DNA of 64,000 nt from Chloroflexota bacterium. Lineage in GTDB: Bacteria; Chloroflexota; Dehalococcoidia; DSGV01. The stretch spans positions 50,163 through 114,162 of the forward strand of contig JAJYLG010000001.1 of the NCBI GenBank assembly GCA_021787985.1, given 5' to 3'. The notes beneath the pieces were generated by a model. It saw only the letters and a program-made list of their open reading frames with translations. It had not been told where the DNA came from and searched no databases. Shown one piece after another: positions 1 to 64,000 of this stretch (positions within the stretch are counted from its first letter, which is position 1; every line of letters begins with the position of its first letter). A program made the position numbers and the translations under genes.

Positions 1-369
1 CGTCACCACGATGCCGCGCCCGGGACGGTTCGTGGGTCGCGCCTCGGTCGGCTCGACCTCGACGCGAACGGTGTCGCCGACGTACACGGGCTTGAGGATG
101 GTGATCTCGGCGCCGAGGAAGGCGATTCCGCGCTCGTTCAGCACGCCCGTCTGCAGCACCAGCCCTTCCGAGAGCGCGAAGGTGAGCGCTCCTGGCACCA
201 GCCGGCCGGTGAACGACGTCTCGCGGCGGAGGTACTCCTGGTCGACGAACAGCGGCTCGTACATTCCCGACAGACCGATGAAGTTGACCAGGTCCGTCTC
301 AGTGACGGTGCGCGCCAGGGTTGAGAAGCGGGCGCCGACCTTGTAGTCCTCGAAGTACCAGGGTTCCAT
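1..369 (-). CDS. MaoC-like (R)-specific enoyl-CoA hydratase/dehydratase (hotdog fold). C-terminal part runs off the window start.
   Basis: Absent from the ORF track because it has no stop inside the window. Reverse-strand translation from the ATG (complement of 367-369) gives MEPWYFEDYKVGARFSTLARTVTETDLVNFIGLSGMYEPLFVDQEYLRRETSFTGRLVPGALTF..., which is typical MaoC N-terminus. A GGAGA RBS lies ~8 nt upstream. Confidence 0.6.
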   Translation of the reverse strand, partial: MEPWYFEDYKVGARFSTLARTVTETDLVNFIGLSGMYEPLFVDQEYLRRETSFTGRLVPGALTFALSEGLVLQTGVLNERGIAFLGAEITILKPVYVGDTVRVEVEPTEARPTNRPGRGIVVT

Positions 370-474
370 CGTCGCTTGTCTCCTTACTTCCGATAGGTCT
401 TGTGCATGCTCCGGATGATCCGCCATACGCGCGTGGCGCGGCCGGAGCGAGCCGGCACGCACGCAGCGCCTCGC

Positions 475-1674
475 TCACGCGCCCGGTTGAAACGTGACGC
501 CCTGGTCCAACAGCGCATCGATCTCGTGCTCGCCATACCCGACCTCCCGAAGCACCTCGCGACTGTCCTGGCCGAGTCGCGGCGCGAGCCGGCCAATGCT
601 CCCGGGGCTGCGCGAAAACGTGATCGGGTTCCGAATCGTGCGCACGCGGCCCTCGCTGGGATGGTCGACCATGGGGAAGAACTCGATGGACTGAAGGTGC
701 GGGTCGCTGAGCAGGCTGTCGGGCGAGTTCAAGGGGACGGCCGGGATGTCTGCCTGCTCGAGGGCTGCCAGCCATTCGGCCGTGGTGCGCTGCTTCAGGA
801 CGTCGGCAACCATGGCGTAGAGCTCGTCGATGTGTTGGGTTCGTGCCGAGACGTCGCGGAAGCGTTCATCGCTGGCGAGCTCGGGGCGACCGGCCAGCCC
901 GAAGAAGCGCTGCCAGTGGCGGTCCGTATAGATCACGGCGCAGACGTAGCCGTCGGCGGTGCGGTAGGGCTTGCGGTGGACGGACGTGGTCCGTGGGTAG
1001 ACGGCGGAGCCCAGCGGGGGGTCAAACGACTTCCCGTACATGTGCTCCAGCATCAGCCCGAACACGATCGTCTCGAACATGGGCACCTCGATGGCCTGTC
1101 CTTGGCCGGTACGTTCGCGGTGGTAGAGCGCCATGAGGATGGCGCTGAGCGTGACCAGCCCGGCGGTCCGATCCGCAACCGCTGAGGCGACGTACTGTGG
1201 CTCGCCGGCGACGTAGGCCTGTACGGCTGCCAGGCCAGACACGCCCTGGATCATGTCGTCGTACGCTGGCTTTCCGCGATACGGCCCCTGTTCCGAGAAA
1301 CCGTACGCCCCGCAGTACACGATTCGCTCGTTGACTGTCCGGACCTCGTCGTAGGTGAGGCCCAGATCTGCCATGGCCTGAGGACGCATATTGTGGACCA
1401 GGAGGTCGCAGGTCTGTGCGAGCCGGAGCACCGCCTCTCGTCCCGCGGGGAGCTTCAGATCGAGGACGATGCTGCGCTTGTTGCGGTTGAGATTCAGGAA
1501 GTTCGCCGCCATGCCGGGGTGGCGCGCCGGGCCGACATAGCGCGTTATGTCCCCCGCGGGGCTCTCGACCTTGATCACCTCCGCACCCATGTCGCCGAGC
1601 AGCAAGGTGCAGTAGGGGCCAAGCAGAACGGACGTCAGGTCCAACACCCGTAGCCCAGACAACGGACCCGTCAT
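475..1674 (-). CDS. Family III CoA-transferase (CaiB/BaiF family), paralog 1
   Basis: ORF 475..2058 trimmed to the internal ATG at 1672-1674. The protein begins MTGPLSGLRVLDLTSVLLGPYCTLLLGDMGAEVIKVE and has a ...RTGQGQ... motif, both typical of family III CoA-transferases. The upstream 128 codons are low-complexity. Confidence 0.8.
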   Translation of the reverse strand: MTGPLSGLRVLDLTSVLLGPYCTLLLGDMGAEVIKVESPAGDITRYVGPARHPGMAANFLNLNRNKRSIVLDLKLPAGREAVLRLAQTCDLLVHNMRPQAMADLGLTYDEVRTVNERIVYCGAYGFSEQGPYRGKPAYDDMIQGVSGLAAVQAYVAGEPQYVASAVADRTAGLVTLSAILMALYHRERTGQGQAIEVPMFETIVFGLMLEHMYGKSFDPPLGSAVYPRTTSVHRKPYRTADGYVCAVIYTDRHWQRFFGLAGRPELASDERFRDVSARTQHIDELYAMVADVLKQRTTAEWLAALEQADIPAVPLNSPDSLLSDPHLQSIEFFPMVDHPSEGRVRTIRNPITFSRSPGSIGRLAPRLGQDSREVLREVGYGEHEIDALLDQGVTFQPGA

Positions 1675-1892
1675 TTCAGAGCGCCTCCCGCAGCGATCAG
1701 TCGACCTTTGCTTGCGCACGCCCGCCCGGACGCGAACGGGGTCCGGCAGCCGCTCGGCCGACGCACGGGCAGGCCGATGACCGGCGGCTCCGTGTGCCCT
1801 GTCCGGCGCCCATCCACGAGCCTGGGCGAGTTCAACCGGTCGAGCCTCCTCATGGTGGCCTTGGCGATGGCATGTCCGTCCATGCTGGTCCC

Positions 1893-3056
1893 CTAGTTGC
1901 GGGGCAGACCCAGGCCCCGCGTCGCGATCACGTTGCGCTGGATCTCGGACGTGCCGCCGCCGATGGTCGCCGCGACCGCGCCCAGGTACATCCGCTCGAG
2001 CCGGCCCATGAGCGGCGCGTGCGGCGTACCGGGCGCGAGCTGGCCGTGCATCCCGCACACCTTCATGCCGGCACCGGCCACACGTTGCTGTAGCTCGCTG
2101 CTGAAGACCTTGAGCAGCGACGCCTCCTTCGACGGCATCAGTCCTCTGTCCTGCATGGATGCGACCGCGTAGGCCATCACCGTCCCGGTCTCGGTGGCCG
2201 TGCGCAGGTCGATCAGCATGTGGCGGACGGAGACCGGCGGGCGTGTCGGAAGCGCGCGGGCCAGCTCGATGATCTCCTCCAGCGTTCGGCGCACCCCCGC
2301 GAAGGAGGCGATGCTCGACCGCTCGAAGTCGAGCGTGGTGGCCGTCTGGTACCAGCCACGGTGAAGCTCGCCAACGAGATTCTCGCGTGGCACGCGCAGG
2401 TTATCGAAAAACACCTGGTTAAAGAAGTGGCCGTCGGCCATGTTCGTCAACGGCTGAACGGTGACGCCCGCGCTGTGCATGTCGACGATGAAGTTGCTGA
2501 TGCCGCGGTGCTTGGGTGCGTCGGGGTCCGTCCGCGCGGCCAGCCAGCAGAAGTCGGCGCGGTGGGCGTCGGAGGTCCAGATCTTCTGCCCGTTGATAAC
2601 GAAGTCGTCGCCGTCCTGGACGGCGCGCGTCTGGAGGGACGCCAGGTCGCTGCCGGCGCCTGGCTCCGAGAACCCCTGACAGAAGAACGCCCCGCCGGCG
2701 GTGATCTGCCTGAGAAAGACCCGCCGCTGCTCCTCGGTCCCGTAGCGAATCAAGATCGGGCCGACGTAGAAGACGCCGCGGCGATGGGCGGCGGCCGGAG
2801 CGCGGTGGTAGGCGATCTCCTCGTTGAAGATCGCCTGCTCGATGTGCGCAAGGCCCAGGCCGCCGTACTCCTTCGGCCACGGCAGCGCGATCCAGCCGCG
2901 CTCCGCCAGGCGCTTCGAGAACCACGGCGACCAGCCGCCGATGCCGAGCCCCTCTTCGCCGAGATCGTCTTCGGGAACGTGGGGCAGCGTTTCCCGGAGG
3001 AACGCTCGCACCTCATCGCGGAATGCCGCCTGCTGCGGTGTCAATCGGAAATCCAT
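1893..3056 (-). CDS. Acyl-CoA dehydrogenase
   Basis: The protein begins MDFRLTPQQAAFRDEVRAFL and ends ...GGTSEIQRNVIATRGLGLPRN, which is ACAD family. A strong RBS AAGAAGGTGGTGGC sits immediately before the ATG at 3054-3056. It is a paralog of the ACAD at 11686..12831. Confidence 0.85.
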   Translation of the reverse strand: MDFRLTPQQAAFRDEVRAFLRETLPHVPEDDLGEEGLGIGGWSPWFSKRLAERGWIALPWPKEYGGLGLAHIEQAIFNEEIAYHRAPAAAHRRGVFYVGPILIRYGTEEQRRVFLRQITAGGAFFCQGFSEPGAGSDLASLQTRAVQDGDDFVINGQKIWTSDAHRADFCWLAARTDPDAPKHRGISNFIVDMHSAGVTVQPLTNMADGHFFNQVFFDNLRVPRENLVGELHRGWYQTATTLDFERSSIASFAGVRRTLEEIIELARALPTRPPVSVRHMLIDLRTATETGTVMAYAVASMQDRGLMPSKEASLLKVFSSELQQRVAGAGMKVCGMHGQLAPGTPHAPLMGRLERMYLGAVAATIGGGTSEIQRNVIATRGLGLPRN

Positions 3057-3110
3057 GCCACCACCTTCTTGCGCACCTGTCACCCACTCCGTGCCTATTT
3101 CGGCTTCAGG

Positions 3111-4328
3111 TCATGTCCGCTCGCCGTTCACACTGCCGAACGCGCCCGCCGCGCGCAGGCGCGCGATCTCTTCGGGGGAGAACGCGGCCTCGCGCAGCAC
3201 CGCGTCCGTGTCGGCGCCAGCCGCGTGTGCCGTGTGGCGGACGGCGCCCGGGGTCTCGGAGAGCTTCACGGCGATGCCAACCTGGCGAACCGGGCCAACT
3301 TCGGGGTCGAGCAGATCGACGAACATGCCTCGCGCCCGGAGCTGTGGGTCGCTGGCCGCTTCGTCGAGCGTGTAGACGGGGCTCGCGGCCACGTCGTGGT
3401 CACGCAGCGCGTCGAACCACTCGTCGCGCGGCCGGGCACGAAACGCCTCGGCAAAGAACCGCCGGATCTCCTCGGCACGCTCTCCAGCCGCCCACTGGTC
3501 GTCGAGATACCGCTCACCACCGAGGGCACGGCACAGGTTCTCGTAGAACCACGGCTCGTTGCAGCCGACGGCGATGTAGCGGTCGTCGGCGCAGCGATAG
3601 GCGCCGTAGTAGGGAGCGGCGCCCGTCAGCCGGTGCGTGCCCCGCATGGGGATGCTGCCGCGCGCGAAGTACTCCGAGAAGAAGTACGTGAGGAGCATGG
3701 CGACGCCGTCGGTCATGGCGATGTCGACGTACTGGCCGGCTCCCGTCCGCTCACGGGCGACGACCGCCGCGAGGATACCGAAGGCCGCGAGCAGTCCACC
3801 GCCCGCGAAGTCGCCGAGCAGATTGCCGGGGGTGGCCGGTGGGCCGTCGCGCTCTCCGATGAGGCTCAGCGCGCCGGCCAGCGCGATGTAGTTGATGTCG
3901 TGGCCGACGACTCCCGCGTAGGGGCCGTCCTGGCCGTAGCCGGAGATGGAGCAGTACACCAGCCTGGGGTTGAGGTCCCGCAGGCGCTCGTAGTCCACGC
4001 CCAGCCGCCTGACCACGCCGGGGCGGAAGCCCTCGACGACGACATCGGCCGTTCGCGCCAGGCGTCGGAAGACCTCCACCCCGTCCGGCGACTTCAGGTC
4101 GAGCGTGATGCTCCGCTTGTTGCGGTCAAACGCGCTGTGGGCGCGGCGCCGCGCCTCCTCCTCGGGAGGGGGCCGTCGCGCCTGACGTTCGAGGCGGGCA
4201 CGTCGTCCGCCACCCAGCTCCTCGATCTTGATGACGTCGGCGCCGAGGTCGGCCAGCAGCATGGTGCAGAACGGCCCGGGCGCCAGCCGGGAGAGGTCGA
4301 GGATCCGGATGTGGTCCAAAGGCAACAC
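3111..4328 (-). CDS. Family III CoA-transferase, paralog 2
   Basis: Contains ...LPLDHIRILDLSRLAPGPFCTMLLADLGADVIKIE... and ...RERTGAGQYVD.... I place the start at the GTG at 4326-4328, 8 nt after an AAGGAGAG RBS. The ORF-track start at 4400 adds an Arg-rich tail. Confidence 0.75.
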   Translation of the reverse strand: MLPLDHIRILDLSRLAPGPFCTMLLADLGADVIKIEELGGGRRARLERQARRPPPEEEARRRAHSAFDRNKRSITLDLKSPDGVEVFRRLARTADVVVEGFRPGVVRRLGVDYERLRDLNPRLVYCSISGYGQDGPYAGVVGHDINYIALAGALSLIGERDGPPATPGNLLGDFAGGGLLAAFGILAAVVARERTGAGQYVDIAMTDGVAMLLTYFFSEYFARGSIPMRGTHRLTGAAPYYGAYRCADDRYIAVGCNEPWFYENLCRALGGERYLDDQWAAGERAEEIRRFFAEAFRARPRDEWFDALRDHDVAASPVYTLDEAASDPQLRARGMFVDLLDPEVGPVRQVGIAVKLSETPGAVRHTAHAAGADTDAVLREAAFSPEEIARLRAAGAFGSVNGERT

Positions 4329-4516
4329 GTCACTCGCTCTCCTTCTGCACCCGCGGCCCGCTCGCTCTGGCCGCGCGTTGTCGGGCGCGACCGGCTGCAC
4401 GAGCGTCCTCCTGCAGCCGGTCGCGCCGCCTGCGGTTCCGGCTCGGGCTCCCGCCCGCCGAAGTCCCCTCCCTCACCGTCCGTGGGGACCAGACAGGCAA
4501 TGTTCCGCCCGCCGCG

Positions 4517-5737
4517 TCAGTACTGGGGCACCGCGGCAGGCTGAGTCACCGGCACGAACTTGTTATCCTGCGCAGCCACGACCACTTCCTTGAGCGAGCC
4601 GATGTGCCGCGAAGACGTGTAGGTGACGCTGTAGACGAGGCTTCCGGTCCAGTCGCTGAGGGTGTTCAGCGCGGCCTCGAGGTCCTTCCAGGTGGGCTTC
4701 TGGCCGTTGGCCGTCGCCTTCTTGAACGCCTCGCCGAAGATCTCGCCGGCAGCGAAGCCTTGCTGGCTCAGGAGACCGGGCTGGGCATTCGGGAAGTACT
4801 TCGCCAGCGCCGCGCGGTAATCCGACGCCGCGGGCGTGCTCGCATCCGGACCGACCATGTAGCTGTCGAAGAAGGTCGTGCCGTTCGCGAGGCCGTTGCT
4901 CAGCTTGAACAGGCTCGGGTCGGCGTTGTAGAACCCTGCCGCCCACAGTGGATGGTATCCGCTCCCTGCGGCGTCCTTCTCCGCCGTCGAGAGCTGGGGA
5001 ATGCTCGCCCCCCACCAGACGATGCCGTCCACGCCCGCGTCTTTCATCCTGCTCACGTACGAGCTCATGTCGACCGCGGTCGGGTCCACCGCCAGCTCGG
5101 GGCCCACGGACAGGTTCTCGTGCTGCGCGTACGCTTCGAAGCCCGCCTTCGCCACGGTCCCGACGTCGTTGTTCTCGTACAGCAGTCCGAGCTTCGCCAC
5201 GCTCTTCTGCTTGGTGAGGAATTGCGCCAGGAACTCGGTGGCGTACCGGTAGACGGGGTTAGCCGGGAAGTAGTTGGCGATGCCGGGCTCCTTGACGAAC
5301 GGGTCGCTGGAGAAGCCCGGCGCGATGTCCGGGATGCCGGTCTGCTTGATGAACGGCATTACGGCGTTGTTCGGGATCGTTCCGACATCGCCCACCACGG
5401 CGAAGACATGGTCCTGGTTGACCAGCTTTTTCATCACGGTCAATGACCGCGAGGGATCGTAGGCGTTGTCGGCCGTGTCGTAATTGAACGTATAGCCGTT
5501 GATGCCACCGTGGTCATTGACCCACTTGACCCAGGCCTGCACGCCATACGTGAACGGCAGCAGGAAGTTGAACGGGCCAGTTACAACCTCACCGCCGCCG
5601 ATCGTGACCGTCTTTCCCGACACGCCGGGAGCGCTGGAGCTTGACTTGGAGCTGCTGCACGCGGCAAGCAGGGCCACTGCAGCGACCAATGCGAGCAGGA
5701 GCGTCGATTTGCTCTTGACCCGAGCCCACGAGTTCAT
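4517..5737 (-). CDS. ABC transporter substrate-binding lipoprotein (branched-chain amino acid / Liv-type binding protein family)
   Basis: Starts at the ATG at 5735-5737 after a GGGAGGAAACC RBS. It has a signal peptide with a lipobox (...LLLALVAAVALLAACSS...) and a periplasmic binding protein type I fold signature. The longer ORF-track N-terminus is low-complexity. Confidence 0.8.
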   Translation of the reverse strand: MNSWARVKSKSTLLLALVAAVALLAACSSSKSSSSAPGVSGKTVTIGGGEVVTGPFNFLLPFTYGVQAWVKWVNDHGGINGYTFNYDTADNAYDPSRSLTVMKKLVNQDHVFAVVGDVGTIPNNAVMPFIKQTGIPDIAPGFSSDPFVKEPGIANYFPANPVYRYATEFLAQFLTKQKSVAKLGLLYENNDVGTVAKAGFEAYAQHENLSVGPELAVDPTAVDMSSYVSRMKDAGVDGIVWWGASIPQLSTAEKDAAGSGYHPLWAAGFYNADPSLFKLSNGLANGTTFFDSYMVGPDASTPAASDYRAALAKYFPNAQPGLLSQQGFAAGEIFGEAFKKATANGQKPTWKDLEAALNTLSDWTGSLVYSVTYTSSRHIGSLKEVVVAAQDNKFVPVTQPAAVPQY

Positions 5738-6003
5738 GGTTTCCTCCCTTTTCCGTTCGTCCTTCGACCTCGCTCGATAGTTGCCAGGGTTCGCATTCGG
5801 CGGTTGGTGCGCCGGTCCAGCGCCCGTCCAGGCACGGCGCTCCCGCCCGAGCTGCCTCGGCGGAGGCGCGTGCGCGCGGCACCCCCGCCCGCCTCGCAGG
5901 GGGTTGTCCTGCGGCGAGCTGACGATGGTCGCTTGGTCCCGGCGGACCTCCTTTCCGGCGGCGGCCGCCACGGCAGTTCCTCTTCCCGGTTGCTCCAGGT
6001 CAT

Positions 6004-6714
6004 TCACAGGAGCTGATAGGCTCCTTTCACGGCGGGATCCGCGCGCAGGACAGATGTCGCGCCCTCCATCACGACCTGCCCGGACTGCAAGATATAGCCG
6101 TAGTCGGCGAGGGCCAGCGCGAGGGTGACGTTCTGCTCGACCAGGAGCAGGGCTACTCCCGTGCGGTTGATCTCTCGCAGGATCTCGAATATCTGCTGCA
6201 CGATGGCGGGCGCCAGACCGAGCGATGGCTCGTCGAGGAGCAGAACGCGTGCGTGCGCTACCAACGCCCGCCCTACCGCCAGCATCTGCTGCTCGCCTCC
6301 CGAGAGCGTGCCCGCGGGCTGGCGGAGCCGTGACCGGAGCGCGGGGAAGTACGTGAGGACCTGATCGAGATCGGCCCGCCTCGTCTTCTGGTGGTCACGG
6401 ACGGCCATGCTTCCGCAGAGCAAGTTCTCCTCTACCGTGAGGTCGGGGAAGACCTGTCGGCCCTCTGGGACCTGCACCACGCCGCCGCGGGCGATGCGAT
6501 GGACCGGCCAGCGATCGATCCGAGTCCCATCGAGCCGCACGGTGCCGGACATGATGCGCAGCTCACCGGAGATCGCCCGGACGAGCGAGGTCTTCCCTGC
6601 GCCGTTGGGACCCAGGACCGTGACGATCCCGGACTCGGGGATACGCACGCACACCTCATGGAGCACGGTCTTGGGGCCGTACCCGGCGACGAGCGATTCC
6701 ACCTCAAGGAGCAC
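6004..6714 (-). CDS. ABC transporter ATP-binding protein (LivF-like)
   Basis: Walker A GPNGAGKTS, a signature LSGGEQQML and Walker B LLLDEPS are all present. The start overlaps the upstream ATPase stop by 11 nt. Confidence 0.85.
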   Translation of the reverse strand: MLLEVESLVAGYGPKTVLHEVCVRIPESGIVTVLGPNGAGKTSLVRAISGELRIMSGTVRLDGTRIDRWPVHRIARGGVVQVPEGRQVFPDLTVEENLLCGSMAVRDHQKTRRADLDQVLTYFPALRSRLRQPAGTLSGGEQQMLAVGRALVAHARVLLLDEPSLGLAPAIVQQIFEILREINRTGVALLLVEQNVTLALALADYGYILQSGQVVMEGATSVLRADPAVKGAYQLL

Positions 6715-7486
6715 CGGCGCCCTCCCCCAGGTAGCTCGTTACCACCGGCGGCGCGCTCAGGACTTCGGCTGGCCGTCCTGCCGCGATCACCGTCCCGAAG
6801 TTCATGGCGTACATTCGGTTGCTCAGTCGCTCGATGAACCGCACGTCGTGGTCGATCACCAGGACGGCCAGCCGGTACGACGCCCGAATGTCGTCGATCT
6901 TCTGCCGTAGCATGTCCTTCTCGTGCGTGTTCAGCCCCGCCGCGGGCTCGTCGAGGAGCAGCAGTCGCGGCCGGCTGGCTATCGCTCGCGCCAGCTCCAC
7001 CAGCTTCTGGATGCCATACGGCAGGAGCTCGACTCGCTCGTCGCGCCACTCCCGCAGGCCGACCTCGTCCAGGACCTCGTCGGCGCGAGCGCGCATCGCC
7101 CGCTCGTCGCGCCGGGCTGATGGCGCGTTGACAAGGGCGGACATGACGCCGGTCCGGTGCTGCGAATGCAGCCCAACCATCACGTTCTCGACGACCGTCA
7201 TCCCTTCGAAGAGCTCGAGGTTCTGGAAGGTCCGCGCGATGCCCGCTCGAATGATGCTGTGCGGCGCACGGCCCAGCAGCGGTGCACCGGCGAACGAGGC
7301 GCGCCCGCCGTTGGGCCGGGCGAAGCCGGTGATCGCGTTGATAAGCGTCGTCTTGCCGGCGCCGTTCGGCCCGATGATGCCGACCGACTCACCCTCGTCG
7401 ACGGTCAGCGATACGCCGTCAACGGCGCGGACACCGCCGAACCGCACCTGGAGACCCTCGATCGCAAGCAGCGCGCTCACACGCAT
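6704..7486 (-). CDS. ABC transporter ATP-binding protein (LivG-like)
   Basis: Has GPNGAGKTT, a branched-chain-type insertion, and LLLLDEPAAGLN. Confidence 0.85.
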   Translation of the reverse strand: MRVSALLAIEGLQVRFGGVRAVDGVSLTVDEGESVGIIGPNGAGKTTLINAITGFARPNGGRASFAGAPLLGRAPHSIIRAGIARTFQNLELFEGMTVVENVMVGLHSQHRTGVMSALVNAPSARRDERAMRARADEVLDEVGLREWRDERVELLPYGIQKLVELARAIASRPRLLLLDEPAAGLNTHEKDMLRQKIDDIRASYRLAVLVIDHDVRFIERLSNRMYAMNFGTVIAAGRPAEVLSAPPVVTSYLGEGAGAP

Positions 7487-7495
7487 CCGGCCTTC

Positions 7496-9424
7496 CTAGC
7501 TGCTCTTCGCCGGGTCGCCGAGCGGCTCCGCAGTGGTGAGCTGTTGCCGCCTCCCGGTCCGGATGAAAAGGTTGGCCAACTGATCGGGAACACCGACAAT
7601 CCCGCGTGGTGCAAAGCGGATGACAACGAGCAATGCTCCGCCGTAGATCACGTACTGCCAGTTCCCGACCCCCGCGACGAGCTGCGGGATCATCACCAGG
7701 AAGAGCGCCCCGACGATCGCGCCGGGCAGCGACTCCATCCCTCCTACCACCACGGCCGCGAGGTAGAAGATCGAGTTCCAGAACGTAAAGGTCTGAGGCG
7801 AGATGAAGTTGACGGTGTGCGTGTACAGACTGCCCGCCACACCGGCGAGCATGGCGCTGACGACGAACGCCAGCAGCTTGTAGACCGTGATGTTCACGCC
7901 CATCGCCTTTGCGGCCGGCTCGCTCGAGCGGAGAGCGAGCCAAGCACGACCGATGCGCGAGCGGCGCAGATTGGCGACGGCCGCGATGCATACCGCCAGT
8001 ACCACCAGGGCAAGCCAGTACTTGGCCCGGCCGCCGGTGAGCATCAGGCCGAACAGGCTCGGCTCAGGCCCTGCCATCCCGTTGAATCCGCCGGTCAGGC
8101 GGTTGAGGTTCGCGATGGCGGTGGGCAGGCCCCACCCGAACCCCCACGTGGCTACCGCCAGGTATGGCCCGCTCAGCCGCAGGCAGGGAACCCCGAGCGC
8201 CAGCCCGAACAGGCCCGCGACGACCGCCGCGGCCACCAGTCCGCCGAGGAACGGGAAGCCAAGATCCGTCGTGACGATGGCGGAGCAGTACGCGCCGAGC
8301 CCCATGAACCCCGCCTGCGCCAGGGAGACCTGCCCCGTGAAGCCGAACAGCACGGTGAGTCCCAGGATGGCGATCGCGGCGATCCAAACCTGCGTCAGTT
8401 GGTCCGTTCTGATGGAACCGACGAGAAACGGCAGCACCACGCCAATGATGACGAGGAGTGACGTCGCAGATGTCTTCCGCCTCCCGCTCCCGAGGAACCG
8501 CTGCAGCGGCGAGCCGCCCTGCGGTCGCGCGAATAGCCCGTGGGTGGCGGAGATCAGCGACCTTCTTCCGAACAGCCCCTGCGGCCACAGCACCAGCGTC
8601 AGCAAGATAATGAGAACGAGTATCGGGCTCGTCCACTGCGTCGAGACATAGAGGTCGAGGACGTTCGTGACCACGCTCAGCAGCACGGTGCCGGCAACCG
8701 CCCCGAGAAAGCTGGTCAAGCCGCCGAGGACCACTCCCGCGAACGCTATCAGCAGCAACTGGTCCATGATGCCGATGTCGAGGTAGTAGATCGGCGTGAT
8801 GATCGCGGCTGCCAGGGCGCCGAGCGCCCCACTCAACACCCAGGACAGGCTGAACACGCTCTCGACGTTGATCCCCAACAGCCCGGCCACGCGCGCGCTC
8901 TGGCTCGTCGCTCGCATGGCGAGGCCGATGCGCGTGCGCTGCATCAACAGCGTCAAGAGCAGGATGACGACGGCCACGACTCCCAAGGCAAGAAGCGAGC
9001 TGTAGCCCAGCGAGATCGAACCGACCCGCACCCCACCCGTGCCCACCGGCGAGGGCACCGCGAACTCGTACGGTCCCCAGACGAACAGGGCCACACCACT
9101 CAAGATCATCGAGATGGCCAGAGTGGCGATGACCGACGACATGAGCGGTTGACCGCGGAGTGGACGCAAGATCAGTCGGTCCATGACCAGCCCGAGCGCG
9201 CCGCCGAGCAGCACCGCGAGCAGGACCGCGAGCGCATAGGGCAGGTGCACGTGTGTCAGCAGGACGTACAGGAGGAAGCCACAGAGCATCGAGGCATCGC
9301 CCTGGGCGAAGTTCAATACATTGGTAGAACGAAAGACAACGATCACTCCGAGCGCCAGCAGGCCAAGGGCGCCGCCCATAACGACTCCGCTGACTATGCC
9401 CTGAGCCAGGCTCCCGAAATGCAT
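7496..9424 (-). CDS. Fused LivH-LivM type ABC permease (single 642-aa polypeptide)
   Basis: Starts at ATG 9422-9424 (MHFGSLAQGIVSGVV...). The LivH-like half is followed without a stop by a LivM-like half (...LTQVWIAAIAILGLTVLFGFTGQVSLAQAGFMGLGAY...). The ORF-track N-terminal 100 aa are low-complexity. Confidence 0.75.
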   Translation of the reverse strand: MHFGSLAQGIVSGVVMGGALGLLALGVIVVFRSTNVLNFAQGDASMLCGFLLYVLLTHVHLPYALAVLLAVLLGGALGLVMDRLILRPLRGQPLMSSVIATLAISMILSGVALFVWGPYEFAVPSPVGTGGVRVGSISLGYSSLLALGVVAVVILLLTLLMQRTRIGLAMRATSQSARVAGLLGINVESVFSLSWVLSGALGALAAAIITPIYYLDIGIMDQLLLIAFAGVVLGGLTSFLGAVAGTVLLSVVTNVLDLYVSTQWTSPILVLIILLTLVLWPQGLFGRRSLISATHGLFARPQGGSPLQRFLGSGRRKTSATSLLVIIGVVLPFLVGSIRTDQLTQVWIAAIAILGLTVLFGFTGQVSLAQAGFMGLGAYCSAIVTTDLGFPFLGGLVAAAVVAGLFGLALGVPCLRLSGPYLAVATWGFGWGLPTAIANLNRLTGGFNGMAGPEPSLFGLMLTGGRAKYWLALVVLAVCIAAVANLRRSRIGRAWLALRSSEPAAKAMGVNITVYKLLAFVVSAMLAGVAGSLYTHTVNFISPQTFTFWNSIFYLAAVVVGGMESLPGAIVGALFLVMIPQLVAGVGNWQYVIYGGALLVVIRFAPRGIVGVPDQLANLFIRTGRRQQLTTAEPLGDPAKSS

Positions 9425-9470
9425 TGTCCCCCCACCCGTCCCTCGGATCCGCGTAAGGATGGCGTTTCCG

Positions 9471-10643
9471 CTAGGCGGGCACGTTCCCCGACAGAAGGTC
9501 TCGGGCGATGACCATGCGATGGACCTCGGAAGGCCCTTCACCGACCAGCCACACCCGCAGCGCGCGAAGCCACCCCTCCAGGGGCATCTCGCGCGTGAGC
9601 CCGACTCCGCCGTGCACCTGGATGGACCGGTCGACAACCCGATAGGAAGCCTCGGTAGCCAGGAGCTTGGCCATGGAAGCGTGGTAGCGGGCCTCCCGGC
9701 CCTCGACGTCGCGCCAGGCCGCATCCCAGGTCAGCCAGCGGCTCGCCCTCAGCTCGACCGCGGAGTCGGCGAGCATCCACTGCACCGCCTGGCGTGTCGC
9801 GAGCGGCGCGCCGAATGTCTCGCGCTGCTTCGCGTATTCGGTCGCCATCGCGAGTGCCTTGCTGGCGACGCCGATGGACTGCGCCGCGATGGAGACACGG
9901 CCGTGCACCAGCCATTTCTGTGCCAGCGCGAATCCCTGTCCCGGCGCGCCCAGCATCTGCTCCGCGGGTACGCGGCAGTCGTCGAAGGTGATCTCCGTGG
10001 TCCAGCGATCACGGATCACGTGGACGGGACGCACCTCCATCCCCGGCGTGCCGGAGTCGATGATGAACGCGCTGATCCCCTCACGTCCCTTGCCGACGTC
10101 GGTCCGCGCGTAGACGATTCCGTGCTGAGCGCGGTCCGCCCCGGTGGAGAAGAGCTTGCGTCCATTCAGGACCCAGTCGTCCCCATCGCGGACCGCCCGT
10201 GTCTGGATGGCCCGCGCCGGGTCAGAGCCGCCCGACGGCTCGGTAATCGCCACGAACCAGCGACGCGCCTCCGCAACGGAGGGGATGACGTATCGCCGGA
10301 CCTGCTCCTGAGCGCCGGCCAGGAGAACGTTCGGCGGGGTGCGGCCGAATGCCCCACCGGCCGCCTCGAAGAGCCCGGTGCGGTGTTGCACCGCCTCCTC
10401 GAGCACGACCGAGTGCTCGAATGTGTTCAGGCCGCCGCCGCCGTACTCCTGCGGCACCTCGAAGCACCACAGCCCGGCAGCCCTCGCCTTGCCCTGAAGC
10501 TCTCGCACCTGCTCCTCGCGCAGCGTCACCTCATCCCAGCGCAGACTTCGTTCAGCAGCGACGACTTCGCGCTGCACGAACGCCCGTACCGTGTCGCGCA
10601 GGAGGGTCAGCTCGTCGGGCAGCTCGAAACCCTGAAACGGCAT
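9471..10643 (-). CDS. Acyl-CoA dehydrogenase
   Basis: Begins MPFQGFELPDELTLLRDTVRAFVQREVV... and contains ...GGVGLTREMPLEGWLRALRVWLVGEGPSEVHRMVIARDLL, which is ACAD family. The ATG is preceded by an AAGGGAG RBS. Confidence 0.85.
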   Translation of the reverse strand: MPFQGFELPDELTLLRDTVRAFVQREVVAAERSLRWDEVTLREEQVRELQGKARAAGLWCFEVPQEYGGGGLNTFEHSVVLEEAVQHRTGLFEAAGGAFGRTPPNVLLAGAQEQVRRYVIPSVAEARRWFVAITEPSGGSDPARAIQTRAVRDGDDWVLNGRKLFSTGADRAQHGIVYARTDVGKGREGISAFIIDSGTPGMEVRPVHVIRDRWTTEITFDDCRVPAEQMLGAPGQGFALAQKWLVHGRVSIAAQSIGVASKALAMATEYAKQRETFGAPLATRQAVQWMLADSAVELRASRWLTWDAAWRDVEGREARYHASMAKLLATEASYRVVDRSIQVHGGVGLTREMPLEGWLRALRVWLVGEGPSEVHRMVIARDLLSGNVPA

Positions 10644-10788
10644 GATCACTCCCTTGCCAGTGTTGGGATGCCCGCTCGCGCCTGGTCAGGCGAGATGCCG
10701 GGCCGGATGCGGCCGCACCTGGCGGAGAGACGCGACAGCCGGGCAACATCCGCGCGCAGCCTGGCTGCAGCCGTTGCCGGCGCCTGAG

Positions 10789-11520
10789 TCATCCGTCCGC
10801 TCGCGCGTCTGGCGTCCGCACGCGGCGGCGCCGGGATATCGCACCGTCTGGGGCGCGGGTGACGCCGCCAGGCGGTTCCGCCGTCGCCTGCTCCAGACGC
10901 CGGATGGTCCGCTCCCGGTGGCCTCGCTGCAGCGCGAGCACCTCTTCCACCGCGCCGCGGCGGCACGCGTCCACCATCGCGCGGTGATCGGCTTCGGTCG
11001 CTTCGAGGTGTGCTCCCGTCGCGAAGAGCGCTCGATACGGGGCCGAAGCGCCCCACAAGATCCGGAGCACCTGGTATGCCCAGGCGATACCGGCCGCGTC
11101 CAGCATGACGAAGTGGAACTCATGGTTGACCCGGTTGAACCGGCCCGGATCGTGCGCCTGCAGTGCGTCATCCATCTCGGCGACGAGCTGGTCCAAACGG
11201 TCAATGTGCTCAGCACTAAGCTTGGGGATCGCCGCCCTGAGGACGAGCTCCTCGACAACCGCGCGGACCTGGTAGATCTGGCGGAGGTCGTCGATGGTGA
11301 ACTTCGCCACCCGTACCCCGCGTCGAGGTAGCAGGATAACCAGCCCATCGGACTGGAGCTGGCCAAACGCCTCGCGCACCGAGCTCTGGCTGACATTGAG
11401 GCGCGTCGCCACCTCGACCTGCCGGATGTGCTCGCCGGCGGTCATTCGGCCTTCGAGGATCTCGTTGCGAAGCACCTGGGCGACCCAGGTGCTGACGGAA
11501 CTGGCGCCCATCGCGACCAT
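10789..11520 (-). CDS. GntR-family transcriptional regulator (FadR/FCD subfamily)
   Basis: An N-terminal winged HTH (...IRQVEVATRLNVSQSSVREAFGQLQSDGLVILLPRRGVRV) is followed by an FCD-like helical domain. It has no SD. A -10-like GATAAT sits 6 nt upstream of the ATG, which suggests a leaderless mRNA. Confidence 0.8.
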   Translation of the reverse strand: MVAMGASSVSTWVAQVLRNEILEGRMTAGEHIRQVEVATRLNVSQSSVREAFGQLQSDGLVILLPRRGVRVAKFTIDDLRQIYQVRAVVEELVLRAAIPKLSAEHIDRLDQLVAEMDDALQAHDPGRFNRVNHEFHFVMLDAAGIAWAYQVLRILWGASAPYRALFATGAHLEATEADHRAMVDACRRGAVEEVLALQRGHRERTIRRLEQATAEPPGGVTRAPDGAISRRRRVRTPDARADG

Positions 11521-11526
11521 GGCGGG

Positions 11527-11555
11527 ATTATCGACTATCGGTCATACTGGGTCAA
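11527..11555 (-). promoter_or_regulatory. Sigma-70-like promoter (TTGACC-N17-GATAAT) carrying the conserved 14-mer CGATAGTCGATAAT, directly upstream of the GntR start
   Basis: In gene orientation the -35 TTGACC is at 11550-11555 and the -10 GATAAT at 11527-11532. The predicted TSS falls at the A of the GntR ATG. The same 14-mer and ~50 nt of flanking similarity recur at 15661-15700. Confidence 0.55.
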
Positions 11556-11685
11556 GACGGCCGCCGCTCCCCCCGCCGGGCCCGCGCCGCCCCACTCGTC
11601 CGCGGGCTCGCTGCGCCTGGGATGCCGCTCGCCGGTTGCGTCGGGGCCCGCCAACCGCCCCGTCACCGAAGGGAGTGCTCGTTCG

Positions 11686-12831
11686 ATGGATTTCCGCTTC
11701 ACCCCCGAGCAAGAGCGGTTCCGGGCCGACGTCCGCGACTTCATCGCGCACCACTGGCCCGCGGGTCGGACTCCGGGGGACGCCGAGGCGCTGGACGCGC
11801 GACGGGTGCGCACGTTCCGGCGGGCGCTGGCAGAGCGCGGCTGGCTGACGCTCGCCTGGCCCACTGAGCACGGCGGGCTGGGGCTGGGTCCGCTCTGGCA
11901 GGCCATCTATATCGAGGAGATGGCCTCGGCGGGCGCGCCGTACCGCGATCAGGGTGTCGATCGCATTGGGCCCACCCTCATGCTCCATGGCACCGAGGAC
12001 CAGCGACGCCGTCATCTGCCGCCCATCGCCCGCGCCGAGTCCTGGTGGTGCCAGGGGTTCTCCGAGCCGGGCGCCGGCAGTGACCTGGCCTCCCTGCAGA
12101 CCCGCTCGGTCCTCGACGGCGACGAGTTCATCGTCAGTGGCCAGAAGATCTGGACCAGCTACGCTCATCAGGCCGACTGGATGGTCCTGCTGGTTCGCAC
12201 CGACCCGGACGCGCCCAAGCACCGCGGCATCTCCTTCCTGCTCGTCGACGTGAAGACCCCGGGCATCACGGTGCGCCCGCTTGTCAGCCTGCCCGGCCAT
12301 CACTCGTTCAACGAGGTCTTCTTCGAGGATGTGCGCGTGCCACGGGAGAACCTCGTCGGCGAGCTGAACCGCGGCTGGTACGTCGCCACTACCACGCTGG
12401 ACTTCGAGCGCAGCGGCATCGACCGCGTGGTCGTGGCGCGCCGACTGCTCGAGACGCTCCTGGCCCACGCCCGCGAGCGCGGCGTGCCGCGGACGATGGC
12501 GATGGAGCTGAGCGAGCTCCGCACCGGCTTCGAGGTAGCCCGCATGATCGCGTATCGCGTGGCCTGGTTGCAGCAGCAGGGCCTCGTGCCGAACCGCGAG
12601 GCGTCGCAGAGCAAGCTCCTCGGAACCGAGGTCCACCAGCGTCTCGCCAACCTGGCGCTGCGCATGCTGGGGCCGGTGGGGCTGCTACGTGCCGGCGATC
12701 CCCTCGCGCCGTTGGCGGGCCTGGCGGCCGAGGAGTACCTGGGCTCCGTGGCGGTCACCGTCCAGGCGGGGACCAGCGAGATCCAGCGCAACATCATCGC
12801 GACGCGAGGTCTCGGCCTACCACGTTCCTAA
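11686..12831 (+). CDS. Acyl-CoA dehydrogenase (divergent from the GntR gene)
   Basis: Begins MDFRFTPEQERFRADVRDFIAHHW and ends ...GTSEIQRNIIATRGLGLPRS. A GAAGGGAG RBS lies ~10 nt upstream of the ATG at 11686. It is a paralog of 1893..3056. Confidence 0.85.
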   Translation: MDFRFTPEQERFRADVRDFIAHHWPAGRTPGDAEALDARRVRTFRRALAERGWLTLAWPTEHGGLGLGPLWQAIYIEEMASAGAPYRDQGVDRIGPTLMLHGTEDQRRRHLPPIARAESWWCQGFSEPGAGSDLASLQTRSVLDGDEFIVSGQKIWTSYAHQADWMVLLVRTDPDAPKHRGISFLLVDVKTPGITVRPLVSLPGHHSFNEVFFEDVRVPRENLVGELNRGWYVATTTLDFERSGIDRVVVARRLLETLLAHARERGVPRTMAMELSELRTGFEVARMIAYRVAWLQQQGLVPNREASQSKLLGTEVHQRLANLALRMLGPVGLLRAGDPLAPLAGLAAEEYLGSVAVTVQAGTSEIQRNIIATRGLGLPRS

Positions 12832-12860
12832 GCCTCGCGCTCGTGGGGCTGACGTCAGGT

Positions 12861-14096
12861 CTATTCAAAGATCCCCGCGGCCTCGTAGGCTGCCATCTCG
12901 TCGTCCGAAAGGCCGAGGATCTCGCGGCAGACCCAGTCCCGCGCTTCCCCCAGCAACGGCGCCGCTCGGCGCGGCTGCGCGACCAGGTCGGAGAAACGGA
13001 ACGGGCTGCCGTGGCATCGATACCTGCCCATCTCCGGGTGGTCCAGCACCGCAAACGTGCCGCGGAAGCGGAACTGTGGGTCCGCGAAGAGATCTTCCCC
13101 TTTCGCCACTGCGGCCGCGGGCACGCCCACCGCCTGCAGCCGACGCACGAGGTCGTTCGCCTCGAACCCGGCGGTCCAGGCGGCGAGCGTCGCCTCGAGC
13201 GCGTCCTCGTGCCGTTTCCGCTCCAGGAAGGTCGCGAAGCCCTCGTTCTGGCACAGATCTTCCCGCCCCATCTCGGTGCAGAGCGCCGACCACTGCGCGT
13301 CCGTCCGCACCGCGATGGCGACCCAGCGGTCTTCACCCCGGCAGGGGAAGACCCCGTGGGGAGCGGCGTACGGGTCTCGGTTGCCTCGGCGCACCGCGGC
13401 GGCGCCGCGAGTGGCGGGAAGCTGCTCACCCAGCAGGCCCGGAAGCGCGAACTGGCAGGCGACCTCGTACTGCGAGAGATCAACGTACTGTCCCCGACCC
13501 GTCCGCCGCCGGTACTCCAGCGCGACGAGCACAGCCACGGAGACGTAGTGCAGCGCGATGAAATCCGCGTACGCGGAGTACGGCCCGGTGGGTGGCCGGT
13601 CCGGCCAGCCGGTGACCTCGTACCAGCCGGTGAGGGCGGATGCCTGCTGGCCGTAGCCGCGGTGCGTGGCGTGAGGGCCGGTTTGCCCCTGCAGGCATTC
13701 GCTGACCATGATCAGGTCCGGACGAACCCTCCGCAGATCTTCGTACGCAAGCCCCCAGCGTGCCATCACTCCGGGCACGAACGTCTCGACGACCGCGTCC
13801 GCCCAGGGAAGCAGGCGCTTGAAGAACTCGCGCGCGGCTGGCTTCTGCATGTTGAGCGCCAGGGAACGCTTGTCCGAGTTGTAGACGGCGAAGTAGCCGC
13901 TGCGGTTCAGTCCTCGTACGTCGCCCGCATACGGTGAACCGAGTCGCGTGGTATCCGGGTGCACGCTCGATTCGACGCGCAGCACCGTCGCGCCCCACAT
14001 GGCCAGCAGCTTCGTGGCGGCCGGCCCGGCCACGGTCGTGCCGAAGTCCAGGATGTGGACGCCTTCCAGGGGCAGTGTGGGTCGTTCGCCGGCCAT
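12861..14096 (-). CDS. Family III CoA-transferase, paralog 3
   Basis: Contains ...VHILDFGTTVAGPAATKLLAMWGATVLRVES... and ...RRTGRGQYVDLSQYE..., the CaiB/BaiF fold signature. Confidence 0.8.
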   Translation of the reverse strand: MAGERPTLPLEGVHILDFGTTVAGPAATKLLAMWGATVLRVESSVHPDTTRLGSPYAGDVRGLNRSGYFAVYNSDKRSLALNMQKPAAREFFKRLLPWADAVVETFVPGVMARWGLAYEDLRRVRPDLIMVSECLQGQTGPHATHRGYGQQASALTGWYEVTGWPDRPPTGPYSAYADFIALHYVSVAVLVALEYRRRTGRGQYVDLSQYEVACQFALPGLLGEQLPATRGAAAVRRGNRDPYAAPHGVFPCRGEDRWVAIAVRTDAQWSALCTEMGREDLCQNEGFATFLERKRHEDALEATLAAWTAGFEANDLVRRLQAVGVPAAAVAKGEDLFADPQFRFRGTFAVLDHPEMGRYRCHGSPFRFSDLVAQPRRAAPLLGEARDWVCREILGLSDDEMAAYEAAGIFE

Positions 14097-14097
14097 C

Positions 14098-15357
14098 TCA
14101 GACCACCCCCAGGGCGAACAGCAGCTCGAGCTCTTGCGAGCTCAAGCCGAGCTCATCCACGAGCACGGCACGGTTGTGCTGCCCGAGTCGGGGTGCCGGA
14201 CCTCGGACGACCCAGGGTGCGCCCGTGGTATGAACCGGCACCCCGGGATACCGCAGCACGATCGCTCGTGCCGTGTCCGCGACCTCTCGCCAGGAAGCGC
14301 GCGCCGCAAGCTGGGGGTCGGCGAGCACGTCCGCCAGCGTGTTGACCGGGCTGAACATGTGTCCGTCGCGGACGGCTGCTTCCAGGAGCTCCGCCTTCGT
14401 CTTGGTGCGCAGGAAAGCGGTGAAGGGCTCGAGGAACCGGTCGACCTCATCGGGGGGTAGGCCCGCGGGATCGAAGGTGGCCCAGTCGGTCTGCTTGAGC
14501 CATTCCGGTGCCGCGCCTTCGGAATCCATCCACTCCATGAGCTTGCGGGCGGTCCGTGCGCCGCCGTAGAAGGTCATGAACATCCAGACCACCCAGCCAT
14601 CCTTGCATTGATAGAGGGTGCGCGAGCGGCGTCCGGGGCCGAGGTCGCGCCACATTCCTTGTCGCTGGAGATTGACGCCGCTGAGATCGGCGAACGCGTA
14701 GGTGTGCGTCAGCATGGACAGCGGCACCTCCTGCGCCGCCACGTCGACGTGTTCGCCGTGGCCGGTTGCGAGGCGGCGAAAGTGGGCCGCGAGGGCGCCG
14801 ACCACGCCGGCCATCGCCAGGTGCAGGCTTGCCTGCGGCGGGAGCCCCACCCGCAGCGGCGCCCGGTCGGGATCCCCGACCATGTGCATGTACCCGCCGA
14901 GCGCCCAGGTGAGCAGGTCGTCCCCCGCGTACGAGCGATACGGCCCTTCCTGCCCGTACGGCGTGAGCGACACCAGGACGACGCGTTCGTTCTGCGCCCT
15001 CAAGTCTTCGTAGGCGAGTCCGCGCGCCGCCAGATAGCCGGGCGGAAACCCTTCGACGACGAAATCCGCCCCCGAGACGAGCTTCCGGAACAGCGCCTGG
15101 CCGTCGCGAGTGTCGAGGTTTAGCGTGACGCTCTGCTTGCCGGCGCCGTATCCCAACCAGAACAGCCCGCGCTCGAGGCCCGGCTCGCCGTCGGCGAACG
15201 GGCCGAGGCGGCGAGCCGGGCTGCCCCCCGGCGGCTCAACCGCGATGACCCGCGCCCCCAGGTCGGCGAAAGTGCGGCCGAAGAGCGCCGTCTCCGTCGT
15301 CGCCAGCTCCAGCACGACATAGGGCGCGAGCAGGTCCTCGTGTGTCTCGTTGGCCAT
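14098..15357 (-). CDS. Family III CoA-transferase, paralog 4
   Basis: Starts at the ATG at 15355-15357 (MANETHEDLLAPYVVLELATTETALFGRTFADLGARVIAVEPP...) with a GGAGGA RBS 13 nt upstream. The in-frame upstream extension to 15660/15708 is low-complexity. Confidence 0.75.
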   Translation of the reverse strand: MANETHEDLLAPYVVLELATTETALFGRTFADLGARVIAVEPPGGSPARRLGPFADGEPGLERGLFWLGYGAGKQSVTLNLDTRDGQALFRKLVSGADFVVEGFPPGYLAARGLAYEDLRAQNERVVLVSLTPYGQEGPYRSYAGDDLLTWALGGYMHMVGDPDRAPLRVGLPPQASLHLAMAGVVGALAAHFRRLATGHGEHVDVAAQEVPLSMLTHTYAFADLSGVNLQRQGMWRDLGPGRRSRTLYQCKDGWVVWMFMTFYGGARTARKLMEWMDSEGAAPEWLKQTDWATFDPAGLPPDEVDRFLEPFTAFLRTKTKAELLEAAVRDGHMFSPVNTLADVLADPQLAARASWREVADTARAIVLRYPGVPVHTTGAPWVVRGPAPRLGQHNRAVLVDELGLSSQELELLFALGVV

Positions 15358-15660
15358 TTCGCTGCTCGTTTCCTCCAAGCCTGCCTCCTCGGCGAACGAT
15401 GAGGTCGGATTGTCCACGGGGGCTCCCTGCTCGCCTCGGTGGCCCGTAACTTCCCTCGCCGCCGGCAGCAGGGGCCGACGCGCGGCGGCGCAGGAGGGAG
15501 CGTGGACGGGCCTTGCCGATGCTTCGCCGGCGCGGCGAGCCGCGGTCGCAGGCGAGGCCGGCAGTTCCTCCGCAAGCAGCCCATGCTGCCGAACGAGGGT
15601 GGGCCAGCGGCGGAAGGAGCGCGGCTGGCGCGGGCAACAGAGAGCGGCCCACCGGGCCAT

Positions 15661-15689
15661 ATTATCGACTATCGACCAAAATGGATCAA
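15661..15689 (-). promoter_or_regulatory. Second copy of the promoter/operator element (TTGATC-N17-GATAAT with CGATAGTCGATAAT)
   Basis: This is the same architecture as the 11527-11555 element. It lies ~300 nt upstream of the CoA-transferase 3/4 gene pair. Confidence 0.5.
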
Positions 15690-15770
15690 CGCCGCCCCCG
15701 CTCCCCACGCTTCACTGCGCCCGCCACCTCGCACTCGGCGGCTTCCGATGATTCGGGCAGGCATCCGCGC

Positions 15771-17336
15771 TCACGTGAGGCCGGCCGGCCCCACACGCAC
15801 TCGCACGCGCGCATATCCTGTGGCGCCGTTCGGCAACGGCTCGCTCTCGGTGGCCGTCTGCGCCCTTCCGCCACCGTCTGCGGCCCGCGCGACGATCTCG
15901 AGGACCTGCGGGGCCTGACTCGCCCTTACGTCCCACTCGTAGGACCACAGCACCCACGCGGCGGGACCAAGAGGCGGAACCAGCCTCGCCTCGCGCCAGG
16001 TCTGGCCACCGTCGGTGGAAAGCTCCACCCGGCTGATGCCTCGGTCGCCCGCGAAAGCTACGCCCTGTACACGCACGGTGCCCTCGCCCAGCTCCACGCC
16101 GTCGGCGGGGACGTCGATGCGGCAGAAGGTGTGCACGTGGGCCTCCTGGCTCCAGCCGCGCTGCTCCCAGTAGCCGAAGTACTCCTTTTCAGTGAACAGG
16201 ATCTGGGTGATCCACTTGGGGTTCTTCATGCCGTAGCGGCCGGGCACGAGCAGGCGCAGAGGAAAGCCATGTTCCACCGGCAGGGTCTCGCCGTTCATGC
16301 GATACGCCAGCATGACATCGTCGCGGAGCGCTACCTCCAACGGCAGGCTGTCAGAGTAGCCGTCCTGGGAACGAAAGACGACCGACCGCGCGGGCGGCAA
16401 CGGCTGAAGCTCGCCGAGCAACGGAGCCAGCGGCAGGCCCGTCCATGCGGCGTTACTGATGAGGCCGCCCTGCAGTCGGTTGCTGATGCATTCAAGGGTC
16501 AGAAACACGGTCTTTGATGGTCGTGCCAGGATGTCATCGTAGGTGAGAACAAGCGTCCGCCCGGAGCTGCCATCCACCCGCAGGCGCCAGGTATCCGGGT
16601 CGACCCGAGGCGGGGAGAAGTCCTTTGATACAACATAGAACTGCGCGGTCGGCGTGACCGCGGGCGTCGGCCTCCCGGCCCGTGTGGCGCGGGTTGCTCG
16701 CACGAAAAGATCCAGCACCTGCTTGCCGGTGAAACCCAGCGCCAGCACGCCCAGCACCCAGGCAACGGAGGTGGTCACGAACTGACGGCGGGTAGCGCCG
16801 GCTTGGGCCGCGGGGCCATCCCTCAGGACTCGCGCGGGGCCGGCCGGCACGCCACGAACCGCCGTCGTCACGGCGGCGAACGTCAAAGACGCGAGCAGGG
16901 ACACCAGAGCGTATCCCTGCCATTGCTTCTCAGCGGTGATCCGGCCCGGGTAGAGCGCGCCGGGAAGCAGCCCCAGCACGATGAGGAGAAACGACGGCAA
17001 GGCCGCGCGGAGCAGGAAGGCCTGCAGGGCTTCGCCGAGTCGCCCGCCGGACCGCCGAATCCAGCGGCGGAGCACATCGCCGTCCATGAGCATCGAGATG
17101 ACGGCGTAGAGCGCTATCTGTGCGACGACAACGCCGGCGAAGACCAGCGGCTTGGCGTAGCCTTCCAGACGCGTCAGGAGGAAAGCGAAGGCGCCGAACC
17201 CCAGCGAGAAGGGGGCGGAATCGACCGCCACGTCTGCCAGCACGGGTGTGCCATACGCCCGGCGGAAGACAAGCGAGACGGCAACCGCCGCGAAAGCGCC
17301 GGGCAGCGACCGGCAGAGGGACCCGCGGGCGCTCAA
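15771..17336 (-). CDS. Molybdopterin-dependent oxidoreductase of the sulfite oxidase/MsrP (YedY) family, with an N-terminal membrane domain
   Basis: A hydrophobic N-terminal ~200 aa is followed by ...LTLECISNRLQGGLISNAAWTGLPL... and ...HGFPLRLLVPGRYGMKNPKWITQI..., the Moco-binding and dimerisation motifs. The start codon (TTG in the ORF track) is uncertain. Confidence 0.65.
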   Translation of the reverse strand: MSARGSLCRSLPGAFAAVAVSLVFRRAYGTPVLADVAVDSAPFSLGFGAFAFLLTRLEGYAKPLVFAGVVVAQIALYAVISMLMDGDVLRRWIRRSGGRLGEALQAFLLRAALPSFLLIVLGLLPGALYPGRITAEKQWQGYALVSLLASLTFAAVTTAVRGVPAGPARVLRDGPAAQAGATRRQFVTTSVAWVLGVLALGFTGKQVLDLFVRATRATRAGRPTPAVTPTAQFYVVSKDFSPPRVDPDTWRLRVDGSSGRTLVLTYDDILARPSKTVFLTLECISNRLQGGLISNAAWTGLPLAPLLGELQPLPPARSVVFRSQDGYSDSLPLEVALRDDVMLAYRMNGETLPVEHGFPLRLLVPGRYGMKNPKWITQILFTEKEYFGYWEQRGWSQEAHVHTFCRIDVPADGVELGEGTVRVQGVAFAGDRGISRVELSTDGGQTWREARLVPPLGPAAWVLWSYEWDVRASQAPQVLEIVARAADGGGRAQTATESEPLPNGATGYARVRVRVGPAGLT

Positions 17337-17733
17337 CTGGCGACCGCGGCCCTACGTTCGCCTGCGGTGATTGCGGGACATCGGAACGCCCTCCCCCCGG
17401 TCGTCGTCGCGTCGACGGTGCTCACCCGTGCTCCGAGATGATTATGACAATGGCCACGGCGCGTAGTCAATCGCGGTGGCCGTCCGATCAATGTGACATG
17501 CCGGCCAGGCCTGCCAAGCAACGGTTCGTGCGCACCGCGTTGCACCACGGCGCGATCGCGCCAAGTGAGGCCCGACACATGCCGTCCCTGGAATTCGCGC
17601 CCGGTGTTGGCGATGACATACGTTGCGCCAGAGTGCTATGCTTTCTCCGACGCCGCTCGATGGCCGCAAGATTGAGATCGTACCGATCGGCGGATTCTCA
17701 CCGGATCACGCGCGTTGGAGCGAGGACACATTA

Positions 17734-18660
17734 ATGGTTCGAGACATCGTCATTGTCGGAGCAGGGGTCGCCGGTCTGAGCGCCGGGTTGATCGCAGCGC
17801 AGAGCGGGTTTGACACGGTGGTGGTTGATCCGCTGGGCGGCGGCGGCCAATTGGTCAACATCGACCGAGTGCTGAACTACCCGGGGCTCGATGAGATCCA
17901 CGGCTTCGATCTGGGTCCCCGGATCGCCACCCAGGCGATGGACCAGGGAGTGTCGTTTGTCCTCGGAACCGTCGACGGTCTGCGAGCGGAGGCCGACGAG
18001 CTCGACGTCGTCCTGGACTCGGGCGACGTGATCACGGGGAAGTCCGTCATCCTGGCGATGGGTTCCAGCATCCGCCGAGCCGGGATTGAAAACGAAGAGG
18101 CGTTCGAGGGACGGGGCATCTCGTACTGTGGCGTGTGCGATGGTCCGTTCTTTGCCGGGCGCGAGATCGCCGTCGTCGGCGGTGGGGACTCGGCCGCCGA
18201 CGAAGCGCTGTACCTGGCGACCCTCGCCAAGCGCGTGCACCTTGTCTTCCCGGCCGGCGAGATGCACGCCATGGCTGCGGCCCAGAAGCGGCTCCGCGAG
18301 CTGAATAATGTTGTGTTGATGCCAAACTACAGAGTGGCCCAAGCGGCCGGCGACGGCAGCGGCTTGAAGCGACTCCAGTTGGTGGACGTCCGCGACAGCT
18401 CCACCGCCGACCTCGAGGTGGAAGGAGCATTCTTGTACACCGGGCTGGCTTCCAGCACGGCGTTTCTGAAGGGGTTGATGGAGCTCGATGAGGGCGGGCA
18501 CGTGGTCACCGATGCCTGTCTGCGGACGAACGTGCCCGGAATCTTCGCCGCGGGCGACATCCGCCAGTTCTCGGTGAAGCTGCTCGCGGCCGCGGCCGGG
18601 GACGGCGCCAGCGCGGCGGTCTGGGCCGGCCGCTACCTGCGCGGGCAGCGCAGTTCGTAG
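17734..18660 (+). CDS. FAD/NAD(P)-dependent pyridine nucleotide-disulfide oxidoreductase, thioredoxin-reductase-like
   Basis: Begins MVRDIVIVGAGVAGLSAG and has a redox-active CGVC plus a second GGGDSA dinucleotide motif. A GAGGA RBS lies 8 nt upstream of the ATG at 17734. Confidence 0.8.
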   Translation: MVRDIVIVGAGVAGLSAGLIAAQSGFDTVVVDPLGGGGQLVNIDRVLNYPGLDEIHGFDLGPRIATQAMDQGVSFVLGTVDGLRAEADELDVVLDSGDVITGKSVILAMGSSIRRAGIENEEAFEGRGISYCGVCDGPFFAGREIAVVGGGDSAADEALYLATLAKRVHLVFPAGEMHAMAAAQKRLRELNNVVLMPNYRVAQAAGDGSGLKRLQLVDVRDSSTADLEVEGAFLYTGLASSTAFLKGLMELDEGGHVVTDACLRTNVPGIFAAGDIRQFSVKLLAAAAGDGASAAVWAGRYLRGQRSS

Positions 18661-18715
18661 CAAGCGCACCATGACCCGGGACAACCCGCAGGGAGTGGCC
18701 CCGCCACGCCCGCCG

Positions 18716-19342
18716 CTACGTTGCCAGCAGCCAGTCGACGACGCGCCGGTACTGCGCAAGCGGCACCTCGCCGACAACGCGAACGGCGCCGGCCGCGTCG
18801 GCGAGCAGCACCGTCGGCACCGCGGTGATGCCGCGTGTCTGAGCCTCGATGAAGTCGGCGAGCACCGCTGCCCGCTGTGTGCCCTCGTCGAGGTCGCGCT
18901 GGAAGCCCGCCACGTCCAGCCCCGCGCTGTCGGCCACCTGGATGAGCACGTCTCGCTGTGAGATGTCCCGGTTGAGCTCGAAGTAGGCGCGCAGCAGCGC
19001 CTCGTGGTAGCGAGCGAATGCTTCTGCACCCTGCCGCTCGGCGCACTTTCCGGCCTCCAGGGCCGGCAGGCTGTGTGAGGGCATGTCGCGGTCGTCGGGC
19101 CACGGGTGGAAGGTGACGCCATCCGGCGCGCCCATCTCTGCGGCCATTCGCCAGGACTCGCGCGTGTGGTCGTCGGGGCGACGGCCCTCGGCCTCAGGCT
19201 CAGGTCGCAGCGGGTAGGCTTTCCACGTGACGTTCACGCTTCCCGCGTACGTGTGCGTGATCTTGCGCAGACGAACCGCCGCGTTGTAGCACCACGGTCA
19301 GAGGTAATCCGAGTACGCGGTGACGATGACTGGCCCAGCCAT
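18716..19342 (-). CDS. DsbA/FrnE-like thiol-disulfide oxidoreductase with in-frame TGA (predicted selenocysteine, UPWC motif)
   Basis: Translation from ATG 19340-19342 reads MAGPVIVTAYSDYL-TGA(19298-19300)-PWCYNAAVRLRKI.... The TGA sits where DsbA/FrnE proteins have the first Cys of CPWC. The downstream ORF 18716..19237 is in the same frame and continues a DsbA fold (...GITAVPTVLL...). A GAGG RBS is present. A hairpin lies 14 nt after the TGA. Confidence 0.7.
19266..19283 (-). other. SECIS-like stem-loop downstream of the DsbA-like TGA
   Basis: The mRNA forms CGCGG-CGGUUCGU-CUGCG (5 bp stem including a G-U pair, loop with GGUU), starting 14 nt after the UGA. Confidence 0.35.
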
Positions 19343-19432
19343 CCTCGATTCCCCCGTTGCGTGACTTGCCCAGGACCACAGACGATCGGTTCATCGAGGC
19401 TGAAGCCTGGGCTCCTTTCCGGGGCTCGGCGC

Positions 19433-21751
19433 TTACGCCCGCTGCCCCGGTTCTGTACGTTCCCTCGAAGACGAGCGCCGGACACGGGCGGCACGCGGCG
19501 CCCTGGTCTTGGTGGGAGACCGTGTGGCCGCGGCGGACAGGTCCGGCGCCGCCGATGGCTCGGGATCCGCAGCGCCGGTGCCCCCGAGCCCGTGGAGGTC
19601 GGGTGGTCGCCGTGCTTCGCCGATCGCCTTCCTGAAATGGCGGGCCGCAAGCGCCAAGCGCTCGGGCTCAGGCTCCTGACCCCGTTCGATCTGCTCCCGG
19701 ACGGCGAGCATGGTCGCCCGGCGACAGACGAAGCCGATGCGCCCGCCGGTCCAGCCGTCCGTGAGGTCGGCGAGCGTCTCCACTTCCACGTCATCCGCGA
19801 GAGGCTTGCCGTTCAGGTGTAGCTGGAAGATCTCCAGCCTCGCGGCCTTGGCCGGGAGCGGAAGCTCGATTACCAGCTCGAACCGACCGGGAGTCAACAG
19901 CGCGGCGTCGATGGCCTCCGGCCGATTCGCTGCCGCCATCACGACGATGCCGTCCGTCTCGGCCAGCTCATCCATCTCGGTGAGAAGCTGGCTAACGATG
20001 CGATCAGTGACTTGCGTGTCGGACGCGGCGTCCCGTGCGGGCGCCAACGCGGCGAGATCATCAAAGAAGAGGATGCACGGGGCGGTAGTCCGGGCGCGGC
20101 GGAACGCTTCCCGCACTCCCTTCTCGGTCTCGCCGAGCCACTTCGAGAGCAGCTCCGCGCCTCGGACAGGAATCAACGTGCTCTTGCTTTCGCCCGCGAC
20201 GGCTCTGGCCAGGAGGGTCTTCCCAGCTCCTGAAGGTCCGTACAGCAGCACGCCTTTCGGCGGTCGCGCTTGCGCCCGCTGGAAGAGCGCTGGATACTTC
20301 GTCGGCCAGACGATGGCCTCGTCGAGCGCCTGCTTCGCCTCTTCCAGCCCCGCCACGTCGCTCCAGCCGGCCCGAGGTGTTTCGCTGGACAGGCCGCGCA
20401 TCGCGGCCGGCTTCAGACCTGCCAGCGCTTCGAAGAAGTCGGCGCCGCTGACGATCAGGCTCTCCAGTGAGCTGGGCGACCAGTCGCCGGCGTTGCCGCC
20501 GGACGGCGCCATCTCCTTCCTCAGGCGCACCATTGCCGCCTCGCGGCACAAGTTGGCCAGGTCGGCGCCGACGAAGCCATGGGTCAGGTCGGCGATGCTG
20601 GCCAGATCGACGTCCGCGGCGAGCGGCATGGGGTGAGTGTGGATGGCCAAAATCTCGAGCCGCCCGGAGGTACCCGGCACCGGCACGTGGATCTCACGGT
20701 CGAACCTGCCAGGCCGGCGCAGGGCGGGATCGAGCATGTCGGGAGCGTTTGTGGCAGCGATGACGATCACCTGCTCCCGTGACTCGAGGCCGTCCATGAG
20801 CGCCATCAACTGCGCCACGACTCGCTTCTCCACGTCTCCGTAGACGTCCTCGCGCTTGAGCGCGACGGCGTCGATCTCGTCGAAGAAGATGACCGAGGGC
20901 GCATTCTCGCGGGCCTCGCGGAACACCTCGCGCAGGCGCGACTCCGACTCGCCATAGAATTTGTGGAAGATCTCCGGACCGCTGACGTGGATGAAGTGGG
21001 CCGAGGTCTCGCCCGCGACTGCCCGGGCGACCAACGTTTTCCCCGTGCCAGGCGGACCGTACAGGAGCACCCCTTTCGGCGGCTCGATCCCCAGCCGTTC
21101 GAAGACCTCTGGATGGAGGAGAGGCAGCTCTACCACCTCGCGCACCCGCTGCAGTTGCAGCGTCAGGCCACCGACATCGGCATAGGTCGTCCGGGGTCCG
21201 GACTCCGACGCACCCACCTGCAGGGCTGTCTCCTCGCAGATCTCAGCCGGGCCCGCCGGCTCCGTCGATTTCACGATGAACTCCGCGGGCCGTAGCTGGT
21301 CATCGTCGATACAAAGGTAGTCGCCCGGCTGCACGACCATGCTCTGAAACCGTGAGCTCAGCTCCTTCGTTCTGTGTCCATCACGATCCGGGAAACCGCC
21401 CAGTGGCACGAGGAGCACTCGCTCTGCGGCCGGGCAGGCGGCGACCTGCACGATCGACGCCGGCTCTCCGAGGTTCACCCGAGCGTTGCGCCGCACCAGC
21501 GCGTCGGCCTGCACGATGCCCTTCCCGCGGTCCGCGGTCCGCGTAGGGTACACCCGCGCGTGGGCAGCTCGCTTGCCGTGAACACGGACGACCTCACCAA
21601 CATGGGCGCCGATGCGCTCCATGTCCGCCGGATCGATGCGGACGATGCCCCTCGCCGCGTCCTCGGTCGGGGCTTCGGCGACCCGGCGCTCGATGCCTAC
21701 TCCGCCGTCCATCCGGTCCCCACCGCGGGCAACGCGGCCATCCTCCGTCAC
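19433..21751 (-). CDS. Cdc48/VCP-like double AAA+ ATPase (Cpa/VAT-like unfoldase)
   Basis: It has an N-terminal double-psi-barrel-like domain and two AAA modules, each with Walker A GPPGTGKT / GPSGAGKT and a second-region-of-homology. The GTG start at 21751 overlaps the upstream stop (GTGA). An alternative ATG start lies at 21712. Confidence 0.85.
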   Translation of the reverse strand: MTEDGRVARGGDRMDGGVGIERRVAEAPTEDAARGIVRIDPADMERIGAHVGEVVRVHGKRAAHARVYPTRTADRGKGIVQADALVRRNARVNLGEPASIVQVAACPAAERVLLVPLGGFPDRDGHRTKELSSRFQSMVVQPGDYLCIDDDQLRPAEFIVKSTEPAGPAEICEETALQVGASESGPRTTYADVGGLTLQLQRVREVVELPLLHPEVFERLGIEPPKGVLLYGPPGTGKTLVARAVAGETSAHFIHVSGPEIFHKFYGESESRLREVFREARENAPSVIFFDEIDAVALKREDVYGDVEKRVVAQLMALMDGLESREQVIVIAATNAPDMLDPALRRPGRFDREIHVPVPGTSGRLEILAIHTHPMPLAADVDLASIADLTHGFVGADLANLCREAAMVRLRKEMAPSGGNAGDWSPSSLESLIVSGADFFEALAGLKPAAMRGLSSETPRAGWSDVAGLEEAKQALDEAIVWPTKYPALFQRAQARPPKGVLLYGPSGAGKTLLARAVAGESKSTLIPVRGAELLSKWLGETEKGVREAFRRARTTAPCILFFDDLAALAPARDAASDTQVTDRIVSQLLTEMDELAETDGIVVMAAANRPEAIDAALLTPGRFELVIELPLPAKAARLEIFQLHLNGKPLADDVEVETLADLTDGWTGGRIGFVCRRATMLAVREQIERGQEPEPERLALAARHFRKAIGEARRPPDLHGLGGTGAADPEPSAAPDLSAAATRSPTKTRAPRAARVRRSSSRERTEPGQRA

Positions 21752-22695
21752 AGCGGTCGGCCGTGCAGGGCCCCGCCCCGCCCTGGGTCGCGGGCATCCG
21801 TCGCTGCCAACGCTGCGTCGAACAGCGCGGACCCGCCAGCCGTGCCACCAGCGGCTGTCCGTTGCAAGTCCAGCTCCCCCAGACGTTCGAGCACCTGCCT
21901 CGTCGTGCTCGTCATGACGGCGTCGATGCCGAGCCCGGTCATCGTCGCGAGCGAGTCGCCCATCTCCTTGGCACGCCGTGCCAGGTGCTGGGCCCCCTGC
22001 ACGATGAAGTAGTCGGCAGCCGTGTCGAAGGTGTTGCCCGAACCGAGCCGCAACGGCCAGACGATGTCACCGAAGCGCTCCAAGTCTATGCCGGCCCTGC
22101 GGGCGGCCATGCCAACCTCCCACAGGAGCGCCGAGTAGCCCTTGGTCCCGACCGAACGGATCATCTTCAGCACCGAGGCCGTGCCGATCCGCTCGTCGAC
22201 GACGACGGCCGCAAGGTTGTATGGCGCCATGCGCTCGGCGAACGACGCGGCGGCCGGCCCGGAGACGTAGAGCGGCTGCCGATGGCCACCGTACACGACG
22301 GCTCCCATCAGCGCCGCGTCGATGAACTGCGCCCCGGCCTGCAGCACTGGGGCCGCGGCCGCGGCCTTCCTGTCGGGCGCGCACGAGTTCAGGTCCACGT
22401 ACATCTGCGGCGCAGACAGAAACGGGGCCGCTCGTTGCGCGGCTTCCACGGCGCTGTCCGTCGTCACCGCCGAAAACACGATATCCGACTCGGCGGAGAG
22501 GGCGGCGATCGTGTCCACGAGCCGGGCGCCCGCTTGGGCGGCGTGGCGGCGGAACGAAGCGGCGTAGGGAGGACGATGGCGCGGCCCATCGACGAAAGCA
22601 ACGATGTTGCGGATCCCGTCCTGCGACAATCCCCTCGCGTGGTGGTAGCCGACCTCGCCGAAGCCGATGTAGCCGATGCGCGGAGGTGTAGCCAT
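21748..22695 (-). CDS. NAD(P)-binding oxidoreductase (6-phosphogluconate/3-hydroxyisobutyrate dehydrogenase-like NAD-binding domain)
   Basis: Starts at ATG 22693-22695 (MATPPRIGYIGFGEVGYHHARGL...), which is a Rossmann GxGxxG motif. The ORF-track N-terminus is Arg-rich. Confidence 0.7.
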   Translation of the reverse strand: MATPPRIGYIGFGEVGYHHARGLSQDGIRNIVAFVDGPRHRPPYAASFRRHAAQAGARLVDTIAALSAESDIVFSAVTTDSAVEAAQRAAPFLSAPQMYVDLNSCAPDRKAAAAAPVLQAGAQFIDAALMGAVVYGGHRQPLYVSGPAAASFAERMAPYNLAAVVVDERIGTASVLKMIRSVGTKGYSALLWEVGMAARRAGIDLERFGDIVWPLRLGSGNTFDTAADYFIVQGAQHLARRAKEMGDSLATMTGLGIDAVMTSTTRQVLERLGELDLQRTAAGGTAGGSALFDAALAATDARDPGRGGALHGRPL

Positions 22696-22711
22696 GTGCG
22701 CGTGTGCCCGT

Positions 22712-23590
22712 CTATCCACGTCCCGCTCCGCCGTCCGGCGGCGACGCCAGTCCGAGCAACTGGCGCGGATTGTCGCGCGCCATGCGGCCGAGGTCGCCCT
22801 CGGAGAGGCCACCATGGAGGAGCTGCGCGATGAACGTGCGGAAGCCCTCCGGCGGCGACGGATTGATCGCCTGCCCCAGGTCCGTTGAGAGGACGCACTG
22901 GTCCGCGCCTACCGCGCGGATGGCCGTCGCCAGCGACTCCACCGTGTGCGTGCCGACGTGATAGGTGCACACCACGTACGCGTGCTCGATGAAAGCCCCG
23001 CGCCGAGCGAGCTCTTGCTGCCAATCGATCGGGATCCACATGTCGGCGTGCGTCACCACCGTGGGGATCCCGCGACGGCACGACTCGCCGACCAGCGCGT
23101 CCTGCTCCTCCACGGAGAGGTGACCCGTTCCCAGGACGAGGCTCCGGTGCTGAATGATGTCGAGGATGTCGAGAACGGCCGGGCGGAGCTTCCCGGTCTC
23201 ATTCAGTACGGTGATTCCCGGGCGACCGTAGCGTTCCCGACTCCAGTGGTCGGCCGTGAACGTCGGCATCCACACCTTTCGGGCGCCGACACCGGCGGCG
23301 ACCTCGACCGCCCGCGGATTGAGGCCGCCAACTGACTCGTTGAGCGTCACGCTGCCGAACACCTCAATCCCGGGGACCATGCGGTTCACGACGTACGCCA
23401 CCGGCGACGTGGGGTACTCGTGGCTCTTGAAGATGAAGCCGCCCATCCCCAGGTCGCGCGCGGCCGACGCCAGGTCGACGATGTCGTGCCTCCGCGGGGA
23501 ACCCGCATCCGGTGCCGCGTGCACATGGATATCGATCGCGCCTCTCAGGATGGCGTCAACCGTGGCGGTGAACTCTCCGTCCGCAACCAC
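22712..23590 (-). CDS. Amidohydrolase-2-type TIM-barrel metal-dependent hydrolase
   Basis: ...AIDIHVHAAPD... gives the HxH metal ligands, and ...GTGHLSVEE... and ...VVTHADMW... follow. At 292 aa it is typical of PF04909-like hydrolases. Confidence 0.6.
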   Translation of the reverse strand: MVADGEFTATVDAILRGAIDIHVHAAPDAGSPRRHDIVDLASAARDLGMGGFIFKSHEYPTSPVAYVVNRMVPGIEVFGSVTLNESVGGLNPRAVEVAAGVGARKVWMPTFTADHWSRERYGRPGITVLNETGKLRPAVLDILDIIQHRSLVLGTGHLSVEEQDALVGESCRRGIPTVVTHADMWIPIDWQQELARRGAFIEHAYVVCTYHVGTHTVESLATAIRAVGADQCVLSTDLGQAINPSPPEGFRTFIAQLLHGGLSEGDLGRMARDNPRQLLGLASPPDGGAGRG

Positions 23591-23599
23591 ATTCCGCTC

Positions 23600-24688
23600 C
23601 TACTCGCGCAAGTCCGCGACGCGCGCGACCGGCGTTCCGTCCCGTCGGCACAGCGCCCGCGTCACCGGACGCGTCTGGTCCCCGAACGTGGGTTGCCAGC
23701 TACTGTGCTTGCCGGCGCCTCCTACCACGATGACGGAGATCGCCTCCGGCGCATCTGCGATGGGCACCATCGTGTCATCTCGGTCTGGGAGCCCATTGCG
23801 GTGCGCCAGGAAGGCCCGGTACTCGGGGCCGAGGCGTCCCAACGGGAACCGTGCCTGCTCGAACAGGAACTGCTTCACCGTGCGCTTCGAGAACCCGTCC
23901 CGGGCAAGCGTGGCGGCGTGCTCTGGCCCCAGGCTCAGCAGCGGCCAGCCACGGCCGAGGAGATTGTTGCTTCCGGCCTCGCCCATGGCGCCCGCGATCA
24001 GGTGGAGGATGCCGATCCCGGTGGTGCTGTAATGGTCCTGAATGTTGTGCGGGCCCTCGCAGCCGAAGACGGTCACCGTGCTGGTGTCTGGCGCGAACCC
24101 GCGCTCGACGTGCAGCGGCTCCCAGGGATTTTGCTCTTCGTTTTCGGCCACGCAGTAGGCGATCTTTGCCGGGTTCCCTTGAGTGGCGCGATCGCCGCGA
24201 CCGGGCAGCCCTCCGCCGATGTTCATCAGGATGAGGCGCATGGCTCTGCCGATCGTTGCGTTCGCGCGAAAGCCCTGGCCGAACGCGTTGTAACCGGCAT
24301 TGATGCTGAGCTCGCGCGCGACTGGCCCGTTGACGACGACCAATGGCGCGACCGGGTGGGTTGTCGCCTGGATCGAGTCGATGTTGAACGCCGGGTCGGC
24401 GATCGCCTCCACTGCCGCGATCACGACCGGTAGGAATTCCGGCCGGCAGCCCGCCATGGCCGCGTTGATCGCGATCCTTTCCACCGTGGCCTCGCCCTGC
24501 CTCGGAGGCAGCACCGCGACGACCTCCTGGCGATCCCGGTCTGTCCAGCCGAGGAGCTCCTCGACGAGGTCCTCGGTGGGCGGCACGATCGGCAGGCCGT
24601 CGGTCCAGCCGCGTTCTTGGTAGAGCTCGTTGATCGCTCGATACGAGTCCTCGACGCGCAGCGTCCGGGCCGCCGCTCCGTCAGCCAC
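23600..24688 (-). CDS. Uncharacterised conserved protein, UGSC-associated partner A (paralog of 31116..32156)
   Basis: It shares N-terminal ...GWTDGLPIVPPTE... and a central ...GQGFRANATIGRAMRLILMNIGGGLPG... block with the paralog. The GTG start (second GTG, 24686-24688) lies 6 nt after a GGGAGGGA RBS and overlaps the UGSC-A stop by 8 nt. Confidence 0.65.
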   Translation of the reverse strand: MADGAAARTLRVEDSYRAINELYQERGWTDGLPIVPPTEDLVEELLGWTDRDRQEVVAVLPPRQGEATVERIAINAAMAGCRPEFLPVVIAAVEAIADPAFNIDSIQATTHPVAPLVVVNGPVARELSINAGYNAFGQGFRANATIGRAMRLILMNIGGGLPGRGDRATQGNPAKIAYCVAENEEQNPWEPLHVERGFAPDTSTVTVFGCEGPHNIQDHYSTTGIGILHLIAGAMGEAGSNNLLGRGWPLLSLGPEHAATLARDGFSKRTVKQFLFEQARFPLGRLGPEYRAFLAHRNGLPDRDDTMVPIADAPEAISVIVVGGAGKHSSWQPTFGDQTRPVTRALCRRDGTPVARVADLRE

Positions 24689-25256
24689 GCTCACTCCCTC
24701 CCTGAACGCCCGGAGCTGGCAGCGGCACGGCGGCGCTCACCGCTGTTGCCACCGCATCGGCGAGGTCCTTCGCCTTCGCCACCACCTCCTCCTCGGGGAT
24801 GCCCCCCAGCGGGTGCTGCGTGAGCGCGATCGGAAGCTCGGGCAGGCCGCGGTTCCGCGCCTCGAGCCGTGCGAGGGCCTGGAACTCGTCCGTACCGACC
24901 ACTACGGTAGGAACTCCCTGCTTCTCGAGCAGGATGGCGCCGTGGATACTCCACGACGTGCACGACCCTCAGTCCGCGCTGCCCACGATGACGAAGTCGC
25001 ACGTCATCAGGTCAGCCAGCACGTCCGGGGGAGGCGGTCCGGCGATGGGCTTCTCCCGCTTCAACACTTCGCGTATGCCGTGAAGCTCCTGCAGCCGCTT
25101 GGCGACCGACAGCATGAGGATGTCCGCGTTCGGCTTGCCGTTGTCCAGGATCCCGACGCGCGCGCCGGCGAGGCTGTCCAGTCGCGGCGCCAGCCTGACG
25201 GAGGCCACCTTGGGTTCGGCCGTCGGGTCATAAACTCTCGTCCAACGCTCGGTCAT
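24681..25256 (-). CDS. UGSC-motif small selenoprotein A (in-frame TGA at 24969-24971)
   Basis: Starts at ATG 25254-25256 with an AAGGGAG RBS. The ORFs 24969..25295 and 24681..24902 are in one frame and joined by a TGA: ...DFVIVGSAD-U-GSCTSWSIHGAILLEKQGVPTVVVGTDEF.... The paralog 32176..32718 has a TGA at the same aligned position. Confidence 0.7.
24939..24957 (-). other. SECIS-like stem-loop downstream of the UGSC-A TGA
   Basis: The mRNA forms GUCGUGG-AGUAU-CCACGGC (7 bp stem, 5-nt loop with GU), starting 11 nt after the UGA. Confidence 0.45.
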
Positions 25257-25366
25257 TGGCGTGCTCCCTTCGCCCTGCTGCTCTTCCTTCGCCACAGTCT
25301 ATGGGAACCCCCGTGCAGGAGGGCGAGACGCGCGCGAAGCTCGCCCTCCTGCATCAAGGTCGGCGG

Positions 25367-26848
25367 TTACTGGCCCTTCCAGGGGCAGGTGTCCGCGGCA
25401 CACGGATAGCCAGGAATGTTGCCGCGGATGCCGTGACCCTTGCTGGTCTCCATGTCGATCGGCGTCATCCCAGGGACCGGGACGAACCCCTTCGCGCTGG
25501 AATCCCAGTGCACCATCTGCACGGTCTCGATCGCCCAGTGGTCCTGGGCGCCGAACACGATTGGGCCGACGCAGAGGCTGCACTTCCAGCTTGACTGCAC
25601 GCTGAAGCCGGTTTGCATCGCATCGACCAGACCTTGCCGGGTCAGGTCCGGGCCGGCCAGCTCGAGGGAGTGGACCAGCATCTGCGTCCAGGCGATCCCG
25701 TCGAGGACGTAGGTGTTGAAGGCCAGCCCGTTCTGCTGCGCCCACGTCTTCGCCGCGGCCACCGCGGCCTCGTCCAGTTGATGGGTGGTGTAGATCCCGA
25801 GGTCAGCGGTCACGTTGTTGAAGTTCTGCGTTCCCGCGGCGACCGCGTTGCTGCTGCTCGCGCTCGACTGAGCGATCACCACCGGGCCGGTGTAGCCGGC
25901 CGTCTCGCGCAGGGCTTTGATGAACGGCACGATCGCGGTGCCCAGGAACGCCACGTAGTCCGGATGGGTGCTCGCGGCCTCCTGGGCTTGCGAGCTCAGG
26001 TCCGACGCGTTGGCGATGTTGTAGGTGATCGTCTTCGCGATCGTTGCGCTGGAGCTCGCCTGCGCCAATCCGACTTTGAAGCCCGCGAGCAGCGGCTGGC
26101 CGTAGGCGTCGTCCTGATAGACGACCGACACCTTCCCGCCGGGCTTCTGCTTGCCGACGTACGTGCCCAGCGCCAGCCCGTCTTCGAGCGCGGCCTGGCC
26201 GCCGCCGAACATCGTGGTGATCGTCGGCTCGGCCACCCAGGGCCCGTTCGCGAACAGGAAGATGTCGGGCACGCCCTTCGAGGCGTAGTACTTGTAGGTC
26301 GCCAGCTCACAGGCGACGCACAGGTTGCCGAACGTGGCGAACACTTTGTCCTGCTCCACGAGCTGCTTGGCGACGTCCGTGCCCCGCGCCGGAGTCCCGG
26401 CATTGTCCAGGTCGATCAGCTTGATCTTCCGGCCGAAGACGCCGCCGGCCTGGTTGACCGCGTCCACCACCTTCTGCATGGTCTGGGCGGTCGGGAGCCA
26501 CTGCGCCATGCCGCCGGTGTGGGGCGAGGAACGGCCGATTACGATGGTGTCCTTCGTTACGCCCGTGCGGTCGTCGCCTGCCGGCCGCGTCTTCGAGAGG
26601 GCAATGCAGTCGTTGATGGTGAACAGTCCGGCGACGCTCCGCGGGTCGCTTGCGATACCGGCCGGGCCGCATTTCCCGTTCCACGTGACGCCCGACGACG
26701 CCGTCGCCGTGTTGGAGGCGGCAGTGCCGGTGCTCCCCGGCTGAGTCGCCTTGGACGACTTGCTGCTGCACGCGGCCAGCGCCATGGCGACGACGGCCAC
26801 CAGCACCAACACGGTCAGCCGGACTCTCGACCTGGTGTAATCTCTCAT
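25367..26848 (-). CDS. ABC transporter substrate-binding lipoprotein (Liv-type periplasmic binding protein family)
   Basis: It has a signal peptide with a lipobox (...VLVLVAVVAMALAACSSKSS) and a type I PBP fold. Confidence 0.8.
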   Translation of the reverse strand: MRDYTRSRVRLTVLVLVAVVAMALAACSSKSSKATQPGSTGTAASNTATASSGVTWNGKCGPAGIASDPRSVAGLFTINDCIALSKTRPAGDDRTGVTKDTIVIGRSSPHTGGMAQWLPTAQTMQKVVDAVNQAGGVFGRKIKLIDLDNAGTPARGTDVAKQLVEQDKVFATFGNLCVACELATYKYYASKGVPDIFLFANGPWVAEPTITTMFGGGQAALEDGLALGTYVGKQKPGGKVSVVYQDDAYGQPLLAGFKVGLAQASSSATIAKTITYNIANASDLSSQAQEAASTHPDYVAFLGTAIVPFIKALRETAGYTGPVVIAQSSASSSNAVAAGTQNFNNVTADLGIYTTHQLDEAAVAAAKTWAQQNGLAFNTYVLDGIAWTQMLVHSLELAGPDLTRQGLVDAMQTGFSVQSSWKCSLCVGPIVFGAQDHWAIETVQMVHWDSSAKGFVPVPGMTPIDMETSKGHGIRGNIPGYPCAADTCPWKGQ

Positions 26849-26939
26849 CCTTTCCTCCCTGCACGAACTCCGAAGCGATGGTCATCGCTAATGACTTCAC
26901 GCGCTTCGCTACGGTGCCTGTTTGTCTGTTCGCACTCCT

Positions 26940-28442
26940 TCATCCGCTGCTTACCCGTTCTCTTTCCCGTGAGACCCCCCGCGTCTGTTCGTCCGCTCCG
27001 ACTCCTCCAGGAACGATCCGCCCGTGCAGCCACTCGCCTACCTCGGCCCAGGAAAGTGCATCGAGGTCGCGAGTGAAGCCGGCGAGACCGCCCGGCATCG
27101 CCAGCACCACGAGCAAGACCGCCGCGCCCGCGAAGGCGGGCTGCAGCGCCACGACGTTGAGAAACGTCGAGGTGATGAAGCGCAGCCCCGCGAGCACGCC
27201 GACGGCGATGACCGCGGCCACCACCACAGCTCCGGTCACGAGACCGGCACGGGTCACGGGGCTGGCAGGCCTCGCCATGAAAGAGCGCGTAGTACGCGGC
27301 AGCACCGACCTCCGCGAGAACCAGAGCAAGACGAGGACCGTGATCAGCGCCACGACCAGCACATCCGCCCAGTTTCGCGAGCCGCTCTGAAACGCGCTGG
27401 AGAAGGCCTGTACGCCTTGTTGGTAGATGTAGACGAGAAAGAAGCCGCCCAGGATGGACCCGAGGATCGACGCCCTGCCGCCGATCACCATCGCCAGCAG
27501 GAACTCGATCGACTGGGTAAGCGTGAACCCGTCCGGCGCCACGCTGCGGTTGTTCAACAGGAACCACAGCCCGCCGGCCACGCCGGCGAGCGCCGCGCTG
27601 ACCACGAAGGCCGAGATCTTGACCAGCGCGATGTCGACGCCCATCGCCGTTGCGGCGTTCTCGTCGTCGCGCGTGGCGGTCAGAGCGCGCCCCGCCGCCG
27701 AACGGACGAGATTGCTGACCAGCCAGATCGCCACCAGCAGCACCAGCAGCCCAACGAAGTAGTGCCACCGCTCCGAGGTCAGCCAGTGCCACGAAACCGG
27801 CGGGCCGAATGCGCGGCTGAACTCGCTCAGCCCGTTGAAGCTGCCGGTGTACTTCTCGAGCTCGTGCACCTGCAGGACCTCCGGGAAGGCGACCGTGATC
27901 GCCAGCGTGACCAGGCCGAGGTAGTGGCCACGCAAGCGGAGGGCGGGCACCCCGATCAGCAGGCCGACAGCGGCGGTAGCGGCCGCGCCGATGGCGACCG
28001 CCAGCACGATGCTGAGGTGCCCCTGTCCCGTGGCGATCGCCGCCGCGTACGCCCCGATCCCCAGCAGCGCCGCGTGACCGATCGAGATCTGGCCGGTGTA
28101 GCCCGTCACCAGGTTGAGGCTGAGGACGATGAGCGACACGACCAGCGCGCGGTCCATCAGGCTGACCGCGAAGGTGCTCTTGGCAACTCCAGGTAGGACC
28201 ACCGCGAACAGCGCCGCGCCGATCGCCCATCCGAGACGTGCGGAGGAAACCCCGCGGCCCGCCTGCGCTCCGCGCCGAGTCCGACGCCACGAGGCGAGCA
28301 TCACCGCGGCGCCGACGGCGCCGACCGCAAGCCCCGCGCGCGGGCCGGCCACGTAGACCGCGAACCACAGCCCCACGATGAGCGCCAGGAGCTCGACCGG
28401 CGTCGGTATGACGGACGCCGTGGCCCAGGCGGCCCGTTTCAT
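26940..28442 (-). CDS. ABC permease, LivM-like
   Basis: It is polytopic, with a LivM-type core ...GYTGQISIGHAALLGIGAYAAAIATG.... The stop overlaps the upstream LivH-like gene start by 4 nt. Confidence 0.8.
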   Translation of the reverse strand: MKRAAWATASVIPTPVELLALIVGLWFAVYVAGPRAGLAVGAVGAAVMLASWRRTRRGAQAGRGVSSARLGWAIGAALFAVVLPGVAKSTFAVSLMDRALVVSLIVLSLNLVTGYTGQISIGHAALLGIGAYAAAIATGQGHLSIVLAVAIGAAATAAVGLLIGVPALRLRGHYLGLVTLAITVAFPEVLQVHELEKYTGSFNGLSEFSRAFGPPVSWHWLTSERWHYFVGLLVLLVAIWLVSNLVRSAAGRALTATRDDENAATAMGVDIALVKISAFVVSAALAGVAGGLWFLLNNRSVAPDGFTLTQSIEFLLAMVIGGRASILGSILGGFFLVYIYQQGVQAFSSAFQSGSRNWADVLVVALITVLVLLWFSRRSVLPRTTRSFMARPASPVTRAGLVTGAVVVAAVIAVGVLAGLRFITSTFLNVVALQPAFAGAAVLLVVLAMPGGLAGFTRDLDALSWAEVGEWLHGRIVPGGVGADEQTRGVSRERERVSSG

Positions 28443-29359
28443 AGCTTGACCACCCGTTTCCGGCCGAATAGTCCCTGGGGCCGGACGATAAGCAGCACCA
28501 CGATGACCACCAGCGCGATCAGGTCACGGTACTGCTGCGGCTGGGCGATGTTGAACGGGAGGTGCAGCCATCGCACCACGTTGCCGAGGTAGACTCCGGT
28601 CAAGCTCTGCAGCACGCCGAGAAGAACGCCACCGACCAGTGTGCCGACCATGCTGTCCAGCCCGCCCACGACCGCCGCGGCGAACGCGAACACCAGGACG
28701 ACGTCCATCATGTTGGGCGTCAGGCTCAGCAACTGCGCCAGAAGCATCCCGGCGACGCCCGCGCACGCGATCCCCAGACCCCAGGCGAGCATCATCATGC
28801 GGTCCGTTGGAACGCCGGCCAGCTCGGCGGCCGTGCGGTTTGCCGCCGTGGCTCGCAGCACCAGACCAAGGCGGGTGTGCCGGAAGAGAAGGTACAGGGC
28901 GAGGACGAGCGCCAGCGAAACGCCGAAGAGGTACAGCGACGCTCGCCCGATGTGCACACCATGCAGGTCGATCGGCGGCCCCGCGAACGGCTGCGGAAAC
29001 GGATGAGGCTGACCACCGTAGATGCCAACGGTCAGCCCGTAGAACACGAACAGCAGTCCCAGCGTGACGATCAGCGGATTGAGCCCGGTGCGCTCCTTCT
29101 CCGGGACCATTCGGATCACCAGGCGCTCCACCAGCGCACCCACCACGAAGGCGACGATCGTGCCGAGCAGGAAGCCGGCCGGGTAGGGCAGCCGGAGCAA
29201 CAACGACCAGGCGATGAACGTCACGAACGTGCCCATCGCTGCCTGTCCGAAGTTGATGATCTCCGTCGCCTGGGCGATGACGACCAGTCCAAGCCCCACG
29301 ACCGCGTAGACGCTGCCTGTCAGTGCACCCGTGATCGTCTGCTGGAGGAGCTGGGTCAT
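28439..29359 (-). CDS. ABC permease, LivH-like
   Basis: Contains MTQLLQQTITGALTGSVYAVVGLGLVVI... and ...INFGQAAMGTFVTFIA.... Four-nt overlaps on both sides. Confidence 0.85.
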   Translation of the reverse strand: MTQLLQQTITGALTGSVYAVVGLGLVVIAQATEIINFGQAAMGTFVTFIAWSLLLRLPYPAGFLLGTIVAFVVGALVERLVIRMVPEKERTGLNPLIVTLGLLFVFYGLTVGIYGGQPHPFPQPFAGPPIDLHGVHIGRASLYLFGVSLALVLALYLLFRHTRLGLVLRATAANRTAAELAGVPTDRMMMLAWGLGIACAGVAGMLLAQLLSLTPNMMDVVLVFAFAAAVVGGLDSMVGTLVGGVLLGVLQSLTGVYLGNVVRWLHLPFNIAQPQQYRDLIALVVIVVLLIVRPQGLFGRKRVVKL

Positions 29360-30168
29360 GTGGAAGCGGCCCCCTGCCCGAGATAGCTTCGTCGTACTTG
29401 TTCGCTGCCGCGCAGCTCCGCCGCCGAGCCGACGGACATGACCGTCCCGGTCTCGATGACGTATCCCAAGTCGGCGATACTCAGGGCGATCCCCACGTTC
29501 GGCTCCGCCATGAGCACCGCGACGCCTTGCTCGCGGTTGATGCGCGTGATGATCCGATAGATGTCCCGGACCACAAGCGGCGCCAGGCCCAGCGATGGCT
29601 CGTCCAGCAGCAGCAGCCGAGGACTGGCCATCAGCGCGCGAGCGATCACCAGCATCTGCTGTTCGCCGCCCGACAGCGTGGCCGCGCGCTGCCTGCTGCG
29701 CTCTTTCAGGATCGGGAAATACTCGAACGCCCGCTCCAGCGCGGTGGCGATCGCGGACCGGCCTCGCGTGGAGTACGCGCCGACCATGAGGTTCTCTTCA
29801 ACCGTTAAGTCCGCGAACAGCGGTCGTCGCTCGGGCACATGGACGAGACCGCGGTGCACCAGTGAGCTCGGCCGCTGTCCCACGATCGACTCGTCCTCGA
29901 ATTCGATCGACCCGGCGTCTGGTCGTGCCAGGCCCGAGATGGCGCGCAGCAGCGTGGACTTGCCGGCCCCGTTTGCGCCCAGCAGGGCCACCACGCCATG
30001 GCGCTTCACTTCGAGGTTGACGCCGTGCAGGACCCGGAGCTTGCCGTACGAGACCCACAGGTCGCGCACCCGCAGCATGGGATGCGCGCCATCTGCCGAC
30101 GCGGTCGCCCGGTCCTCCCCGCGTGAGCAAACACTCGTACCGGCTTCTCCGCCGGCCTTCTCACTCAT
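29356..30168 (-). CDS. ABC ATP-binding protein, LivF-like
   Basis: Has GANGAGKST and LSGGEQQML. The ATG at 30166-30168 overlaps the upstream stop (ATGA). A shorter start at 30078 (MLRVRDLWVSYG) is possible. The ORF-track start at 30297 is an artefact. Confidence 0.75.
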   Translation of the reverse strand: MSEKAGGEAGTSVCSRGEDRATASADGAHPMLRVRDLWVSYGKLRVLHGVNLEVKRHGVVALLGANGAGKSTLLRAISGLARPDAGSIEFEDESIVGQRPSSLVHRGLVHVPERRPLFADLTVEENLMVGAYSTRGRSAIATALERAFEYFPILKERSRQRAATLSGGEQQMLVIARALMASPRLLLLDEPSLGLAPLVVRDIYRIITRINREQGVAVLMAEPNVGIALSIADLGYVIETGTVMSVGSAAELRGSEQVRRSYLGQGAAST

Positions 30169-30965
30169 CAGCCGCCCGATACCGCCGTTTCTGCCACCGA
30201 GTCGAGCTCGCCGAGGTATGCCAGCACCACCGCGGGATCGCGCTGGACCGCGTCCGGCGGGCCATCCGCGATCTTCTGCCCGAAGTTGAGCACGCATACC
30301 CTGCTCGAGATGCTCATGACGAGACCCATGTGATGTTCGACGAGCACGATGGTGACGCCGGCCTCGCGCCTCACGCCGAGGATGACGTCCGCCAGCTCCG
30401 CCACCTCCTCGTGGTTCAAGCCGGCTGCCGGCTCATCGAGCAGCAGCAGCTTGGGAGCCGACATGAGCGCGCGCGCCAGCTCGACGCGCTTGCCCGTCTG
30501 CACGGAAACCTCGCTTGCCTTGCGATAGGCGACAGCGGCCAGCCCGAGCTGCTCGATCAGCTCGCCCGCCCGACGGCGAAGCGCCTGCTCGGATGCCCGC
30601 AGCCGCGCCCACGGAACCATCGAGACGAAGGGGTTGGTCACGGCTCCGGAATGGCCGCCGACGAGGATGTTCTCCAGCACCGACATCGACGGGAAGAGCG
30701 CCACATTCTGGATGGTGCGGGCAATGCCCAGGGCCGCAACCTGCTTCGGCCGAACCGGCCGCAGATCCTTCCCGTCGAACTGTATGGCTCCCGCATCCCA
30801 GTCGTAGAACCGCGAGACGCAGTTGAGCAGCGTGGTCTTGCCGGCCCCGTTCGGGCCGACCACCGCGCAGATCTCTCCGGCCGCGACGTCCAGACTCACG
30901 TCCTGGAGCGCCTGCACACCGCCGAAGCTCAGCGACACGCCACGCACCGAGAGCACCGAGGTCAT
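30168..30965 (-). CDS. ABC ATP-binding protein, LivG-like
   Basis: Contains MTSVLSVRGVSLSFGGVQAL... then GPNGAGKTT... then LLLLDEPAAGLN. Confidence 0.85.
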   Translation of the reverse strand: MTSVLSVRGVSLSFGGVQALQDVSLDVAAGEICAVVGPNGAGKTTLLNCVSRFYDWDAGAIQFDGKDLRPVRPKQVAALGIARTIQNVALFPSMSVLENILVGGHSGAVTNPFVSMVPWARLRASEQALRRRAGELIEQLGLAAVAYRKASEVSVQTGKRVELARALMSAPKLLLLDEPAAGLNHEEVAELADVILGVRREAGVTIVLVEHHMGLVMSISSRVCVLNFGQKIADGPPDAVQRDPAVVLAYLGELDSVAETAVSGG

Positions 30966-31115
30966 GTCTTACCGTCGCGTGCTCGCTGTCGGCGGCGCCG
31001 GACAGTCCTCAACTCCACCATCGACCCAACCGACTCTCCACGGTCCGGCTGATCTCCTGTCTCCAACGCGTATTCGCCGCGGCAGCGGCGGGCCGGGCGG
31101 CCGGCTCCGCGGCCA

Positions 31116-32156
31116 TCACGGCGCCACCGCCAGGTCACGCACGACGGCCGAGGTCATTTGTGTGTCTCCAAAGTTCGAGCAGACCGTGACGTGATACGGC
31201 TCGTCCCCGCCCGCCACGACCAGCACGATGTCTTCCGGCTGGGCGGCGACGGCATGCTCTTCCGAGATGGCGCGGCGCTCGGGGCGGCCGCCCAGGGCCT
31301 GGATCTCGTCCGGGAAGCGCGACCGCGGCACCTTCGCGTGCTCGTACAGCCATTCCTTGGTGCGCTGCTTGTCGTAGCCCTGGCTCTGGAGCAGATTGGC
31401 GTGGCCGTAGCTCATGATCACCAGCGGATTCCCGTGCTGGAACTCGACGTTGTTGGCGCCCACCTGCCCGAGCGTGTCCGCCACCGCCAGCAGCACGCTC
31501 TCCGCCTTCTTGTAGATGGCGAGGACGTTGGCCGTCCCGATCGCCCCGACGCAGGTAACGACACTCTCGTTCGCAGCGAAACCTCGTTCGACGTGCAGCG
31601 GGGGCCACGGGCTGCGCTCCTCGTCCTCGCCGAAGCAGAACGTGTACTTCCCCGGCATCCCGTGCAGCGCCTGGTCCACGGTGCCGGGAGCGGCGCCACC
31701 GATGTGCAGCATGCAGAGGCGGACCGCCCGCCCGATCGTGGCGTTCGCGCGCCAGCCGGGGCCGAGCAGCCCGCGCTGGCAGTTGATGCCGATCGTGCGT
31801 CGTATCGGCCCGTTGACGATGATGGCGGGTCCAACGGGATTGGTCGTGGTCTGGATGCCGTGGAGGTTGAAATCGGGGATCGCCAGCGCCTCGACCGCGG
31901 CGATAACCGTCGACATGTACTCCGGCAGGCAGCCCGCCATCACCGCGTTGGCCGCGATCGTCTCGATGGTGGCCGCGCCCCCCGCCGGGTCGAGGTAGGC
32001 GATGAGCTCGTCCGGCGGGCGTGCGGTCGCCGCCACCATGGCCGCGACCCGCTCCTCCGTCGGGGGTATCAGGGGCAGTCCGTCTCCCCAGCCCTGGGCC
32101 TGGGCGTAGTCCAACCACCCATCGAGTGAGTCCGGGACCTCTCGAACGGTAGCCAC
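31116..32156 (-). CDS. Uncharacterised conserved protein, UGSC-associated partner B (paralog of 23600..24688)
   Basis: Contains ...GWGDGLPLIPPTEE... and ...GPGWRANATIGRAVRLCMLHIGGAAPG.... It has a GTG start 20 nt after the UGSC-B stop. Confidence 0.65.
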   Translation of the reverse strand: MATVREVPDSLDGWLDYAQAQGWGDGLPLIPPTEERVAAMVAATARPPDELIAYLDPAGGAATIETIAANAVMAGCLPEYMSTVIAAVEALAIPDFNLHGIQTTTNPVGPAIIVNGPIRRTIGINCQRGLLGPGWRANATIGRAVRLCMLHIGGAAPGTVDQALHGMPGKYTFCFGEDEERSPWPPLHVERGFAANESVVTCVGAIGTANVLAIYKKAESVLLAVADTLGQVGANNVEFQHGNPLVIMSYGHANLLQSQGYDKQRTKEWLYEHAKVPRSRFPDEIQALGGRPERRAISEEHAVAAQPEDIVLVVAGGDEPYHVTVCSNFGDTQMTSAVVRDLAVAP

Positions 32157-32175
32157 AATGCCGCAGACGACCTCC

Positions 32176-32718
32176 TTACGCTTCCAGCGGGCGCGGCGCC
32201 GCCACTTTGGCGACCACGTCGTCGATCGCGTTCCTGATCACGCCGCGCGAGCTCTCGGTGTCGCCGAACTCGGTTACCTCGGTTGGCGGAAGCACCACCA
32301 TCGGGGAGCTGCTCGCCCCCTTACCCTTGAACGTGACCGTGGCGAGGTTGACGAACCGCTCGGTCACCAGTACCACGGACGGGATGCCCCGTCGAATCAG
32401 CTCGATCGTGTCGTGGACACTCCACGCGGTGCAGGACCCTCAGTTGGCGAGCCCCACGATGGCGATGTCGGCGTTCTCCGTCGCCTGTTGGAGCACGGCC
32501 TCCGACGCGGCGGCGGCGATGGGCACCTCGAACTCGAGGACCTGCGCGACGCCGAACTCATTGACCAGCGTGCCGCGCATCTCGTCGACCAGCTTGTTCA
32601 TGCTCTGCCAGCCGTTGTTGAGAAAGACGACGGACTTGCCCCGCAGGTCTTGCGGGGCGAACTCCGCGGTCACTCGGGTCGCACGAAACGCACCAGCCGT
32701 CGGTTCTACGATCCGCAT
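32176..32718 (-). CDS. UGSC-motif small selenoprotein B (in-frame TGA at ~32440-32442)
   Basis: Starts at ATG 32716-32718 with a GGGAGAAACAC RBS. ORFs 32440..32718 and 32176..32376 are in the same frame: ...DIAIVGLAN-U-GSCTAWSVHDTIELIRRGIPSVVLVTERF.... This is the same architecture as UGSC-A. Confidence 0.7.
32411..32425 (-). other. SECIS-like stem-loop downstream of the UGSC-B TGA
   Basis: The mRNA forms CGUGG-AGUGU-CCACG, 14 nt after the UGA. It is near-identical in shape to the UGSC-A hairpin (loop AGUGU versus AGUAU). Confidence 0.4.
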
Positions 32719-32737
32719 GTGTTTCTCCCACCAGGCG

Positions 32738-32751
32738 ATTATCGATTATCG
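32738..32751 (-). promoter_or_regulatory. Third copy of the AT-rich motif (perfect tandem GATAATCGATAAT in gene orientation), 20 nt upstream of the UGSC-B start
   Basis: ATTATCGATTATCG on the plus strand. It is -10-like, but there is no obvious -35. Confidence 0.45.
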
Positions 32752-32840
32752 GCCCTTCCCGCTCGTACCCGCCGAGAATAGCCACCCGCCCGCGCAGCGT
32801 CAAGCTCCCCACGTCGGACGTCGTTCGCAGCCGCGGCAGG

Positions 32841-32946
32841 CTGGATTCCCGCCCCCCGCCTCCGTGGGGGCAGGCTTCGCGGGAATGGCGAAGAGCGCGG
32901 GAATGATCGACGGCGTGGGAACGACGAAGCGCGGGGATGGCGCGCG
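32841..32946. repeat. Structured intergenic repeat, copy A: ~47-nt imperfect palindrome followed by 3 degenerate ~18-nt direct units beginning GCGGGAAT/GCGGGGAT
   Basis: The core is CTGGATTCCCGCCCCCCGCCTCCGTGGGGGCAGGCTTCGCGGGAATG, with ATTCCCGC...GCGGGAAT arms and an inner CCCCC...GGGGG. It recurs in inverted orientation at 42430-42556 with one mismatch in the core. Confidence 0.6.
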
Positions 32947-33065
32947 ACTCGCGGTCGATGAGGCGAAGCGGAGCGACGGGGCAATCGCTTTCCCCGGACG
33001 CAGAGGGGAGAAGACGCCGAGGGCCGCTTCCTTGCGAGGGTCCCTCGGCATGAGGTTCGTGTGGC

Positions 33066-33141
<76 letters not shown>

Positions 33142-33492
33142 GGGCAAGCGGTAGCCTATCACAGGCCGACCACGCGCTCAATTGCTTGTGGCGCTCCAAG
33201 ACCGGCGGAACAGAGGGAGGGCGAAGGGGTCACGCGGTCTGGTTGGCCTCTCGATGCGGAGTGCACGCAGCTTCCTGCCGGCGGAGCTCGCGGAGTCGGG
33301 CTCCCGACCACGGGGTGCCGGTGGGGAGATCCTCTGGCCGCGACGCCGCGGTCTCACTCCGTTGGCGGACCGACGAACCGAGCCGCAGAACAGCGGGAGA
33401 GCGGAGCCGACCGGCTCCGCTTTCCTGCCACGCGGTGAGCCACGCAGCGGACCCTGCGTTTTTCCCCCGTTGCTCCTCCAACGACCGGGCTC

Positions 33493-34227
33493 CTAGCGCT
33501 TGCGCAGCGCCAGCAGGCCACTCGCGCCGGCCAGCCCGGCCAGGGCCAGGGCGCTCAAGATGAGCGCGGCTTGCGGCCAGCCCTGTGAGGCTTGACCGGA
33601 GCCGGTGTTCGGCGGCACCACCGTACCCGGCAGCGTCGGCGTAGTGCCACCGGGCGTCGCCGATGCGCACGGCGATCCCGTGGCGTCTACGCATGGCGTT
33701 GCTGTCTCCGCCGGGGTAGACGTCGCGCAGGGCGCCGTCGGCGGGCACGGCGTCGCAGTCGTCGGCGGCGGAGTGGATGTCCCGCAGGGCGCCGTCGGCG
33801 GGCAGGGCGTCGCGGTGGTGCCGGGCGTCGCCGTTGGGCACGGCAATCCCGCCGCGTTCACGCATGGCGTGGCTGTCTCTGTTGGAGTGGACGTCGCGCA
33901 GGGTGCTCCGGTCGGTGCGCATGGCGTGGACGTCGGCGTGCACACCGCTCCTGCGGGACACGTTGGCGTCGACGTCGCGGTAGGCGTCGCGCAGGGCACC
34001 CCCGGCACGCACGTGGTAGGGGCCGCCTGTGCCAGCGCAACCTTCGTCCGCAGCGGCCCACCACCCACCGTCGCTCCGGCCAGGCCTGCCAGTGCAAGCG
34101 CGACCAGCGCCAGAGCGAGCACGGCTGTCGCCCGCCGGCCGACATGAGAACGCGTGCGCTCCATCGCCTCGCGCTCGGCCGTTTGCCGTCCGCTTTCCTT
34201 GCCCGATGTCACGGGGTCGTTGTTCAT
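33493..34227 (-). CDS. Thr/Pro/Cys-rich repetitive secreted/surface protein with C-terminal TM segment plus basic tail (sorting-signal-like)
   Basis: Starts at ATG 34225-34227 after a GGAGGAG RBS. It has an N-terminal hydrophobic segment (AVLALALVALALAGLAG), ~14 copies of a TPC/TPCPPTAPC-type repeat, and a C-terminus ...LPGTVVPPNTGSGQASQGWPQAALILSALALAGLAGASGLLALRKR. The DNA shows tandem repeats. Confidence 0.55.
   Translation of the reverse strand: MNNDPVTSGKESGRQTAEREAMERTRSHVGRRATAVLALALVALALAGLAGATVGGGPLRTKVALAQAAPTTCVPGVPCATPTATSTPTCPAGAVCTPTSTPCAPTGAPCATSTPTETATPCVNAAGLPCPTATPGTTATPCPPTAPCGTSTPPPTTATPCPPTAPCATSTPAETATPCVDATGSPCASATPGGTTPTLPGTVVPPNTGSGQASQGWPQAALILSALALAGLAGASGLLALRKR
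33600..34010. repeat. Imperfect tandem DNA repeats inside the Thr/Pro/Cys-rich gene
   Basis: GTGGACGTCGCGCAGGGCG-type units of ~30-45 nt recur. Confidence 0.5.
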
Positions 34228-34637
34228 GTTGCTTTCTCCTCCCGGTGAGAAACCGTGCGGTGTTCGCCCTTACTTGCTCGCGGACCAGCGTCCCCTCGTG
34301 GCACAGGTCCGAAACCTGTGCCACAGGAGACCCGCGGTGCGCACTTCATTCCTCGTGTCCCCGCCCCTCGCCGGACGCCCGATCCTGTCGCTCCGGGCTC
34401 GGGGCGCTGGCGAGCCGGAGTGTGATGAAGTCGGTCAGGTCGGCGAGGGAGGAGAAGTACAGCCGCTGCCCCGAGGGCACGTGCTCGACCGAGCCGGGCC
34501 ATTGGCCGGGCCCCGCGCGGCCCGGCTCGTGCCAGATGCGCACGATGAACAGATGCTGCGGCCGTCGCGCGGGCTCGGCCAATTTCGCCTCCTTACGGTA
34601 TCCGTGACACTGCGGGCTCAGGTGGGTCACCCGACGG

Positions 34638-35381
34638 CTAGAGTCGCGCCGCGAGCTTCTTGGCCAAGGCGATCAGGGCGTCCTTCCTGCCGGCGGCCTC
34701 GGACTCGGACCCTTTGTACGAGAGGGTGACAAGCGTACCGCCCTTCAAGAAGACCAGCACCGCCTCGCTTCCGCCGTTGGCGATGCCCAGCTTCGCCTCG
34801 TCACCGATGCCGGGAACGGGCGTGCCCTCAGTGCTGCTATCTTCGAATTGGCTCTTGGCCAGGTCGGCGTAACCGGCTGGGACCTTCATGACGTCGAGCA
34901 GCAGGTGCTCGCCTGGGCCGAGCATGCTCGCGGCGGCGGCGGCGTCCGAGCCCCATGCGCACACCGAGACGCTGAGCGTTGGGGCACCCGCGCGTCCGCT
35001 GGTGCTGTGTGGGGGAAACCGCTTCACCACCGTGAGCGTCGGCGAGATTGAGGCCGCCTCGGCCGGACTGACCAGGCTGCAGGCGTCCGCGCTCGTGGTG
35101 GTGCCCTTCGCGGTCGTGGACCCGCCCGGTGTGGCGGGCGGGGTTGTCGATGTGGTGGTGGCCTGGGCTGCCGTGGTCGTCGCGGTTTGTGAGCTGGCCT
35201 GCGAGCGGCTCGGCCCCTTCGCCCCGCAGGCGGCCAGTGCCAGCGTGAGCACGGCCAAGCTCGCGAGTGCAGTCGCTCGAGCTCGTCGCATGGCCCGCCG
35301 GGGGCCGCCTGCGGGGCGCCCCCCGCCGGCCGCGGTCGTTGGTGCCGAGAGCGCCTGTCGACGATACATCAAGATGTGCAT
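34638..35381 (-). CDS. Hypothetical lipoprotein with Thr-rich low-complexity linker
   Basis: The ATG at 35379-35381 is preceded by a strong RBS GGGAGGAGAAAAGGAGG. A lipobox LTLALAACG lies ~50 aa in. The true start could be the ATG at 35291. Confidence 0.45.
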   Translation of the reverse strand: MHILMYRRQALSAPTTAAGGGRPAGGPRRAMRRARATALASLAVLTLALAACGAKGPSRSQASSQTATTTAAQATTTSTTPPATPGGSTTAKGTTTSADACSLVSPAEAASISPTLTVVKRFPPHSTSGRAGAPTLSVSVCAWGSDAAAAASMLGPGEHLLLDVMKVPAGYADLAKSQFEDSSTEGTPVPGIGDEAKLGIANGGSEAVLVFLKGGTLVTLSYKGSESEAAGRKDALIALAKKLAARL

Positions 35382-35602
35382 GACCTCCTTTTCTCCTCCC
35401 CTGGCGGCCGGGTGCTCGCAGACCCAGCGCACCGCTAGTGTTCACGGCTCGTTGTAAACGGCCTGCCGTCCAGAAACCGTCCAAGGGGGGTCCGACCGGC
35501 AGTTGAAGCTACCCGTGGCTCGGCCGTCGGAGGCTCCCACGGCTGGAGCAGGTGGTGGCACAGGCTTGAAGCCTGTGCCACGTCTCGCTCTTACTCGCCG
35601 GC

Positions 35603-36238
35603 TCAGGCCAGCGTGCCGGGGCCCGCGACGTTGACCAGCAGCACGTCGCCCGGGAACACGCCAGTCATCGTGTGGCTCGTGCCGCCGGGGAACACATACT
35701 CCCAGGCGACGCTGGTGCCGCTGGCCACCAGCTCGTAGGCCGTGGTCCAGCTCGTCCCGGCGACGTGGGCCGTCAGGTAGCCCTGGATGGTGGCGGTGCT
35801 GCTCTCCATCGGTCCCTTCCACACCACCACGTTGAAGCCGGCCGCGAAGGATTCGGACGCCGGTGGAGGCGTGGGCGTCGGTGAAGGAGTCGGGCTCGGC
35901 GAAGGTGTCGGCGTCGGCATGGCGATCACGAGCTTGCCGACCTTGTTGGTGCCGGATTCGGTGAACCACATGGCGCCGTCGGGGCCGGTGACGATGCCCT
36001 CGGGGAAGCTGCTGGCAGTTGGGATGGCGTACTCGGTGATGGTCGCGCCGGCTGTCAGTGTCGCCGGCCTGCTAGCGCCAGCCGCCCGACTCGCGGGCAG
36101 CCACCAGCTCCGCGTTGAAGGGGAGCCGCAGGAAGGTGACGCGGGACTCCGCGTCCGGGATGGCCGCGGCCTTGGCCTGCAAGGTAGCGTGGGCTTCATC
36201 GAACAGCTCGTGCGCCCGGCGTCCCTCTCCCAGCGCAC
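35603..36238 (-). CDS. Hypothetical protein with a single Vgb-lyase-like beta-propeller repeat and a Pro/Thr linker
   Basis: The ORF overlaps the 3' end of the SARP regulator gene, and there is no ATG after the regulator stop at 36072. The repeat is ...ITEYAIPTASSFPEGIVTGPDGAMWFTESGTNKVGKL.... Possibly a gene remnant. Confidence 0.3.
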   Translation of the reverse strand: MRWERDAGRTSCSMKPTLPCRPRPRPSRTRSPASPSCGSPSTRSWWLPASRAAGASRPATLTAGATITEYAIPTASSFPEGIVTGPDGAMWFTESGTNKVGKLVIAMPTPTPSPSPTPSPTPTPPPASESFAAGFNVVVWKGPMESSTATIQGYLTAHVAGTSWTTAYELVASGTSVAWEYVFPGGTSHTMTGVFPGDVLLVNVAGPGTLA

Positions 36239-39200
36239 GGTAGGTCTGCGCCCCCGCCCAGAGGATGTACTGGGGGTGTATCATCGCGTCGGCCGTGCAG
36301 CCAAGAAGGTCGAGCAGTTCATCCGCGCACGCCCGCGCCTTAGCCAGGTTGCCGGCGCGCAGGTAGGCTACGGTGAGGTCGCACAGGTCGGCGCCCAGGT
36401 CAGCCGGGCGGTCAAGTCGGCGGCGGATGGCAAGGCCGGCCTCCATGTGCTCGACGGCCTGGGCCAGACGGCCGAGCTCCCGCTCGGCGGCTCCCAGGTT
36501 GCCGAGGGCCGTGCCTTCCAGGACCGGGTTGCGGATCGCGCGCGCGAGCTCCAGCCCGCGGCGCGCGGCGGCCTCGGCGGCCGGATGGTCGCCCTGGAAG
36601 AACGCCGCCATCCCGGCGTTCAGTGCGCATGCCGCCTGCCCGCGCAGATCGTCGAGGGAGCGGAACAGCTCCTCGGCCTTGTGGAACGAATCCACGCTTT
36701 CCGTGTACTGGCCAAGGCCGCCCGCAAGCATGCCAGCGTTGACCAGGACGGCGGCCTCGCCCTGCCGCTTGCCCAACGCGTGATATAGGCTTGCGGCGCG
36801 CTCGTAGTGCTGACGGGCCTCCTGGATGCGGAACAGCCGCGCCGCCACCATGCCGAGAGATGCGTGGGCGCCCGCCTCGCCCTCGCGGTCGCCGATTGTG
36901 CGGCACAAGTCGAGCATCTGCTGGCCCAGCGCACCGGCGGAGTCGAAACGCTGCTGTGCGAACAGCGCTCCTACGGCCGACCCCAGCGTCTGTACCATCA
37001 GCGACTGGTTCATCTGCCACCCGCGAAACGCGAGGGCAGTCCGGATCAGGTCTTCCGCCTCCTCGAACCGGCCCTGCTGAACGGCGACGTCGGCCAGTAG
37101 GCAGCAGCACTCCGCCTGACCGCCCGCGTCGTCGCGTGCCTGACGCAGCCCAAGAACTCGCTGTAGCGCGACCCAGGCCGCGTCGTATCGATTGAGCAGC
37201 AATTGATGGACGGCTTCGGCTTGCAGCGCCTCGACCTGCCAGCGGGGCCGCTCGGCAGCCGCCGCGTGCAGCGCCTCAATAAGGGCGGCTTCGGCCTGGC
37301 GCTCGCCGAGCGCTCGGTGAAAGAGAACCTGGCGGTGAAGCAGCTCACACAGCAGGTCGCCGTCGCCCAGGCTGCGCGCCAGCCCGCCCAACTCCGCCAG
37401 GTCGGCCCGCTGTGCTTCTCGGTCACCGCGGCGGCTGTGGACGCGCTCGCGCAAGAGTAGCGCGTCACACCGGGGCCGCGGGGCAGACGTCAGCTCAAGG
37501 CAGCGGGACAGATGGGCCAGTGCCTCCTCGCCGGCGTGGAGCGCCAGGGCGTGGCGAGCCGCGCGCAGGGAGTAATGGGCAGCGCGATCGGGGTCACCGC
37601 CCCGGTCGAAGTGCAAGGCCAGCTCAGCGGTCAGGTCGTCGAGCCGCTGGGAGTACAGCTCCTCCATAACGCGCGCAACGCGGCGGTGCCGGCGCCTGCG
37701 TGCCGGCGCCGGGATCCCGGCGTAGACCGCGGCCTGGATCAGGTGGTGGGTGAAGGCGTAGTCGAAGCGGCTGCCACCGCCTACCTCGCGCACCAGGTGG
37801 TGGTCGTGCAGCTCGCCCAGCGCATCGAGGACGCGGTCCTCCTCCCAGCCGCTCACCTCACGCGCCAGCTCGACGTCGAACGCCGTGCCGGCGACCGCAG
37901 CGACCTCGGCCAGCGCGCGAGCCGTCGGCGACAGCCGCGCCAGGCGATCGGCGACGGTCGCACGCAGACCGCCGGAGAGCGACGACGGGCGTGGCCCCAG
38001 CTCCGGCAGCGCCGCGGCCCCCGACTCCAGCAGCTCGTGGACCAGCTCGTTCAAGAAGAGCGGATTGCCCTCGCTGGCCGAATGCAGGCGCCGCGCCAAC
38101 TCGGGTAGCGGCATACGCTCCGACCCCGCCCTGGTGCTCAGACCCGGCGCCCGTTCCACCATGCGCTCCACCGCGGAGACCGGCAGCCGTTCCAGGGCGA
38201 GGTGAGTGATCAGGTTCTCCCGCTGCAATCGCCGGCGTAGGTCTCGCAACGGGTGGGCGCGTCCCGTCTCTTCCTCCCGATAGGTCACCAGCACGAGCAA
38301 CGGATGACGTGGAGCGCGACGAGCCAGGACCTCCAGCAGGGTGACCATTGCGGCGCCGCCCCAGTGCAAGTCCTCCAGGATGACGAGCAGCGGACGCGGC
38401 TGCGCCAGCCCCTCGAGGACGCGCGCCAGAGCTTCGAACAAGCGCGCCTGCTCGCGCTCTGGGTCGAGCGGTGGGAGCGCGACCGGCTTGCCAGCGCGGG
38501 CACGCAGCTCAGGGAGCAATGGACCGGCGGCAGCGAACCACAGCGGGTCCAGGTCCAGCGCAGCCAGCAGCGGCAGGGCGGAGCGCAACGCCTCGACGAG
38601 GGCGTGGTATGGCATTGGCTCGGCCGGCCGCGCCGTCCCGGCCAGCACGCGCGCCGCTTCAGCCCGGACCACGAGCGCGAGCTCGGCGGCCAGACGGGAC
38701 TTTCCTATCCCGGCCTCCCCGCCGACCAGGACGACCCCGCCGCGACCACGGGCCGCCCGCGTCCAGCAGGCGCGGAGCTGTTCCGGCTCGGCCTCGCGCC
38801 CGACGAACGGCAGGGGCGCCGAGCGCTTCTCCTCCTCGTTGGCGGCGGCTGTCTCCCTCGCCGGCTGCACGCCCGGGATCTGCTGACCCCGGACGACCGC
38901 CTCGTACAAGGCGGTCGTCTCCGGCATCGGCAGGGCCGCTAGCTCCTCCTGAAGGCGGCGCACGAAGCGCCTGTATTCCAGGACCGCGCCGGCGCGGTCG
39001 CCAGGCTCGTAGCGCAAGGCGATCAGGCGCTGCGCCACGTCCTCGCGCAGCGGATCCTTCGCCAGGAGCTGCTGGCAGTAGGCGATGGCCCGACGGTGGT
39101 CACGGTGCGTCCAGCTCTCGCTGATGAGCCGGTCCAGGTGTGCCACGTACAGGTTGCGAAGGCGCTCGCGCTCGGCGAACAGCCAATCCTCGTAGACGTT

Positions 39201-39590
39201 CTCCAGCAGGTCGGCAGTGTAGAGCGCCACCGCGCTGGCCAGGTCGTCGACGGTGGAGCCCGCTTGCTCGAACTGGGATACATCGAGCCAGTAGTCCGCG
39301 GCAGGGTTCCAACGGACCGTCTTGGCGTCGCTCAGCAGCCAGGGGTGGCGCGGCGGGGCGGCGGGCAGGGCGCGTTGCAGGTGGTGGAGATGCCGGCGCA
39401 GGTTGGCGCGGGCATTCGCTTCCGATTCGTCGGGCCAGAGAGCGAACGCGAGGGTATCCCGCCCGATGGGTTGCGAGGCGTGGAGCAGCAGATACGCCCA
39501 GAGCGGCAGCGTCTTGGGCGGAGCCGCCAGCCGAAACGGCTGCCCATCGGCGAGGAAGCGTGGCTGGCCGAAGAGGTGTATGCGCAGCAT
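36072..39590 (-). CDS. SARP/AfsR-family regulator: OmpR-type winged helix plus BTAD, NB-ARC-type ATPase and C-terminal TPR region (~1170 aa)
   Basis: From ATG 39588-39590 the protein reads MLRIHLFGQPRFLADGQPFRLAAPPKTLPLWAYLLLHASQPIGRDTLAFALWPDE..., then a Walker A VLVGGEAGIGKSRLAAEL, then a long helical repeat region. Confidence 0.8.
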   Translation of the reverse strand: MLRIHLFGQPRFLADGQPFRLAAPPKTLPLWAYLLLHASQPIGRDTLAFALWPDESEANARANLRRHLHHLQRALPAAPPRHPWLLSDAKTVRWNPAADYWLDVSQFEQAGSTVDDLASAVALYTADLLENVYEDWLFAERERLRNLYVAHLDRLISESWTHRDHRRAIAYCQQLLAKDPLREDVAQRLIALRYEPGDRAGAVLEYRRFVRRLQEELAALPMPETTALYEAVVRGQQIPGVQPARETAAANEEEKRSAPLPFVGREAEPEQLRACWTRAARGRGGVVLVGGEAGIGKSRLAAELALVVRAEAARVLAGTARPAEPMPYHALVEALRSALPLLAALDLDPLWFAAAGPLLPELRARAGKPVALPPLDPEREQARLFEALARVLEGLAQPRPLLVILEDLHWGGAAMVTLLEVLARRAPRHPLLVLVTYREEETGRAHPLRDLRRRLQRENLITHLALERLPVSAVERMVERAPGLSTRAGSERMPLPELARRLHSASEGNPLFLNELVHELLESGAAALPELGPRPSSLSGGLRATVADRLARLSPTARALAEVAAVAGTAFDVELAREVSGWEEDRVLDALGELHDHHLVREVGGGSRFDYAFTHHLIQAAVYAGIPAPARRRRHRRVARVMEELYSQRLDDLTAELALHFDRGGDPDRAAHYSLRAARHALALHAGEEALAHLSRCLELTSAPRPRCDALLLRERVHSRRGDREAQRADLAELGGLARSLGDGDLLCELLHRQVLFHRALGERQAEAALIEALHAAAAERPRWQVEALQAEAVHQLLLNRYDAAWVALQRVLGLRQARDDAGGQAECCCLLADVAVQQGRFEEAEDLIRTALAFRGWQMNQSLMVQTLGSAVGALFAQQRFDSAGALGQQMLDLCRTIGDREGEAGAHASLGMVAARLFRIQEARQHYERAASLYHALGKRQGEAAVLVNAGMLAGGLGQYTESVDSFHKAEELFRSLDDLRGQAACALNAGMAAFFQGDHPAAEAAARRGLELARAIRNPVLEGTALGNLGAAERELGRLAQAVEHMEAGLAIRRRLDRPADLGADLCDLTVAYLRAGNLAKARACADELLDLLGCTADAMIHPQYILWAGAQTYRALGEGRRAHELFDEAHATLQAKAAAIPDAESRVTFLRLPFNAELVAARESGGWR

Positions 39591-39899
39591 GGGAGCATCT
39601 ACCGTCCCGCAGTAGCGCCCGCCGGGCAACGTGGCCCGTCGAGACGAGGAGCGGTTGAACCGCTCTTGCCTTACGTTCTCCTCTAGCAGCGAGAATACCC
39701 CATTCCGGCCGTGACGCCGCGCTCTCGGTGGTGACAGCGAGAACCCCGCGGCCCGCCTTGCGCGGAAGGACGCCCCGCATCCGTCCTACGCCCGGGAGCC
39801 CGGCTGCTCAGGAACCAGAAAGGCAAGCGGTGTCCGGTGGGTGCCGACCGAGTACAACCCGTTGCGGCCGTTGGCGGCCGCACCCTACACTTGCTGCGC

Positions 39900-39976
39900 G
39901 GGCGGTTAGCTCAGTTGGTTAGAGCGCCACGTTGACATCGTGGAGGTCACTGGTTCGAGTCCAGTATCGCCCACCA
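39900..39976 (+). tRNA. tRNA-Val (anticodon GAC)
   Basis: Acceptor GGGCGGT/ATCGCCC with a G-U pair, D-arm GCTC-AGTTGGTTA-GAGC, anticodon loop TTGACAT, T-arm ACTGG-TTCGAGT-CCAGT, and an encoded CCA. Confidence 0.9.
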
Positions 39977-40282
39977 CTCCGCAGCGTTTCTCGGCTCGCC
40001 GCTGGCGGGCCGCTTTCTTCAACCGTCGGCTATACTGCGGGTACAGGCGTCGAAGCGGACACGCGGCGTCCCAGCGAGCGCGCAGAGACGGGGCCCTCCG
40101 GCTGCAAGGCCCCCCGCAGCGCAGACGCACGCACCACCGCGGAGCCGGGCGAAATCAATCGCCTCCGGACGGCCCCGTTACCGGCCAGGAACAAGGCCCG
40201 CCTGCGGCGGGTGAACCAGGGTGGAACCACGGAGCGCGCCTCCCGTCCCTCGGACGCGGAGGCGCGTTTGCTTGGAGCGACG

Positions 40283-40549
40283 ATGAGCAAGAAGAAGCGC
40301 GCCAAGACGGCGGCCCCAACGGGATCGCGCGGCTGGAAGGCGTTCTCCGGCGTCTTCACCGTCATCTACGCGGTCGGCGCCGGGGTGAGCGTCGTGGCCG
40401 GGGTGGCCTTCGCTACCTATGGGGACTGGGTCGGGGCGGCGCTGATGCTTGGGAGCGCCGCGGTCCTTGGCCTGGGCGTCGTCCAGCACCTGGGCTATTT
40501 CCGTCGCGGCAGGCCGATCACGCGGCGCGGGAAGGATGGTGAGCGATGA
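40283..40549 (+). CDS. Small two-helix membrane protein (88 aa)
   Basis: Reads MSKKKRAKTAAPTGSRGWKAFSGVFTVIYAVGAGVSVVAGVAFATYGDWVGAALMLGSAAVLGLGVVQHLGYFRRG.... A GGAG RBS lies 7 nt upstream. Its stop overlaps the thrS ATG (ATGA). Confidence 0.45.
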   Translation: MSKKKRAKTAAPTGSRGWKAFSGVFTVIYAVGAGVSVVAGVAFATYGDWVGAALMLGSAAVLGLGVVQHLGYFRRGRPITRRGKDGER

Positions 40550-42309
40550 GCGCGAAGCTGGAGGCGATGTCCAAGGGGGAGCGGCTGCTCCGCATGCGGC
40601 ACTCGGCCTCGCACGTGATGGCGCAGGCGGTCCTCGAGATCTTCCCGATGGCGAAGTGGGCCATCGGCCCTGCCATCGACACCGGCTTCTACTACGACTT
40701 CGACCTCCCGCGCCCGCTCACGCCGGAGGACCTGGAAGATGTCGCGCGCAGGATGCAGGAAACGGTCCGCCGCGGCGACGCGTTCGCGCAGCGCTTCGTC
40801 GACAAGGAGGAAGCGCGCCGCATCTTCGCCGGCCAGCCGTACAAGATCGAGCTGATCGACGGCATCGCCGATGAGCGGGTCTCGCTCTACCAGCAGGGCC
40901 CGTTCCTCGACCTCTGCGAAGGGCCGCACGTCGAGCGGACAGACCAGATCGGCGCGTTCAAGCTGATGAGCGTGGCCGGGGCGTATTGGCGGGGAGACGA
41001 GCGCCGGCCGATGCTGCAACGCATCTACGGCGCTCTGTTCGAGACGCAGCAGGACCTGGACCAGCACCTCCACCAGCTCGAGGAGGCGCGCAGGCGCGAT
41101 CACCGGCGCCTTGGTCGCGAGCTGGGCCTGTTCACCTCGGCGGAGGAGGTCGGCGCGGGGCTGCCGCTGTGGCTGCCCAAGGGCGCCGCCGTCCGGCGCA
41201 TTCTCGAGACCTACATCGTGGAGGAGGAGCGGAGGCGCGGCTACCAGCACGTCTACACGCCCCATCTGGCGAAGGTGGAGCTGTACCAGCGGTCCGGCCA
41301 TTGGGATCACTATCGCGACTCGATGTTCCCGCCCATGGTGCTGGAGAACGAGCAGCTTGTGCTGCGGCCGATGAACTGCCCGCACCACATCACGATCTAC
41401 GGCGCCGGCCAGCACTCCTACCGTGAGCTGCCGGTCCGGCTGGCCGAGCTGGGCACGATGTACCGCTATGAGAAGTCGGGCGAGCTGGCCGGCCTGTCGC
41501 GCGTGCGCGCCATGACGCTCAACGATGCCCACATCTTCTGCCGGCTCGACCAGCTCAAGGACGAGTTCCTGGGGGTGCTCGACCTGATCCGCGAGGCGTA
41601 CCGCGTGCTGGGCTTCCGCGACCACTGGTACCGGCTTTCGCTGCGCGACCCCGCCGACACGGAGAAGTACGTCCAGAACGACGCCATGTGGGACGAGGCC
41701 GAACGCCTGCTGCACGAGGCGATGGACGAGACCGATCTTGAGTACGTCGACGCGCCGGGCGAGGCTTCCTTCTACGGGCCGAAGCTCGACGTGCAGGTGC
41801 GCAACGCCACCGGCCGGGACGAGACCGTCTCGACCATCCAGATCGACTTCCACCTGCCGGAGCGGTTCGGGCTCGAGTACATCGGCGCGGACGGTCAGCC
41901 GCACCGGCCGGTGATCATCCATCGCGGGGTGATCTCGACGATGGAGCGGCTGATGGCTTTTCTGATCGAGACCTACGCCGGCGTCTTCCCGGTGTGGCTG
42001 GCGCCGGTCCAGGCTACCTTCATCCCGATCGCCGACCGGCATCTGGATTACGCGCGGGCGGCGGCACGGCGCTTTATCGAAGCCGGGCTGCGGGTGGAGG
42101 TGGACGACGGCCAAGAGCGGATGAGCGCCAAGATCCGCAACGCCCAGCTCCAGAAAGTGCCGTACATGCTGGTGTGCGGCGACCGGGAGGTCGGCGGGGG
42201 GGCGCTGGCCGTGCGGACGCGCGGTGGGCAGGACCTCGGCCCGATGCCGGCCGAGGCGGTGCTGCGGCGGCTGCTCGAGGAGTCGAAGCCCGGGGCGGAG
42301 TCGACGTGA
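40546..42309 (+). CDS. thrS: Threonine--tRNA ligase (short form without N-terminal TGS domain)
   Basis: Contains ...RMRHSASHVMAQAV... (the editing-domain HxxxH), ...DHRRLGRELGLF... and class II motifs 2 and 3, and at 587 aa is consistent with a short-form ThrRS. Confidence 0.9.
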   Translation: MSAKLEAMSKGERLLRMRHSASHVMAQAVLEIFPMAKWAIGPAIDTGFYYDFDLPRPLTPEDLEDVARRMQETVRRGDAFAQRFVDKEEARRIFAGQPYKIELIDGIADERVSLYQQGPFLDLCEGPHVERTDQIGAFKLMSVAGAYWRGDERRPMLQRIYGALFETQQDLDQHLHQLEEARRRDHRRLGRELGLFTSAEEVGAGLPLWLPKGAAVRRILETYIVEEERRRGYQHVYTPHLAKVELYQRSGHWDHYRDSMFPPMVLENEQLVLRPMNCPHHITIYGAGQHSYRELPVRLAELGTMYRYEKSGELAGLSRVRAMTLNDAHIFCRLDQLKDEFLGVLDLIREAYRVLGFRDHWYRLSLRDPADTEKYVQNDAMWDEAERLLHEAMDETDLEYVDAPGEASFYGPKLDVQVRNATGRDETVSTIQIDFHLPERFGLEYIGADGQPHRPVIIHRGVISTMERLMAFLIETYAGVFPVWLAPVQATFIPIADRHLDYARAAARRFIEAGLRVEVDDGQERMSAKIRNAQLQKVPYMLVCGDREVGGGALAVRTRGGQDLGPMPAEAVLRRLLEESKPGAEST

Positions 42310-42429
42310 AGGCGGCCGTGACACGCGCTTGACGTGACACGACGAGCTTCGGCTGGAGTGCCGGCGCAAGCACACCAACGCGGACGGCGCGCGAACGCTC
42401 GCAGCCACGAGCCCCGGTGCGCCTCGGCG

Positions 42430-42556
42430 GAGCGCGCGCGCCCACGCCCACCGTCACTCCCGCGCGCCCGCCGTCATTCCCGCGAAGCCTGCCCCCGCGG
42501 AGGCGGGGGGCGGGAATCCAGCATCGAGCGGCCTTCTCCCCGCCCTGGATTCCGGC
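42430..42556. repeat. Structured intergenic repeat, copy B (inverted relative to copy A), plus an adjacent GGAATCCAG/CTGGATTCC hairpin
   Basis: Tandem CCCACCGTCACTCCCGCG / CCCGCCGTCATTCCCGCG units are followed by CATTCCCGCGAAGCCTGCCCCCGCGGAGGCGGGGGGCGGGAATCCAG. Confidence 0.6.
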
Positions 42557-42570
42557 TCGCGCTCGCGTCC

Positions 42571-42645
42571 GCTCGCCAGGATGCTGGGCTACGACGAGGC
42601 GGACGTGGACTGGCTGCCGTCCGCCGAGGCGGAGTCCTTGGCGAC
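42571..42645 (+). pseudogene. ~75-nt fragment duplicating an internal segment of the ArsM-like methyltransferase gene (45012-45086)
   Basis: ~90% nucleotide identity. It translates to LARMLGYDEADVDWLPSAEAESLA versus LARMLGYDEADLDRLPSAVAESFA in the full gene. Confidence 0.5.
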
Positions 42646-42945
42646 CGCGGATGCGGCGCCCGGGAGAATGAAAGATTTCTCCCTATGGTCTGTCGGGCTT
42701 GACAGCATTATGAACGTTTCGTATGATTCTCTCTGTCCGAGCGCGTGCCAGACGGCGCTGCTCGGAGGGGACGTCGGATGCGCCCTGCGTCGCGCTGTCG
42801 GCTTTGCGCTACACCGTTCGAAGGTCCAGGCGGTTGGGTCAACCGAGTGTTCCGTCGCGTGACGCGCTTCCGTAAGAATCCCAACATCTGCACAACGTGA
42901 AACGAACTTACGCCCCTGGGTCAGGGGCAGCGGCGCACAGTCAGC

Positions 42946-43485
42946 GTGCTCTTCGCTGACTGCCGCGGCTTTTCCGCCCTCGTCGAGAGCTACCCGGCTG
43001 AAGAAGTGGTCCGGGTGCTCAACCGCTTTTTCCAAGCCGCCACCGACGTATTGCTGGCCCACGATGCCTGTATCGACAAGCTCATGGGAGACCAGCTCAT
43101 GGCCGTGTTCGGTGCCCCGATTGTGCGGCCGGACCACGCAGACCAGGCCGTCGAGGCCGCGGTCGAGATACAGACGGCGATGACGGAGTTGTTTCCCCGC
43201 GGGGGAGAGCCGCGCCTCCGGATCGGCATCGCCATCAACAGCGGCGTGGCTCTGGTGGGCAACCTGGGCTCTCGCGAGTTCAAGGACTTCACGGCCATCG
43301 GCGACGTGGTCAATCTGGGCGCCCACCTTCAGGAGCAGGCAGGACCTGGCGAGGTGCTCGTTACCGAGGCAACCACAGGGATGCTGGCGAAGCAGCCGGA
43401 CCACGCCGCGGGGCGAGTCGTGGCCGTCAAGGGTCGAGCTGAGCCAGTGCGGGTAACGGCCCTCGTGTTTCCGGAAGGCACTTGA
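42946..43485 (+). CDS. Class III adenylate/guanylate cyclase catalytic (CHD) domain protein
   Basis: Contains ...RRTVSVLFADCRGFSALVESY... and ...IGIAINSGVALVGNLGSREFKDFTAIGDVVNLGAHL.... It has a GTG start at 42946 (a CTG further upstream is also possible). No other domains. Confidence 0.6.
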   Translation: MLFADCRGFSALVESYPAEEVVRVLNRFFQAATDVLLAHDACIDKLMGDQLMAVFGAPIVRPDHADQAVEAAVEIQTAMTELFPRGGEPRLRIGIAINSGVALVGNLGSREFKDFTAIGDVVNLGAHLQEQAGPGEVLVTEATTGMLAKQPDHAAGRVVAVKGRAEPVRVTALVFPEGT

Positions 43486-44177
43486 TGGCCCCGGTCACGC
43501 CGCTGCTGCGGGTCCCCCTGTTCGCGGGGCTGCGTCCGCCCGAGCTGGAGGAGATCGCGCGGCGGCTGGTCCCGCGCCTCTATCGGCGGGGCCAGGTGGT
43601 CTTTCACCAGGGAGACCCCGGCGGCTGCCTCTACATCATTGAGCGCGGAAGCGTGAAGGTCTCCCTTCTGTCGGAGACGGGAGAGGAAGCGCTGCTCGCA
43701 ATCATGGGCGCCGGCGACTTCTTCGGCGAGCTGGCGTTGATCGACGGTCAACCCAGATCGGCCACCGTGATCGCCCTGGCAGACACGCGTGCCTGCACGC
43801 TTGACCACCAGAGCTTCCTCGCCTTCTTCGGGGCCTCGCCCGAGGCTGCCGTCGCGGTCTGCGGCGCCTTGGCGGCTCGGCTGCGCCAGATGAACCAGCG
43901 TTTCGCCGAGGTCATCTCCCTTGATCTGCCCGGACGACTGGCCAAGTGCCTGCTCGAGCTGGCGGAGCGGAACGGCGAGGCGGTGGCCGAGGGAGTGGCG
44001 TTCGAGCTGCCGCTCAGCCAGAGGGAGATAGGGGAGCTGGTGGGGGCGTCGCGCCAAAGCGTCAATCGCGCGCTCGCCCAGTGGGAACACCTGGGACTCT
44101 TACGACGACGCCACCGCCGCATCGTCCTCGTCCGTCCGGACGCCCTGCAACGGCGCATCGTGCCACGGCTGTCGTAA
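43485..44177 (+). CDS. Crp/Fnr-family transcriptional regulator
   Basis: Has a cNMP-binding domain (...FFGELALIDGQPRSATVIA...) and a C-terminal HTH (...SQREIGELVGASRQSVNRAL...). The ATG overlaps the upstream stop (TGATG). Confidence 0.8.
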   Translation: MAPVTPLLRVPLFAGLRPPELEEIARRLVPRLYRRGQVVFHQGDPGGCLYIIERGSVKVSLLSETGEEALLAIMGAGDFFGELALIDGQPRSATVIALADTRACTLDHQSFLAFFGASPEAAVAVCGALAARLRQMNQRFAEVISLDLPGRLAKCLLELAERNGEAVAEGVAFELPLSQREIGELVGASRQSVNRALAQWEHLGLLRRRHRRIVLVRPDALQRRIVPRLS

Positions 44178-44280
44178 AGATGACACCTCAAGTGTCTCGC
44201 CGACGCTACTCGCGCGGTCGGGCGGCGAGGCGTAATGAAGACGCTTGATCATAAGCACTCGCGCAACGGGGAGGACAGCG

Positions 44281-44838
44281 ATGACGACAACCATCAACCG
44301 CAACGGCATCAACATCGATCAGCTCATGCAGACGATTGAGGCCATCCGCCAGGACCCGGAGCTGGCGCGGTTCCAGTTCCGGGCACACAGCGAGTGGCAA
44401 GGCGGCGCACGCTCCGCTACCAGGATTCAGGGTTTCTATGGCGCCGGCCAAGAGGACAGCTCGCGTTCGCGGCCGTTCGAGGTCGGTGGGGACGAGCCGC
44501 CGCTGCTCCTGGGCACGGACACGGCTCCCAACGCGGTGGAGACGGTGCTGGCGGCCCTCGCCTCCTGCCTGACAGTGGGCTACGTCTACAACGCCGCGGC
44601 GCAGGGCGTCAAGATCGAGTCGCTGGACTTCGACCTGGAGGGCGATGCGGACCTGCGGGGCTTCCTGGGCCTGTCGGAGACGGTCCGGCCGGGGTTCGGC
44701 GGGATCCGGCTCACCTACCGCGTGAAGGCAGATGCACCTCGCGAGAAGCTCGAAGAGCTATGCGAGTACGTTCAACGCACCTCACCGGTGCTGGATATCA
44801 TCCGCAATCCTGTGCCGGTGTCGATCGAACTGCGGTAG
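44281..44838 (+). CDS. OsmC/Ohr-family protein
   Basis: Contains ...FRAHSEWQGGARSATRIQGFYGAGQ... and ...LAALASCLTVGYVYNAAAQGVKIESL.... A GGGGAGGA RBS precedes it. Confidence 0.75.
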   Translation: MTTTINRNGINIDQLMQTIEAIRQDPELARFQFRAHSEWQGGARSATRIQGFYGAGQEDSSRSRPFEVGGDEPPLLLGTDTAPNAVETVLAALASCLTVGYVYNAAAQGVKIESLDFDLEGDADLRGFLGLSETVRPGFGGIRLTYRVKADAPREKLEELCEYVQRTSPVLDIIRNPVPVSIELR

Positions 44839-44885
44839 GCCGGCGCGGGCCAGGGCAGGACGTCGAGAATCGGGAGGCGAGCGGG

Positions 44886-45857
44886 ATGAGAGGACGACTC
44901 CAGGCGGCGCTGGTCGACCGCGACGCGCTTCGGTCTCAGATCCGGGACAAGTACACGGTGGTGGCCCTCGAACCGCAGACGGGCTTCCATTTCCACACGG
45001 GCCGGCCGCTCGCCAGGATGCTCGGCTACGACGAGGCGGACCTGGACCGGCTGCCGTCCGCCGTGGCGGAGTCCTTCGCCGGCACGGGCAACCCGTTCGC
45101 CTTCGGACGGCTGGCGGAAGGCGAGGTGGTCGTCGACATCGGGTGCGGCGCCGGGTTCGACACCTTGTTGGCGGCTGGGCAGGTCGGGCCACGGGGCCGA
45201 GTCATTGCCGTGGACATGACCCCCGCCATGCTCGACAAGGCCGCCGCGGGCGCCCTGGTCCTCAACCTCCGCAACGTCGAGGTACGCCACGGCGTTGCGG
45301 AGGAGCTGCCGGTGCCCAGTCAATCGGCCGACGTTGTCATCAGCAACGGCGTCATGAATCTGTGCCCGGACAAGCTCGCGGCCATGCGCGAGGTCCGCCG
45401 TGTGCTGCGGCCAGGCGGGCGTTTCCAGATCGGCGACCTGGTCGTGCACCAGGAGGTGCCACAGGACGCGAAGGACGACATCGACCTGTGGTCCGGCTGA
45501 ATCGCCGGGGCTCTGCTGGAAGCAGAGTGGGACTGGGTCCTCAAGCACGCCGGGTTCATCGACGTGCGCTGGGGCCGCCAGGTGGATGTCTTCGCGGGCT
45601 CCAAGCACGAGTCCGACGCTCAGGAATTCGGTGCGCGTGGCGTCACGTTCGCTGGTAGGAGACCCATGCGGGCGGCCGACCCCGCGCCCGTGTGGGCGGA
45701 GCGCGACTCTGATGGCGGCCGCCGGTGCGCGGTCCCGGTCGCGTCGGCTGGCCAGCAGCCAGGCCCTTCGTGTGGTAAGATGCAGTCACGGGGACGAAAG
45801 GGCTCGACAGGGGCCGGCGTGCTCGGGTTGCAGGCCGAGGTGCCATCAACCTCGTAA
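44886..45857 (+). CDS. ArsM-like SAM-dependent methyltransferase with in-frame TGA (45498-45500) at the conserved catalytic Cys position. Predicted selenoprotein; 3' end uncertain.
   Basis: Contains a GCGAG SAM motif (VVDIGCGAGFDTLL) and ...VVISNGVMNLCPDK.... Around the TGA it reads DIDLWSG-TGA-IAGALLEAEWDWVLKHAGFIDVRW..., and typical ArsM sequence continues in frame after it. The nominal stop at 45855-45857 overlaps the tmRNA 5' end by ~68 nt. Confidence 0.55.
45511..45527 (+). other. SECIS-like stem-loop 10 nt downstream of the ArsM-like TGA
   Basis: CUCUGC-UGGAA-GCAGAG: a 6-bp stem with a 5-nt loop. Confidence 0.4.
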
Positions 45858-46143
45858 ATCAGGTGGCAAACAAGTAACTGGCGAACCACAACTCGCCCTC
45901 GCTGCCTAAGAGCTAGGCAGCCGTCCGCCACCGCCTCGTCCCGGTGGGTGGTGAACGGGCGACGCAATGCCGGGATGCCGCGCAGCGCTCGCTGACGACG
46001 CGCGCGAAAGATCAGTCAGCCCGCCCCGAAGGGACGCCGGCGGTAGCGGCCCGAGGGGCTCAAACAAAGTGCCGCAGAAGCCTGTGGATGCCCGGGGCGT
46101 ACGCTCACTGGACCGGGGGTTCAATTCCCCCGCGTCTCCACCA
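45790..46143 (+). ncRNA. ssrA: tmRNA (ssrA), tag peptide GEPQLALAA
   Basis: The 5' GGGGACG pairs with the 3' CGUCUCC-A-CCA. The T-arm is GGGGG-UUCAAUU-CCCCC. The tag ORF GGC GAA CCA CAA CTC GCC CTC GCT GCC TAA runs 45880-45909. It is followed by the hairpin CTGCCTAAGAGCTAGGCAG. Confidence 0.85.
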
Positions 46144-46310
46144 TCTCGATCAGACCGCCCGTCCGTCAGGACGGGCGTTCGTTTCCCGCGCGCCGCCTGC
46201 GCTCCCGCCGCCAGCGGCCGGGCAGCCCGCCTGATCTGCTCCCAAAGCCGTCCCGCGTTCGCCTGACAGGCGGGCGTGCCGCCACGTGACTGCCGGGCTA
46301 TGCTGCCGCC

Positions 46311-47198
46311 ATGGCACGGCGAAGACTCCACGTGCTCTGCGTGCACGGCATCGGCGGCGCACGGCCCGGCTTCTCCGATGGCCTGCGCGTGCGCGTCCGC
46401 CGACTCCTGGCGCGCGACCCGCGCGCTCGCGAGTGGGGGGCGCGACATCCGGATGTGGACTTGCTCGACTGGAGCGAGTACGTCTGGAGCGCGATCGGAG
46501 AGGAGCGAGAGCTTGGGCTGCTCCAAGCGCTCTATCCGGATCTGGCTGAGGACCGCCCGCCGCGACTGCTGCTCTGGGAGCTCATCGAGGGGATCCTGGG
46601 TGTCGGCCGCATGGGTGAGACGCGGCGGTCTCTCATCAAGCAGCTCGGCGACATCCTCGTGTATCTCTCTCCGACCGACGGGGAGCGCATCCGCGCCGGT
46701 CTGGCCAGCGCGATCACCGCGATCCGCGACCGCTGTGACCGCGAGGAGCCGGGTGTGGCGAGTTATGTCACGCTCATCGCCTACTCGCTCGGCGCCGTGA
46801 TCGCGTTCGACGTCGCCTACCGCTTCGCGCAGACCGGTGAGATGCGTGAGCACAGCGAGGGCCTCGAGCTCGGCAGCCTGGTCACGCTCGGCGCGCCGAT
46901 CGCCCTTTTCTCGCTCCTGCGCGGGCCCGCGTACGACCACTACCGTGACCGCCCCGTGCGGACGCGACCGGGCGGCCGCTGGGTCAACTGCCTCGACCCG
47001 CAGGACCTCGTCGCCTGGCCGATCCGGCCCCTTTACCCCGAGCTGCCCGGGCTCGAGGATCGTCCCGTTCGCACCGGCAACCTGGTGTCGGCCCACTCCG
47101 GCTACTGGCATAGCCGGGATGTGGCGCGCATCGTCGCGGGCTGCCTCAGCGCCGATCCGGGTATGAGCGCGGGAGCGGCCCCAGAGAGCGCCACATGA
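46311..47198 (+). CDS. Alpha/beta-hydrolase-like protein (DUF-type, lipase-like AYSLG nucleophile elbow)
   Basis: Reads MARRRLHVLCVHGIGG... then ...VTLIAYSLGAVIAFD.... The longer minus-strand ORF over it is antisense noise. Confidence 0.55.
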   Translation: MARRRLHVLCVHGIGGARPGFSDGLRVRVRRLLARDPRAREWGARHPDVDLLDWSEYVWSAIGEERELGLLQALYPDLAEDRPPRLLLWELIEGILGVGRMGETRRSLIKQLGDILVYLSPTDGERIRAGLASAITAIRDRCDREEPGVASYVTLIAYSLGAVIAFDVAYRFAQTGEMREHSEGLELGSLVTLGAPIALFSLLRGPAYDHYRDRPVRTRPGGRWVNCLDPQDLVAWPIRPLYPELPGLEDRPVRTGNLVSAHSGYWHSRDVARIVAGCLSADPGMSAGAAPESAT

Positions 47199-47234
47199 TA
47201 CCCTCGACCGTGGACTCCGAGGAGGAACGAACGG

Positions 47235-48680
47235 TTGTTCTCAGATACTGAGCCTCACCCACTCGAGCCCATCTTCCATCCGCGTTCCGTGGCCGTGGTC
47301 GGCGTGTCTGAGAAGAGCGGCGGGATGGGTGGCGGCGCGTTCGTCGATTCGCTGCTGGGCATGGGCTTCCCGCGTGAGCGTCTCTATCCGGTGCATCCGC
47401 GTGGCGGGGAGTTCCGCGGACTGACCGTCTATGCCTCGCTGCGCGAGATCCCGGGGCCGGTGGACTATGTCATCTCCAGCATCCCGGCGGCGGCCGTGCC
47501 GATGCTCGTCGATGAGGCCATCGCCAAGGACGTGAAGGCCATCCATTTCTTCACGGCCGGCTTCAGCGAGACCGGCGAGGAGGAACGCGAGGAGCTGGAA
47601 CGTGAGGTGCTGGAGAAGCTGACCGCGGCCGGGATCCGGGTGATCGGTCCGAACTGCATGGGCCTGTACGTTCCGCAATCGGGGCTTTCGTTCATGCGAG
47701 ACCTGCCGACCGAGCCCGGGCACGTGGCGATGGTCAGTCAGAGCGGAGCCAATGCGGGCGGGTTCGTGCGCTACGCCGGAGCGCGTGGCGTCCGCTTCTC
47801 CAAGGTGATCTCATACGGCAACGGTGCTCAGCTCACCGAGTCCGACTTCTTCGAGTACCTGGCGACGGACGCCGACACTCGGGCCGTCTTCGCCTACATC
47901 GAGGGTGTGCGGGACGGGCGGCGGTTCCTGCGTGCCGTACGGGCCTGCGCCGAGCGGGTGCCCGTCGTCATCCTCAAGGGTGGTCGCGGCGAAGCCGGCG
48001 CCCGCGCCGCGCGATCGCATACCGGCAGCCTCGCCGGCTCGTTGCAGGTCTTCGACGCGGCCTGCCGCCAGGCAGGCGCGCTGCGGGTCGAGGAGCTGGA
48101 CGAGTTGGTGGACCTCGCGGTGGCCGTGCAATTCGAAGCGCGGCCTGCCGGGCGGGGGGTCGCCGTGGTCGGTATGGGGGGAGGCACCTCGGTGCTCGCG
48201 GCCGACGAGGTCGACGCAGCCGGCCTCGATCTGCCCGTCATGCCGCAGGAGATCCAGGACGAGCTCCATACCTTCACCCCCCTCGCGGGGACATCCGTGC
48301 GCAACCCGATCGACAGCACGGCGCTGTTCCAAGCCGACGGTTTCCTGCGCACCTTCGAGCTGGCTGCTCGGCCCGAATCGGTGCACACGATCCTCTTCCA
48401 CGTCTCCTTCGGATGGGGACCGGCGATCCGGCCGGAAGACTATGTCCAGCGGATCGCGGACACCGCCGCCAATCTCCGCGACGCGCGCTCACGCGTCGGC
48501 GGCAAGCCGATTCTGGTGGCGGTCGACTCCCCAGTTACGGCCGAGGGCGCGGCGCACACCATCGATGCCATCCAGCGCGTCTCGGCCGACGGGTTCCCTA
48601 CCTTTGTCGGCATTCCGCGGGCGGCCCGCACGATCGCCGAGCTGGCGCGCCTCCAGGCGCTGCGTCGGCGCCAGGACTAG
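47235..48680 (+). CDS. Acetate--CoA ligase (ADP-forming) family protein, alpha-type CoA-binding plus ligase-CoA domains
   Basis: Contains ...RSVAVVGVSEKSGGMGG... then ...ITAGFSETGEEEREELEREVLEKLTAAGIRVIGPNCMGLY.... A TTG start at 47235 lies 9 nt after a GGAGGA RBS. Confidence 0.7.
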   Translation: MFSDTEPHPLEPIFHPRSVAVVGVSEKSGGMGGGAFVDSLLGMGFPRERLYPVHPRGGEFRGLTVYASLREIPGPVDYVISSIPAAAVPMLVDEAIAKDVKAIHFFTAGFSETGEEEREELEREVLEKLTAAGIRVIGPNCMGLYVPQSGLSFMRDLPTEPGHVAMVSQSGANAGGFVRYAGARGVRFSKVISYGNGAQLTESDFFEYLATDADTRAVFAYIEGVRDGRRFLRAVRACAERVPVVILKGGRGEAGARAARSHTGSLAGSLQVFDAACRQAGALRVEELDELVDLAVAVQFEARPAGRGVAVVGMGGGTSVLAADEVDAAGLDLPVMPQEIQDELHTFTPLAGTSVRNPIDSTALFQADGFLRTFELAARPESVHTILFHVSFGWGPAIRPEDYVQRIADTAANLRDARSRVGGKPILVAVDSPVTAEGAAHTIDAIQRVSADGFPTFVGIPRAARTIAELARLQALRRRQD

Positions 48681-50470
48681 CGGCGGCGGAACTCACGCTC
48701 CAGCGCGGTCGCCGGCACATGGACGACGGTCGGTCGCCCGTGCGGGCAGGTGCGCGGCTGCCGGCACGACTCCAGCGCCAGCACGATCTCGCGCATCTCG
48801 TCAAGCGAGAGCGACATGCCCGCCCGCACTGATGCGTGACAGGCGGCGGTCATCAGCGAGCGGTCGCGCCTGCGTGGCAGGTCGGGCTCCTCGGCCGCCA
48901 GCGCCCCCAGCTCGCTGAGGAGCTGCGACAGGTCTCGCTTGACCAGCGGCGCGGGCACCGCCCGCACCAACCAGGCGCCGCCGTCGAGGGGGTCGGCCTG
49001 TACGCCGACAGTCTCCAGCACACGCCTATCGGCAACCAGCGCGGCCGACGCGCCGGGCGAGAGCTGGCAAACCTGCGGCACCAGTAACGGCTGCAGATCC
49101 TCTCCCTCCGGCCTGGCGCAGAAGCGCTCGTACAGCACCCGCTCGTGGGCGGCGTGCTGGTCGATGAGGAACATCCCTTCCGGGCCCTCGGCGACGATGT
49201 AGGTGGCGCCAACCTGGCCGACGATGCGCAGCGGCGGCAGGGCCGGACCGGCGACTGGCGCGTCGCCGGCGCCGTTGGCGGACCGTGCCGGCGGCGGCCC
49301 CGCGGAGGCGGGGGGCGCGGCTGCCTCCCCCGGTGACCGGGCGTCCGCCGGAAGCTGGGGGACCGCCGGCTCTTCGAGCGGCAGTCGCGGCGCCCACGGA
49401 GGAGAAACGAGCCGCAGCGGCGCCGCATCGTCGCCCTCGAAGGTCTGCGCTCCGCCCGAGAGAAGGGCGCCGGCCGCCGGCACCGGGGCGGATCTGCTGA
49501 TGGCGGAGTGCGCTGCCGCCGTCAGGGCGGACAGCACGACGCGCTCGTCGCGGAAGCGCACGTCCGTCTTCGCGGGGTGCACGTTGACGTCCACTTCCTC
49601 GGGTGCGAGGCGCACGTCGAGCACGGCCAGCGGGTGCTGCCCCGTGGGTAGCCCGTCCTGGTATGCGCGCTCGATCGCGAAGAGTGGCGCGCGGCTGCTG
49701 ACCCAGCGGCCGTTGACAAAGACGGTCATGGCGCCGCGGGAGCCGCGCCAGGTGCCCGGCGGCGACACCAGCCCGGTCACGCGCACGCCGGGGGCTTCGA
49801 ACTCCACCGGCAGCAGGTGGTCGGCGGCCGAGCCGTAGAGCGCGCGACAGACGTCGCGCAGCTCGCCGCTGCCGTCCGTGCGCAACAGCAGGCGGCCATC
49901 GGACGTCAGCGTGAAGCGCACGTCCGGGCGGGACAGCGCCAGCCGGGTGACCACGCCCGCGACCGCGGCCGCCTCGGCCCCGGCCGAGCGCAGGAACTTG
50001 CGGCGCGCCGGCTGCGCGTGGAAGAGGCGCGTCATTCCGATATCGGTGCCGTGTGGCTTGCCCTCGCGCCCTCGGCCGAGCAGCTCGCCGCCAGCTATCC
50101 GGATCCACGCCGCTGCGAGCTGCTCGGCTGGCCGGGAGGAGCAGCGCACCTCGGCGGCGGCGGCGATGGCGGCGAGCGCCTCGCCGCGGAAGCCGAGCGT
50201 GGCGACGCGCGCCAGGTCCTCGATCGTGGATAATTTGCTGGTCGCGTGGCGGGCGAACGCGAGCTCCAGCTCGCCCTCGGGGATGCCGCAGCCGTCATCG
50301 ACGACGCGCAATCGTTCCGCACCGCCGCGCTGCATCTCGACGGTGACGCGCCGAGCCCCCGCGTCGAGCGAGTTCTCGACGAGCTCTTTCGCCACCGAAG
50401 CAGGCCGCTCGACGACTTCCCCGGCGGCGATCTGGCGGGAGACCTCGGGCGGCAGGCGCTGAATGGGCAT
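48677..50470 (-). CDS. mutL: DNA mismatch repair protein MutL
   Basis: From ATG 50468-50470 it reads MPIQRLPPEVSRQIAAGEVVERPASVAKELVENSLDAG..., the GHKL ATPase N-terminus. The stop overlaps the convergent upstream gene by 4 nt. Confidence 0.9.
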   Translation of the reverse strand: MPIQRLPPEVSRQIAAGEVVERPASVAKELVENSLDAGARRVTVEMQRGGAERLRVVDDGCGIPEGELELAFARHATSKLSTIEDLARVATLGFRGEALAAIAAAAEVRCSSRPAEQLAAAWIRIAGGELLGRGREGKPHGTDIGMTRLFHAQPARRKFLRSAGAEAAAVAGVVTRLALSRPDVRFTLTSDGRLLLRTDGSGELRDVCRALYGSAADHLLPVEFEAPGVRVTGLVSPPGTWRGSRGAMTVFVNGRWVSSRAPLFAIERAYQDGLPTGQHPLAVLDVRLAPEEVDVNVHPAKTDVRFRDERVVLSALTAAAHSAISRSAPVPAAGALLSGGAQTFEGDDAAPLRLVSPPWAPRLPLEEPAVPQLPADARSPGEAAAPPASAGPPPARSANGAGDAPVAGPALPPLRIVGQVGATYIVAEGPEGMFLIDQHAAHERVLYERFCARPEGEDLQPLLVPQVCQLSPGASAALVADRRVLETVGVQADPLDGGAWLVRAVPAPLVKRDLSQLLSELGALAAEEPDLPRRRDRSLMTAACHASVRAGMSLSLDEMREIVLALESCRQPRTCPHGRPTVVHVPATALEREFRRR

Positions 50471-50655
50471 CGCGGTGATCCTGCGTGCGGTCTCCGCGAT
50501 TCTACACGACCTGCCGTTGCGGCCGGAACCGGCCACCTGCGACGTCACCGGCCGACGAGGCAGCCGCGCCGGCGGTGCTTCGACGACACGCCGCGCTTCC
50601 GCCCCCTCGCTCGTCCGAACGGGCTCAGAGGGGAAGGGCAAGAGGCGACGGACCG

Positions 50656-51456
50656 TCAATCGTAGAACTTTTCCTTGCGCAGCTCCGCGAACACGTCCGG
50701 GTCGTGTCCGAACACGAGGTGGGCGTCAGTGCGCTCAGCCATCGCCCGCACGAACTTCAGGCTGCCCCACCAGGCGCGGTGGTCGCGCAGCAGCCAGCCC
50801 TGCGGCCGCGACTGCTCGTAGTTCTCCTTCAACAGGATCAGGTCGCTGGTGAAGATGAACGTGCCCGCGTTCGGCAGGTCGACGCGCATCGTCATCAGGC
50901 CGGGGGTGTGACCCGGAGTGCGATAGAACGTGATACCGCTCCAGGGCTCGAGCTGGTCGCCGCTCACGCCCTGCCAGTTGAACGAGAAGTCGAGGTAGTG
51001 CGGCAGGTACGCTCCGAAGTCCTCCTTGGTGGCGACCGAGTAGAACGCGTTCTTTAGCTCTGCCTCGTGTACGTAGACGGGCACATCTCTGCCGCGGAAG
51101 AACTCGAGCCCCCCGGCGTGATCGAGGTGCATGTGGCCGATGATGACGGCCTTGATGTCCTTCAGCTCGTAGCCCGCCTCGCCGAGTGCCACCTCGAGCC
51201 GGTTCTCCCGCGCGTAGCCGGTGACCGCAAAGGCTTCGAAGACCGGCTCCGGCCACAGCTCTCGAGCGTTCGGCGCCCCGCCGACCTCGAAGAGGATCGG
51301 CCCCGCTCTTGGATGCTCGATGACGGCACCGATCATTTGCAGTTGCCGCCGGACGCGCGGCGGCGCCGGTTGCGAGTACGTGCTCGCCCCGCTTGCTTCC
51401 AGGAACCACCCTTCGTCGGCCGTGATCTGACCGAGGTCCAAGAGGTGCAGCTTCAT
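50656..51456 (-). CDS. MBL-fold metallo-hydrolase (N-acyl homoserine lactonase-like)
   Basis: The HMHLDHAGG motif is present, and the ~265-aa size matches AiiA-like enzymes. Confidence 0.75.
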   Translation of the reverse strand: MKLHLLDLGQITADEGWFLEASGASTYSQPAPPRVRRQLQMIGAVIEHPRAGPILFEVGGAPNARELWPEPVFEAFAVTGYARENRLEVALGEAGYELKDIKAVIIGHMHLDHAGGLEFFRGRDVPVYVHEAELKNAFYSVATKEDFGAYLPHYLDFSFNWQGVSGDQLEPWSGITFYRTPGHTPGLMTMRVDLPNAGTFIFTSDLILLKENYEQSRPQGWLLRDHRAWWGSLKFVRAMAERTDAHLVFGHDPDVFAELRKEKFYD

Positions 51457-51755
51457 GATGTCCCCGTCACAGCTCCTTTCGGAAGGATCGACGCGCGGGC
51501 CGCGGCCCCGATGTGGTGTGCGCCCGTACTATATGCGTGCCGCCGGCGTTTTACAATCTGCTATTACTGTTGTGGCAAGGGGTACGGCGGCGATCCGGCA
51601 ACGCGGGCGCGGAGCCCCATCCGTCGCGGTGTCCCCTGCATGCTTGGCCCGGCCAGCAGCCTCACGGCGCGAGCTGGGGACACGCGCCCAGGTCTTCTGC
51701 CCGGCCCCCGGAGCGGAGGCGGAGAGTGGCGCGAGAATCGTTTCTACGTCCCGCG

Positions 51756-52952
51756 TCAATAGAACATCGACCCGCCGTCAGCCACGAACTGCTCGCCCAC
51801 TTCCTGCTGAACCAGCTCGTTCGGCCCGATGTAAATCTGGACGATCTTGGCGTCGCGCATGTGCTTCTCCACACCGACCTCGCGGCTGTACCCCAGCGAG
51901 CCCATGAGCTGGACCGCCCGCGTCGTGACCTCCATCGCCACATCGCTCGCGTACACCTTGGCCATCGATGCCCAGTACAGGCTGTGCTGGCCCGGCTGAC
52001 TGTTGTGCCAGGCCGCACGCCAGGCCAGCAGCCTTGCCGCGTCCAGCTTGACGGCGGCATCGCCCAGCAGGTAACGGACTACCGGATGATCGCTCAGGAC
52101 CTCGGTCCCCACGGAACGCTCGCGCAGCCAGGCCACCGCTCGCTCCAGCGCGCCCCGCGCCATGCCGATGGAGATCGCCGCGGCGCCAACCCGGTTGTAG
52201 GCCAGCGTCCGCTGCAGTAGCCGCAACCCGTCGCCGACCTCGCCCAGCAGATGGTCGCGCGGCACCCTGACCATGTCGAAGATGATCTCGCCGTTTCGAT
52301 CGGCGTTCATGCCCATCTTGTGGACTGCCGGGCCGACGCTCAGCCCCAGCGACTCTCGCTCGACCACGACCAGGCACGAGCCTTTGGCGCCCGCCTGCGC
52401 GTCGGTGGTCGCCACCACCGTGTAGAGCGAGGCCACGTCGAAGTTCGATGGCCATAACTTGGTCCCGGTGATAACCAGCTCGTCACCGTCGGCCCGGACC
52501 CGCGTTTGGACGGTACGCATCGCCTGCTTCGGATCCTCGATCGCGCCGCCGCCTGCCGGTTCGGTCATCGCCATGCATACCAGATACGGCTCAGGCTCGG
52601 CGCAGCGTCGCAGCCACTCCTCCCGGCGCTCGCGCCGCGCCGCCATGAGGATCGGCGTCTGCCCGAACCACGAAGCACCGATCGCCGTGGCGATGCCGCC
52701 ATCGCCGGCCGCCAGCTCTTCCAGCACCACGGCGCAGTCGAGGTTGTTGCCCCCTGCTCCCCCGTACGCCTCGGGCACCGGCAGCGCCAGGATCCCGGCT
52801 CCGGCCGCCGCACGGATGATCTCGTGTGCAATCCGGCCTTCGCGGTAGTCGGCGTCGACTTCCTGCAGCCTCGGCGAGATCTCCTGCCGGACGAACTCCC
52901 GCACTCGTTCCCTCAATGCGAGCTGCTGCGCTGTCAGTCGGAAATCGGCCAT
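51756..52952 (-). CDS. Acyl-CoA dehydrogenase
   Basis: Starts at ATG 52950-52952 after an AAGGAGGTG RBS. Reads MADFRLTAQQLALRERVREFVRQE... and has ACAD motifs. Confidence 0.85.
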   Translation of the reverse strand: MADFRLTAQQLALRERVREFVRQEISPRLQEVDADYREGRIAHEIIRAAAGAGILALPVPEAYGGAGGNNLDCAVVLEELAAGDGGIATAIGASWFGQTPILMAARRERREEWLRRCAEPEPYLVCMAMTEPAGGGAIEDPKQAMRTVQTRVRADGDELVITGTKLWPSNFDVASLYTVVATTDAQAGAKGSCLVVVERESLGLSVGPAVHKMGMNADRNGEIIFDMVRVPRDHLLGEVGDGLRLLQRTLAYNRVGAAAISIGMARGALERAVAWLRERSVGTEVLSDHPVVRYLLGDAAVKLDAARLLAWRAAWHNSQPGQHSLYWASMAKVYASDVAMEVTTRAVQLMGSLGYSREVGVEKHMRDAKIVQIYIGPNELVQQEVGEQFVADGGSMFY

Positions 52953-53234
52953 CGTGTCACCTCCTTGGCCCACTGGGGCCTTCGACGGCGCTCGGGGGAT
53001 CGCGGCGCCTGCTCAACGGCGCTGTGCGGTTCGTGTGGGCGTGTCTGCGAGAAAACGCGCGATCTGCCGCCTGGTGCCAACCGTACCGCAACGGCCTCCA
53101 TCCACCAAGGGTGCGCGGCTGCGGCCACGCACCTTCGCCCTCACGCCGGCGCGGACCGCGTGGAACTCGCGAGCGGGGCGACACGTTTCATCCTTCGGGA
53201 ACCGTATGCGAGAATGGCACGGAGGCGGACCGGG

Positions 53235-54836
53235 ATGAGATCTGCATTGCGAGTCGTGCTGCTGGTGATCCTGCTGGCCGTGCCGCTCGCCCTCTCCAGT
53301 CGCCGTCCGACTGTCGCCGCTCCTCCGTCTCCCTCCTCGACCGCTGCATCTCCCGCCACGGCGGACGACGCCCCGACCGCCTTGCTGGTGCAGCTCGCGC
53401 CGGCAGCGGCCCACCGTCTGGCGGCGGCGATGACCGTCCAGGCAGTCGGCGGCGTGGTCGAGGCGCGCGAGCAGAGCATCGGGGTCGTGCGCTACCGTTT
53501 CGCCGACCCCGCTTCGGCCGCGGCCGCGCTCGATCTGCTGCGGCAGGACCCGGGCGTCGCCTCGGTCTCGCCGCTCTACGTGGCACACGCGCTGACCGTG
53601 CCACCGCCCGCGGTCCTCTTCTGGCAGCCGTACGAGAGCCTCTACATGGACGCGATCCATCTGCGGGACGCGTGGGCACAGGGGACGGGCTCGCCCAGCG
53701 TGGTGGTCGCCGTCGTCGACACGGGGGTTAACTACCGGCTGCCCTCGGTCGCGCAGCATGACTACAAGAACTACGTCGAGCTGGCGGGGGCGCTCGGGAA
53801 CGACAACGATGGCAGCGGCTGCGCGTACGATGTCGATGGCTGCAACTTCGTCCACCCTAGCACCGCGACCGGCGTCGGAGTCGGGTGCCCGGTCCAGGAC
53901 AGCTACTTCGGCCGCGTGGACCCGTACGCATCGACCCCGAACAACGACGTGTTCGATGACGACTACCGCAGCCCCAACCACGGGACGGCGATGGCCTCCG
54001 TCGTCGCCGCGGGACCACAGGACTGGCACCAGGGCGATCCGAGCTTTGTCGGGGTGGCGTGGCGTACCAGCGTGCTGGCGGTCAAGGTACTGGACTGCCA
54101 CGCCGAGGGGAACGTCGACGACATCGCCGCCGGCGTCCAGTACGCGATGGACCGGGGATCGCGGGTAATCAACCTGAGCCTCGGCTTCTGCCCGCCGGCG
54201 GGCTACGACGCGACCGCCGACCCGCTGCGCGCCGCGGTGGAACGCGCGCTGGCGCGCGGGATCGTCGTGGTCGCCTCCGCCGGCCAGTACACCACCGGTC
54301 TTCCGGACGGCGCCAGCAACTGCCCGACGACCATGCTCCCGGCAGCGTACCCGGGGGTGGTCTCCGTCGGTGCCGCCCGTGTCATGGAGGATGGGAGCAT
54401 CGTCCGCGGCGATTGGACGCGCCTGCAGCCGGACGGTCGCTCGGTCGAATGGAAGAGCCCCGCCGCGGGCCATATCGACATCGCCGCGCCGGGTGTGGGC
54501 GTGCTCGGCCAGTGGATGCAGTACGACCCCGCGACCGGCAAGCCGGTACTCTGTGCCTTGGTCGGGCCGTGCCCGACGCCCTTCCCCGGCCTTTACTTCG
54601 GCACGTCGCCCGCGGCGGCCGTCGTCTCCGGTGTCGTTGCCCTCATGCTGGCGCGCAACCCGACGCTGCGGCCGGCGGACGTGGTGCGCATCCTTCGCCA
54701 GACCGCGCAATCCTACGTCGCCGGGGACGCGCCGGGTTGGGCCGGAGCGGGCGTCATCGACGCAGCCGCGGCAGTGGTGGCGGTGCCGCCCGCTGCAGGG
54801 TTCGGGCAAGCAGGCGGCGTCGCGCACCAGCCCTAG
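53235..54836 (+). CDS. S8-family (subtilisin-like) serine peptidase, secreted
   Basis: Starts at ATG 53235 after a GGAGG RBS, with a signal peptide MRSALRVVLLVILLAVPLALS. The catalytic D (VAVVDTGV), H (HGTAMASV) and S (GTSPAAAVVSG) are present. Confidence 0.8.
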   Translation: MRSALRVVLLVILLAVPLALSSRRPTVAAPPSPSSTAASPATADDAPTALLVQLAPAAAHRLAAAMTVQAVGGVVEAREQSIGVVRYRFADPASAAAALDLLRQDPGVASVSPLYVAHALTVPPPAVLFWQPYESLYMDAIHLRDAWAQGTGSPSVVVAVVDTGVNYRLPSVAQHDYKNYVELAGALGNDNDGSGCAYDVDGCNFVHPSTATGVGVGCPVQDSYFGRVDPYASTPNNDVFDDDYRSPNHGTAMASVVAAGPQDWHQGDPSFVGVAWRTSVLAVKVLDCHAEGNVDDIAAGVQYAMDRGSRVINLSLGFCPPAGYDATADPLRAAVERALARGIVVVASAGQYTTGLPDGASNCPTTMLPAAYPGVVSVGAARVMEDGSIVRGDWTRLQPDGRSVEWKSPAAGHIDIAAPGVGVLGQWMQYDPATGKPVLCALVGPCPTPFPGLYFGTSPAAAVVSGVVALMLARNPTLRPADVVRILRQTAQSYVAGDAPGWAGAGVIDAAAAVVAVPPAAGFGQAGGVAHQP

Positions 54837-57355
54837 CTCGGACCGCCCTCCGCCCGGGCACGCGTCCGCAGCTCGTACAGCCGGGTGATCGCCTCCAGCG
54901 GAGTGATCGCGTCGACGTCGAGCTCGCGCAGCTCGCGCACCAGCGGGGAATCCGGCTCGAACAGCCGCATCTGTACCACGGGCTGGCGGCGGCGCGGCCC
55001 ACGTCCCTGCTCCTCCAGCACGCGCAGCACCTCCCGGGCGCGCTCTACCACCGGCCGTGGCAAGCCCGCCAGCTCCGCGACGTGGATACCGTAAGAGCGG
55101 TCAGCCGCGCCGGGGATGACCTGGCGCAGGAAGACGACGGCGCCGTCCTGCTCCGCCACGGCCATCGTCAGATTGGTGACCCGCGGAAGCTCGTCCGCCA
55201 GCCCGGCCAGCTCGTGATAGTGGGTGGCGAAGAGCGTACGCGCGGCGTGGCGCGAATGATTGTGCAGGTACTCCACCACGGCGCGCGCGATGCTGATGCC
55301 GTCGTAGGTGCTGGTCCCGCGTCCCACCTCGTCGAGGACGACCAACGACCGCGGGGTGGCGTCGCGCAGGATGGCGGCCGTCTCCAGCATCTCCACCATG
55401 AAGGTGCTCGCCCCGCCGACGAGGTCGTCCTGCGCGCCCACCCGGGTGAAGATGCGGTCGGCCACGCCGATAAGCGCCTCGGCGGCCGGCACGAAGCTGC
55501 CCGTCTGCGCCATCAGCACGATCAGGGCGCACTGCCGCAGGTAGGTGCTCTTGCCGGCCATATTCGGCCCGGTGACGACGGCGATCTGCGGTCCCTCGAT
55601 GTCGAGCAGACAGTCGTTTGGCACGAACGTTCCCTCGGGCAGCGCGCGTTCGACCAGCGGGTGGCGGCCGGCGACGATCCGCAGCCGGGCCGCATCGTCG
55701 ACCGCGGGTCGCCGGTAGTCGTAGCGCGCGGCGGCCTCGGCGAGGGCGGACAACACGTCGGCGATGGCGACCGACGTCGCCAGGGCGCGCAACCGTTCCT
55801 GCTGCCGCGCCACGCGACCGGCGAGCTCGCGCACGATCGCCTCGGCGAGCTCCTCGGATCGCGCCTGCGCCCCGAGAATCCGCTCCTCGATCTCCTTCAG
55901 CTCGGGCGTGACGTAGCGCTCCGCGTTCACCAGCGTCTGGCGGCGTGTCCAGGTCTCGGGCACGAGCGCCCGATTGGCGTGCGAGACCTCCAGGTAGTAG
56001 CCGAACACGCGGTTGTAGCCCAGCCGCAGCGAACGGATGCCGCTTTCGCTGCGGGCGCGGGCCTCGATCTCGGCCAGCACGGAGCGGGAATCTGCCGCCA
56101 GCCGCCGGACCTCGTCCAGCGCCGCCGAGTGTCCCGGGCGCACCACCTCGACCGCGTCCCCGCCTTTGGGCGGGTCGTCCACCAATGCGGAGTCGAGCGC
56201 GGCCAGCAGGTCGTCGATGGGCGGTGGCGGCTCCCACGCCGGCAGCCGGTCGGCGTGGGACGCCAAGGCCGTGAGGGCGTCCGCGGCCTGGTGGAGCGCG
56301 AGCCGCAGCGTCACGAGCTCGCGCGGCTGGGCGAGGCCGGCCGAGACACGCGTCGCGAGCCGCCCCAAGTCGCCCATGCGGGCCAGTCCCGCTCGCAGGG
56401 CTGAGCGCAGCGACCCATCCGTCGTCAGCGAACCGACGCTGTCGAGACGCCGGTTGATCGCTGGCGGTTCCGCGAGCGGCCGCGTCAGCCACTCGCGCAG
56501 CAGCCGGCCGCCCATCGGGGTCTGCGTCAGGTCCAGCACATCGAACAGGCTCGTCATCCCGCCCCGCGGCGCCCCCGGAGTGGGCAGCACGGCCAGATGG
56601 CGCAGCGCGGTGGCCGAGACGCGGCAGGTGCCGGCCATGCCCAGCGGCCGCGGCGGGCCGAGCGCGTTCGCTACCTGCGGGAGGCTCGCTGCGAGGTAGT
56701 CGCGCAGGGCCGCCAGGGCGCGACCGGCGACCTCGGGCAGCGCCTCGCCCTCCGCATCGCGCGCCTCTGGAAGCGCGCTGAAACGCGCGGCGGCCCAGGA
56801 CGTGATCCGCGTGCCCCGTGGCAGCGCCGGCGGCTCGGCGCCTTGCGCGACGAGCACCTCGGCCGGCTGCAGGCGGGCGATCTCGGCGGCGGCCTGCGCC
56901 TCTCCCAGCGCGCCGGCGAGGCACTCCCCCGTGGACACATCGGCCGCGGCGAGCCCGATGGTGTCCCCGTCGCGAGCGACCGCCAGCAGGAAGTTGTTCG
57001 CCTCGCTCGGCAGCAGGCGCTCCTCGACTAGCGTCCCCGCCGAAACGACACGGGTGACGCGGCGCTCCATCAGCCCGGCGGCGGCGTTCTCATCGACCTG
57101 CTCCACGATGGCGACGCGATGGCCGGCCGCGACCAGTCGCGCCAGGTGGCCCTCGGCGGCGTGGAACGGGATGCCGGCCATGGGCACGCGACCATCGCGC
57201 CCGAAGTTGCGCGTTGTGAGCGTGATCTGGAGGATCTCGGCACACACGCGGGCGTCGTCGTCGAACGTCTCGTAGAAATCGCCGAGGCGGAAGAAGACGA
57301 TGACGTCTGGATACTGGCGCTTGATCGCCAGGTACTGGCGGCGAATGGGTGTCAC
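54833..57355 (-). CDS. mutS: DNA mismatch repair protein MutS
   Basis: Reads MTPIRRQYLAIKRQYPDVIVFFRLGDFYETFDDDA... and has a Walker A GPNMAGKST. Confidence 0.9.
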   Translation of the reverse strand: MTPIRRQYLAIKRQYPDVIVFFRLGDFYETFDDDARVCAEILQITLTTRNFGRDGRVPMAGIPFHAAEGHLARLVAAGHRVAIVEQVDENAAAGLMERRVTRVVSAGTLVEERLLPSEANNFLLAVARDGDTIGLAAADVSTGECLAGALGEAQAAAEIARLQPAEVLVAQGAEPPALPRGTRITSWAAARFSALPEARDAEGEALPEVAGRALAALRDYLAASLPQVANALGPPRPLGMAGTCRVSATALRHLAVLPTPGAPRGGMTSLFDVLDLTQTPMGGRLLREWLTRPLAEPPAINRRLDSVGSLTTDGSLRSALRAGLARMGDLGRLATRVSAGLAQPRELVTLRLALHQAADALTALASHADRLPAWEPPPPIDDLLAALDSALVDDPPKGGDAVEVVRPGHSAALDEVRRLAADSRSVLAEIEARARSESGIRSLRLGYNRVFGYYLEVSHANRALVPETWTRRQTLVNAERYVTPELKEIEERILGAQARSEELAEAIVRELAGRVARQQERLRALATSVAIADVLSALAEAAARYDYRRPAVDDAARLRIVAGRHPLVERALPEGTFVPNDCLLDIEGPQIAVVTGPNMAGKSTYLRQCALIVLMAQTGSFVPAAEALIGVADRIFTRVGAQDDLVGGASTFMVEMLETAAILRDATPRSLVVLDEVGRGTSTYDGISIARAVVEYLHNHSRHAARTLFATHYHELAGLADELPRVTNLTMAVAEQDGAVVFLRQVIPGAADRSYGIHVAELAGLPRPVVERAREVLRVLEEQGRGPRRRQPVVQMRLFEPDSPLVRELRELDVDAITPLEAITRLYELRTRARAEGGPS

Positions 57356-57410
57356 GGGGTGATTATGCCGTGCCGCCCGGTCGGCGCTCGACCCGCGACT
57401 CGCCGCTGGG

Positions 57411-59330
57411 TCAGCGGCCGGCCGCGGCGGCGACCTGGCCGGGCGGGGTGGCCGCGGTGCCCGCCGGCAGAGTCTCGGGGAAGGCCGCCAACTTCCGCAC
57501 CCCCTCGTGGGCCACTTCGTGGCAGACGCCGCAGCGGATGCACGCCGCCTGGTCGATCCGCCAGCCTTGCTCGGACTGGCGGAAGGCGTCGACAGGGCAG
57601 GCCGCGGCGGCGCCCTCCACCTCCCGGTCTCGCGCGTGCGCCGGGCTGACCTCGAAGCGGATCAGGCCGCGGCAGACGCCGGCCTCGCAGCGCTTGCGCT
57701 GGATGTGGTCCAGTAGCTCCTCGCGGAAGTAACGGAGCGCGTTGCGGACGGCCGTGGGCGCGGCCTGGCCGTGGACGCAGTTCGACCAGCGCAGGGTGTC
57801 GGCCAGCAGCGGGATGCGTTCGAGGTCGCTCACACGCCCCTCGCCGGACTGGAAACGGCGCAGGATCTCGACCAGCCGCTGTGTGCCGATCCGGCACGTG
57901 GTGCAGCGCGAGCAGGACTCGTCCTCGGCGAACCATTCGACCCACTGGCACAGATCGACGATGCAGTTCGTGTCGTCGAGGGCGATCAGGCCGCCGGAGC
58001 CCATCAGCACGTCGCGTTCGCGGTACGGCTCCGGCTCGAGCGGGATGCTGATCTCGCTGGCGGGCAGCAGTCCGCCGAGTGGGCCGCCCGACTGCAACCC
58101 TTTGAACTGGTGGCCCGGGAGCGGGCCACCGCCGGCGACGTTCAGCAGCTCGAGCGTGTTGAAGCCGAAGGGGACCTCCACCACGCACACCCGCTGCAAC
58201 CGCCCGGACAGGCTGAACATCTTCGTCCCGGCGTTGCGCTGCGTCCCCTGCTCGCGGTACCAGGCGACGCCGTGCCGCAGGATCAACGGGACGTTGGCGT
58301 AGCTCTCGACGTTGTTGACGTTGGTCGGCTTGTGGAAGAGGCCGGACTGGGCCGGGAACGGCGGGCGGATGCGTGGCATGCCGCGCGAGTCCTGGATGGA
58401 GGAGATGAGCCCCGTCTCCTCGCCACACAGGTAGGAGCCGGCGCCGCGCACGACGACCAGGTCAAGGCTCGTGCCGCTGCCCAGGATGTTCTCGCCCAAC
58501 AGCCCACGCTCGCGCGCCTGCTCGACGGCACGCTCCATGCGATAGACGTCCAGGGGGTACTCGTCGCGGATATAGATGTAGCCGCGGATGGCACCGGTCG
58601 CCCGCGCGGCGATAATCATGCCCTCGATGATGCCGTGCGGGTCGCCCTCCATGAGCGTGCGGTTGACGAACGCGCCGGGGTCGCCCTCGTCGGCGTTGCA
58701 GACCAGGAACTTCGGCTCGCCGCGCGCCGTACGCAGGAAGTCCCACTTGCGACCGGTGGGGAACGCCGCTCCCCCGCGGCCCCACAGGCCGCTGTCGAGC
58801 GTCTCCTGGATGATCTCCTCGGCCTTCATGCCCAGAGCCCGCACCAGGCCCTCGTAGCCACCGGTCGCGAGGTAGTGATCGATGGACTCCGGGTCCTGCA
58901 GGCCGCAGCGCTCCATGAGGCGCCGGACCTGGATCTTCCAGATGTCGAGCGAATCGACCGGCTCGATCTCCGTGGTCGCGCCGGACAGGGCCGCGACGGC
59001 CAGCCGCTCGAGAGGCCGTCCCCCGCGGATGGCCTGCAGCAGGTCAGGCACGTTGGCTGGGCGGACCGGACCGTGGAGGACGGCTGTCCCATCGGGGAAG
59101 ACGACGGTGACGTTCGGCTCCGAGTAACAGAGGCCGAGGCAGGCGGTGCGGACGAGGTCCACGCCAGCGGCCTGTTCGACGATCGCTTCGTTGAGCGCGG
59201 CGTAGGTGTCCAGGGCGCCCGCCGCCTTGCCGCAGGTGGTCAGCCCGACGCGGAGCTGTGGCCGCGGCGGGTTCACCCATGCTGTCCACTGCTCGCGGGC
59301 CGCCGCCTGCAGCTCAGCGAAGCTCGCCAT
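57411..59330 (-). CDS. NuoF-like NADH dehydrogenase flavoprotein subunit with C-terminal 4Fe-4S ferredoxin domains
   Basis: Contains ...GRGGAAFPTGRKW... and ...CNADEGDPGAF... then C-terminal CxxCxxCxxxC clusters. The ATG at 59328-59330 lies 8 nt after a GAGAGGAG RBS. Confidence 0.8.
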   Translation of the reverse strand: MASFAELQAAAREQWTAWVNPPRPQLRVGLTTCGKAAGALDTYAALNEAIVEQAAGVDLVRTACLGLCYSEPNVTVVFPDGTAVLHGPVRPANVPDLLQAIRGGRPLERLAVAALSGATTEIEPVDSLDIWKIQVRRLMERCGLQDPESIDHYLATGGYEGLVRALGMKAEEIIQETLDSGLWGRGGAAFPTGRKWDFLRTARGEPKFLVCNADEGDPGAFVNRTLMEGDPHGIIEGMIIAARATGAIRGYIYIRDEYPLDVYRMERAVEQARERGLLGENILGSGTSLDLVVVRGAGSYLCGEETGLISSIQDSRGMPRIRPPFPAQSGLFHKPTNVNNVESYANVPLILRHGVAWYREQGTQRNAGTKMFSLSGRLQRVCVVEVPFGFNTLELLNVAGGGPLPGHQFKGLQSGGPLGGLLPASEISIPLEPEPYRERDVLMGSGGLIALDDTNCIVDLCQWVEWFAEDESCSRCTTCRIGTQRLVEILRRFQSGEGRVSDLERIPLLADTLRWSNCVHGQAAPTAVRNALRYFREELLDHIQRKRCEAGVCRGLIRFEVSPAHARDREVEGAAAACPVDAFRQSEQGWRIDQAACIRCGVCHEVAHEGVRKLAAFPETLPAGTAATPPGQVAAAAGR

Positions 59331-59829
59331 GACCCCACTCCTCTCGAACCTCGAAGGTGCCATCGCGCAACCCGCGCGCGATGCGCACGGCGTCGGCCAG
59401 CGTCAGCGGTCCGTGCACCCGCCCGTTAATCCAGACCATCGGCGCAGCGCAGCACGAGCCGTCGCACTGCGCCACGTGCAAGCCCACGCGCCCGTCCGGT
59501 GTCGCGCCCTCCATGGGCACGCCGAGTACCGCCTCGAAGATGCGGCGGATCTCGTCGCCGCCGGAGAGGCGGCACGCCGGACCCGAGCACCAGCTCACCT
59601 CCACCTTCGGCGGAGGCGTGGTCGGCAGCTCGCTGTAGAACGAGATGCAGCCGAAGACCGCCGCCGGCGTCAGGCCCAGCTTGCGCGCGACGACCGGGAC
59701 TGACTCGGGCGGGATGTAGCCGTATGCTTCCTTGACCAGGTGGAGCGCCTTGAGGAGGTGGCCGGAGTTCGGCTTTACGTCCCTCAGCAGCGTTTCGAGC
59801 GGCGGGTGGCTCGCGGCCACTTCCGACAT
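59314..59829 (-). CDS. NuoE-like thioredoxin-fold 2Fe-2S subunit
   Basis: Contains ...CISFYSELP... and ...CSGPACRLSGG... and ...CDGSCCAAPMVWING.... A GGAGG RBS lies 7 nt upstream of the ATG at 59827-59829. Confidence 0.8.
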   Translation of the reverse strand: MSEVAASHPPLETLLRDVKPNSGHLLKALHLVKEAYGYIPPESVPVVARKLGLTPAAVFGCISFYSELPTTPPPKVEVSWCSGPACRLSGGDEIRRIFEAVLGVPMEGATPDGRVGLHVAQCDGSCCAAPMVWINGRVHGPLTLADAVRIARGLRDGTFEVREEWGHGELR

Positions 59830-59932
59830 GCCAAACCTCCGTTTGTGCATCCCATCACACTATAGGCGCCGGCTTCCGACACGCTCAACGAGGGCGGGAC
59901 GCCGATGCCGCCAGGCGTGGAGGGACATCCGG

Positions 59933-61240
59933 TCACGGGCCGGCGGTGTCGATCAGCTTCGCGACCTGCTGGCCCATGCGGATGCTGTAGTTCTGCCCGC
60001 GGTCCTCGGGATAGATCTGGGTCGTGTTTGCCAGCCACAGCCCGGGCATCGGCGTGCGATGCGGCGGCACGCTGCGGCTGTAGAAGCGCCCGATCAGCGG
60101 CTGCCCGCCGGGGTCCTTGAACAGCCAGCGTTGCGTCACCCACGATGGCTGGAACGCGGGATTGAGCTTCTTCACGTAGGGAAGGTACGTCTCCCAGATC
60201 GCGTCCTCGTCCATCTGGATGTACGGCGACGAGTCCTCCACGTAGTTCGACAGGTAGACGAGGTGCTGGCCGCCGTAGCGCTCGGGCTCGATGAAGTTGG
60301 TGTGCTCCACGCAGGCGACGAAGGGGATGTCGCGGTCGCCGATGTTGCACCAGTACGTGTTCGTTAGCGGCCGGTCCAGCGCGAGGATGAGGCAGGTCGC
60401 CCACTGATAGCGGACCGAGCGCAGGATGGCGGAATACTCCTCCGGCAGCCCGGGGGCGAGCCGCAGCACGGCACTGTTGGGCACGGTGAGCAGCACGGCG
60501 TCGCCGCGCCGCAGCTCGCCGCCCACGCGCACGCCGACCGCGCGGCCGCCTTCCTGGGCGATGCCTTCGACCGGAGCGCCGCAGGTGATCTTGCCGCCGA
60601 GGTCGCGGATCCGGTCGGCCAGCGCCTCGATGTAGACGGCAAACGAGCCGAGGAGATAGCCGAGCAGCTCCTTCTGACTGACGCCACCCTTGCGGCTGGC
60701 GAAGCGGAGGTGCACCTTGCCCCAGTACCAGGCCATCCCGACCTCGTCGGCGTAGCGGCCGAACTTCCCACGCAGCAGCGGTCCCCACACGACGTCGTAC
60801 GCCTTGCCGCCGGCGTGGCGCCGGATCCACTCGCGCGCCGTGAGCTTCTCGTAGCGCCGCCAGTCGGACTGGTAGCGCAGATACAACCCGGCCAGGCCCA
60901 GCCGCACGCGGTCAGGCAGCGGGAGAGGGGTGAATCGCAGCAGGTCGCCTGGCGTGACGAAGGGATAGATGCGACCGCCGGAGAAGAAGCCGAGCTTGCT
61001 CTCGCGCCACGTCATGCGGCCGCCGAGACCAAGCTCCTCGACCAGCTCCACGATGTCGCGGTCGTTCGTGAACAGGTGGTGGTAGAAGGCCTCGATCCGG
61101 TCACCCGCCGTGGGGAAGGTGATGACCTGGCCGCCGACTTCCGGGCGCGCCTCCCATACTTCCACCTCGTGCCCCATCTGCAGCAGCCGATAGGCCGCCG
61201 ACAGCCCGGCGACGCCCGCGCCCACGATCTGGACTCTCAT
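59933..61240 (-). CDS. FAD-dependent oxidoreductase (amine oxidase / protoporphyrinogen oxidase-like)
   Basis: From ATG 61238-61240 it reads MRVQIVGAGVAGLSAAYRLLQMGHEVEVWEARPEVGGQ.... The ORF-track N-terminal 71 aa are Arg/Ala-rich noise. Confidence 0.7.
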   Translation of the reverse strand: MRVQIVGAGVAGLSAAYRLLQMGHEVEVWEARPEVGGQVITFPTAGDRIEAFYHHLFTNDRDIVELVEELGLGGRMTWRESKLGFFSGGRIYPFVTPGDLLRFTPLPLPDRVRLGLAGLYLRYQSDWRRYEKLTAREWIRRHAGGKAYDVVWGPLLRGKFGRYADEVGMAWYWGKVHLRFASRKGGVSQKELLGYLLGSFAVYIEALADRIRDLGGKITCGAPVEGIAQEGGRAVGVRVGGELRRGDAVLLTVPNSAVLRLAPGLPEEYSAILRSVRYQWATCLILALDRPLTNTYWCNIGDRDIPFVACVEHTNFIEPERYGGQHLVYLSNYVEDSSPYIQMDEDAIWETYLPYVKKLNPAFQPSWVTQRWLFKDPGGQPLIGRFYSRSVPPHRTPMPGLWLANTTQIYPEDRGQNYSIRMGQQVAKLIDTAGP

Positions 61241-61704
61241 CCTCCCACCTGCCCGATCAGCGCCTGGACCGCGGCCTGGGCGGCTGGCACCTCCAGCCGT
61301 TCGGCCGCCTCCGCCGGCGGGAGCCACAGCGTCTCCACGATGTCGTGGTCGGCGGGCCGCGGTGGTCGCAGCGGGGCGCGAGGTGTCGCGAAGAAGAAGA
61401 AGCCGAGCACGTGCCACAGCTCGTCGCTGGCCCACGGAGGCACGAACGGCCACTCGGCCACGTGCACCAGGCCGCCGACGGTCGCCTCGATCCCGGCCTC
61501 CTCGCGCACCTCACGTGCGACGGCGTCGGCCAGCGGCTCGCCGGGCTCCACGCCGCCGCCCGGCAGCACCAGTCGGCCGGTCATGCTCGACCGGCAGACG
61601 AGCAGCCGCTCCTCGCGCAGCAGCAGCGCGTAGGCCGACGGTCGGAAGTGCACACGGCCGGCAAGCGGGGCGACCAGGCGTGGGTGGAATCGGAATGCCG
61701 CCAT
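61237..61704 (-). CDS. NUDIX hydrolase
   Basis: Has the Nudix box GGGVEPGEPLADAVAREVREEAGIE. Four-nt overlap with the downstream gene. Confidence 0.8.
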   Translation of the reverse strand: MAAFRFHPRLVAPLAGRVHFRPSAYALLLREERLLVCRSSMTGRLVLPGGGVEPGEPLADAVAREVREEAGIEATVGGLVHVAEWPFVPPWASDELWHVLGFFFFATPRAPLRPPRPADHDIVETLWLPPAEAAERLEVPAAQAAVQALIGQVGG

Positions 61705-61717
61705 GCAAGGCGCCGGC

Positions 61718-62734
61718 TCAGCGGCCGGCGACCGCCTCCTCGGCGACCGGCTCCTTCTCGCGGCTGCGCTTCCAGAGCGAGCCGAGGGAGAGGTCGGTGG
61801 TCCAGAGGAAGAACAGCCCCAGGACGGTGGCGGGCCCCAGGATCACGAAGTGCGCGGCGAACGAATACGCGGTGGCGCTCGCCGCGCCGACGCCGCCGAA
61901 CGTGATCGCCGTACGCACGAAGAACTCGAACGGCCCGACGCCGCCCTGCGACGACGGGGCCGTGATGGCCAGGTTGCCGGCAGCGACGGCGAGCACGTAG
62001 TACGCGAACCCGAGATGGAAGCCGAACCCGTGGCCCATCAGCGCATACACGACTGCTTCAAGCAGCCAGGCGGTCCCGGAGGTCAGGACGACAGCCGCGA
62101 GGCCCCCTGACCCTCGCAGGGCGCCGAGCCCATCCAGGAACGAGTGCGCCAGCCGCTCTCCCTCGTCGTGGAAGCGATGCGGCAGGAGCCGGACGCCCAA
62201 CGAGGCGAACGTGCGGCTGCGCGTCGGCGACACGATGACGAACAGGAAGACGCAGAGCGCGACGGCGAAGATCGGCAGGGTGACCAGCAGCAGGTCGCGC
62301 AGGACGCCGTTGACGCCTACCACCAGCGCCGCGCCCAACAGCATCGCCAGCAGGGTGAGGCCGTCGAAGAGACGTTCGACGGCGATGGTGCCGAACCCCG
62401 CCATCTTGGAGACGTGGTACTTGTGGCCCAGCACGTAGGCCCGCACCACCTCACCGGCCCGCGCCGGCAGCACATTGTTGGCCATGTAGCCGATCATCAT
62501 CACCGGAAACAGACCGGCCGGGTGGATGTCGCGGATCGAGCGCAACAGGAAGCGCCAGCGCACCGCCCGGATGCCCACCGAGAGCAGGTAGACGGCCACC
62601 GCCGGGATCACCCAGGCGTAGTTCGCCTGCCGCAGCGAGCTCATCACTTCGCGGAAGGGCGTACGCCAGAGCAGCAGCGCGATGAAGAACGCGCTGACTC
62701 CTAGCCCGATCCAGTACCTGCGCGATTTGAGCAA
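61718..62734 (-). CDS. Flippase-like / lysylphosphatidylglycerol-synthase-type transmembrane domain protein (UPF0104 family)
   Basis: Polytopic membrane protein with ...LPARAGEVVRAYVL..., characteristic of this family. Confidence 0.65.
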   Translation of the reverse strand: MLKSRRYWIGLGVSAFFIALLLWRTPFREVMSSLRQANYAWVIPAVAVYLLSVGIRAVRWRFLLRSIRDIHPAGLFPVMMIGYMANNVLPARAGEVVRAYVLGHKYHVSKMAGFGTIAVERLFDGLTLLAMLLGAALVVGVNGVLRDLLLVTLPIFAVALCVFLFVIVSPTRSRTFASLGVRLLPHRFHDEGERLAHSFLDGLGALRGSGGLAAVVLTSGTAWLLEAVVYALMGHGFGFHLGFAYYVLAVAAGNLAITAPSSQGGVGPFEFFVRTAITFGGVGAASATAYSFAAHFVILGPATVLGLFFLWTTDLSLGSLWKRSREKEPVAEEAVAGR

Positions 62735-62761
62735 ATCAGCCTCGTCTCTTCGCTCGGCTGC

Positions 62762-64000
62762 CTAGTGAGGAAGCACGACGGCGCGTGCCCGCGCGGCGCC
62801 TGCCTCGGTCCACCACAGTCGCCCCCGGGCGTCGACCGCAACGCCGAGCGGCGTTTGCAAACCCGCCGCATCGCCCTCGAACTGATGCACCACTGTCTGC
62901 GGCTGGTCGCCTGTCAAGGGGAAACCACGCACCTCACCGGCGGTCGGGACTGTGAAGTAGCACCAGCCGTTGGCGATGGTGAGATACGGCTTGTTCTCCA
63001 CTCCGTGGTCGCTCGCCCATTCCGGGACTGGGACGCTTCCCAGCCACGCGCCCGACGGCGAAAGATGGGCGATGCGCCCGTTCCAAGTATCGGCGACCCA
63101 CAGGCTCCCATCAACGCCGACCGCGATTCCGACTGGCTCGTCGAACTGGCCGGGTCCGGAGCCCTTCGTCCCGAACGCGCCCAAAGGCTTGAGGTCGGCC
63201 GAAAGGTGGAGCACGCGCTCGTTGCCCGTGTCGGTCACCCAGATCGTCCCGTCCGGGGCGACCGCGATGCCGCGCGGGCCGTACAGGTGCGCATAGTCGG
63301 TGGGGGACTTCGCGTACCCGCCCGAGCCGAAGCTGGCCAGGTAGTTACCCGACGCGTCGAGCCTCTCGATGCGATGATTCCACGTGTCGGCCACGTAGAT
63401 GCTGCCGTCCCGCCCCACCGCCACACCCCACGGTTGCTGGAGCTGGCCGGCCAGCGCTCCGGTGCCCGCGCCGATGGTGCGCACCAGCTTGCCGGACGGC
63501 GAGAACTGGTACACGCGGCTGAGGCTGGAGTCGGCGATCAGCAGGTCGCCGTTGAGGGCCGTGGCCATGCCCACCGGGTGCGCGAACGCCGCCCCGGCCC
63601 CGCTGCCGATCTGGATGCCGCCGTCGGGGAAGGTCGTCGGGCCGGACGCCGCGCCGGTCTTCCCTTGCAGCAAGCCCTTCTGGAAGAAGGCGAACGCGTC
63701 CACCGAGCCGAGCGGGTACGGCTCCTTGCGGTCAATCCAGTAGTTCCACCAGCCCTCCCACGTCTTCGTGCTGCCGAGGTGCGCGAGGAACGAGTCGGCG
63801 GTGAGCCCGCGATACGTCTGCTCGGGGAACCACCAGCGATGATGATAGCGTTGGCCGCTGTCGTAGTAGCCGGGCACCTGGTTGACGATGGCCACATTGC
63901 TGGCGTTGACGAGCAAGACTGGCGTGGGCTGGAATCCGGTGACCTGGCCGGATACGTATGACGTCAGGTCCGGGTAGGACACGTTATGGTAGTTACGCAG
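62762..64000 (-). CDS. NHL-repeat beta-propeller protein; N-terminus may lie beyond the window end
   Basis: Repeated ...GVAVGRDGSIYVADTWNHRIERL... and ...GIAVAPDGTIWVTDTGNERVLHL... are NHL repeats. The first in-window start is a GTG at 63982, and the frame stays open to the window edge. Confidence 0.55.
   Translation of the reverse strand: MRNYHNVSYPDLTSYVSGQVTGFQPTPVLLVNASNVAIVNQVPGYYDSGQRYHHRWWFPEQTYRGLTADSFLAHLGSTKTWEGWWNYWIDRKEPYPLGSVDAFAFFQKGLLQGKTGAASGPTTFPDGGIQIGSGAGAAFAHPVGMATALNGDLLIADSSLSRVYQFSPSGKLVRTIGAGTGALAGQLQQPWGVAVGRDGSIYVADTWNHRIERLDASGNYLASFGSGGYAKSPTDYAHLYGPRGIAVAPDGTIWVTDTGNERVLHLSADLKPLGAFGTKGSGPGQFDEPVGIAVGVDGSLWVADTWNGRIAHLSPSGAWLGSVPVPEWASDHGVENKPYLTIANGWCYFTVPTAGEVRGFPLTGDQPQTVVHQFEGDAAGLQTPLGVAVDARGRLWWTEAGAARARAVVLPH

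Follow-up and report, generated by a model that had tools for sequence, protein, structure and literature searches.

A catabolic acyl-CoA gene cluster with its own importer in a Chloroflexota contig, with a possible role in the degradation of a C2-substituted organic acid

We analysed a window of 64,000 nt, positions 50,163-114,162 of contig JAJYLG010000001.1 (the source contig is labelled L001 below), in which the first 15,357 nt raise the question of whether a run of acyl-CoA enzymes, transporter genes and one regulator gene serves a single pathway, and for which acid. A sequence-only reading had described this region as an island of acyl-CoA catabolism served by a dedicated importer, with a dicarboxylate or a branched acid among the suggested substrates, and this broad description holds: the region is a genuine catabolic acyl-CoA cluster with an importer of its own, of a fairly ordinary kind. 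The genes stand where they had been placed, all of their families were confirmed at these places by Pfam, and the fourth acyl-CoA dehydrogenase (ACAD) was found at 51756..52952. Third-position GC singled out one coding frame per gene across 1-15357, and 12 of the 13 genes encode acyl-CoA enzymes or importer parts according to Pfam. None of the enzymes reached an NCBIfam equivalog cut-off, and we therefore leave the substrate without assignment.

Organization of the cluster and its importer

Two units are encoded on the minus strand. Unit A consists of gntR, as the first gene, followed by ACAD2, livHM, livG, livF, SBP, CoAT2, ACAD1, CoAT1 and, as the last gene, MaoC, while unit B consists of CoAT4 and then CoAT3. 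Units A and B are separated by the plus-strand gene for ACAD3 (11686..12831), which diverges from gntR, converges with CoAT3 and has no recognisable promoter. Because of internal gaps of 145-266 nt, independent promoters inside unit A are possible. The island runs on in L001 beyond the left edge of the window, which cuts the gene for the MaoC-like (R)-specific enoyl-CoA hydratase (1..369, minus strand; PF01575, 50.8 bits). The N-terminal 123 codons lie inside the window, and the full gene encodes 151 aa (L001 11306-11761). The best matches of this protein are weak, to single hot-dog hydratases and to RipB/Ich (52 bits versus a cut-off of 340).

The importer is a LIV-I/HAAT-type system with a Peripla_BP_6 protein, two BPD_transp_2 domains and two ATPases, all encoded on the minus strand. 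The lipoprotein solute-binding protein SBP1 (4517..5737; PF13458, 168 bits) carries a signal peptide with the lipobox LLAAC, and it had no NCBIfam match. In Rhodopseudomonas palustris, the ligands of most binding proteins of the SBP1 family are aromatic, fatty or dicarboxylic acids and not branched-chain amino acids (PMC3223731). The LivF-like ATPase gene (6004..6714; PF00005) overlaps the LivG-like ATPase gene (6704..7486; PF00005) by 11 nt. The fused LivH-LivM permease (7496..9424, 642 aa) contains two BPD_transp_2 stretches in one ORF, with a LivH/UrtB-like half at residues 7-288 and a LivM/UrtC-like half at residues 319-612. The gene caller offered an alternative start at 9379, giving 627 aa; we favour the longer form because homologues align from query residue 3-10. 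The fusion, which had been considered uncommon, is real but occurs often in public sequences: among the 150 top-scoring representatives of clusters at 50% identity, about 135 showed it, and many of these additionally carry an ATPase.

Family III proteins and acyl-CoA dehydrogenases

The CoA_transf_3 domain (PF02515) is full-length in all four family III proteins, with scores of 252-378 bits over nearly the whole profile. These proteins had been taken for four CoA-transferases, with 1/2 and 3/4 as clear duplicates. In an all-against-all comparison, all six pairs shared 25-32% identity and no pair stood closer, indicating that they are not recent duplicates. The count of four transferases needs revision as well, since CoAT2 has the catalytic residues of a racemase and CoAT4 appears to be without the Asp needed for catalysis. 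As judged from their sequences, the four proteins represent three different enzymes: a CoAT4+CoAT3 heteromer, a racemase-type CoAT2 and the transferase CoAT1. The catalytic Asp of family III CoA-transferases forms an acyl-aspartyl anhydride (Frc Asp169), and we take this residue to be equivalent to Asp156 of the Mycobacterium tuberculosis racemase MCR. In a single MAFFT alignment, the column of MCR Asp156 contained Asp in CoAT1, CoAT2, CoAT3 and BbsF, and Gln or Ala, with no Asp, in CoAT4, the BbsE chain 9fn0_A and the partner protein from contig L007.

The genes for CoAT4 (14098..15357, minus strand) and CoAT3 (12861..14096, minus strand) are separated by 1 nt, and their products match the two chains of benzylsuccinate CoA-transferase in a subunit-specific manner. 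The best PDB match of CoAT4 was 9fn0_A (201 bits; next best 137; 9fn0_B 82), and that of CoAT3 was 9fn0_B (262 bits; next best 186; 9fn0_A 105); homologues of CoAT3 carry the JGI name BbsF subunit. We thus assign CoAT4 and CoAT3 as the putative BbsE-like and BbsF-like subunits, respectively, of a two-subunit benzylsuccinate-type CoA-transferase, encoded in the order E-like then F-like. As for the rest of the bbs/bss toluene set, no SDR, thiolase/DUF35 or glycyl-radical genes were found in the window or in L001.

CoAT2 (3111..4328, minus strand; GTG start, 405 aa) is a predicted epimerase of the alpha-methylacyl-CoA racemase type. Its best PDB match was MCR of M. tuberculosis (1x74, 232 bits), with a formyl-CoA-transferase entry close behind (211 bits). 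The roles of the His126/Asp156 pair and Glu241 in catalysis (M. tuberculosis numbering) are known from MCR structures. In the alignment with the racemase, MCR His126, Asp127, Asp156 and Glu241 are conserved in CoAT2, the motifs GHDINY, LLGDF and NEP aligning with MCR residues 125-130, 153-157 and 240-242. The racemase His was present only in CoAT2, its relative from contig L008 and MCR in the MAFFT alignment, and was absent from CoAT1, CoAT3, CoAT4, BbsE and BbsF. Compared with MCR (about 360 aa), CoAT2 is 45 residues longer; it contains an insertion of 18 residues, and its C-terminus resembles that of the transferases. CoAT1 (475..1674, minus strand; PF02515, 378 bits) appears to be a generic Frc/SUGCT/YfdW-type family III CoA-transferase that retains the catalytic Asp; its best PDB matches were formyl-CoA transferase (198 bits), SUGCT (195) and YfdW (190), and it scored below every NCBIfam equivalog cut-off.

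ACAD1 (1893..3056, minus strand), whose gene lies 54 nt downstream of CoAT2, and ACAD3 contain the shared motifs noticed earlier and are 51% identical. By best matches and the position of the catalytic Glu, ACAD1 is assigned to the ChsE4/FadE26/PimC (alpha-subunit-like) type and ACAD3 to the ChsE4/PimC type. The best PDB matches of ACAD1 were 4x28_A (ChsE4) and Tcur3483 (240 bits; next best 138), and the best NCBIfam model for ACAD1 and ACAD3 was TIGR03204 pimC_large (234 and 250 bits, respectively; cut-off 624). In both proteins the catalytic Glu lies in LDFERS, at the IVD/ChsE4 position, and the MCAD Glu position is occupied by Gly/Ala (Gly in ACAD1). Source names of ACAD3 homologues were generic or, for some, ChsE4 alpha subunit (JGI), and none was benzylsuccinyl-CoA dehydrogenase (BbsG). 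No second ACAD gene for a beta subunit adjoins ACAD1 or ACAD3, and the related modules in L007, L008, L091 and L092 also contain a single ACAD; since a ChsE5-like beta subunit is lacking, ACAD1 and ACAD3 are probably homomeric. ACAD2 (9471..10643, minus strand) is a short-chain/butyryl-CoA-dehydrogenase-like protein, with rat SCAD as its best PDB match (234 bits) and Glu at the MCAD position. Neither a 3-hydroxyacyl-CoA dehydrogenase nor a thiolase was seen within the window.

Candidate operator and conservation of the modules

The regulator encoded at 10789..11520 (minus strand) is a GntR-family protein with a winged helix (PF00392, 50 bits) and a C-terminal FCD ligand domain (PF07729, 73 bits), and it remained below all equivalogs (best phnR_burk, 113 bits versus a cut-off of 271). 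Only two promoter-like matches were detected in 16 kb, both sigma-70-like and one upstream of each unit: TTGACC-17-GATAAT at 11527..11555 (minus strand), upstream of gntR, and TTGATC-17-GATAAT at 15661..15689 (minus strand), about 300 nt upstream of CoAT4. The two sites agree at 24 of 29 positions. The gntR gene has no RBS and the -10 box stops 6 nt ahead of its ATG; it is probably translated from a leaderless transcript. The 14-mer CGATAGTCGATAAT overlaps the -10 box of the first site (11527-11540, minus strand), and an identical copy overlaps that of the second (15661-15674); the expectation for a second exact copy in the window by chance is about 3e-5. No clear palindrome was found in the 14-mer. 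Since the identical sequence lies at both -10 boxes, control of units A and B by the encoded GntR/FCD protein is suggested, with the 14-mer as its candidate operator. A one-mismatch copy, CGATAATCGATAAT, is located at 32738..32751 (minus strand) and precedes a UGSC selenoprotein gene by about 20 nt (about 2e-3 such copies expected by chance); the regulon may include this gene as a third member. UGSC selenoprotein genes occur twice in the window, in both cases together with the gene for an unannotated protein of about 350 aa that has no solved structural relative.

A set of CoAT4-like, CoAT3-like and ACAD3-like genes recurs in other Chloroflexota and in Deltaproteobacteria contigs. The transferase pair adjoins an ACAD3-like gene in L006, L007, L008/L009, L091 and L092, and the BbsEF-like pairing is kept in six of seven sampled contexts. 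ACAD identities were compared for L006, L007 and L008: downstream of the pair in L007 and in L008, the ACAD is 58-61% identical to ACAD3, and the ACAD beside the pair in L006 is 39% identical to ACAD1. A CoAT2-like gene stands beside BbsEF-like pairs in L008, L061, L063 and L072. The nearest homologues of CoAT3 and ACAD3 were found in Dehalococcoidia/Chloroflexota MAGs. In L093, a contig from the same sample, GntR/FCD, MaoC, ACAD and a BbsEF-like pair form one same-strand run, which adjoins a DUF35+thiolase (BbsAB-like) pair and an ECH gene. The gene order of the whole island was not found in 80 metagenome loci with CoAT2 homologues, most of which share no other island gene.

Proposed pathway and comparison with known systems

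Taken together, we propose, at a probability of about 0.5, that the locus is a regulated catabolic cluster for the import, CoA transfer, epimerisation, desaturation and hydration of a C2-substituted organic acid, with alkyl- or aryl-substituted succinates, or other 2-branched mono- or dicarboxylates, as candidate substrates. Binding of the acid or its CoA ester would relieve the repression of the two promoters by the GntR/FCD protein. Once captured by the SBP lipoprotein, the acid would enter through the fused permease LivHM with its ATPases LivG and LivF and be activated without ATP by CoA transfer, with succinyl-CoA as the probable donor. This transfer would be carried out by a BbsEF-like heteromer of CoAT4 and CoAT3, whose nucleophilic Asp would come from CoAT3 alone, and/or by a homomeric CoAT1. 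The racemase-like CoAT2 would invert the C2 centre, making both epimers usable, and the ChsE4/PimC-type ACAD1 and ACAD3 would introduce the 2,3 double bond. Hydration by MaoC would yield the (3R)-hydroxyacyl-CoA, and the SCAD-like ACAD2 may act on the shortened product, with a 3-hydroxyacyl-CoA dehydrogenase and a thiolase or lyase presumably encoded elsewhere.

Given the dozens of CaiB/BaiF and ACAD paralogues in Chloroflexota genomes, it is conceivable that two or three small, independent modules merely stand side by side, the parts being the BbsEF-like pair and ACAD3, the importer genes, and the racemase and ACAD1. This is the strongest rival, though distinctly less probable. Expansion of CaiB/BaiF paralogues is documented in SAR202 Chloroflexi, where the many family III paralogues were suggested to channel a range of acids into CoA-dependent oxidation at no ATP cost (PMC5395668), and the long gaps in unit A, the missing whole-island order and the many contexts in which the CoAT4/CoAT3/ACAD3-like module stands alone agree with such a neighbourhood. 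The sequence-only reading had named grouping of the transferases with enzymes of unrelated pathways, together with a lack of co-regulation, as evidence against a common role. Each of CoAT1-4 indeed falls with a different characterised enzyme (Frc/SUGCT, alpha-methylacyl-CoA racemase, BbsF and BbsE, respectively); however, the roles of these enzymes fit one pathway, the 14-mer and near-identical promoters precede both units, L093 joins regulator, hydratase, dehydrogenase and transferase pair on one strand, and nearly every gene of the region is an acyl-CoA enzyme or importer part.

Past the left edge of the window, MaoC is directly followed by convergent genes for a third Peripla_BP_6 protein and three 4-hydroxybenzoyl-CoA-reductase-like proteins. 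Among NCBIfam models, the alpha protein scored 841 bits against 4-hydroxybenzoyl-CoA reductase (cut-off 995; next family 541) and the beta protein 271 bits (cut-off 405), while for the gamma protein the glyceraldehyde dehydrogenase gamma model was slightly ahead (193 versus 183 bits). With the benzylsuccinate-type transferase pair, these genes raise the idea of aromatic acid degradation, in which a hydroxyphenyl-substituted acid (4-hydroxybenzylsuccinate- or hydroxyphenylpropionate-like) would be converted to a 4-hydroxybenzoyl-CoA-type product and then dehydroxylated. The beta protein has four Cys (124/140/148/157) in the region of the extra 4Fe-4S loop carried by HBCR beta (PMC11760930). We regard this route as unlikely: the reductase-like genes stay under the equivalog cut-offs and the 14-mer was not found at them, neither the window nor L001 shows genes for a benzoyl-CoA pathway, an SDR or a thiolase, and the ACADs are ChsE4/PimC-like, with no ACAD3 homologue named BbsG. 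A wider and still more doubtful idea is that the BbsEF-like transferase and ChsE4-like dehydrogenase form the core of an undescribed pathway widespread among Chloroflexota, organised here as one GntR regulon with two Liv-type importers and two selenoprotein gene pairs; the pairs would provide a selenium-dependent redox step for this class of substituted acids, with a possible link to the reductase-like enzyme. Least probable of all is degradation of a steroid, bile-acid or isoprenoid side chain by an MCR-type racemase, ChsE4-type dehydrogenase and MaoC as for cholesterol in M. tuberculosis, to which the closest solved relatives of CoAT2 and ACAD1 (MCR; ChsE4 and Tcur3483), the ChsE4 alpha names of some ACAD3 homologues and the presence of MaoC would point, because the scores fall far under the equivalog cut-offs, dicarboxylate-type CoA-transferases would do the activation, the MaoC is a single 151-aa hot-dog protein rather than a ChsH1/ChsH2 pair, and the window contains no beta-subunit ACAD by ACAD1/ACAD3, acyl-CoA ligase, ring-opening genes or Ltp2-type aldolase.

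The proposed pathway for a C2-substituted acid resembles several known systems in part. The bbs operon encodes beta-oxidation of benzylsuccinate by the CoA-transferase BbsEF, the dehydrogenase BbsG, the hydratase BbsH, BbsCD and BbsAB. Like bbs of Thauera aromatica, the cluster has a putative two-subunit family III transferase with the E-like gene ahead of the F-like one, each product matching its own Bbs subunit best (201 and 262 bits) and, in the MAFFT alignment, only the F-like one having Asp in the catalytic column, as well as an ACAD and a hydratase nearby, and the related contig L093 adds the BbsAB-like DUF35+thiolase pair and ECH. It differs in its ChsE4/PimC-like ACAD, in a MaoC-type rather than crotonase-type hydratase, in the absence of BbsCD, BbsAB and benzylsuccinate synthase from the window, in the presence of an ABC importer and a GntR regulator, and in its Chloroflexota host. 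As in the M. tuberculosis cholesterol side-chain set (MCR Rv1143, ChsE4-ChsE5 and ChsH1-ChsH2), a racemase-type protein stands beside a ChsE4-like ACAD, and MCR His126/Asp156/Glu241, the catalytic Glu at the IVD/ChsE4 position and a MaoC-type hydratase are kept; the similarity to MCR and ChsE4 is only 232-240 bits, and unlike that set the cluster has a single small MaoC and lacks a ChsE5-like beta subunit, ligases and ring-degradation genes. With pimFABCDE of R. palustris it shares PimC large-subunit as the best model for ACAD1/ACAD3 and, as at RPA3723-3725, a Liv-type importer adjoining beta-oxidation genes, but at 234-250 bits versus a cut-off of 624, with no PimD, PimF, PimB or PimA ligase, and with activation predicted to proceed by CoA transfer. 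Finally, the family III paralogues and the nearest CoAT3/ACAD3 homologues, from Dehalococcoidia/Chloroflexota MAGs, recall the CaiB/BaiF and ACAD expansions of SAR202 and other Chloroflexota; unlike in those expansions, the paralogues here can be assigned to heteromer subunits, a putative racemase and a transferase, and they share a candidate operator.

Gene organization of the island and its importer

By an exact protein match, the window belongs to a metagenome contig of 126,864 bp (ENA ERZ27233565 k141_1339019); the exact sequence of ACAD1 gave no match. Reading frames in the window, which has a G+C content of 69%, were picked by third-position G+C, giving one plausible gene per stretch. 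Pfam bore out the families that the sequence-only reading had placed in the island (1–15357), as well as a fourth acyl-CoA dehydrogenase (ACAD) gene outside it, at 51756–52952; as a whole, that reading was largely right in its observations and partly right in its interpretation. Unit A, on the − strand, is headed by gntR (GntR and FCD domains; 10789–11520), followed in transcription order by ACAD2 (9471–10643), the fused LivH–LivM permease (7496–9424), LivG (6704–7486), LivF (6004–6714), the lipoprotein Peripla_BP_6 binding protein SBP1 (4517–5737), CoAT2 (3111–4328), ACAD1 (1893–3056), CoAT1 (475–1674) and MaoC (1–369; truncated by the window edge, 151 aa on the contig). ACAD3 (11686–12831, + strand) is divergent from gntR, and the two genes of unit B, CoAT4 (14098–15357, − strand) and CoAT3 (12861–14096, − strand), are separated by a gap of 1 nt and converge on ACAD3. 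Scanned against Rfam, the island showed neither a riboswitch nor a leader RNA; the only matches, all elsewhere in the window, were a tmRNA (45790–46143, + strand; tag peptide GEPQLALAA), tRNA-Lys(CTT) (33066–33141, − strand) and tRNA-Val(GAC) (39900–39976, + strand). The window also contains genes for a CDC48-like double-AAA ATPase (19433–21751), MutL (48677–50659) and MutS (54833–57355), all on the − strand.

The LivH–LivM fusion is real, with LivH/UrtB-like and LivM/UrtC-like halves and two BPD_transp_2 domains in one ORF. It had been described as an uncommon architecture, but when 1.84 billion cluster representatives were searched, approximately 135 of the best 150 matches were fused alike, many of them additionally bearing an ATPase. 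Synteny of the fused permease across 185,579 species genomes was limited to four distant Variovorax/Burkholderiales loci (35–37%), which have in common the importer and a distant CoAT1-like gene (35–36%). In the Variovorax loci L002–L004, a family III CoA-transferase gene, the product of which is 35–36% identical to CoAT1, lies within approximately 9 kb of the fused LivHM gene. Liv-type binding proteins encoded beside acyl-CoA genes such as those of the island are usually those for aromatic, fatty or dicarboxylic acids, not amino acids (PMC3223731).

Identity of the family III proteins and the dehydrogenases

None of the island enzymes reached the cut-off of an NCBIfam equivalog model, and substrate assignment by curated models was therefore impossible. 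CoAT1/CoAT2 and CoAT3/CoAT4 had been taken for duplicates; however, all six pairs are just 25–32% identical, and neither is a recent duplicate pair. Comparison against all solved structures clearly separated the four proteins. The best matches of CoAT3 and CoAT4 were the two chains of benzylsuccinate CoA-transferase (PDB 9fn0), namely, chain B (the BbsF subunit) for CoAT3, at 262 bits with the next match at 186, and chain A (the BbsE subunit) for CoAT4, at 201 bits with the next at 137. CoAT2 matched the Mycobacterium tuberculosis alpha-methylacyl-CoA racemase, MCR (232 bits), and CoAT1 matched formyl-CoA transferase, SUGCT and YfdW at 190–198 bits, none being clearly preferred.

Residue-level alignment showed that His126, Asp127, Asp156 and Glu241 of MCR are kept in CoAT2 (GHDINY ... 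LLGDF ... NEP), and an equivalent of His126 was found only in CoAT2, in the CoAT2 relative of the homologous locus L008 and in MCR itself. We take the Asp156 column to be that of the catalytic Asp in family III transferases. In a single MAFFT alignment, this column is occupied by Asp in CoAT1, CoAT2, CoAT3 and BbsF, and by Gln or Ala in CoAT4, BbsE and the CoAT4-like protein of locus L007. We read CoAT4 as the E-like (non-nucleophilic) and CoAT3 as the F-like (catalytic) subunit of one predicted heteromeric transferase, CoAT2 as a predicted epimerase, and CoAT1 as a separate transferase, predicted to be homomeric. A possible analogy with ThnP/ThnO, from naphthalene degradation, was rejected because ThnP is a family I enzyme.

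The motifs quoted in the sequence-only reading were found in ACAD1 and ACAD3, which share 51% identity. The nearest solved relatives of ACAD1 are ChsE4 (4x28_A) and Tcur3483 (240 bits; next 138), and the PimC large-subunit model gave the top score for both ACAD1 (234 bits) and ACAD3 (250 bits), the cut-off being 624. In both, the catalytic Glu (LDFERS) occupies the IVD/ChsE4 position and not that of MCAD, and neither gene is adjoined by a gene for a beta-type partner. ACAD2 is similar to short-chain acyl-CoA dehydrogenase (234 bits), with Glu at the MCAD position. ACAD4, encoded outside the island on the − strand, has Asn at the IVD position and Ile at the MCAD position; because Glu is missing at both canonical catalytic-base positions, it may not be a conventional dehydrogenase. 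The ACAD4 gene adjoins that of a metallo-beta-lactamase-fold protein.

A candidate operator and the UGSC genes

In a consensus scan of positions 1–16000, where 0.9 sigma-70-like sites would be expected, just two were detected, both intergenic and on the − strand: TTGACC-17-GATAAT at 11555–11527, directly upstream of gntR, and TTGATC-17-GATAAT at 15689–15661, upstream of CoAT4. The two sites match at 24 of 29 positions and share a 14-mer without mismatch, CGATAGTCGATAAT, that overlaps the −10 box in each; from base composition, chance alone would give approximately 3e-5 further exact copies in the window. The simplest reading of this repeat is a putative repressor site placed over the −10 box of units A and B, one of which is headed by the GntR/FCD gene, although no convincing palindromic operator emerged when five intergenic regions were searched for inverted repeats. 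The gntR mRNA is probably leaderless, since the gene has no ribosome-binding site and its ATG lies 6 nt past the end of the −10 box.

Outside the island, a copy of the 14-mer with one mismatch lies at 32738–32751 (− strand), approximately 20 nt upstream of the first of two UGSC-family selenoprotein genes. Its position before this gene suggests that an operon of UGSC genes and a second Liv-type importer belongs to the same putative regulon as gntR and CoAT4. The second importer (25367–30965, − strand) has LivH and LivM as separate proteins, along with a binding protein and two ATPases, is 32–47% identical to the first, and is flanked on both sides by UGSC gene pairs. The first UGSC gene (32176–32718, − strand; Pfam 115 bits) has an in-frame TGA at 32440–32442 (LAN-U-GSC), and the second (24681–25256, − strand) has one at 24969–24971 inside the U-G-S-C motif; both had been cut in two by ORF finders. 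Hairpins 3' of both in-frame TGA codons folded no better than shuffled sequence. The first gene is followed by that of a 346-aa protein with no Pfam or NCBIfam match, and the second by that of its 364-aa paralogue. This selenoprotein pair is a more unusual lead than the island.

A conserved module and a proposed pathway

MAGs of Dehalococcoidia/Chloroflexota, and some of Deltaproteobacteria, contain the closest homologues of CoAT3 (up to 56% identity) and ACAD3 (up to 63%). Many of the CoAT3 homologues are labelled 'BbsF subunit' by JGI, and some of those of ACAD3 'ChsE4 alpha subunit'. Six further contexts of CoAT3 homologues were sampled, and in five of them (L006, L007, L008/L009, L091 and L092; the exception was L090) a CoAT4-like gene lies directly upstream and an ACAD gene beside the pair. 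Identity to ACAD3 is 58–61% for the ACADs in L007 and L008, and the ACAD gene of L091 converges on the transferase pair, the same arrangement as in the window. L008 further carries an ECH gene and a CoAT2-like gene (45% identity), and the order CoAT4-like, CoAT3-like, CoAT2-like occurs in L061, L063 and L072. The whole island was rejected as a conserved unit, since its other genes are missing from almost all of the 80 metagenome loci with CoAT2 homologues (46–58% identity); what is conserved is thus a module of three genes, CoAT4-like, CoAT3-like and ACAD.

The best parallel to the window cluster is L093 (k141_1621944; 68% G+C), from the same metagenome sample. It has a same-strand run of genes for a GntR/FCD regulator, MaoC (151 aa), an ACAD and a luciferase-like oxygenase, together with a pair of BbsE-like and BbsF-like proteins, 43% identical to CoAT4 and 45% to CoAT3, respectively. 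Next to the run are a divergent thiolase and DUF35 pair (BbsAB-like) and an ECH gene, and L093 further carries a UGSC gene with a 342-aa partner. The absence of whole-island synteny favours the alternative that the island may be no more than a set of unconnected modules lying next to one another in a genome rich in paralogues, a kind of expansion described for SAR202 Chloroflexi (PMC5395668), but the L093 gene set and the candidate operator common to both units argue against it.

In the proposed pathway, SBP1 together with LivHM, LivG and LivF would import an acid, which would be activated by CoA transfer without ATP via CoAT4/CoAT3 and/or CoAT1. CoAT2 would invert the C2 centre, ACAD1 and ACAD3 would carry out 2,3-desaturation, and MaoC would perform (R)-hydration, a shortened product being the proposed substrate of ACAD2. 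Neither a 3-hydroxyacyl-CoA dehydrogenase nor a thiolase is encoded within the window, so the later steps would have to be encoded elsewhere. The location of the racemase-type CoAT2 gene 54 nt upstream of ChsE4-type ACAD1 suggests that the acid carries a C2 substituent, as does the benzylsuccinate type of the predicted activating enzyme, the product of which is a 2-substituted succinyl-CoA.

Alternatively, the island may serve an aromatic-acid pathway together with a 4-hydroxybenzoyl-CoA reductase-like enzyme encoded next to it. The source-contig locus (L001) reaches approximately 9.5 kb beyond the left end of the window, and just left of position 1 three genes (11826–17044 of L001) have 4-hydroxybenzoyl-CoA reductase subunits as best NCBIfam models: alpha at 841 bits (cut-off 995; xanthine dehydrogenase model 541), beta at 271 bits (cut-off 405) and gamma at 183 bits (cut-off 258; glyceraldehyde dehydrogenase gamma model slightly higher, 193). 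The beta-like protein has a four-Cys insertion (Cys124/140/148/157) at the place of the extra 4Fe-4S loop of 4-hydroxybenzoyl-CoA reductase. A third Peripla_BP_6 binding protein gene precedes the three, and the whole set is convergent with MaoC. The likenesses to ChsE4 and MCR suggest a steroid-type side-chain pathway, but the beta subunits, ligases and ring-degradation genes of such a pathway are absent.

If the proposed pathway is true, separate roles can be given to proteins that pipelines uniformly annotate as 'CaiB/BaiF CoA transferase', and a conserved module of E-like subunit, F-like subunit and ChsE4-like dehydrogenase is defined. Uncultured Chloroflexota and Deltaproteobacteria commonly carry this module, and identification of its substrate would help to explain the ATP-free activation of substituted or recalcitrant organic acids in these abundant bacteria. 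The candidate operator offers a simple handle on regulator binding and effector. The cluster itself is a variation on an ordinary type of catabolic locus; its main value lies in sharper annotation and a testable regulon.

Follow-up and report, generated by a model that had tools for sequence, protein, structure and literature searches.

The window, by which we mean the whole 64-kb stretch of DNA analysed, has a GC content of 0.66–0.74, and its position 1 corresponds to position 50,300 of the k141_1339019 record. Searches for further copies of the motif described below covered 82 kb, made up of the window and its flanks on the same contig, 9.5 kb on the left side and 8.7 kb on the right (ENA ERZ27233565 k141_1339019). 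The best homologues of one of the window's CoA-transferases are 50–54% identical to it, and the named ones are annotated as Chloroflexota. An earlier interpretation made from this DNA alone (the sequence-only reading) had listed CoA-transferase, ACAD, transporter and selenoprotein genes together with a GntR/FadR-type regulator. These gene contents were borne out as family III CoA-transferases, ACADs, Liv-type ABC transporters and UGSC proteins with an in-frame TGA, and the regulator was found to combine a winged helix-turn-helix (wHTH) with an FCD domain and to carry one of the motif sites in its own promoter (Table 1). All NCBIfam matches to the regulator and its putative targets fell far below the curated cut-offs.

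Table 1. Motif sites, promoter-like sequences and genes discussed in the text, with positions counted from the first letter of the window.
Feature	Position	Strand	Remarks
Cluster co-directional with and following gntR	475..10643	-	ACAD, fused LivHM permease, two ABC ATPases, substrate-binding protein, CoA-transferase, ACAD, CoA-transferase
GntR-family regulator, FadR/FCD subfamily (gntR)	10789..11520	-	243 aa; recognition helix VSQSSVREAF, Gln at FadR Arg-45 position
Site 1	11527..11540	-	CGATAGTCGATAAT, heptads GATAGTC + GATAATC; overlaps -10 hexamer and 3' spacer of gntR promoter
gntR promoter, sigma-70-type	11527..11555	-	TTGACC-N17-GATAAT; 10/12 hexamer positions matched
Acyl-CoA dehydrogenase, divergent from gntR	11686..12831	+	common 165-bp intergenic region holds site 1
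Two family III CoA-transferase genes downstream of site 2	15417 or 15357..14098; 14096..12861	-	within 12861..15417
Site 2	15661..15674	-	CGATAGTCGATAAT; position within promoter as in site 1
Site 2 promoter	15661..15689	-	TTGATC-N17-GATAAT; 9/12 hexamer positions matched
Rest of co-directional cluster behind site 3	21748..32156	-	UGSC-partner protein, LivG/F/H/M-like ABC transporter, substrate-binding protein, second UGSC selenoprotein, partner paralogue, DUF6282, NAD-binding protein
UGSC partner genes	31116-32156; 23600-24694	-	each directly behind a UGSC gene; ~350 aa
Second UGSC selenoprotein gene	24690-25295	-	in-frame TGA ~24969-24971, U-G-S-C context
UGSC-family selenoprotein gene	32176..32718	-	in-frame TGA 32440-32442, context N-U-G-S-C
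Site 3	32738..32751	-	CGATAATCGATAAT, perfect GATAATC x2
Promoter-like sequence	32775..32803	-	TTGACG-N17-TATTCT; 24 nt upstream of site 3
BTAD-AAA-TPR (SARP/LAL-like) protein	36072-39629	-	1185 aa; distant from all motif sites
Crp/Fnr-family protein	43482-44177	+	distant from all motif sites

The three sites are exact matches to ATTATCGAYTATCG on the plus strand, which reads CGATARTCGATAAT on the minus strand. There are exactly three copies of CGATARTCGATAAT in the 82 kb, all of them intergenic and each oriented toward a minus-strand operon. None lies inside coding sequence across the 82 kb, and neither the 9.5-kb left extension nor the 8.7-kb right extension holds a further site. Several similar CoA-transferase/ACAD/ABC units within the 82 kb are also without a site. 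When up to two mismatches were allowed, chance expectation was 0.11 and none of 100 shuffles reached the observed count. By our own calculation from base composition, exact copies of the 14-mer are expected about 5e-5 times in the window. The hexamer GATAAT occurs seven times in the 64-kb window on both strands, and four of these copies are inside the three sites. These results uphold two points of the sequence-only reading, namely that three exact sites all face minus-strand genes and that an AT-rich repeat of this kind is unlikely by chance in GC-rich DNA. A two-mismatch match, ATTATCCACGATCG, at 50221–50234 contains the DnaA-box-like TTATCCAC; it lies within a mutL-like coding sequence and so is probably due to chance.

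We also looked for the motif in other sequence collections. A Logan contig from a second strain is identical over the site and therefore adds no comparative information. With GNNCGATARTCGATAAT as query against genome contigs, the matches listed (at least 120) were single hits, mostly in coding or low-GC DNA and from unrelated taxa, with the source genome not among them. A scan of viral sequences gave 64 matches, all single. A literature search with the exact motif strings returned nothing relevant.

The motif is made up of two GATARTC heptads, repeated directly at a period of 7, which are identical to each other at 7/7 positions in site 3 and at 6/7 in sites 1 and 2. GAT is the reverse complement of ATC, so the 14-mer can also be read as a 14-bp dyad with TCGA at its centre; 6/7 of its pairs are symmetric in site 3, as against 5/7 in sites 1 and 2. 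The core is AT-CG-AT. The canonical GT...AC core (TKGT/ACMA) is absent, and GT is found only in the left half of sites 1 and 2. The half-site centres are 7 bp apart, as in operators of the FadR subfamily.

Sites 1 and 2 lie within promoters of the same geometry, TTGACC or TTGATC followed by N17 and GATAAT, as the sequence-only reading had proposed. It had placed the motif in promoters at all three loci, and this held for these two sites; the likely promoter of the third lies upstream of the motif. Thus, -35 and -10 hexamers at the 16–18 bp spacing of sigma-70 promoters occur at sites 1 and 2, and at site 3 only as a separate hexamer pair upstream. The earlier placement of site 1 at 6 nt before the GntR start codon is also correct. 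The -10 of the gntR promoter and site 1 both end 6 nt before the ATG at 11520, and no Shine-Dalgarno sequence precedes this ATG. Because the -10 ends so close to the ATG, the gntR transcript is probably leaderless or nearly so, and transcription starting from the first base of the ATG would fit the geometry. A homologue of GntR aligns from a second ATG, 9 nt further on. The co-directional cluster that follows may be partly co-transcribed; its gaps of 145–266 nt, none of which contains the motif, could hold further promoters.

Between the promoter at site 2 and the CoA-transferase is a leader of unusual length, 237–297 nt depending on the start codon used (15418–15660). This leader had no match in Rfam and its fold z-score of -1.18 is not unusual, and for these reasons RNA-level explanations were rejected. 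A hairpin, GGCCC-GGT-GGGCC, lies directly 3' of the site 2 -10. The similarity of about 50 nt that had been noted around sites 1 and 2 is real: over the 46 bases on the upstream side of the 14-mer the two agree at 27 (p ~5e-5 when compared with random window pairs). About 36 bases upstream of the site 2 promoter are approximately 75% identical to the site 1 promoter. We searched for a gntR pseudogene behind site 2 and found no remnant. Given this likeness, sites 1 and 2 could be copies of a single promoter module or else separate promoters subject to equal constraints. Since the ~50 nt they share could stem from a single duplication, there are possibly only two independent sites, and we cautiously count sites 1 and 2 as one and a half independent observations. 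The best orthologue of the CoA-transferase is 54% identical, which is too far for footprinting.

Site 3 is a perfect GATAATCGATAAT ahead of the UGSC operon, in agreement with the sequence-only reading. It sits 19 nt before the UGSC ATG at 32718 and directly 5' of a GGGAGAA ribosome-binding site. There is no -35 at 17-bp spacing from site 3, and the promoter-like match upstream would place the site at about +18 to +31 of the transcript. The 14-mer is all that site 3 has in common with sites 1 and 2. The UGSC partner proteins had no match in Pfam or NCBIfam; the two are 42% identical, so that one transporter cluster contains the UGSC-partner pair in duplicate. A tRNA-Lys(CTT) gene (33066–33141, minus strand) is located just upstream of the site 3 promoter region.

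In the window GntR, the wHTH domain (PF00392) spans residues 13–71 with E=2e-13, above the gathering score, and the FCD domain (PF07729) spans residues 81–201 with E=3e-20. Its top PDB matches are FCD-type GntRs, and His 136, 179 and 201 do not vary when it is aligned with other FCD proteins. The protein is an orphan whose best homologue among 5.8 billion proteins is only 35% identical, so footprinting through orthologues of the window GntR is impossible; the locus of that homologue has no such box. Identity to every regulator compared was 25–33%. At such low values, transfer of specificity rests on a few helix and wing residues. The recognition helix starts with Ser-Gln in the window GntR and in all box-associated regulators, and with Ser-Arg in the four closest solved FCD homologues. 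In FadR, Arg-45 makes a specific Arg-G contact (PMC4494728 Table 1). The box of the Gln-type window GntR has A/T at the positions where the canonical GT/AC has G/C. This residue-base pattern is coherent across a small sample of predicted operators.

As a comparison within the same DNA, we searched the whole window for promoter-like sequences by common criteria. This gave ten matches, three of them at the loci described here, and the seven others have neither the motif nor a second -10-like heptad in the spacer. The sole regulator adjacent to any site is the GntR-FCD protein, which has site 1 in its own promoter; among the annotated larger ORFs, no other regulator gene lies beside the three sites. 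No flanking repeats or transposase genes were found at the sites. GGGGAGC precedes the -35 at all three loci (11566, 15700 and 32804, minus strand). We rejected it as a common upstream element and ascribe it to chance, since it has 15 copies in the 82 kb and about 0.45 shared 7-mers are expected between 60-nt GC-rich flanks.

Metagenomes were scanned with the -35 plus the motif as query. This returned 13 matches as compared with about 15 by a rough chance estimate. On one contig of 67% GC (L196), TTGACC-N17-GATAAT containing CGATAATCGATAAT lies 123 nt downstream of an FCD-GntR gene, and relatives of this regulator are numerous, some of them bearing the names Rubrobacteraceae or Thermoleophilia. 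Orthologous promoters heading a PEP-utilizer-GntR-cyclase operon in four diverged actinobacterial-type metagenome lineages retain the box, while their flanks have drifted apart. These promoters read TTGACC-N10-GATAATC-GATAATC (L205), TTGACT-N10-GATAATC-GATAATC (L210), TTGACG-N10-GATAATC-TATAATC (L222) and TTGACA-N11-GATCATC-GATCATC (L224). Between L205 and L210 the 14 bases of the box form an invariant island, and mean column identity over the aligned intergenic part as a whole is 63%. The long loci have a single site each. A difference in the recognition helix was considered as the reason for GATCATC in L224 versus GATAATC, and was rejected because the helices are identical. As a control, a GntR gene was nearby in 1 of 196 other motif-containing loci (~0.5%). 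At that locus, from Paenibacillus (L142), the motif is inside a 1271-aa coding sequence, and its nearness to a GntR gene was put down to chance.

Related boxes were found on three plasmids. Perfect ATCGAT-centred dyads (7/7) occur upstream of the plasmid's own Gln-type FCD-GntR on the Thermomicrobium roseum megaplasmid (GAGAATCGATTCTC), Rhodococcus plasmid pCP2 (AATGATCGATCATT) and Paenarthrobacter plasmid pAO1 (CATTATCGATAATG). The 260-nt upstream regions of Gln-type plasmid regulators from Streptomyces and Corynebacterium contain no ATCGAT-centred box, and none was found for the two Ser-Thr regulators examined. On pAO1, which is a nicotine-catabolism plasmid, CATTATCGATAATG is a perfect BioR-type box; a sugar ABC transporter operon and the Gln-type FCD-GntR gene diverge from the region that contains it (L236, NZ_CP089294.1 ~58.5 kb). 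The concerted C/C change in L224 favours a direct-repeat reading of the motif, and the perfect dyads on the three plasmids favour a dyad reading.

The GntR of Thermus thermophilus pAA2-2c (L233) is 35% identical to the window GntR and has Ser-Arg in the recognition helix. Its gene and a fumarate hydratase-ACAD-CaiB-MaoC operon are divergently transcribed, an arrangement that closely resembles the gene context in the window. The Thermus promoter is TTGACA-N17-TATACT, and its -10 is overlapped by a canonical GTATAC core. Paralogous actinobacterial FCD-GntR genes head cyclase-BKACE-glyoxalase-Mo-hydroxylase operons (L217 ~7880–7925, L221 ~9900–9940 and L219 ~480–520). Their gntR promoters read TTGnTT-ATA-TAGAATC-RATTATA-TAGAAT, which amounts to three degenerate heptads with the last as -10. 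On a further contig (L202 1327–1355; JGI Ga0222716_10053950, 64% GC), a reverse GATAATCGATAAT lies directly against the ATG of an ORF resembling citrate synthase. What looks like a -35 there is inside the citrate-synthase-like coding sequence, and the 2.8-kb contig has no GntR gene.

We compared the window sites with known operators. BioR is a FadR-subfamily GntR repressor of biotin genes in Alphaproteobacteria, and its box, TTATMKATAA, falls outside the canonical set (PMC4494728). BioR binding is documented by EMSA and reporter data (PMC4554459). Site 3 matches this box at 9/10 positions, sites 1 and 2 at 8/10 and the pAO1 box at 10/10. We located the bioR2 gene of P. denitrificans, which the published cloning primers match, and the box before it, CTTATCGACAATCC, is identical to window sites 1 and 2 at 11 of 14 positions. 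Like the window GntR, BioR combines a wHTH with an all-helical FCD-type domain. The operators share an AT-rich dyad centred on a C/A-G/T step without the canonical GT/AC, and BioR has a box before its own gene (autoregulation) and at a handful of operons, as the window gntR has site 1. The wing of BioR2, PRRGVRVA-F, is identical to that of the window GntR and both proteins lack Arg at the FadR Arg-45 position. However, BioR2 has His at this key position whereas the window GntR has Gln. BioR2 is 32% identical to the window protein, no closer than Thermus or Deinococcus FCD regulators, so that it does not qualify as an orthologue. The host of the window belongs to a different phylum, and annotation of the 82 kb yielded no biotin genes. 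By contrast with the BioR box, the window box continues as a second direct heptad and doubles as the -10 hexamer. Because orthology fails and biotin targets are absent, the window system is not a BioR, although from this comparison it appears to work like one.

NanR of E. coli, also a FadR-subfamily GntR, acts on (GGTATA)n direct repeats at three operons, with transcription blocked in the promoter region (PMC8012715, PMC4494728). The window motif likewise has direct repeats at a fixed spacing and would define a small regulon of three operons, but the repeat sequence and the spacing are different. NanR needs a 32-residue N-terminal extension for the cooperative assembly of three dimers (PMC8012715), whereas the HTH of the window GntR starts at about residue 13 and the protein is without such an extension. 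Canonical FadR-subfamily operators, for example those of FadR, LldR, PdhR, GntR and UxuR, are TKGT-N2-3-ACMA palindromes (PMC4494728). The window sites resemble these in being dyads with A/T-rich arms and half-site centres 7 bp apart, in the left half of sites 1 and 2 (GT-CG-AT), and in overlapping the promoter of a divergent or own operon, as such operators often do. They differ in that the hallmark G/C pairs are A/T in the window and the guanine-contacting Arg is Gln. The Fur box is a 19-bp box of GATAAT hexamers in 6-bp register, two direct and one inverted. The window motif also has GATAAT units head to tail, but the period is 7 rather than 6, and there are just two units with no inverted third. 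In addition, no iron-related genes and no Fur-family gene lie near the sites, and homologous boxes co-occur with GntR genes.

Together, these data suggest that the 14-mer is quite probably the operator of the adjacent, autoregulated FadR-subfamily (FCD) GntR repressor, with binding predicted from sequence comparisons. This is proposed because the sites are rare, intergenic and co-oriented, because the sole adjacent regulator has site 1 and because boxes recur elsewhere. Most likely, the fatty-acyl-CoA-type catabolic genes and the selenoprotein/transporter operon form one small, fairly ordinary putative regulon. The sequence-only reading had predicted one regulon under the adjacent GntR, and this prediction gains support from the ATCGAT-centred boxes beside FCD-GntR genes in unrelated lineages and from the resemblance to the BioR box.

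From these features we infer binding, repression, an effector, transcription starts and operon extents, as follows. A GntR dimer, or two dimers in 7-bp register, would bind the ATCGAT-centred GATARTC-GATAAT. At the gntR and CoA-transferase promoters the box would cover the -10 hexamer and the last 8 spacer bases, so that bound repressor would exclude RNA polymerase. GntR would thus repress its own gene, whose mRNA is probably leaderless. Where the box stands between the separate promoter and the ribosome-binding site, at the UGSC/ABC operon, it would act as a roadblock to elongation or initiation. The repressor would be released on binding of a small-molecule effector to its FCD domain; this effector is probably a carboxylate or acyl-CoA belonging to the pathway that the target genes encode. 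The CoA-transferase/ACAD/ABC genes would then be induced along with the UGSC selenoprotein operon.

The link between motif and GntR is one of adjacency and analogy, and the 14-mer could instead be the operator of another regulator encoded elsewhere, such as a global or ribbon-helix-helix protein reading 7-bp iterons, with the adjacency of gntR a coincidence. A 7-bp direct register is the geometry of heptad-iteron systems, and the exact 7-bp register seen here, with 7/7 identity in site 3 and L224, fits it. Both heptads of L224 share the A-to-C change, which suits a direct-repeat reader better than a dyad reader, and the DNA searched amounts to 82 kb. Nevertheless, we consider such a regulator unlikely. 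In every independent lineage with the box the promoter transcribes or abuts an FCD-GntR gene, as compared with a background of ~0.5% for a GntR gene near random motif matches. Beside the three sites no other regulator is annotated among the larger ORFs, and at 8–9 of 10 positions the box resembles a validated box of the FadR subfamily, that of BioR.

We regard it as quite improbable that the 14-mer is intrinsic to the promoters, that is, a strong -10 with a duplicated -10-like heptad that needs no dedicated repressor and was spread by duplication of a promoter cassette. In sites 1 and 2, L205, L210 and L222 the 3' heptad indeed makes a good -10 (GATAAT or TATAAT), spaced 17 bp from a good -35, and the ~50 nt common to sites 1 and 2 are as expected of a copied cassette. 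Site 3, however, lacks a correctly spaced -35 and resembles sites 1 and 2 in the 14-mer alone, and the other promoter-like sites of the window are without an upstream heptad. In T. roseum, Rhodococcus and pAO1 the related boxes are perfect dyads that are not placed as -10 elements. Also, the heptad in the spacer half is conserved across diverged orthologous promoters, and promoter function alone needs none there. Finally, the motif could be a chance coincidence or a functionless relic of a repeat or mobile element, given that there are only three copies and two are possibly related by duplication. This is hardly credible in view of the ~5e-5 exact matches expected from base composition, with which the shuffle test agrees. 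The sites are not accompanied by flanking repeats, transposase genes or, at site 2, a remnant of a gntR pseudogene; all of them are promoter-proximal and the box is conserved in other lineages.

If the assignment of the 14-mer to the adjacent GntR is right, it assigns an operator and a regulon of three operons to an orphan regulator from a poorly sampled, uncultured Chloroflexota-like lineage. Its main value would be to link UGSC selenoproteins to CoA-transferase/acyl-CoA dehydrogenase catabolism and Liv-type uptake. It would also yield a residue-base rule, in which a non-Arg residue (Gln or other) at HTH position 38 goes with A/T for the G/C of GT/AC. Such a rule could improve operator prediction in the FadR subfamily, which is very large, and help in the design of biosensors. 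As far as sequence comparison goes, what would be new is a local FadR-subfamily regulon with a BioR-like, non-canonical operator, of a kind already known. It would leave general principles of bacterial gene regulation unchanged, and the general interest is modest.

A broader reading is possible, though we hold it to be rather doubtful. It posits a cross-phylum class of FCD-GntRs (Chloroflexota, Thermomicrobia and Actinomycetota) with Gln in place of Arg that reads ATCGAT-centred boxes of self-complementary GATWATC heptads, competes with sigma factor for the -10 and uses alternative 7-bp registers. In the window, such a regulator would put two UGSC selenoproteins under the same signal as an acyl-CoA/dicarboxylate catabolic pathway. 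Because the heptads can be read as direct or inverted and mimic a -10, the repressor would compete with sigma factor and could shift its 7-bp register. If true, this would be a first regulatory clue to the role of UGSC proteins.

Elsewhere in the window, an ORF at 45906–47111 (minus strand) overlaps a tmRNA and is for that reason probably spurious. The tmRNA (45790–46143, plus strand) has the tag GEPQLALAA, and a tRNA-Val(GAC) gene is at 39900–39976 (plus strand).

Follow-up and report, generated by a model that had tools for sequence, protein, structure and literature searches.

Does an in-frame TGA near the start of a small thioredoxin-fold gene end translation, or does it encode selenocysteine (Sec)? 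The question is raised by a locus on the minus strand of a 64-kb stretch of bacterial DNA (referred to here as the window), which derives from a bacterium of high GC content (68%); the closest of its relatives to carry a label is a Dehalococcoidia MAG. An initial annotation of this DNA had read the motif SDYL-TGA-PWCY as the active site of a DsbA/FrnE-like oxidoreductase in which Sec takes the place of the first Cys of CPWC. Our analysis makes it highly probable that the locus encodes a 208-aa cytoplasmic oxidoreductase of the FrnE branch (COG2761) whose UGA codon 15 is decoded as Sec, giving a U-P-W-C active site; this reading rests on sequence comparison.

DsbA-like selenoproteins with a UxxC active site form a family that has already been documented (PMC1088965, PMC2398784, PMC13188914). 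In 2005 the Sargasso Sea data yielded nine DsbA-like selenoprotein sequences, assigned to COG2761, the FrnE-type COG, and in 2006 such proteins were found in several sequenced bacteria. The GOS survey of 2008 reported 63 sequences as "DsbA 1" (pfam01323, UxxC), and the catalogue of 2026 includes the family as "DsbA-like protein form 1". FrnE proteins carry CP(W/F)C (PMC8945050). The D. radiodurans protein (drFrnE, DR_0659) is cytoplasmic and, in recombinant form, has insulin-reduction and isomerase activity, and its reduction of DTNB can be driven by NADPH and TrxR (PMC8945050). A C-terminal CxxxxC tail of drFrnE has been proposed to help regenerate the active site, and the FrnE proteins of S. 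roseofulvus and D. maricopensis do not have this tail (PMC8945050).

The gene and its predicted product

The locus at 18716-19342 is a genuine gene, and its product is a small thiol-disulfide oxidoreductase of the cytoplasm. On the minus strand its frame opens with an ATG at 19342-19340, passes through the TGA at 19300-19298, continues into PWCYNAAVRL and closes with a TAG at 18718-18716. Translation and a match to PF01323 delimit a predicted FrnE-like DsbA selenoprotein coding sequence (18716..19342, minus strand) of 208 aa with U at residue 15. The start codon (19340..19342, minus strand) lies 14 codons before the UGA, at the same position as in the orthologs L082 and L085. The 14 codons from this ATG to the TGA encode the peptide MAGPVIVTAYSDYL, and the 13 codons that stand between the two are AGPVIVTAYSDYL. 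Immediately before the ATG, direct reading gives a purine-rich tract, GGGGGAATCGAGG (19343..19355, minus strand), a putative RBS that contains GGGGG at 19355-19351 and GAGG at 19346-19343; L082 and L085 have GGGGAG or GGAG at a comparable distance from their ATG. The motif SDYL-TGA-PWCY, which the initial annotation had placed 14 codons after an ATG with an RBS-like tract, is thus found as described.

The TGA (19298..19300, minus strand), the predicted Sec codon U15, aligns to the invariant first Cys of SDYLCPWCY. It begins the active-site motif U-P-W-C (19289..19300, minus strand), which is CPWC in the Cys homologs and in D. radiodurans FrnE. A mechanical list of open reading frames has only a 173-aa ORF from the GTG at 19237 at this locus, because the TGA interrupts the longer frame. 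The complete DsbA-like domain that had been claimed to lie in frame past the TGA is present: in Pfam, residues 7-199 of the read-through product match positions 2-187 of the 191-position PF01323 (DSBA) profile with an E value of 3.8e-24 and a score of 86 bits against a cutoff of 25.6, so that the match spans nearly the whole 208-aa product. The alignment to FrnE and DsbA families that had been suggested as a check also identified D. radiodurans FrnE (5CNW, E 1.1e-10) as the best match by sequence among solved structures. In that alignment residues 6-19 of the query (IVTAYSDYLCPWCY) pair with FrnE residues 13-26 (RVDIWSDIACPWCY), and the cis-Pro loop reads GITAVP in the window protein and GITGVP in FrnE.

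C18 and C100 are the only Cys residues of the 208-aa product, which ends in ...RRVVDWLLAT. Strand beta1 (MAGPVIVTAY) directly precedes the active site at residue 15. With its active site only 15 residues from the N-terminus, the protein has no room for a signal peptide, as judged by inspection of the sequence, and is therefore predicted to be cytoplasmic.

The TGA as a coding position

The three best database matches to the read-through protein are truncated gene calls (P0001, 143 aa; P0002, 163 aa; P0003, 143 aa), and P0001 is the window's own gene as publicly called, in the form of a 143-aa fragment. Were the TGA a true stop, the gene would encode a DsbA fragment of 143-173 aa without CxxC, translated from the GTG at 19237 or from the publicly called ATG. 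This is exactly how P0001 and P0002 are called, and no Sec machinery was seen in the 64-kb window. Such a fragment, however, would be without strand beta1, the active-site helix and strand beta2, the residues that align to FrnE 13-60, and the called starts differ among orthologs, yielding products of 143, 163, 116 and 122 aa. Moreover, the sequence upstream of the called starts, which comprises 14 codons ahead of the TGA and a further 20-50 past it, is conserved as protein and changes mostly by synonymous substitution. Gene callers cannot call Sec, and their truncated calls are therefore not evidence on this point. The start at GTG 19237, which the initial annotation had singled out as the reading opposed to its own, is left unsupported by the conservation of the pre-TGA region as protein and by the inconsistency of the ortholog calls, and termination at the TGA is in our judgement very unlikely.

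Comparison with homologs makes the position of the TGA specific. A scan of a genome collection returned 80 homolog loci at 35-49% identity; its pattern had been back-translated with Cys codons, so that it retrieves Cys forms only and is uninformative on the relative frequency of Sec and Cys. The Cys forms number 80 by a DNA pattern and 76 by motif search, and SDYLCPWCY is present in all 76 motif-matched loci, the position of the window's TGA being filled by TGC (62 loci) or TGT (14 loci). Alignment of 45 sequences shows C15, P16, W17 and C18 as invariant columns, and nearly all invariant residues of the family are kept in the window protein. The five nearest relatives, at 65-66% identity, are all TGA forms and have the same ATG 14 codons upstream. 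The TGA is conserved across independent assemblies: it occurs in L082-L085, in L203 and in at least 120 metagenome contigs. Upstream of the P0002 and P0003 calls the layout is the same as in the window, namely ATG, 13 codons, TGA and CCN TGG TGC TAY.

The codons before the TGA also carry the mark of translation. Between L082 and L085, seven of the 14 are identical, six differ synonymously and one non-synonymously; between the window and L082 the corresponding numbers are five, five and four. These 14 codons are under purifying selection, and the predominance of synonymous change in them indicates that the segment before the TGA is translated.

The metagenome contigs were identified by an exact-pattern scan for GAYTAYYTNTGACCNTGGTGYTA, which recovered DYL-TGA-PWCY in at least 120 contigs from soils, sediments and groundwater, with intact frames and without other stops. 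In most of them an ATG lies 12-16 codons before the TGA (mode 14), and the read-through products are mostly 204-232 aa in length. These data bear on a second explanation, in which a Cys codon (TGC or TGT) has mutated to TGA in a decaying gene. Such a change takes a single transversion, and the weakness of the local hairpin described below would be in keeping with it. A pseudogene, however, does not account for a TGA that is shared by lineages only 65% identical in protein and by these contigs, nor for frames that are intact, contain no other stops and retain nearly all the invariant residues. We consider decay to be extremely improbable, the least so favoured of the explanations weighed here. 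The pattern across the relatives and the contigs cannot be explained by a pseudogene, by sequencing error or by a downstream start.

A SECIS-like hairpin downstream of the UGA

The consensus bacterial SECIS element has an apical loop of 3-9 nt on an upper stem of 4-16 bp, a G within the first two loop positions that is usually followed by G or U, a distance of 16-37 nt from the UGA to the loop, and an MFE of -7.5 kcal/mol or lower (PMC13188914). The predicted SECIS of the window, GUGGUGCUACAACGCGGCGGUUCGUCUGCGCAAGAUCAC (19257..19295, minus strand), is a single hairpin with an MFE of -9.9 kcal/mol that extends from 5 to 43 nt past the UGA and consists of a 7-bp lower stem, an internal loop and an upper stem of 7 bp in which one U is bulged. 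Its apical loop, GUU (19274..19276, minus strand), starts 21 nt after the UGA. The hairpin agrees with all four consensus constraints (a 3-nt loop with G followed by U, a 7-bp stem, a spacing of 21 nt and an MFE of -9.9 kcal/mol) and does not resemble the E. coli fdhF SECIS in sequence. The 5-bp stem CGCGG/CUGCG with a GGUU-containing loop, reported in the initial annotation at 14 nt past the UGA, does exist, and the two-tier hairpin at 19295-19257 is the better description of the structure. Most Sec forms have in common a loop GU that falls within a Val codon, and the spacing is 18-21 nt in about 70% of them.

Taken alone, the window hairpin is weak and not significant. A 76-nt fold at the window UGA had a z-score of +0.10 against shuffled sequences, that is, no excess structure, and the hairpin was indistinguishable from alternative synonymous encodings of its peptide (z -0.43). 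The hairpins of the two nearest orthologs gave z-scores of -0.23 and -0.20 in the same comparison with synonymous recoding. Folding of the region, as had been proposed at the outset, therefore places a hairpin at the consensus position, though one that is weak when considered singly.

At the level of the family the Sec and Cys forms do differ. The plain MFE of positions +12 to +48 did not separate them (p 0.13), because GC-rich coding sequence folds anyway, and whole-region MFE was therefore replaced by a position-specific test and a synonymous-recoding null. The position-specific test asked whether a G-containing loop starts 18-22 nt after the codon in a hairpin that has at least 4 bp and an energy of -7.5 kcal/mol or lower. 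Such a hairpin was found in 91 of 111 Sec forms and in 26 of 80 Cys forms (Fisher 4e-12). When the sequences were represented by clusters at 60% identity in order to reduce the effects of relatedness, the corresponding fractions were 24/33 and 3/15 (p 0.0013). Against the synonymous null, the Sec forms had a mean z-score of -0.83 (p 4e-15) and the Cys forms one of -0.03, with a difference between the two sets by Mann-Whitney test (p 7e-7). About one third of the Cys forms have a hairpin of this kind because the AAVRL codons are inherently self-complementary.

No consensus structure emerged when 109 gapless sequences of Sec forms were analysed column by column with RNAalifold, since the register of the stem shifts between lineages through coordinated third-position choices, as in GCC GCG GUG CGG versus GCG GCG GUC CGC. 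In the lower stem, the invariant UGG UGC codons are paired with GCACCGG in L082 and L085 and with AG...AUCAC in the window. No SECIS family of Rfam matched, whether at the gathering threshold or at E values up to 10, which is as expected because few of the varied SECIS elements of bacteria are represented in Rfam. Overall, the claim that Sec substitutes for the first Cys of CPWC draws support from the homolog alignment, the conservation of the TGA, the SECIS and the contrast between Sec and Cys forms across the family.

Indirect evidence for selenocysteine decoding in the source genome

Searches with the E. coli SelA, SelB and SelD proteins (tblastn) gave no significant match in the 64-kb window or in related loci, and ARAGORN predicted no tRNA-Sec in either. 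Neither sel genes nor a tRNA-Sec were found in the approximately 4 kb past the right end of the window. The window was also screened for further Sec genes by searching for in-frame TGAs bordered by stretches of coding-like GC3, and three more genes with a TGA at a U position were recovered, two of the UGSC family and one ArsM-like. The first UGSC-family gene (TGA at 24969-24971) reads ...VGSAD-TGA-GSCTSW... and the second, its paralog (TGA at 32440-32442), reads ...VGLAN-TGA-GSCTAW.... They match PF24696 with E values of 1.9e-50 and 5.5e-33, respectively, and the first scores 136.5 bits, over the cutoff of 125, against the NCBIfam model NF041046, "UGSC family (seleno)protein". The ArsM-like gene (TGA at 45498-45500) reads ...DLWSG-TGA-IAGALLEAEW and matches arsenite methyltransferase models across the TGA, NCBIfam selenoprotein variants among them. 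Both the UGSC and the ArsM-like families are catalogued selenoproteins. Each of the three additional TGAs is followed, 17-19 nt downstream, by a G-first triloop (GUA, GUG or GGA) on a stem of 5-9 bp. As the window holds three further TGA-at-U genes with SECIS-like hairpins, the organism very probably decodes Sec.

These genes also inform a third explanation, that the UGA is read through without selenium, near-cognate or suppressor decoding inserting Cys, Trp or another residue, so that the protein would be of CPWC or WPWC type. Two points would suit such decoding: the ancestral residue here is Cys, and the searches described above turned up no Sec machinery. TGA, however, also serves as an ordinary stop, more often than any other stop codon in the window, where it ends 24 of 49 coding-like segments; this indicates site-specific recoding and not an altered genetic code. 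The four in-frame TGAs, moreover, all occupy known Sec positions of catalogued selenoprotein families, with a SECIS-like hairpin downstream of every one, a pattern that general read-through does not explain. Read-through of this type is highly improbable, a shade more so than termination at the TGA, and decoding as Sec remains our preferred reading.

Comparison with known proteins

By its sequence, the window gene is a member of a known family: it agrees with DsbA-like form 1 in every sequence-level criterion, sharing PF01323, a UxxC motif with Sec first, abundant Cys homologs and an intragenic SECIS after the UGA. It differs in that the window copy is part of a small clade in which the gene is linked to one for a CDC48-like ATPase. 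The Cys homologs carry the JGI name "DsbA family dithiol-disulfide isomerase", which we take to be the description of COG2761.

With drFrnE (5CNW) the window protein shares an N-terminal CPWC-type motif, the absence of a signal peptide and a cis-Pro (V-P) loop. It differs in having Sec for the first Cys, in its length (208 versus 260 aa) and in having no C-terminal CxxxxC tail, in which last respect it resembles the FrnE proteins of S. roseofulvus and D. maricopensis. Since some FrnE members are without the tail, its absence does not exclude membership. Periplasmic DsbA of the E. coli type falls in the same Pfam family and likewise combines a thioredoxin fold, interrupted by a helical insertion, with a CxxC-type site and a cis-Pro loop, whereas the window protein has no signal peptide and has PW in its motif in place of the PH of DsbA. 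No DsbB-like gene was present among the open reading frames examined at 15.7-21.8 kb. A cytoplasmic reductase or isomerase role is predicted to be more likely than periplasmic oxidation.

We infer the manner of Sec insertion, the catalytic cycle, the substrates and the recycling partner as follows. The hairpin 5-43 nt past the UGA would expose G-U in its small apical loop, at a distance of 21 nt, where SelB, carrying GTP and Sec-tRNA(Sec), would bind and deliver Sec to the ribosome, competing with release factor 2. Sec15, at the N-terminal end of the first helix of the thioredoxin fold, would serve as a solvent-exposed nucleophile in place of Cys and attack substrate disulfides or other oxidised thiols. 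Cys18 would then resolve Sec15 to form an intramolecular selenenylsulfide, which a cellular reductase would recycle. By analogy with other UxxC thioredoxin-fold selenoproteins, a mechanism of this Sec15/Cys18 selenenylsulfide type is the most likely one.

Genomic neighbourhood

Convergent with the FrnE-like gene, as the initial annotation had indicated, is a gene for a TrxR-family flavoprotein with a CGVC redox motif (17734..18660, plus strand); the flavoprotein scores 277.9 bits against TIGR01292, below the cutoff of 343. A gene for a membrane-anchored molybdopterin oxidoreductase (15771-17336, minus strand) is located about 1.4 kb from the FrnE-like gene. A molybdoenzyme gene had been reported nearby and is there, but the MsrP-type label assigned to it is not supported: the protein contains a Mo-co dimerisation domain, and its highest-scoring matches are the SoxC/SorA sulfite dehydrogenases (E 1e-39 and 2e-35), with MsrP at E 2e-14. 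Both neighbours had been combined with the DsbA-like protein into a dedicated redox relay. When the TrxR-like and molybdoenzyme proteins were searched by tblastn against approximately 200 related loci, the only adjacent homologs were those on the duplicate contig of the window itself and, in L110, a weak match to the molybdoenzyme. A dedicated TrxR-DsbA-molybdoenzyme relay is accordingly unsupported by synteny, as neither neighbour is conserved beside the orthologs or in the related loci. A TrxR-type reductant for the FrnE-like protein is biochemically plausible.

Immediately upstream, across a 90-nt gap, is a gene assigned by Pfam to a double-AAA ATPase of the CDC48 family (19433..21751, minus strand). 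This adjacency is kept in L082-L085, and the ATPase gene is the sole neighbour conserved with the orthologs, all others being different; the CDC48-DsbA gene pair is kept in three lineages that share 60-65% identity. The gap between the two genes is 90 nt in the window and 45 nt in L082, and no terminator-like site was found in the 90-nt gap. The CDC48 gene and the FrnE-like gene are probably co-transcribed. Outside the clade, the nearest homologs of the ATPase are archaeal (49-51% identity) and have no DsbA-like neighbour.

YjbH, a DsbA-like protein, is an adaptor for an AAA+ protease. The window protein has sequence similarity to Geobacillus YjbH (GK0824, PDB 6GHB; E 7.4e-7) that is weaker than its similarity to FrnE, and the window gene is likewise linked to a gene for an AAA+ ATPase, but one of CDC48 type and not ClpX. 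On the analogy of YjbH and ClpXP, the FrnE-like protein of this clade might be a dedicated partner of the archaeal-type CDC48 unfoldase, either as a redox-sensing adaptor or as a reductase that prepares substrates; we rate this as unlikely. If the pairing were true, selenium chemistry would gate protein unfolding or degradation.

Implications

The gene introduces no new mechanism, as UxxC DsbA-like selenoproteins and SECIS elements within coding regions are already established. Its practical value lies in annotation correction: the public calls for this gene and its relatives are fragments without the active site, and at least 120 such mis-called genes are present in soil, sediment and groundwater metagenomes. 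Four selenoprotein candidates within 64 kb constitute a dense set that is useful for selenoproteome surveys of uncultured lineages. For the family as a whole, the self-complementarity of the AAVRL codons means that a SECIS-like hairpin already exists in about one third of the Cys forms, and this may explain how Sec and Cys forms came to be interleaved.

Additional candidate selenoprotein genes in the window

Two further genes with an in-frame TGA belong to the UGSC family and are considered selenoprotein candidates. The first (window 24681-25295, minus strand) has its TGA at 24969-24971, in the context ...FVIVGSAD-TGA-GSCTSWSIHG..., and matches the profiles PF24696 (E 1.9e-50) and NF041046 (136.5 bits, above the cutoff of 125). 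A 9-bp hairpin with a GUA loop begins 13 nt past the first base of its UGA. The second candidate, a paralog of the first (32176-32718, minus strand; TGA at 32440-32442, ...IAIVGLAN-TGA-GSCTAWSVHD...), matches PF24696 with an E value of 5.5e-33, and its UGA is followed by the hairpin GUGGA-GUG-UCCAC. Each UGSC gene is overlapped or abutted by a following ORF on the minus strand (23600-24694 and 31116-32156, respectively). These partner ORFs encode proteins of 346-364 aa that had no Pfam or NCBIfam match and share 42% identity with each other (E 2e-85), and the two copies of UGSC gene plus partner look like a duplicated two-gene cassette. The GOS metagenome survey mentions fusion of UGSC to an "Unknown_1" domain (PMC2398784), which may correspond to the partner ORF protein.

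A third candidate encodes an ArsM-like SAM methyltransferase (44886-45857, plus strand) with a TGA at 45498-45500 (...DLWSG-TGA-IAGALLEAEW). Arsenite methyltransferase models match across the TGA, which occupies the position of a conserved Cys in ArsM enzymes, and an 8-bp hairpin with a GGA loop lies 3' of the UGA. The first stop of the read-through frame, at 45855-45857, falls approximately 65 nt within a tmRNA gene (45790-46143, plus strand; tag peptide GEPQLALAA). This tmRNA gene, together with SECIS elements located in coding regions, confirms a bacterial origin. Separately, the sole organism label obtained was the name "Dehalococcoidia bacterium", attached to an ortholog cluster at 65% identity (MDO8532451.1).

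Neighborhood of the DsbA-like gene

The molybdoenzyme near the DsbA-like gene (15771-17336, minus strand), described as MsrP-type in the initial annotation, is a member of the sulfite-oxidase family. It carries a Mo-co dimerisation domain, and its top NCBIfam models are SoxC and SorA, each scoring under its own cutoff, with MsrP reaching just E 2e-14. By eye, its N-terminal ~200 aa appear to span the membrane in multiple passes.

Upstream of the DsbA-like gene lies a CDC48-family AAA ATPase gene (19433-21751, minus strand), which was compared across loci L082, L083 and L209-L211. The ATPase is archaeal-type: leaving aside a sister-clade ortholog that shares 59% identity, its best matches (49-51%) belong to Bathyarchaeia, Thermoprotei and comparable archaea, and the contigs that encode them also carry Topo VI, PolB and L37ae genes. 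The pairing of CDC48 and Sec-DsbA genes is kept in this bacterial clade only.

Sec and Cys forms of the DsbA-like family

Among proteins P0001-P0003, P0011, P0014, P0021 and P0121-P0130, the public gene calls for Sec-form members are fragments of 116-185 aa with inconsistent starts. Since the first residue of P0011, P0014 and P0021 lies directly past the active-site region, these three are probably additional, uncalled Sec forms.

A SECIS-like hairpin is also found at the same position in about one third of the Cys-form genes (26 of 80, L001-L080; Sec forms, L082-L207). The codons for AAVRL (GCN GCN GUN CGN CUN), the residues following the active-site motif, are conserved and self-complementary, and Sec and Cys forms are interleaved when ranked by identity. 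The hairpins in Cys forms and this interleaving suggest either that Cys forms are pre-adapted to Sec or that switching between the two is frequent.

Follow-up and report, generated by a model that had tools for sequence, protein, structure and literature searches.

Four genes in the window (the whole 64-kb stretch of DNA that was analysed) are very probably ordinary bacterial selenoprotein genes, in which selected UGA codons would be read as selenocysteine (Sec). They encode a DsbA-like thiol-disulfide oxidoreductase, two proteins of the UGSC family and an ArsM-like methyltransferase; the in-frame stop is TGA in 4/4, and the residue in its place (U) aligns in every case with a conserved cysteine of full-length homologues or solved structures. 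A sequence-only reading had placed these TGA codons at redox or catalytic Cys-equivalent positions, and the comparative retention of TGA together with coding conservation bears this out. TGA is the commonest stop codon within the window and the normal terminator of 22 of its 42 genes, so that recoding is site-specific and the code is not reassigned. Because each of the four TGAs is a true recoding site standing where homologues have Cys, the organism, as judged by sequence comparison, almost certainly decodes UGA as selenocysteine. A crude six-frame screen of the window recovered three of the four candidates (the DsbA-like one was missed) and returned no fifth, save two antisense artefacts.

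Two UGSC genes and their partner

The first UGSC gene (UGSC1; 24681..25256, minus strand, 191 codons) carries its predicted Sec-UGA at codon 96 (24969..24971, minus strand; AD-U-GSC), and the second (UGSC2; 32176..32718, minus strand, 180 codons) at codon 93 (32440..32442, minus strand; AN-U-GSC). Read-through restores a complete UGSC domain (model positions 2-170 of 172). UGSC1 scores 171.8 bits against PF24696 (cut-off 25) and 136.5 against NF041046 (cut-off 125), and on these profiles is a full family member; UGSC2 passes the former (115 bits) and, unlike typical members, is divergent and falls under the latter (86.7), which makes it a member by Pfam only. The two proteins are 35% identical, and their genes form part of one co-directional cluster flanking an ABC transporter. 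Likeness to the known family extends to the U-G-S-C motif itself, to the length (~180-190 aa) and to a hairpin directly 3' of the UGA.

The aligned position is TGA at 86/86 homologous sites in 75 loci; these come from Betaproteobacteria, Chloroflexota and Methylomirabilota, and the proteins are 29-70% identical across the codon. This agrees with the known family's marked bias to Sec rather than Cys (255 Sec vs. 21 Cys forms in GOS; Zhang & Gladyshev 2007/2008). As a selenoprotein family, the UGSC-containing protein was already on record in 2007-2008 (PMC1976440, PMC2398784), and it is now represented by NF041046 and PF24696.

Each of the two paralogous UGSC proteins would be translationally coupled to an uncharacterised partner of ~350 aa. 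Partner 1 (23600..24694, minus strand, 364 aa), of an uncharacterised family, overlaps the end of UGSC1, and partner 2 (31116..32156, minus strand, 346 aa) is 42% identical to it; neither has a family match in Pfam or NCBIfam profile searches. Homologues of partner 1 fall into at least 8000 clusters, every one named 'hypothetical protein', and structure comparison of its AF2 model (pLDDT 83.9) yielded no clear fold relative. The partner adjoins the UGSC gene in 75/75 loci with a UGSC match, and at 13 of the 86 sites the two form an in-frame fusion. The literature offers no more than a hint of such tight pairing or fusion, in a UGSC fusion to an 'Unknown_1' domain (PMC2398784), which may correspond to the partner.

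The DsbA-like oxidoreductase

The DsbA-like gene (18716..19342, minus strand, 208 codons; assigned by PF01323 and homologues) would encode a cytoplasmic oxidoreductase of the FrnE/DsbA-like type, its active site being U-P-W-C. Its predicted Sec-UGA is codon 15 (19298..19300, minus strand; SDYL-U-PWC), and on read-through the complete DSBA domain is restored (model positions 2-187 of 191), with 86 bits vs. a gathering score of 25.6 over residues 7-199. The product has Sec first in CxxC, as in form 1 of the DsbA-like selenoproteins, and the UxxC type has been catalogued since the Sargasso Sea study.

Cys homologues have SDYLCPWCYNAAVRL at the active site, and the nearest solved relative, FrnE of Deinococcus radiodurans (PDB 5cnw, a cytoplasmic disulfide isomerase), shares the identical C-P-W-C context, with U aligned to the first Cys. 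The window protein differs from FrnE in that its sequence similarity reaches only 1e-10, and from most Cys homologues in having no C-terminal tail. TGA is present in three distinct closest sequences (L082-L084, which are identical and count as one; L085; and the window itself), which have the context VYSDYL-TGA-PWCYNAAVRL in common. The gene lies downstream of one for a CDC48-like AAA ATPase, a synteny that is maintained in relatives, and its public gene call is shortened to 143 aa (P0121).

The ArsM-like methyltransferase

The SAM-dependent methyltransferase gene (44886..45857, plus strand; Methyltransf_31, 105 bits) has its predicted Sec-UGA at codon 205 (45498..45500, plus strand; WSG-U-IAGAL), equivalent to Cys224 of CmArsM, and its public call is shortened to 204 aa (P0001). 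Homology ends near 45665, and the frame then runs for 63 more codons to a TAA at 45855-45857; full-length Cys homologues measure ~261 aa. TGA occupies the site in 80/80 of the best metagenome loci and is followed by a conserved 56-aa tail.

The top NCBIfam matches are ArsM-type selenoprotein models; several such models cover ArsM selenoproteins (NF041536, NF041537, NF047649), and the listed selenoproteins include an arsenite methyltransferase whose Sec lies in a UxxG motif (PMC13188914). The window protein resembles these in carrying Sec in a UxxG motif (U-I-A-G) at the Cys224 site, and resembles ArsM/AS3MT (CmArsM 4fr0/4fs8, CrArsM 5evj) in its SAM-methyltransferase core. It differs from them in being a single-domain protein of ~260 aa, with none of the AhpD, DUF2284 or UXPK extensions. 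Its NF008823 (ArsM) score of 221.3 bits is under the cut-off of 263, and with the 'exception' models for ArsM selenoproteins it likewise falls far short of their cut-offs.

The roles of Cys44, Cys72, Cys174 and Cys224 in CmArsM are established from ArsM structures. Only one of the four has a counterpart here, Sec205 at the Cys224 position: the equivalents of Cys72 and Cys174 are Thr67 and Gly155 (Thr and Gly across the whole subfamily), and residues 1-64, which cover the Cys44-equivalent region, contain no Cys. The 'ArsM-Sec' label given from the sequence alone thus calls for correction, with one of four conserved cysteines kept (as Sec) and a score under the ArsM cut-off. The neighbourhood, too, is unlike an ars locus: in place of ars genes it contains ArsR-HTH/rhodanese regulators and proteins of the TusA/DsrE and DinB-like kinds. 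Arsenite methylation is probably not the role of this subfamily, which, given such neighbours and the loss of three of the four ArsM cysteines, may methylate sulfur or selenium species.

Hairpins downstream of the TGA codons

All four genes have a candidate SECIS hairpin that starts 10-14 nt 3' of the TGA, as the earlier reading had also noted. The UGSC1 hairpin (24938..24958, minus strand; CGUCGUGGA-GUA-UCCACGGCG) has 9 bp and a UGA-loop distance of 19 nt, and that of UGSC2 (32412..32426, minus strand; CGUGGA-GUG-UCCACG) has 6 bp and the same distance; the DsbA-like hairpin (19266..19283, minus strand; CGCGGCGG-UUC.., with a bulged U) has 7 bp, a GUU loop and a distance of 21 nt, and that of the methyltransferase (45511..45527, plus strand; CUCUGCU-GGA-AGCAGAG) a distance of 17 nt. 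They share with the bacterial SECIS/SelB system (the E. coli fdhF paradigm and consensus bSECIS) a coding-region stem-loop directly 3' of the UGA, G-first apical loops (GUU, GUA, GUG, GGA) and spacings inside the published range. The hairpin sequences differ among the three families, and SelB binding is putative.

The published bSECIS model specifies a loop of 3-9 nt with G within the first two loop positions, a stem of at least 4 bp, a UGA-loop spacing of 16-37 nt and a minimum free energy at or below -7.5 kcal/mol. The hairpins of UGSC1 (-12.9 kcal/mol) and of the methyltransferase fit it without difficulty; that of UGSC2, at -7.8, is a borderline case, and the DsbA-like one, though conserved, fails on energy (-5.4). 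In this window of 69% GC, 175 of 432 random in-frame sites within genes (41%) also bear a hairpin that fits the model, and the fold z-scores of the candidates vs. shuffles range from -1.8 to +0.95. Given this background pass rate, the hairpins alone mean little and are not beyond chance in the window; the decisive evidence is comparative.

Such evidence reveals constraint at the RNA level for two hairpin types out of three. In the UGSC hairpin alignment (66 distinct sequences) 89% of cells are paired, compensatory changes on both sides occur in three pairs, and the covariation score was reached by 0/500 shuffles; the UGSC2 hairpin occupies the same columns as that of UGSC1. For the methyltransferase, conservation at the third positions of the six hairpin codons is 78-100%, and 94-100% in the five that form the stem, and all 6/6 pairs form in 62 of 64 distinct TGA forms vs. 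2-5 of 6 in four Cys forms; TGA forms alone thus keep the synonymous sites of the hairpin frozen, and the four Cys forms have no such hairpin. Least certain among the four is the DsbA-like hairpin: it is weak also in L082 (-7.3 kcal/mol), at its outer pair the window has C-G, L082 has U-A and L085 a mismatch, and its comparative support consists of the three distinct sequences.

Alternative readings of the TGA codons

Were the TGAs real stops, the genes would be pseudogenes or naturally split or truncated, in keeping with gene callers having ended or begun proteins at the TGA (P0001, P0121) and with its place as the main stop codon here. Such stops would leave products with half a domain (UGSC) or without the active-site helix (DsbA), and they fit poorly with protein-level conservation 3' of the TGA in 80 and 86 independent loci, among which it never drifts to another stop or to a sense codon, and with the RNA-level constraint downstream; we consider this extremely unlikely. 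Sequencing or assembly errors at true TGC or TGT codons have an even smaller, practically negligible probability. The sequence does come from a metagenome-assembled genome, and the Olavius study cautioned that errors may create an in-frame TGA in single sequences (PMC1976440); here, TGA recurs at the same codon in dozens of unrelated assemblies, and Logan assemblies made independently from this sample give identical truncated calls (L081, L166).

Read-through with no need for selenium, whether by a suppressor tRNA or by near-cognate insertion of Trp or Cys, is also very unlikely. In some lineages Cys can enter at Sec codons under selenium scarcity, which as general background would favour it. 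So would the lack of visible Sec machinery in the window, as the earlier reading had correctly reported: no tRNA-Sec was found in the 64 kb, and no selA, selB or selD among the ~50 window ORFs scanned. Against it, the positions are exactly those of Sec in known selenoprotein families, the hairpins combine G-first apical loops with bacterial SECIS spacing, and in another UGSC-bearing genome (L071) selA (575 bits) and tRNA-Sec adjoin the module, 6.5 kb from the UGSC gene. With Sec as the inserted residue, selA, selB, selD and selC would be expected elsewhere in the genome.

Discussion

Under the selenocysteine reading, and by inference from the established bacterial system, a short stem-loop whose apical loop contains G(U/G) and lies 17-21 nt 3' of the UGA would recruit SelB·GTP·Sec-tRNA(Sec), which would outcompete release factor 2 at that codon alone, other UGAs terminating normally. 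Sec would thereby take the place of the nucleophilic Cys in a redox or catalytic motif (UxxC, UGSC, UxxG), and in the ArsM-like methyltransferase the only retained 'arsenic' cysteine would be Sec.

The sequence-only reading had proposed a selenium-utilising organism with an expanded and partly novel selenoproteome. Selenium use, which follows almost certainly from the recoding sites, holds up. An expanded selenoproteome is plausible in view of the window partner protein's nearest relatives (identity of at most 76%), which are Rokubacteria/Methylomirabilota MAGs, and of a 2026 review (PMC13188914), in which a Methylomirabilota MAG is credited with 63 predicted selenoprotein genes, more than any other bacterium. 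Novelty has to be given up: UGSC, DsbA-like UxxC and arsenite-methyltransferase-like UxxG proteins are all present in NCBIfam, Pfam or the literature. All four genes fall in already catalogued families, and the finding is solid and largely ordinary, with nothing conceptually new for Sec decoding.

Its practical value lies partly in annotation, as public data wrongly give all four genes as coding for truncated proteins (with calls of 204 and 143 aa for two of them), and recognising the recoding restores their active sites. The window also offers a concrete and well-supported instance of selenoprotein density, and the literature now singles out the Rokubacteria/Methylomirabilota lineage, to which the partner protein's nearest relatives belong, for the largest bacterial selenoproteome predicted. 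Two useful leads also emerge, namely the UGSC-partner module as an uncharacterised putative selenoenzyme and the evidence against an arsenite methyltransferase role for the 'ArsM' subfamily. A broader reading joins the two, and we put it forward tentatively, with more doubt than confidence: UGSC and its ~350-aa partner may constitute a two-component enzyme that occurs widely and depends on Sec almost obligately, and the ArsM-like protein may methylate sulfur or selenium species (for example persulfide, perselenide or sulfide on its single Sec/Cys) rather than arsenite.

Four In-Frame TGA Codons and Their Gene Products

When translated, each of the four candidate genes shows a single in-frame stop, which in every case is TGA, as the sequence-only reading had claimed. 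They are located at codon 15 of the DsbA-like gene (19342..18716, minus strand; TGA 19298-19300), codon 96 of UGSC1 (25256..24681, minus; TGA 24969-24971), codon 93 of UGSC2 (32718..32176, minus; TGA 32440-32442) and codon 205 of the ArsM-like methyltransferase gene (44886..45857, plus; TGA 45498-45500). Every one of these genes opens with an ATG after a purine-rich Shine-Dalgarno-like stretch. The window has a GC content of 67-72%, and TGA is the usual stop in 22 of its 42 genes; the genetic code is thus not reassigned, and the recoding is site-specific. A crude screen of all six frames, looking for TGA with coding-like composition on both sides, recovered three of the four candidates and otherwise only two antisense artefacts, yielding no fifth candidate in the window; it missed the DsbA-like gene, in which the TGA is preceded by just 14 codons. 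Two ORF pairs in frame across a TGA (at 3111, minus strand, and 47196, plus strand) were rejected as ordinary neighbouring genes. In the deposited MAG, the methyltransferase of this contig is called at 204 aa (P0001) and the DsbA-like protein as a 143-aa fragment (P0121); both calls are cut at the proposed selenocysteine (Sec, U) codon and represent mis-annotation.

Profile searches with U replaced by C in the read-through products yielded complete domain matches for the candidates. The DsbA-like product matches PF01323 (DSBA) with 86 bits over profile positions 2-187 of 191; among solved structures its nearest relative is FrnE (5cnw, E=1e-10), with U placed on the first Cys of CPWC, and its Cys homologues read SDYL-C-PWCYNAAVRL. 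UGSC1 and UGSC2 score 171.8 and 115 bits against PF24696, and 136.5 bits (above) and 86.7 bits (below) against the cut-off of 125 for NF041046, “UGSC family (seleno)protein”. The methyltransferase matches Methyltransf_31 (105 bits), and its best NCBIfam matches, all under cut-off, are the ArsM-type selenoprotein models NF041537, NF041536 and NF047649 together with ArsM NF008823 (221 bits, cut-off 263). Among its full-length homologues (~261 aa, 60-70% identical), the motif LWS(N/S)-C-IAGAL has its invariant Cys exactly at the position of the window TGA. Many database entries for closer relatives stop at residue 204, which means that their gene calls were cut at this TGA too. When aligned with solved ArsM structures, U205 falls on CmArsM Cys224. 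The subfamily lacks three of the four conserved cysteines of ArsM: the window protein differs from CmArsM in having Thr67 for Cys72 and Gly155 for Cys174, and, unlike ArsM, has no Cys in its N-terminal region.

Conservation of the TGA Among Relatives

Comparison with relatives provides the decisive evidence for recoding. A search with the UGSC partner protein (a ~350-aa product encoded beside UGSC) in one genome per species yielded 80 loci from Rokubacteria/Methylomirabilota (up to 76% identity), Chloroflexota/Dehalococcoidia and Betaproteobacteria. Within 75 of these loci, tblastn detected 86 UGSC homologues spanning the U position, and the codon is TGA in all 86. A metagenome scan for the methyltransferase gave the same picture, with TGA at the aligned codon in 80/80 loci (63-77% identity), followed by a conserved tail of ~56 aa (...SKHESDAxEFxTRGVTF...) and then a real stop in the 75 loci whose contig extends that far. 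For the DsbA-like protein, the two closest database relatives (P0122 and P0123, 65-66% identical) are both N-terminally truncated calls, with VYSDYL-TGA-PWCYNAAVRL standing upstream of the called start; a CDC48-like AAA ATPase lies upstream of the gene in the P0122 loci, as in the window, and the short contig of P0123 has only a partial unannotated ORF there. The TGA is never lost or swapped for another stop and conserved coding sequence always follows it; it is therefore not a terminator.

Hairpins Downstream of the TGA Codons

The expectation of hairpins 10-14 nt downstream held for each of the four TGAs: a stem-loop with an apical loop beginning with G is found at that distance in every gene. 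The UGA-to-loop spacing is 17-21 nt, the range of the bacterial SECIS (bSECIS) model being 16-37 nt (PMC13188914). Hairpin presence alone is weak evidence of recoding. Indeed, stability relative to shuffled sequences was not significant (60-nt folds, z from -1.8 to +0.95) and a model-compliant bSECIS hairpin also occurs at 175 of 432 (41%) random in-frame sites in window genes, so that hairpin presence was dropped as primary evidence. Even with hits allowed up to E=5, Rfam matched neither SECIS nor tRNA-Sec within 18000-46500.

The evidence that carries weight is RNA-level conservation among homologues. The UGSC hairpin (24938-24958 in UGSC1) has 89% of cells paired over 66 distinct sequences and both-side changes in three pairs (e.g., CGUGGA/UCCACG replaced by CGAGCA/UGCUCG and CGCCCGC/GCGGGCG), with a covariation score reached in 0/500 shuffles. 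In the methyltransferase hairpin (45511-45527), third-position conservation is 78-100% across the six codons GCU CUG CUG GAA GCA GAG and 94-100% across the five that make up the stem; the six include A/T-ending codons unusual for a GC-rich genome. Flanking fourfold-degenerate codons are 52-84% conserved. All six stem pairs form in 62 of 64 distinct TGA forms, as opposed to 2-5 of six in four Cys-form genes. The DsbA-like candidate (19266-19283) is the least secure of these elements: it reaches only -5.4 kcal/mol, and its three distinct sequences offer one apparent compensatory pair, mismatched in the third.

Genomic Context of the Candidate Genes

A 14-kb stretch holds 13 co-directional minus-strand genes, three of the four candidates among them, with short or overlapping intergenic distances and in the order UGSC2, partner2, five ABC-transporter genes, UGSC1, partner1, DUF6282, an NAD-binding protein, the CDC48-like AAA ATPase and the DsbA-like gene. 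Operon clustering of selenoprotein genes is a described phenomenon. Convergent with the DsbA-like gene is a thioredoxin-reductase-like flavoprotein gene (17617-18660, plus; TIGR01292, 278 bits, under cut-off), the product of which could be the reductant of the DsbA-like selenoprotein.

The UGSC-partner pairing is the only neighbourhood feature kept across lineages; a wider conserved neighbourhood was rejected, as the pair is not accompanied elsewhere by DUF6282, the NAD-binding protein or the ABC transporter. In the window the two genes of the pair share 14 nt, and at 13/86 sites UGSC is fused in frame to a partner-type domain (loci L051, L057, L058, L066, L068 and L080, and the second copy in L069, L072, L074, L077, L078 and L079), the fused ORFs running 435-683 codons beyond the Sec codon; this fusion may correspond to the “Unknown_1” fusion of the GOS data. 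The partner carries two invariant cysteines and matched no Pfam or NCBIfam family; its homologues make up at least 8000 clusters, every one of them labelled hypothetical. Near the UGSC modules of L051, L067 and L071 there are also thioredoxin-reductase-like genes.

The methyltransferase subfamily is flanked by regulators and sulfur genes rather than by ars genes. Among loci L086-L165, with Cys forms in L167-L170, the methyltransferase gene most often lies beside one that encodes a fusion of an ArsR-family HTH and a rhodanese domain (20 loci); downstream of the methyltransferase gene, DinB_2 proteins are encoded in nine loci, and upstream of it TusA and DsrE, or a lactamase_B-rhodanese (persulfide-dioxygenase-type) protein, in several. 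A sulfur or selenium substrate would be as plausible as arsenite. The OsmC, Crp and cyclase neighbours in the window were rejected as conserved context, since they are not conserved beside the gene in other loci. The OsmC-like protein directly upstream (44245-44838, plus) is a Cys form with a weak match (65 bits, cut-off 95) to NF041052, “OsmC-related (seleno)protein”. The methyltransferase ORF extends beyond the point at which its homologues terminate (~260 aa), continuing for 63 further codons (45665-45857) to a TAA at 45855-45857, overlapping the tmRNA (ssrA) gene (45790-46143) by 68 nt; variable long C-terminal tails are also found in several relatives.

Elsewhere in the window (1-17351 and 46290-53012), five family III CoA-transferases, five acyl-CoA dehydrogenases and a second Liv-type ABC transporter are encoded in repeated sets, which points to extensive acyl-CoA or organic-acid catabolism.

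Selenocysteine Machinery

The stated absence of selA, selB, selD and tRNA-Sec from the window was confirmed: ARAGORN and Rfam at gathering threshold detected only tRNA-Lys, tRNA-Val and tmRNA as RNA genes, and about 50 ORFs from all parts of the window, scanned with Pfam/NCBIfam, included no SelA, SelB or SelD. Three ORFs at 57-63 kb whose size was suggestive were rejected, being NuoF-like, a PRK07233-family flavin (FAD/NAD-binding) oxidoreductase and a flippase-like protein. The NuoF-like and NuoE/formate-dehydrogenase-gamma-like genes (57411-59859, minus) have no adjoining catalytic, potentially Sec-containing FdhA, and mutS is next to them. In the interval from tRNA-Val to the threonyl-tRNA synthetase gene (40546), a weak T-box-leader-like match (40041-40253, plus; 23.9 bits, E=0.13, far under gathering) may be a diverged T-box or chance.

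Across the fetched loci (1.6 Mb), ARAGORN and motif scans found selA and tRNA-Sec in L071 only, a Casimicrobiaceae MAG in which tRNA-Sec (anticodon TCA) directly adjoins the end of selA (TIGR00474, 575 bits) at 16476-18171, 6.5 kb from the UGSC-partner module with a thioredoxin-reductase-like gene between. A tblastn with an E. coli SelD query matched nothing in these loci, which is a weak negative. According to a 2026 review, the new bacterial maximum is 63 predicted selenoprotein genes, in a Methylomirabilota MAG (PMC13188914). These two cases lend indirect support to the predicted presence of Sec machinery in the source organism.

Relation to Described Selenoprotein Families

The UGSC-containing protein has carried its name since 2007, when it was described as a selenoprotein of unknown function (PMC1976440), and in GOS the UGSC family is among the most abundant (255 Sec vs. 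21 Cys sequences), with enrichment in non-marine samples; “DsbA 1” with UxxC and “arsenite S-adenosylmethyltransferase” stand in the same selenoprotein table (PMC2398784). A 2026 review includes all three families and gives UxxG as the ArsM Sec motif (PMC13188914). Thus, of the proposal of a selenium-utilising organism with a partly novel selenoproteome, selenium use is supported by TGA conservation among relatives, and novelty is not, since all three families are already catalogued. Overall, the four genes are additional, mis-annotated members of selenoprotein families already described.
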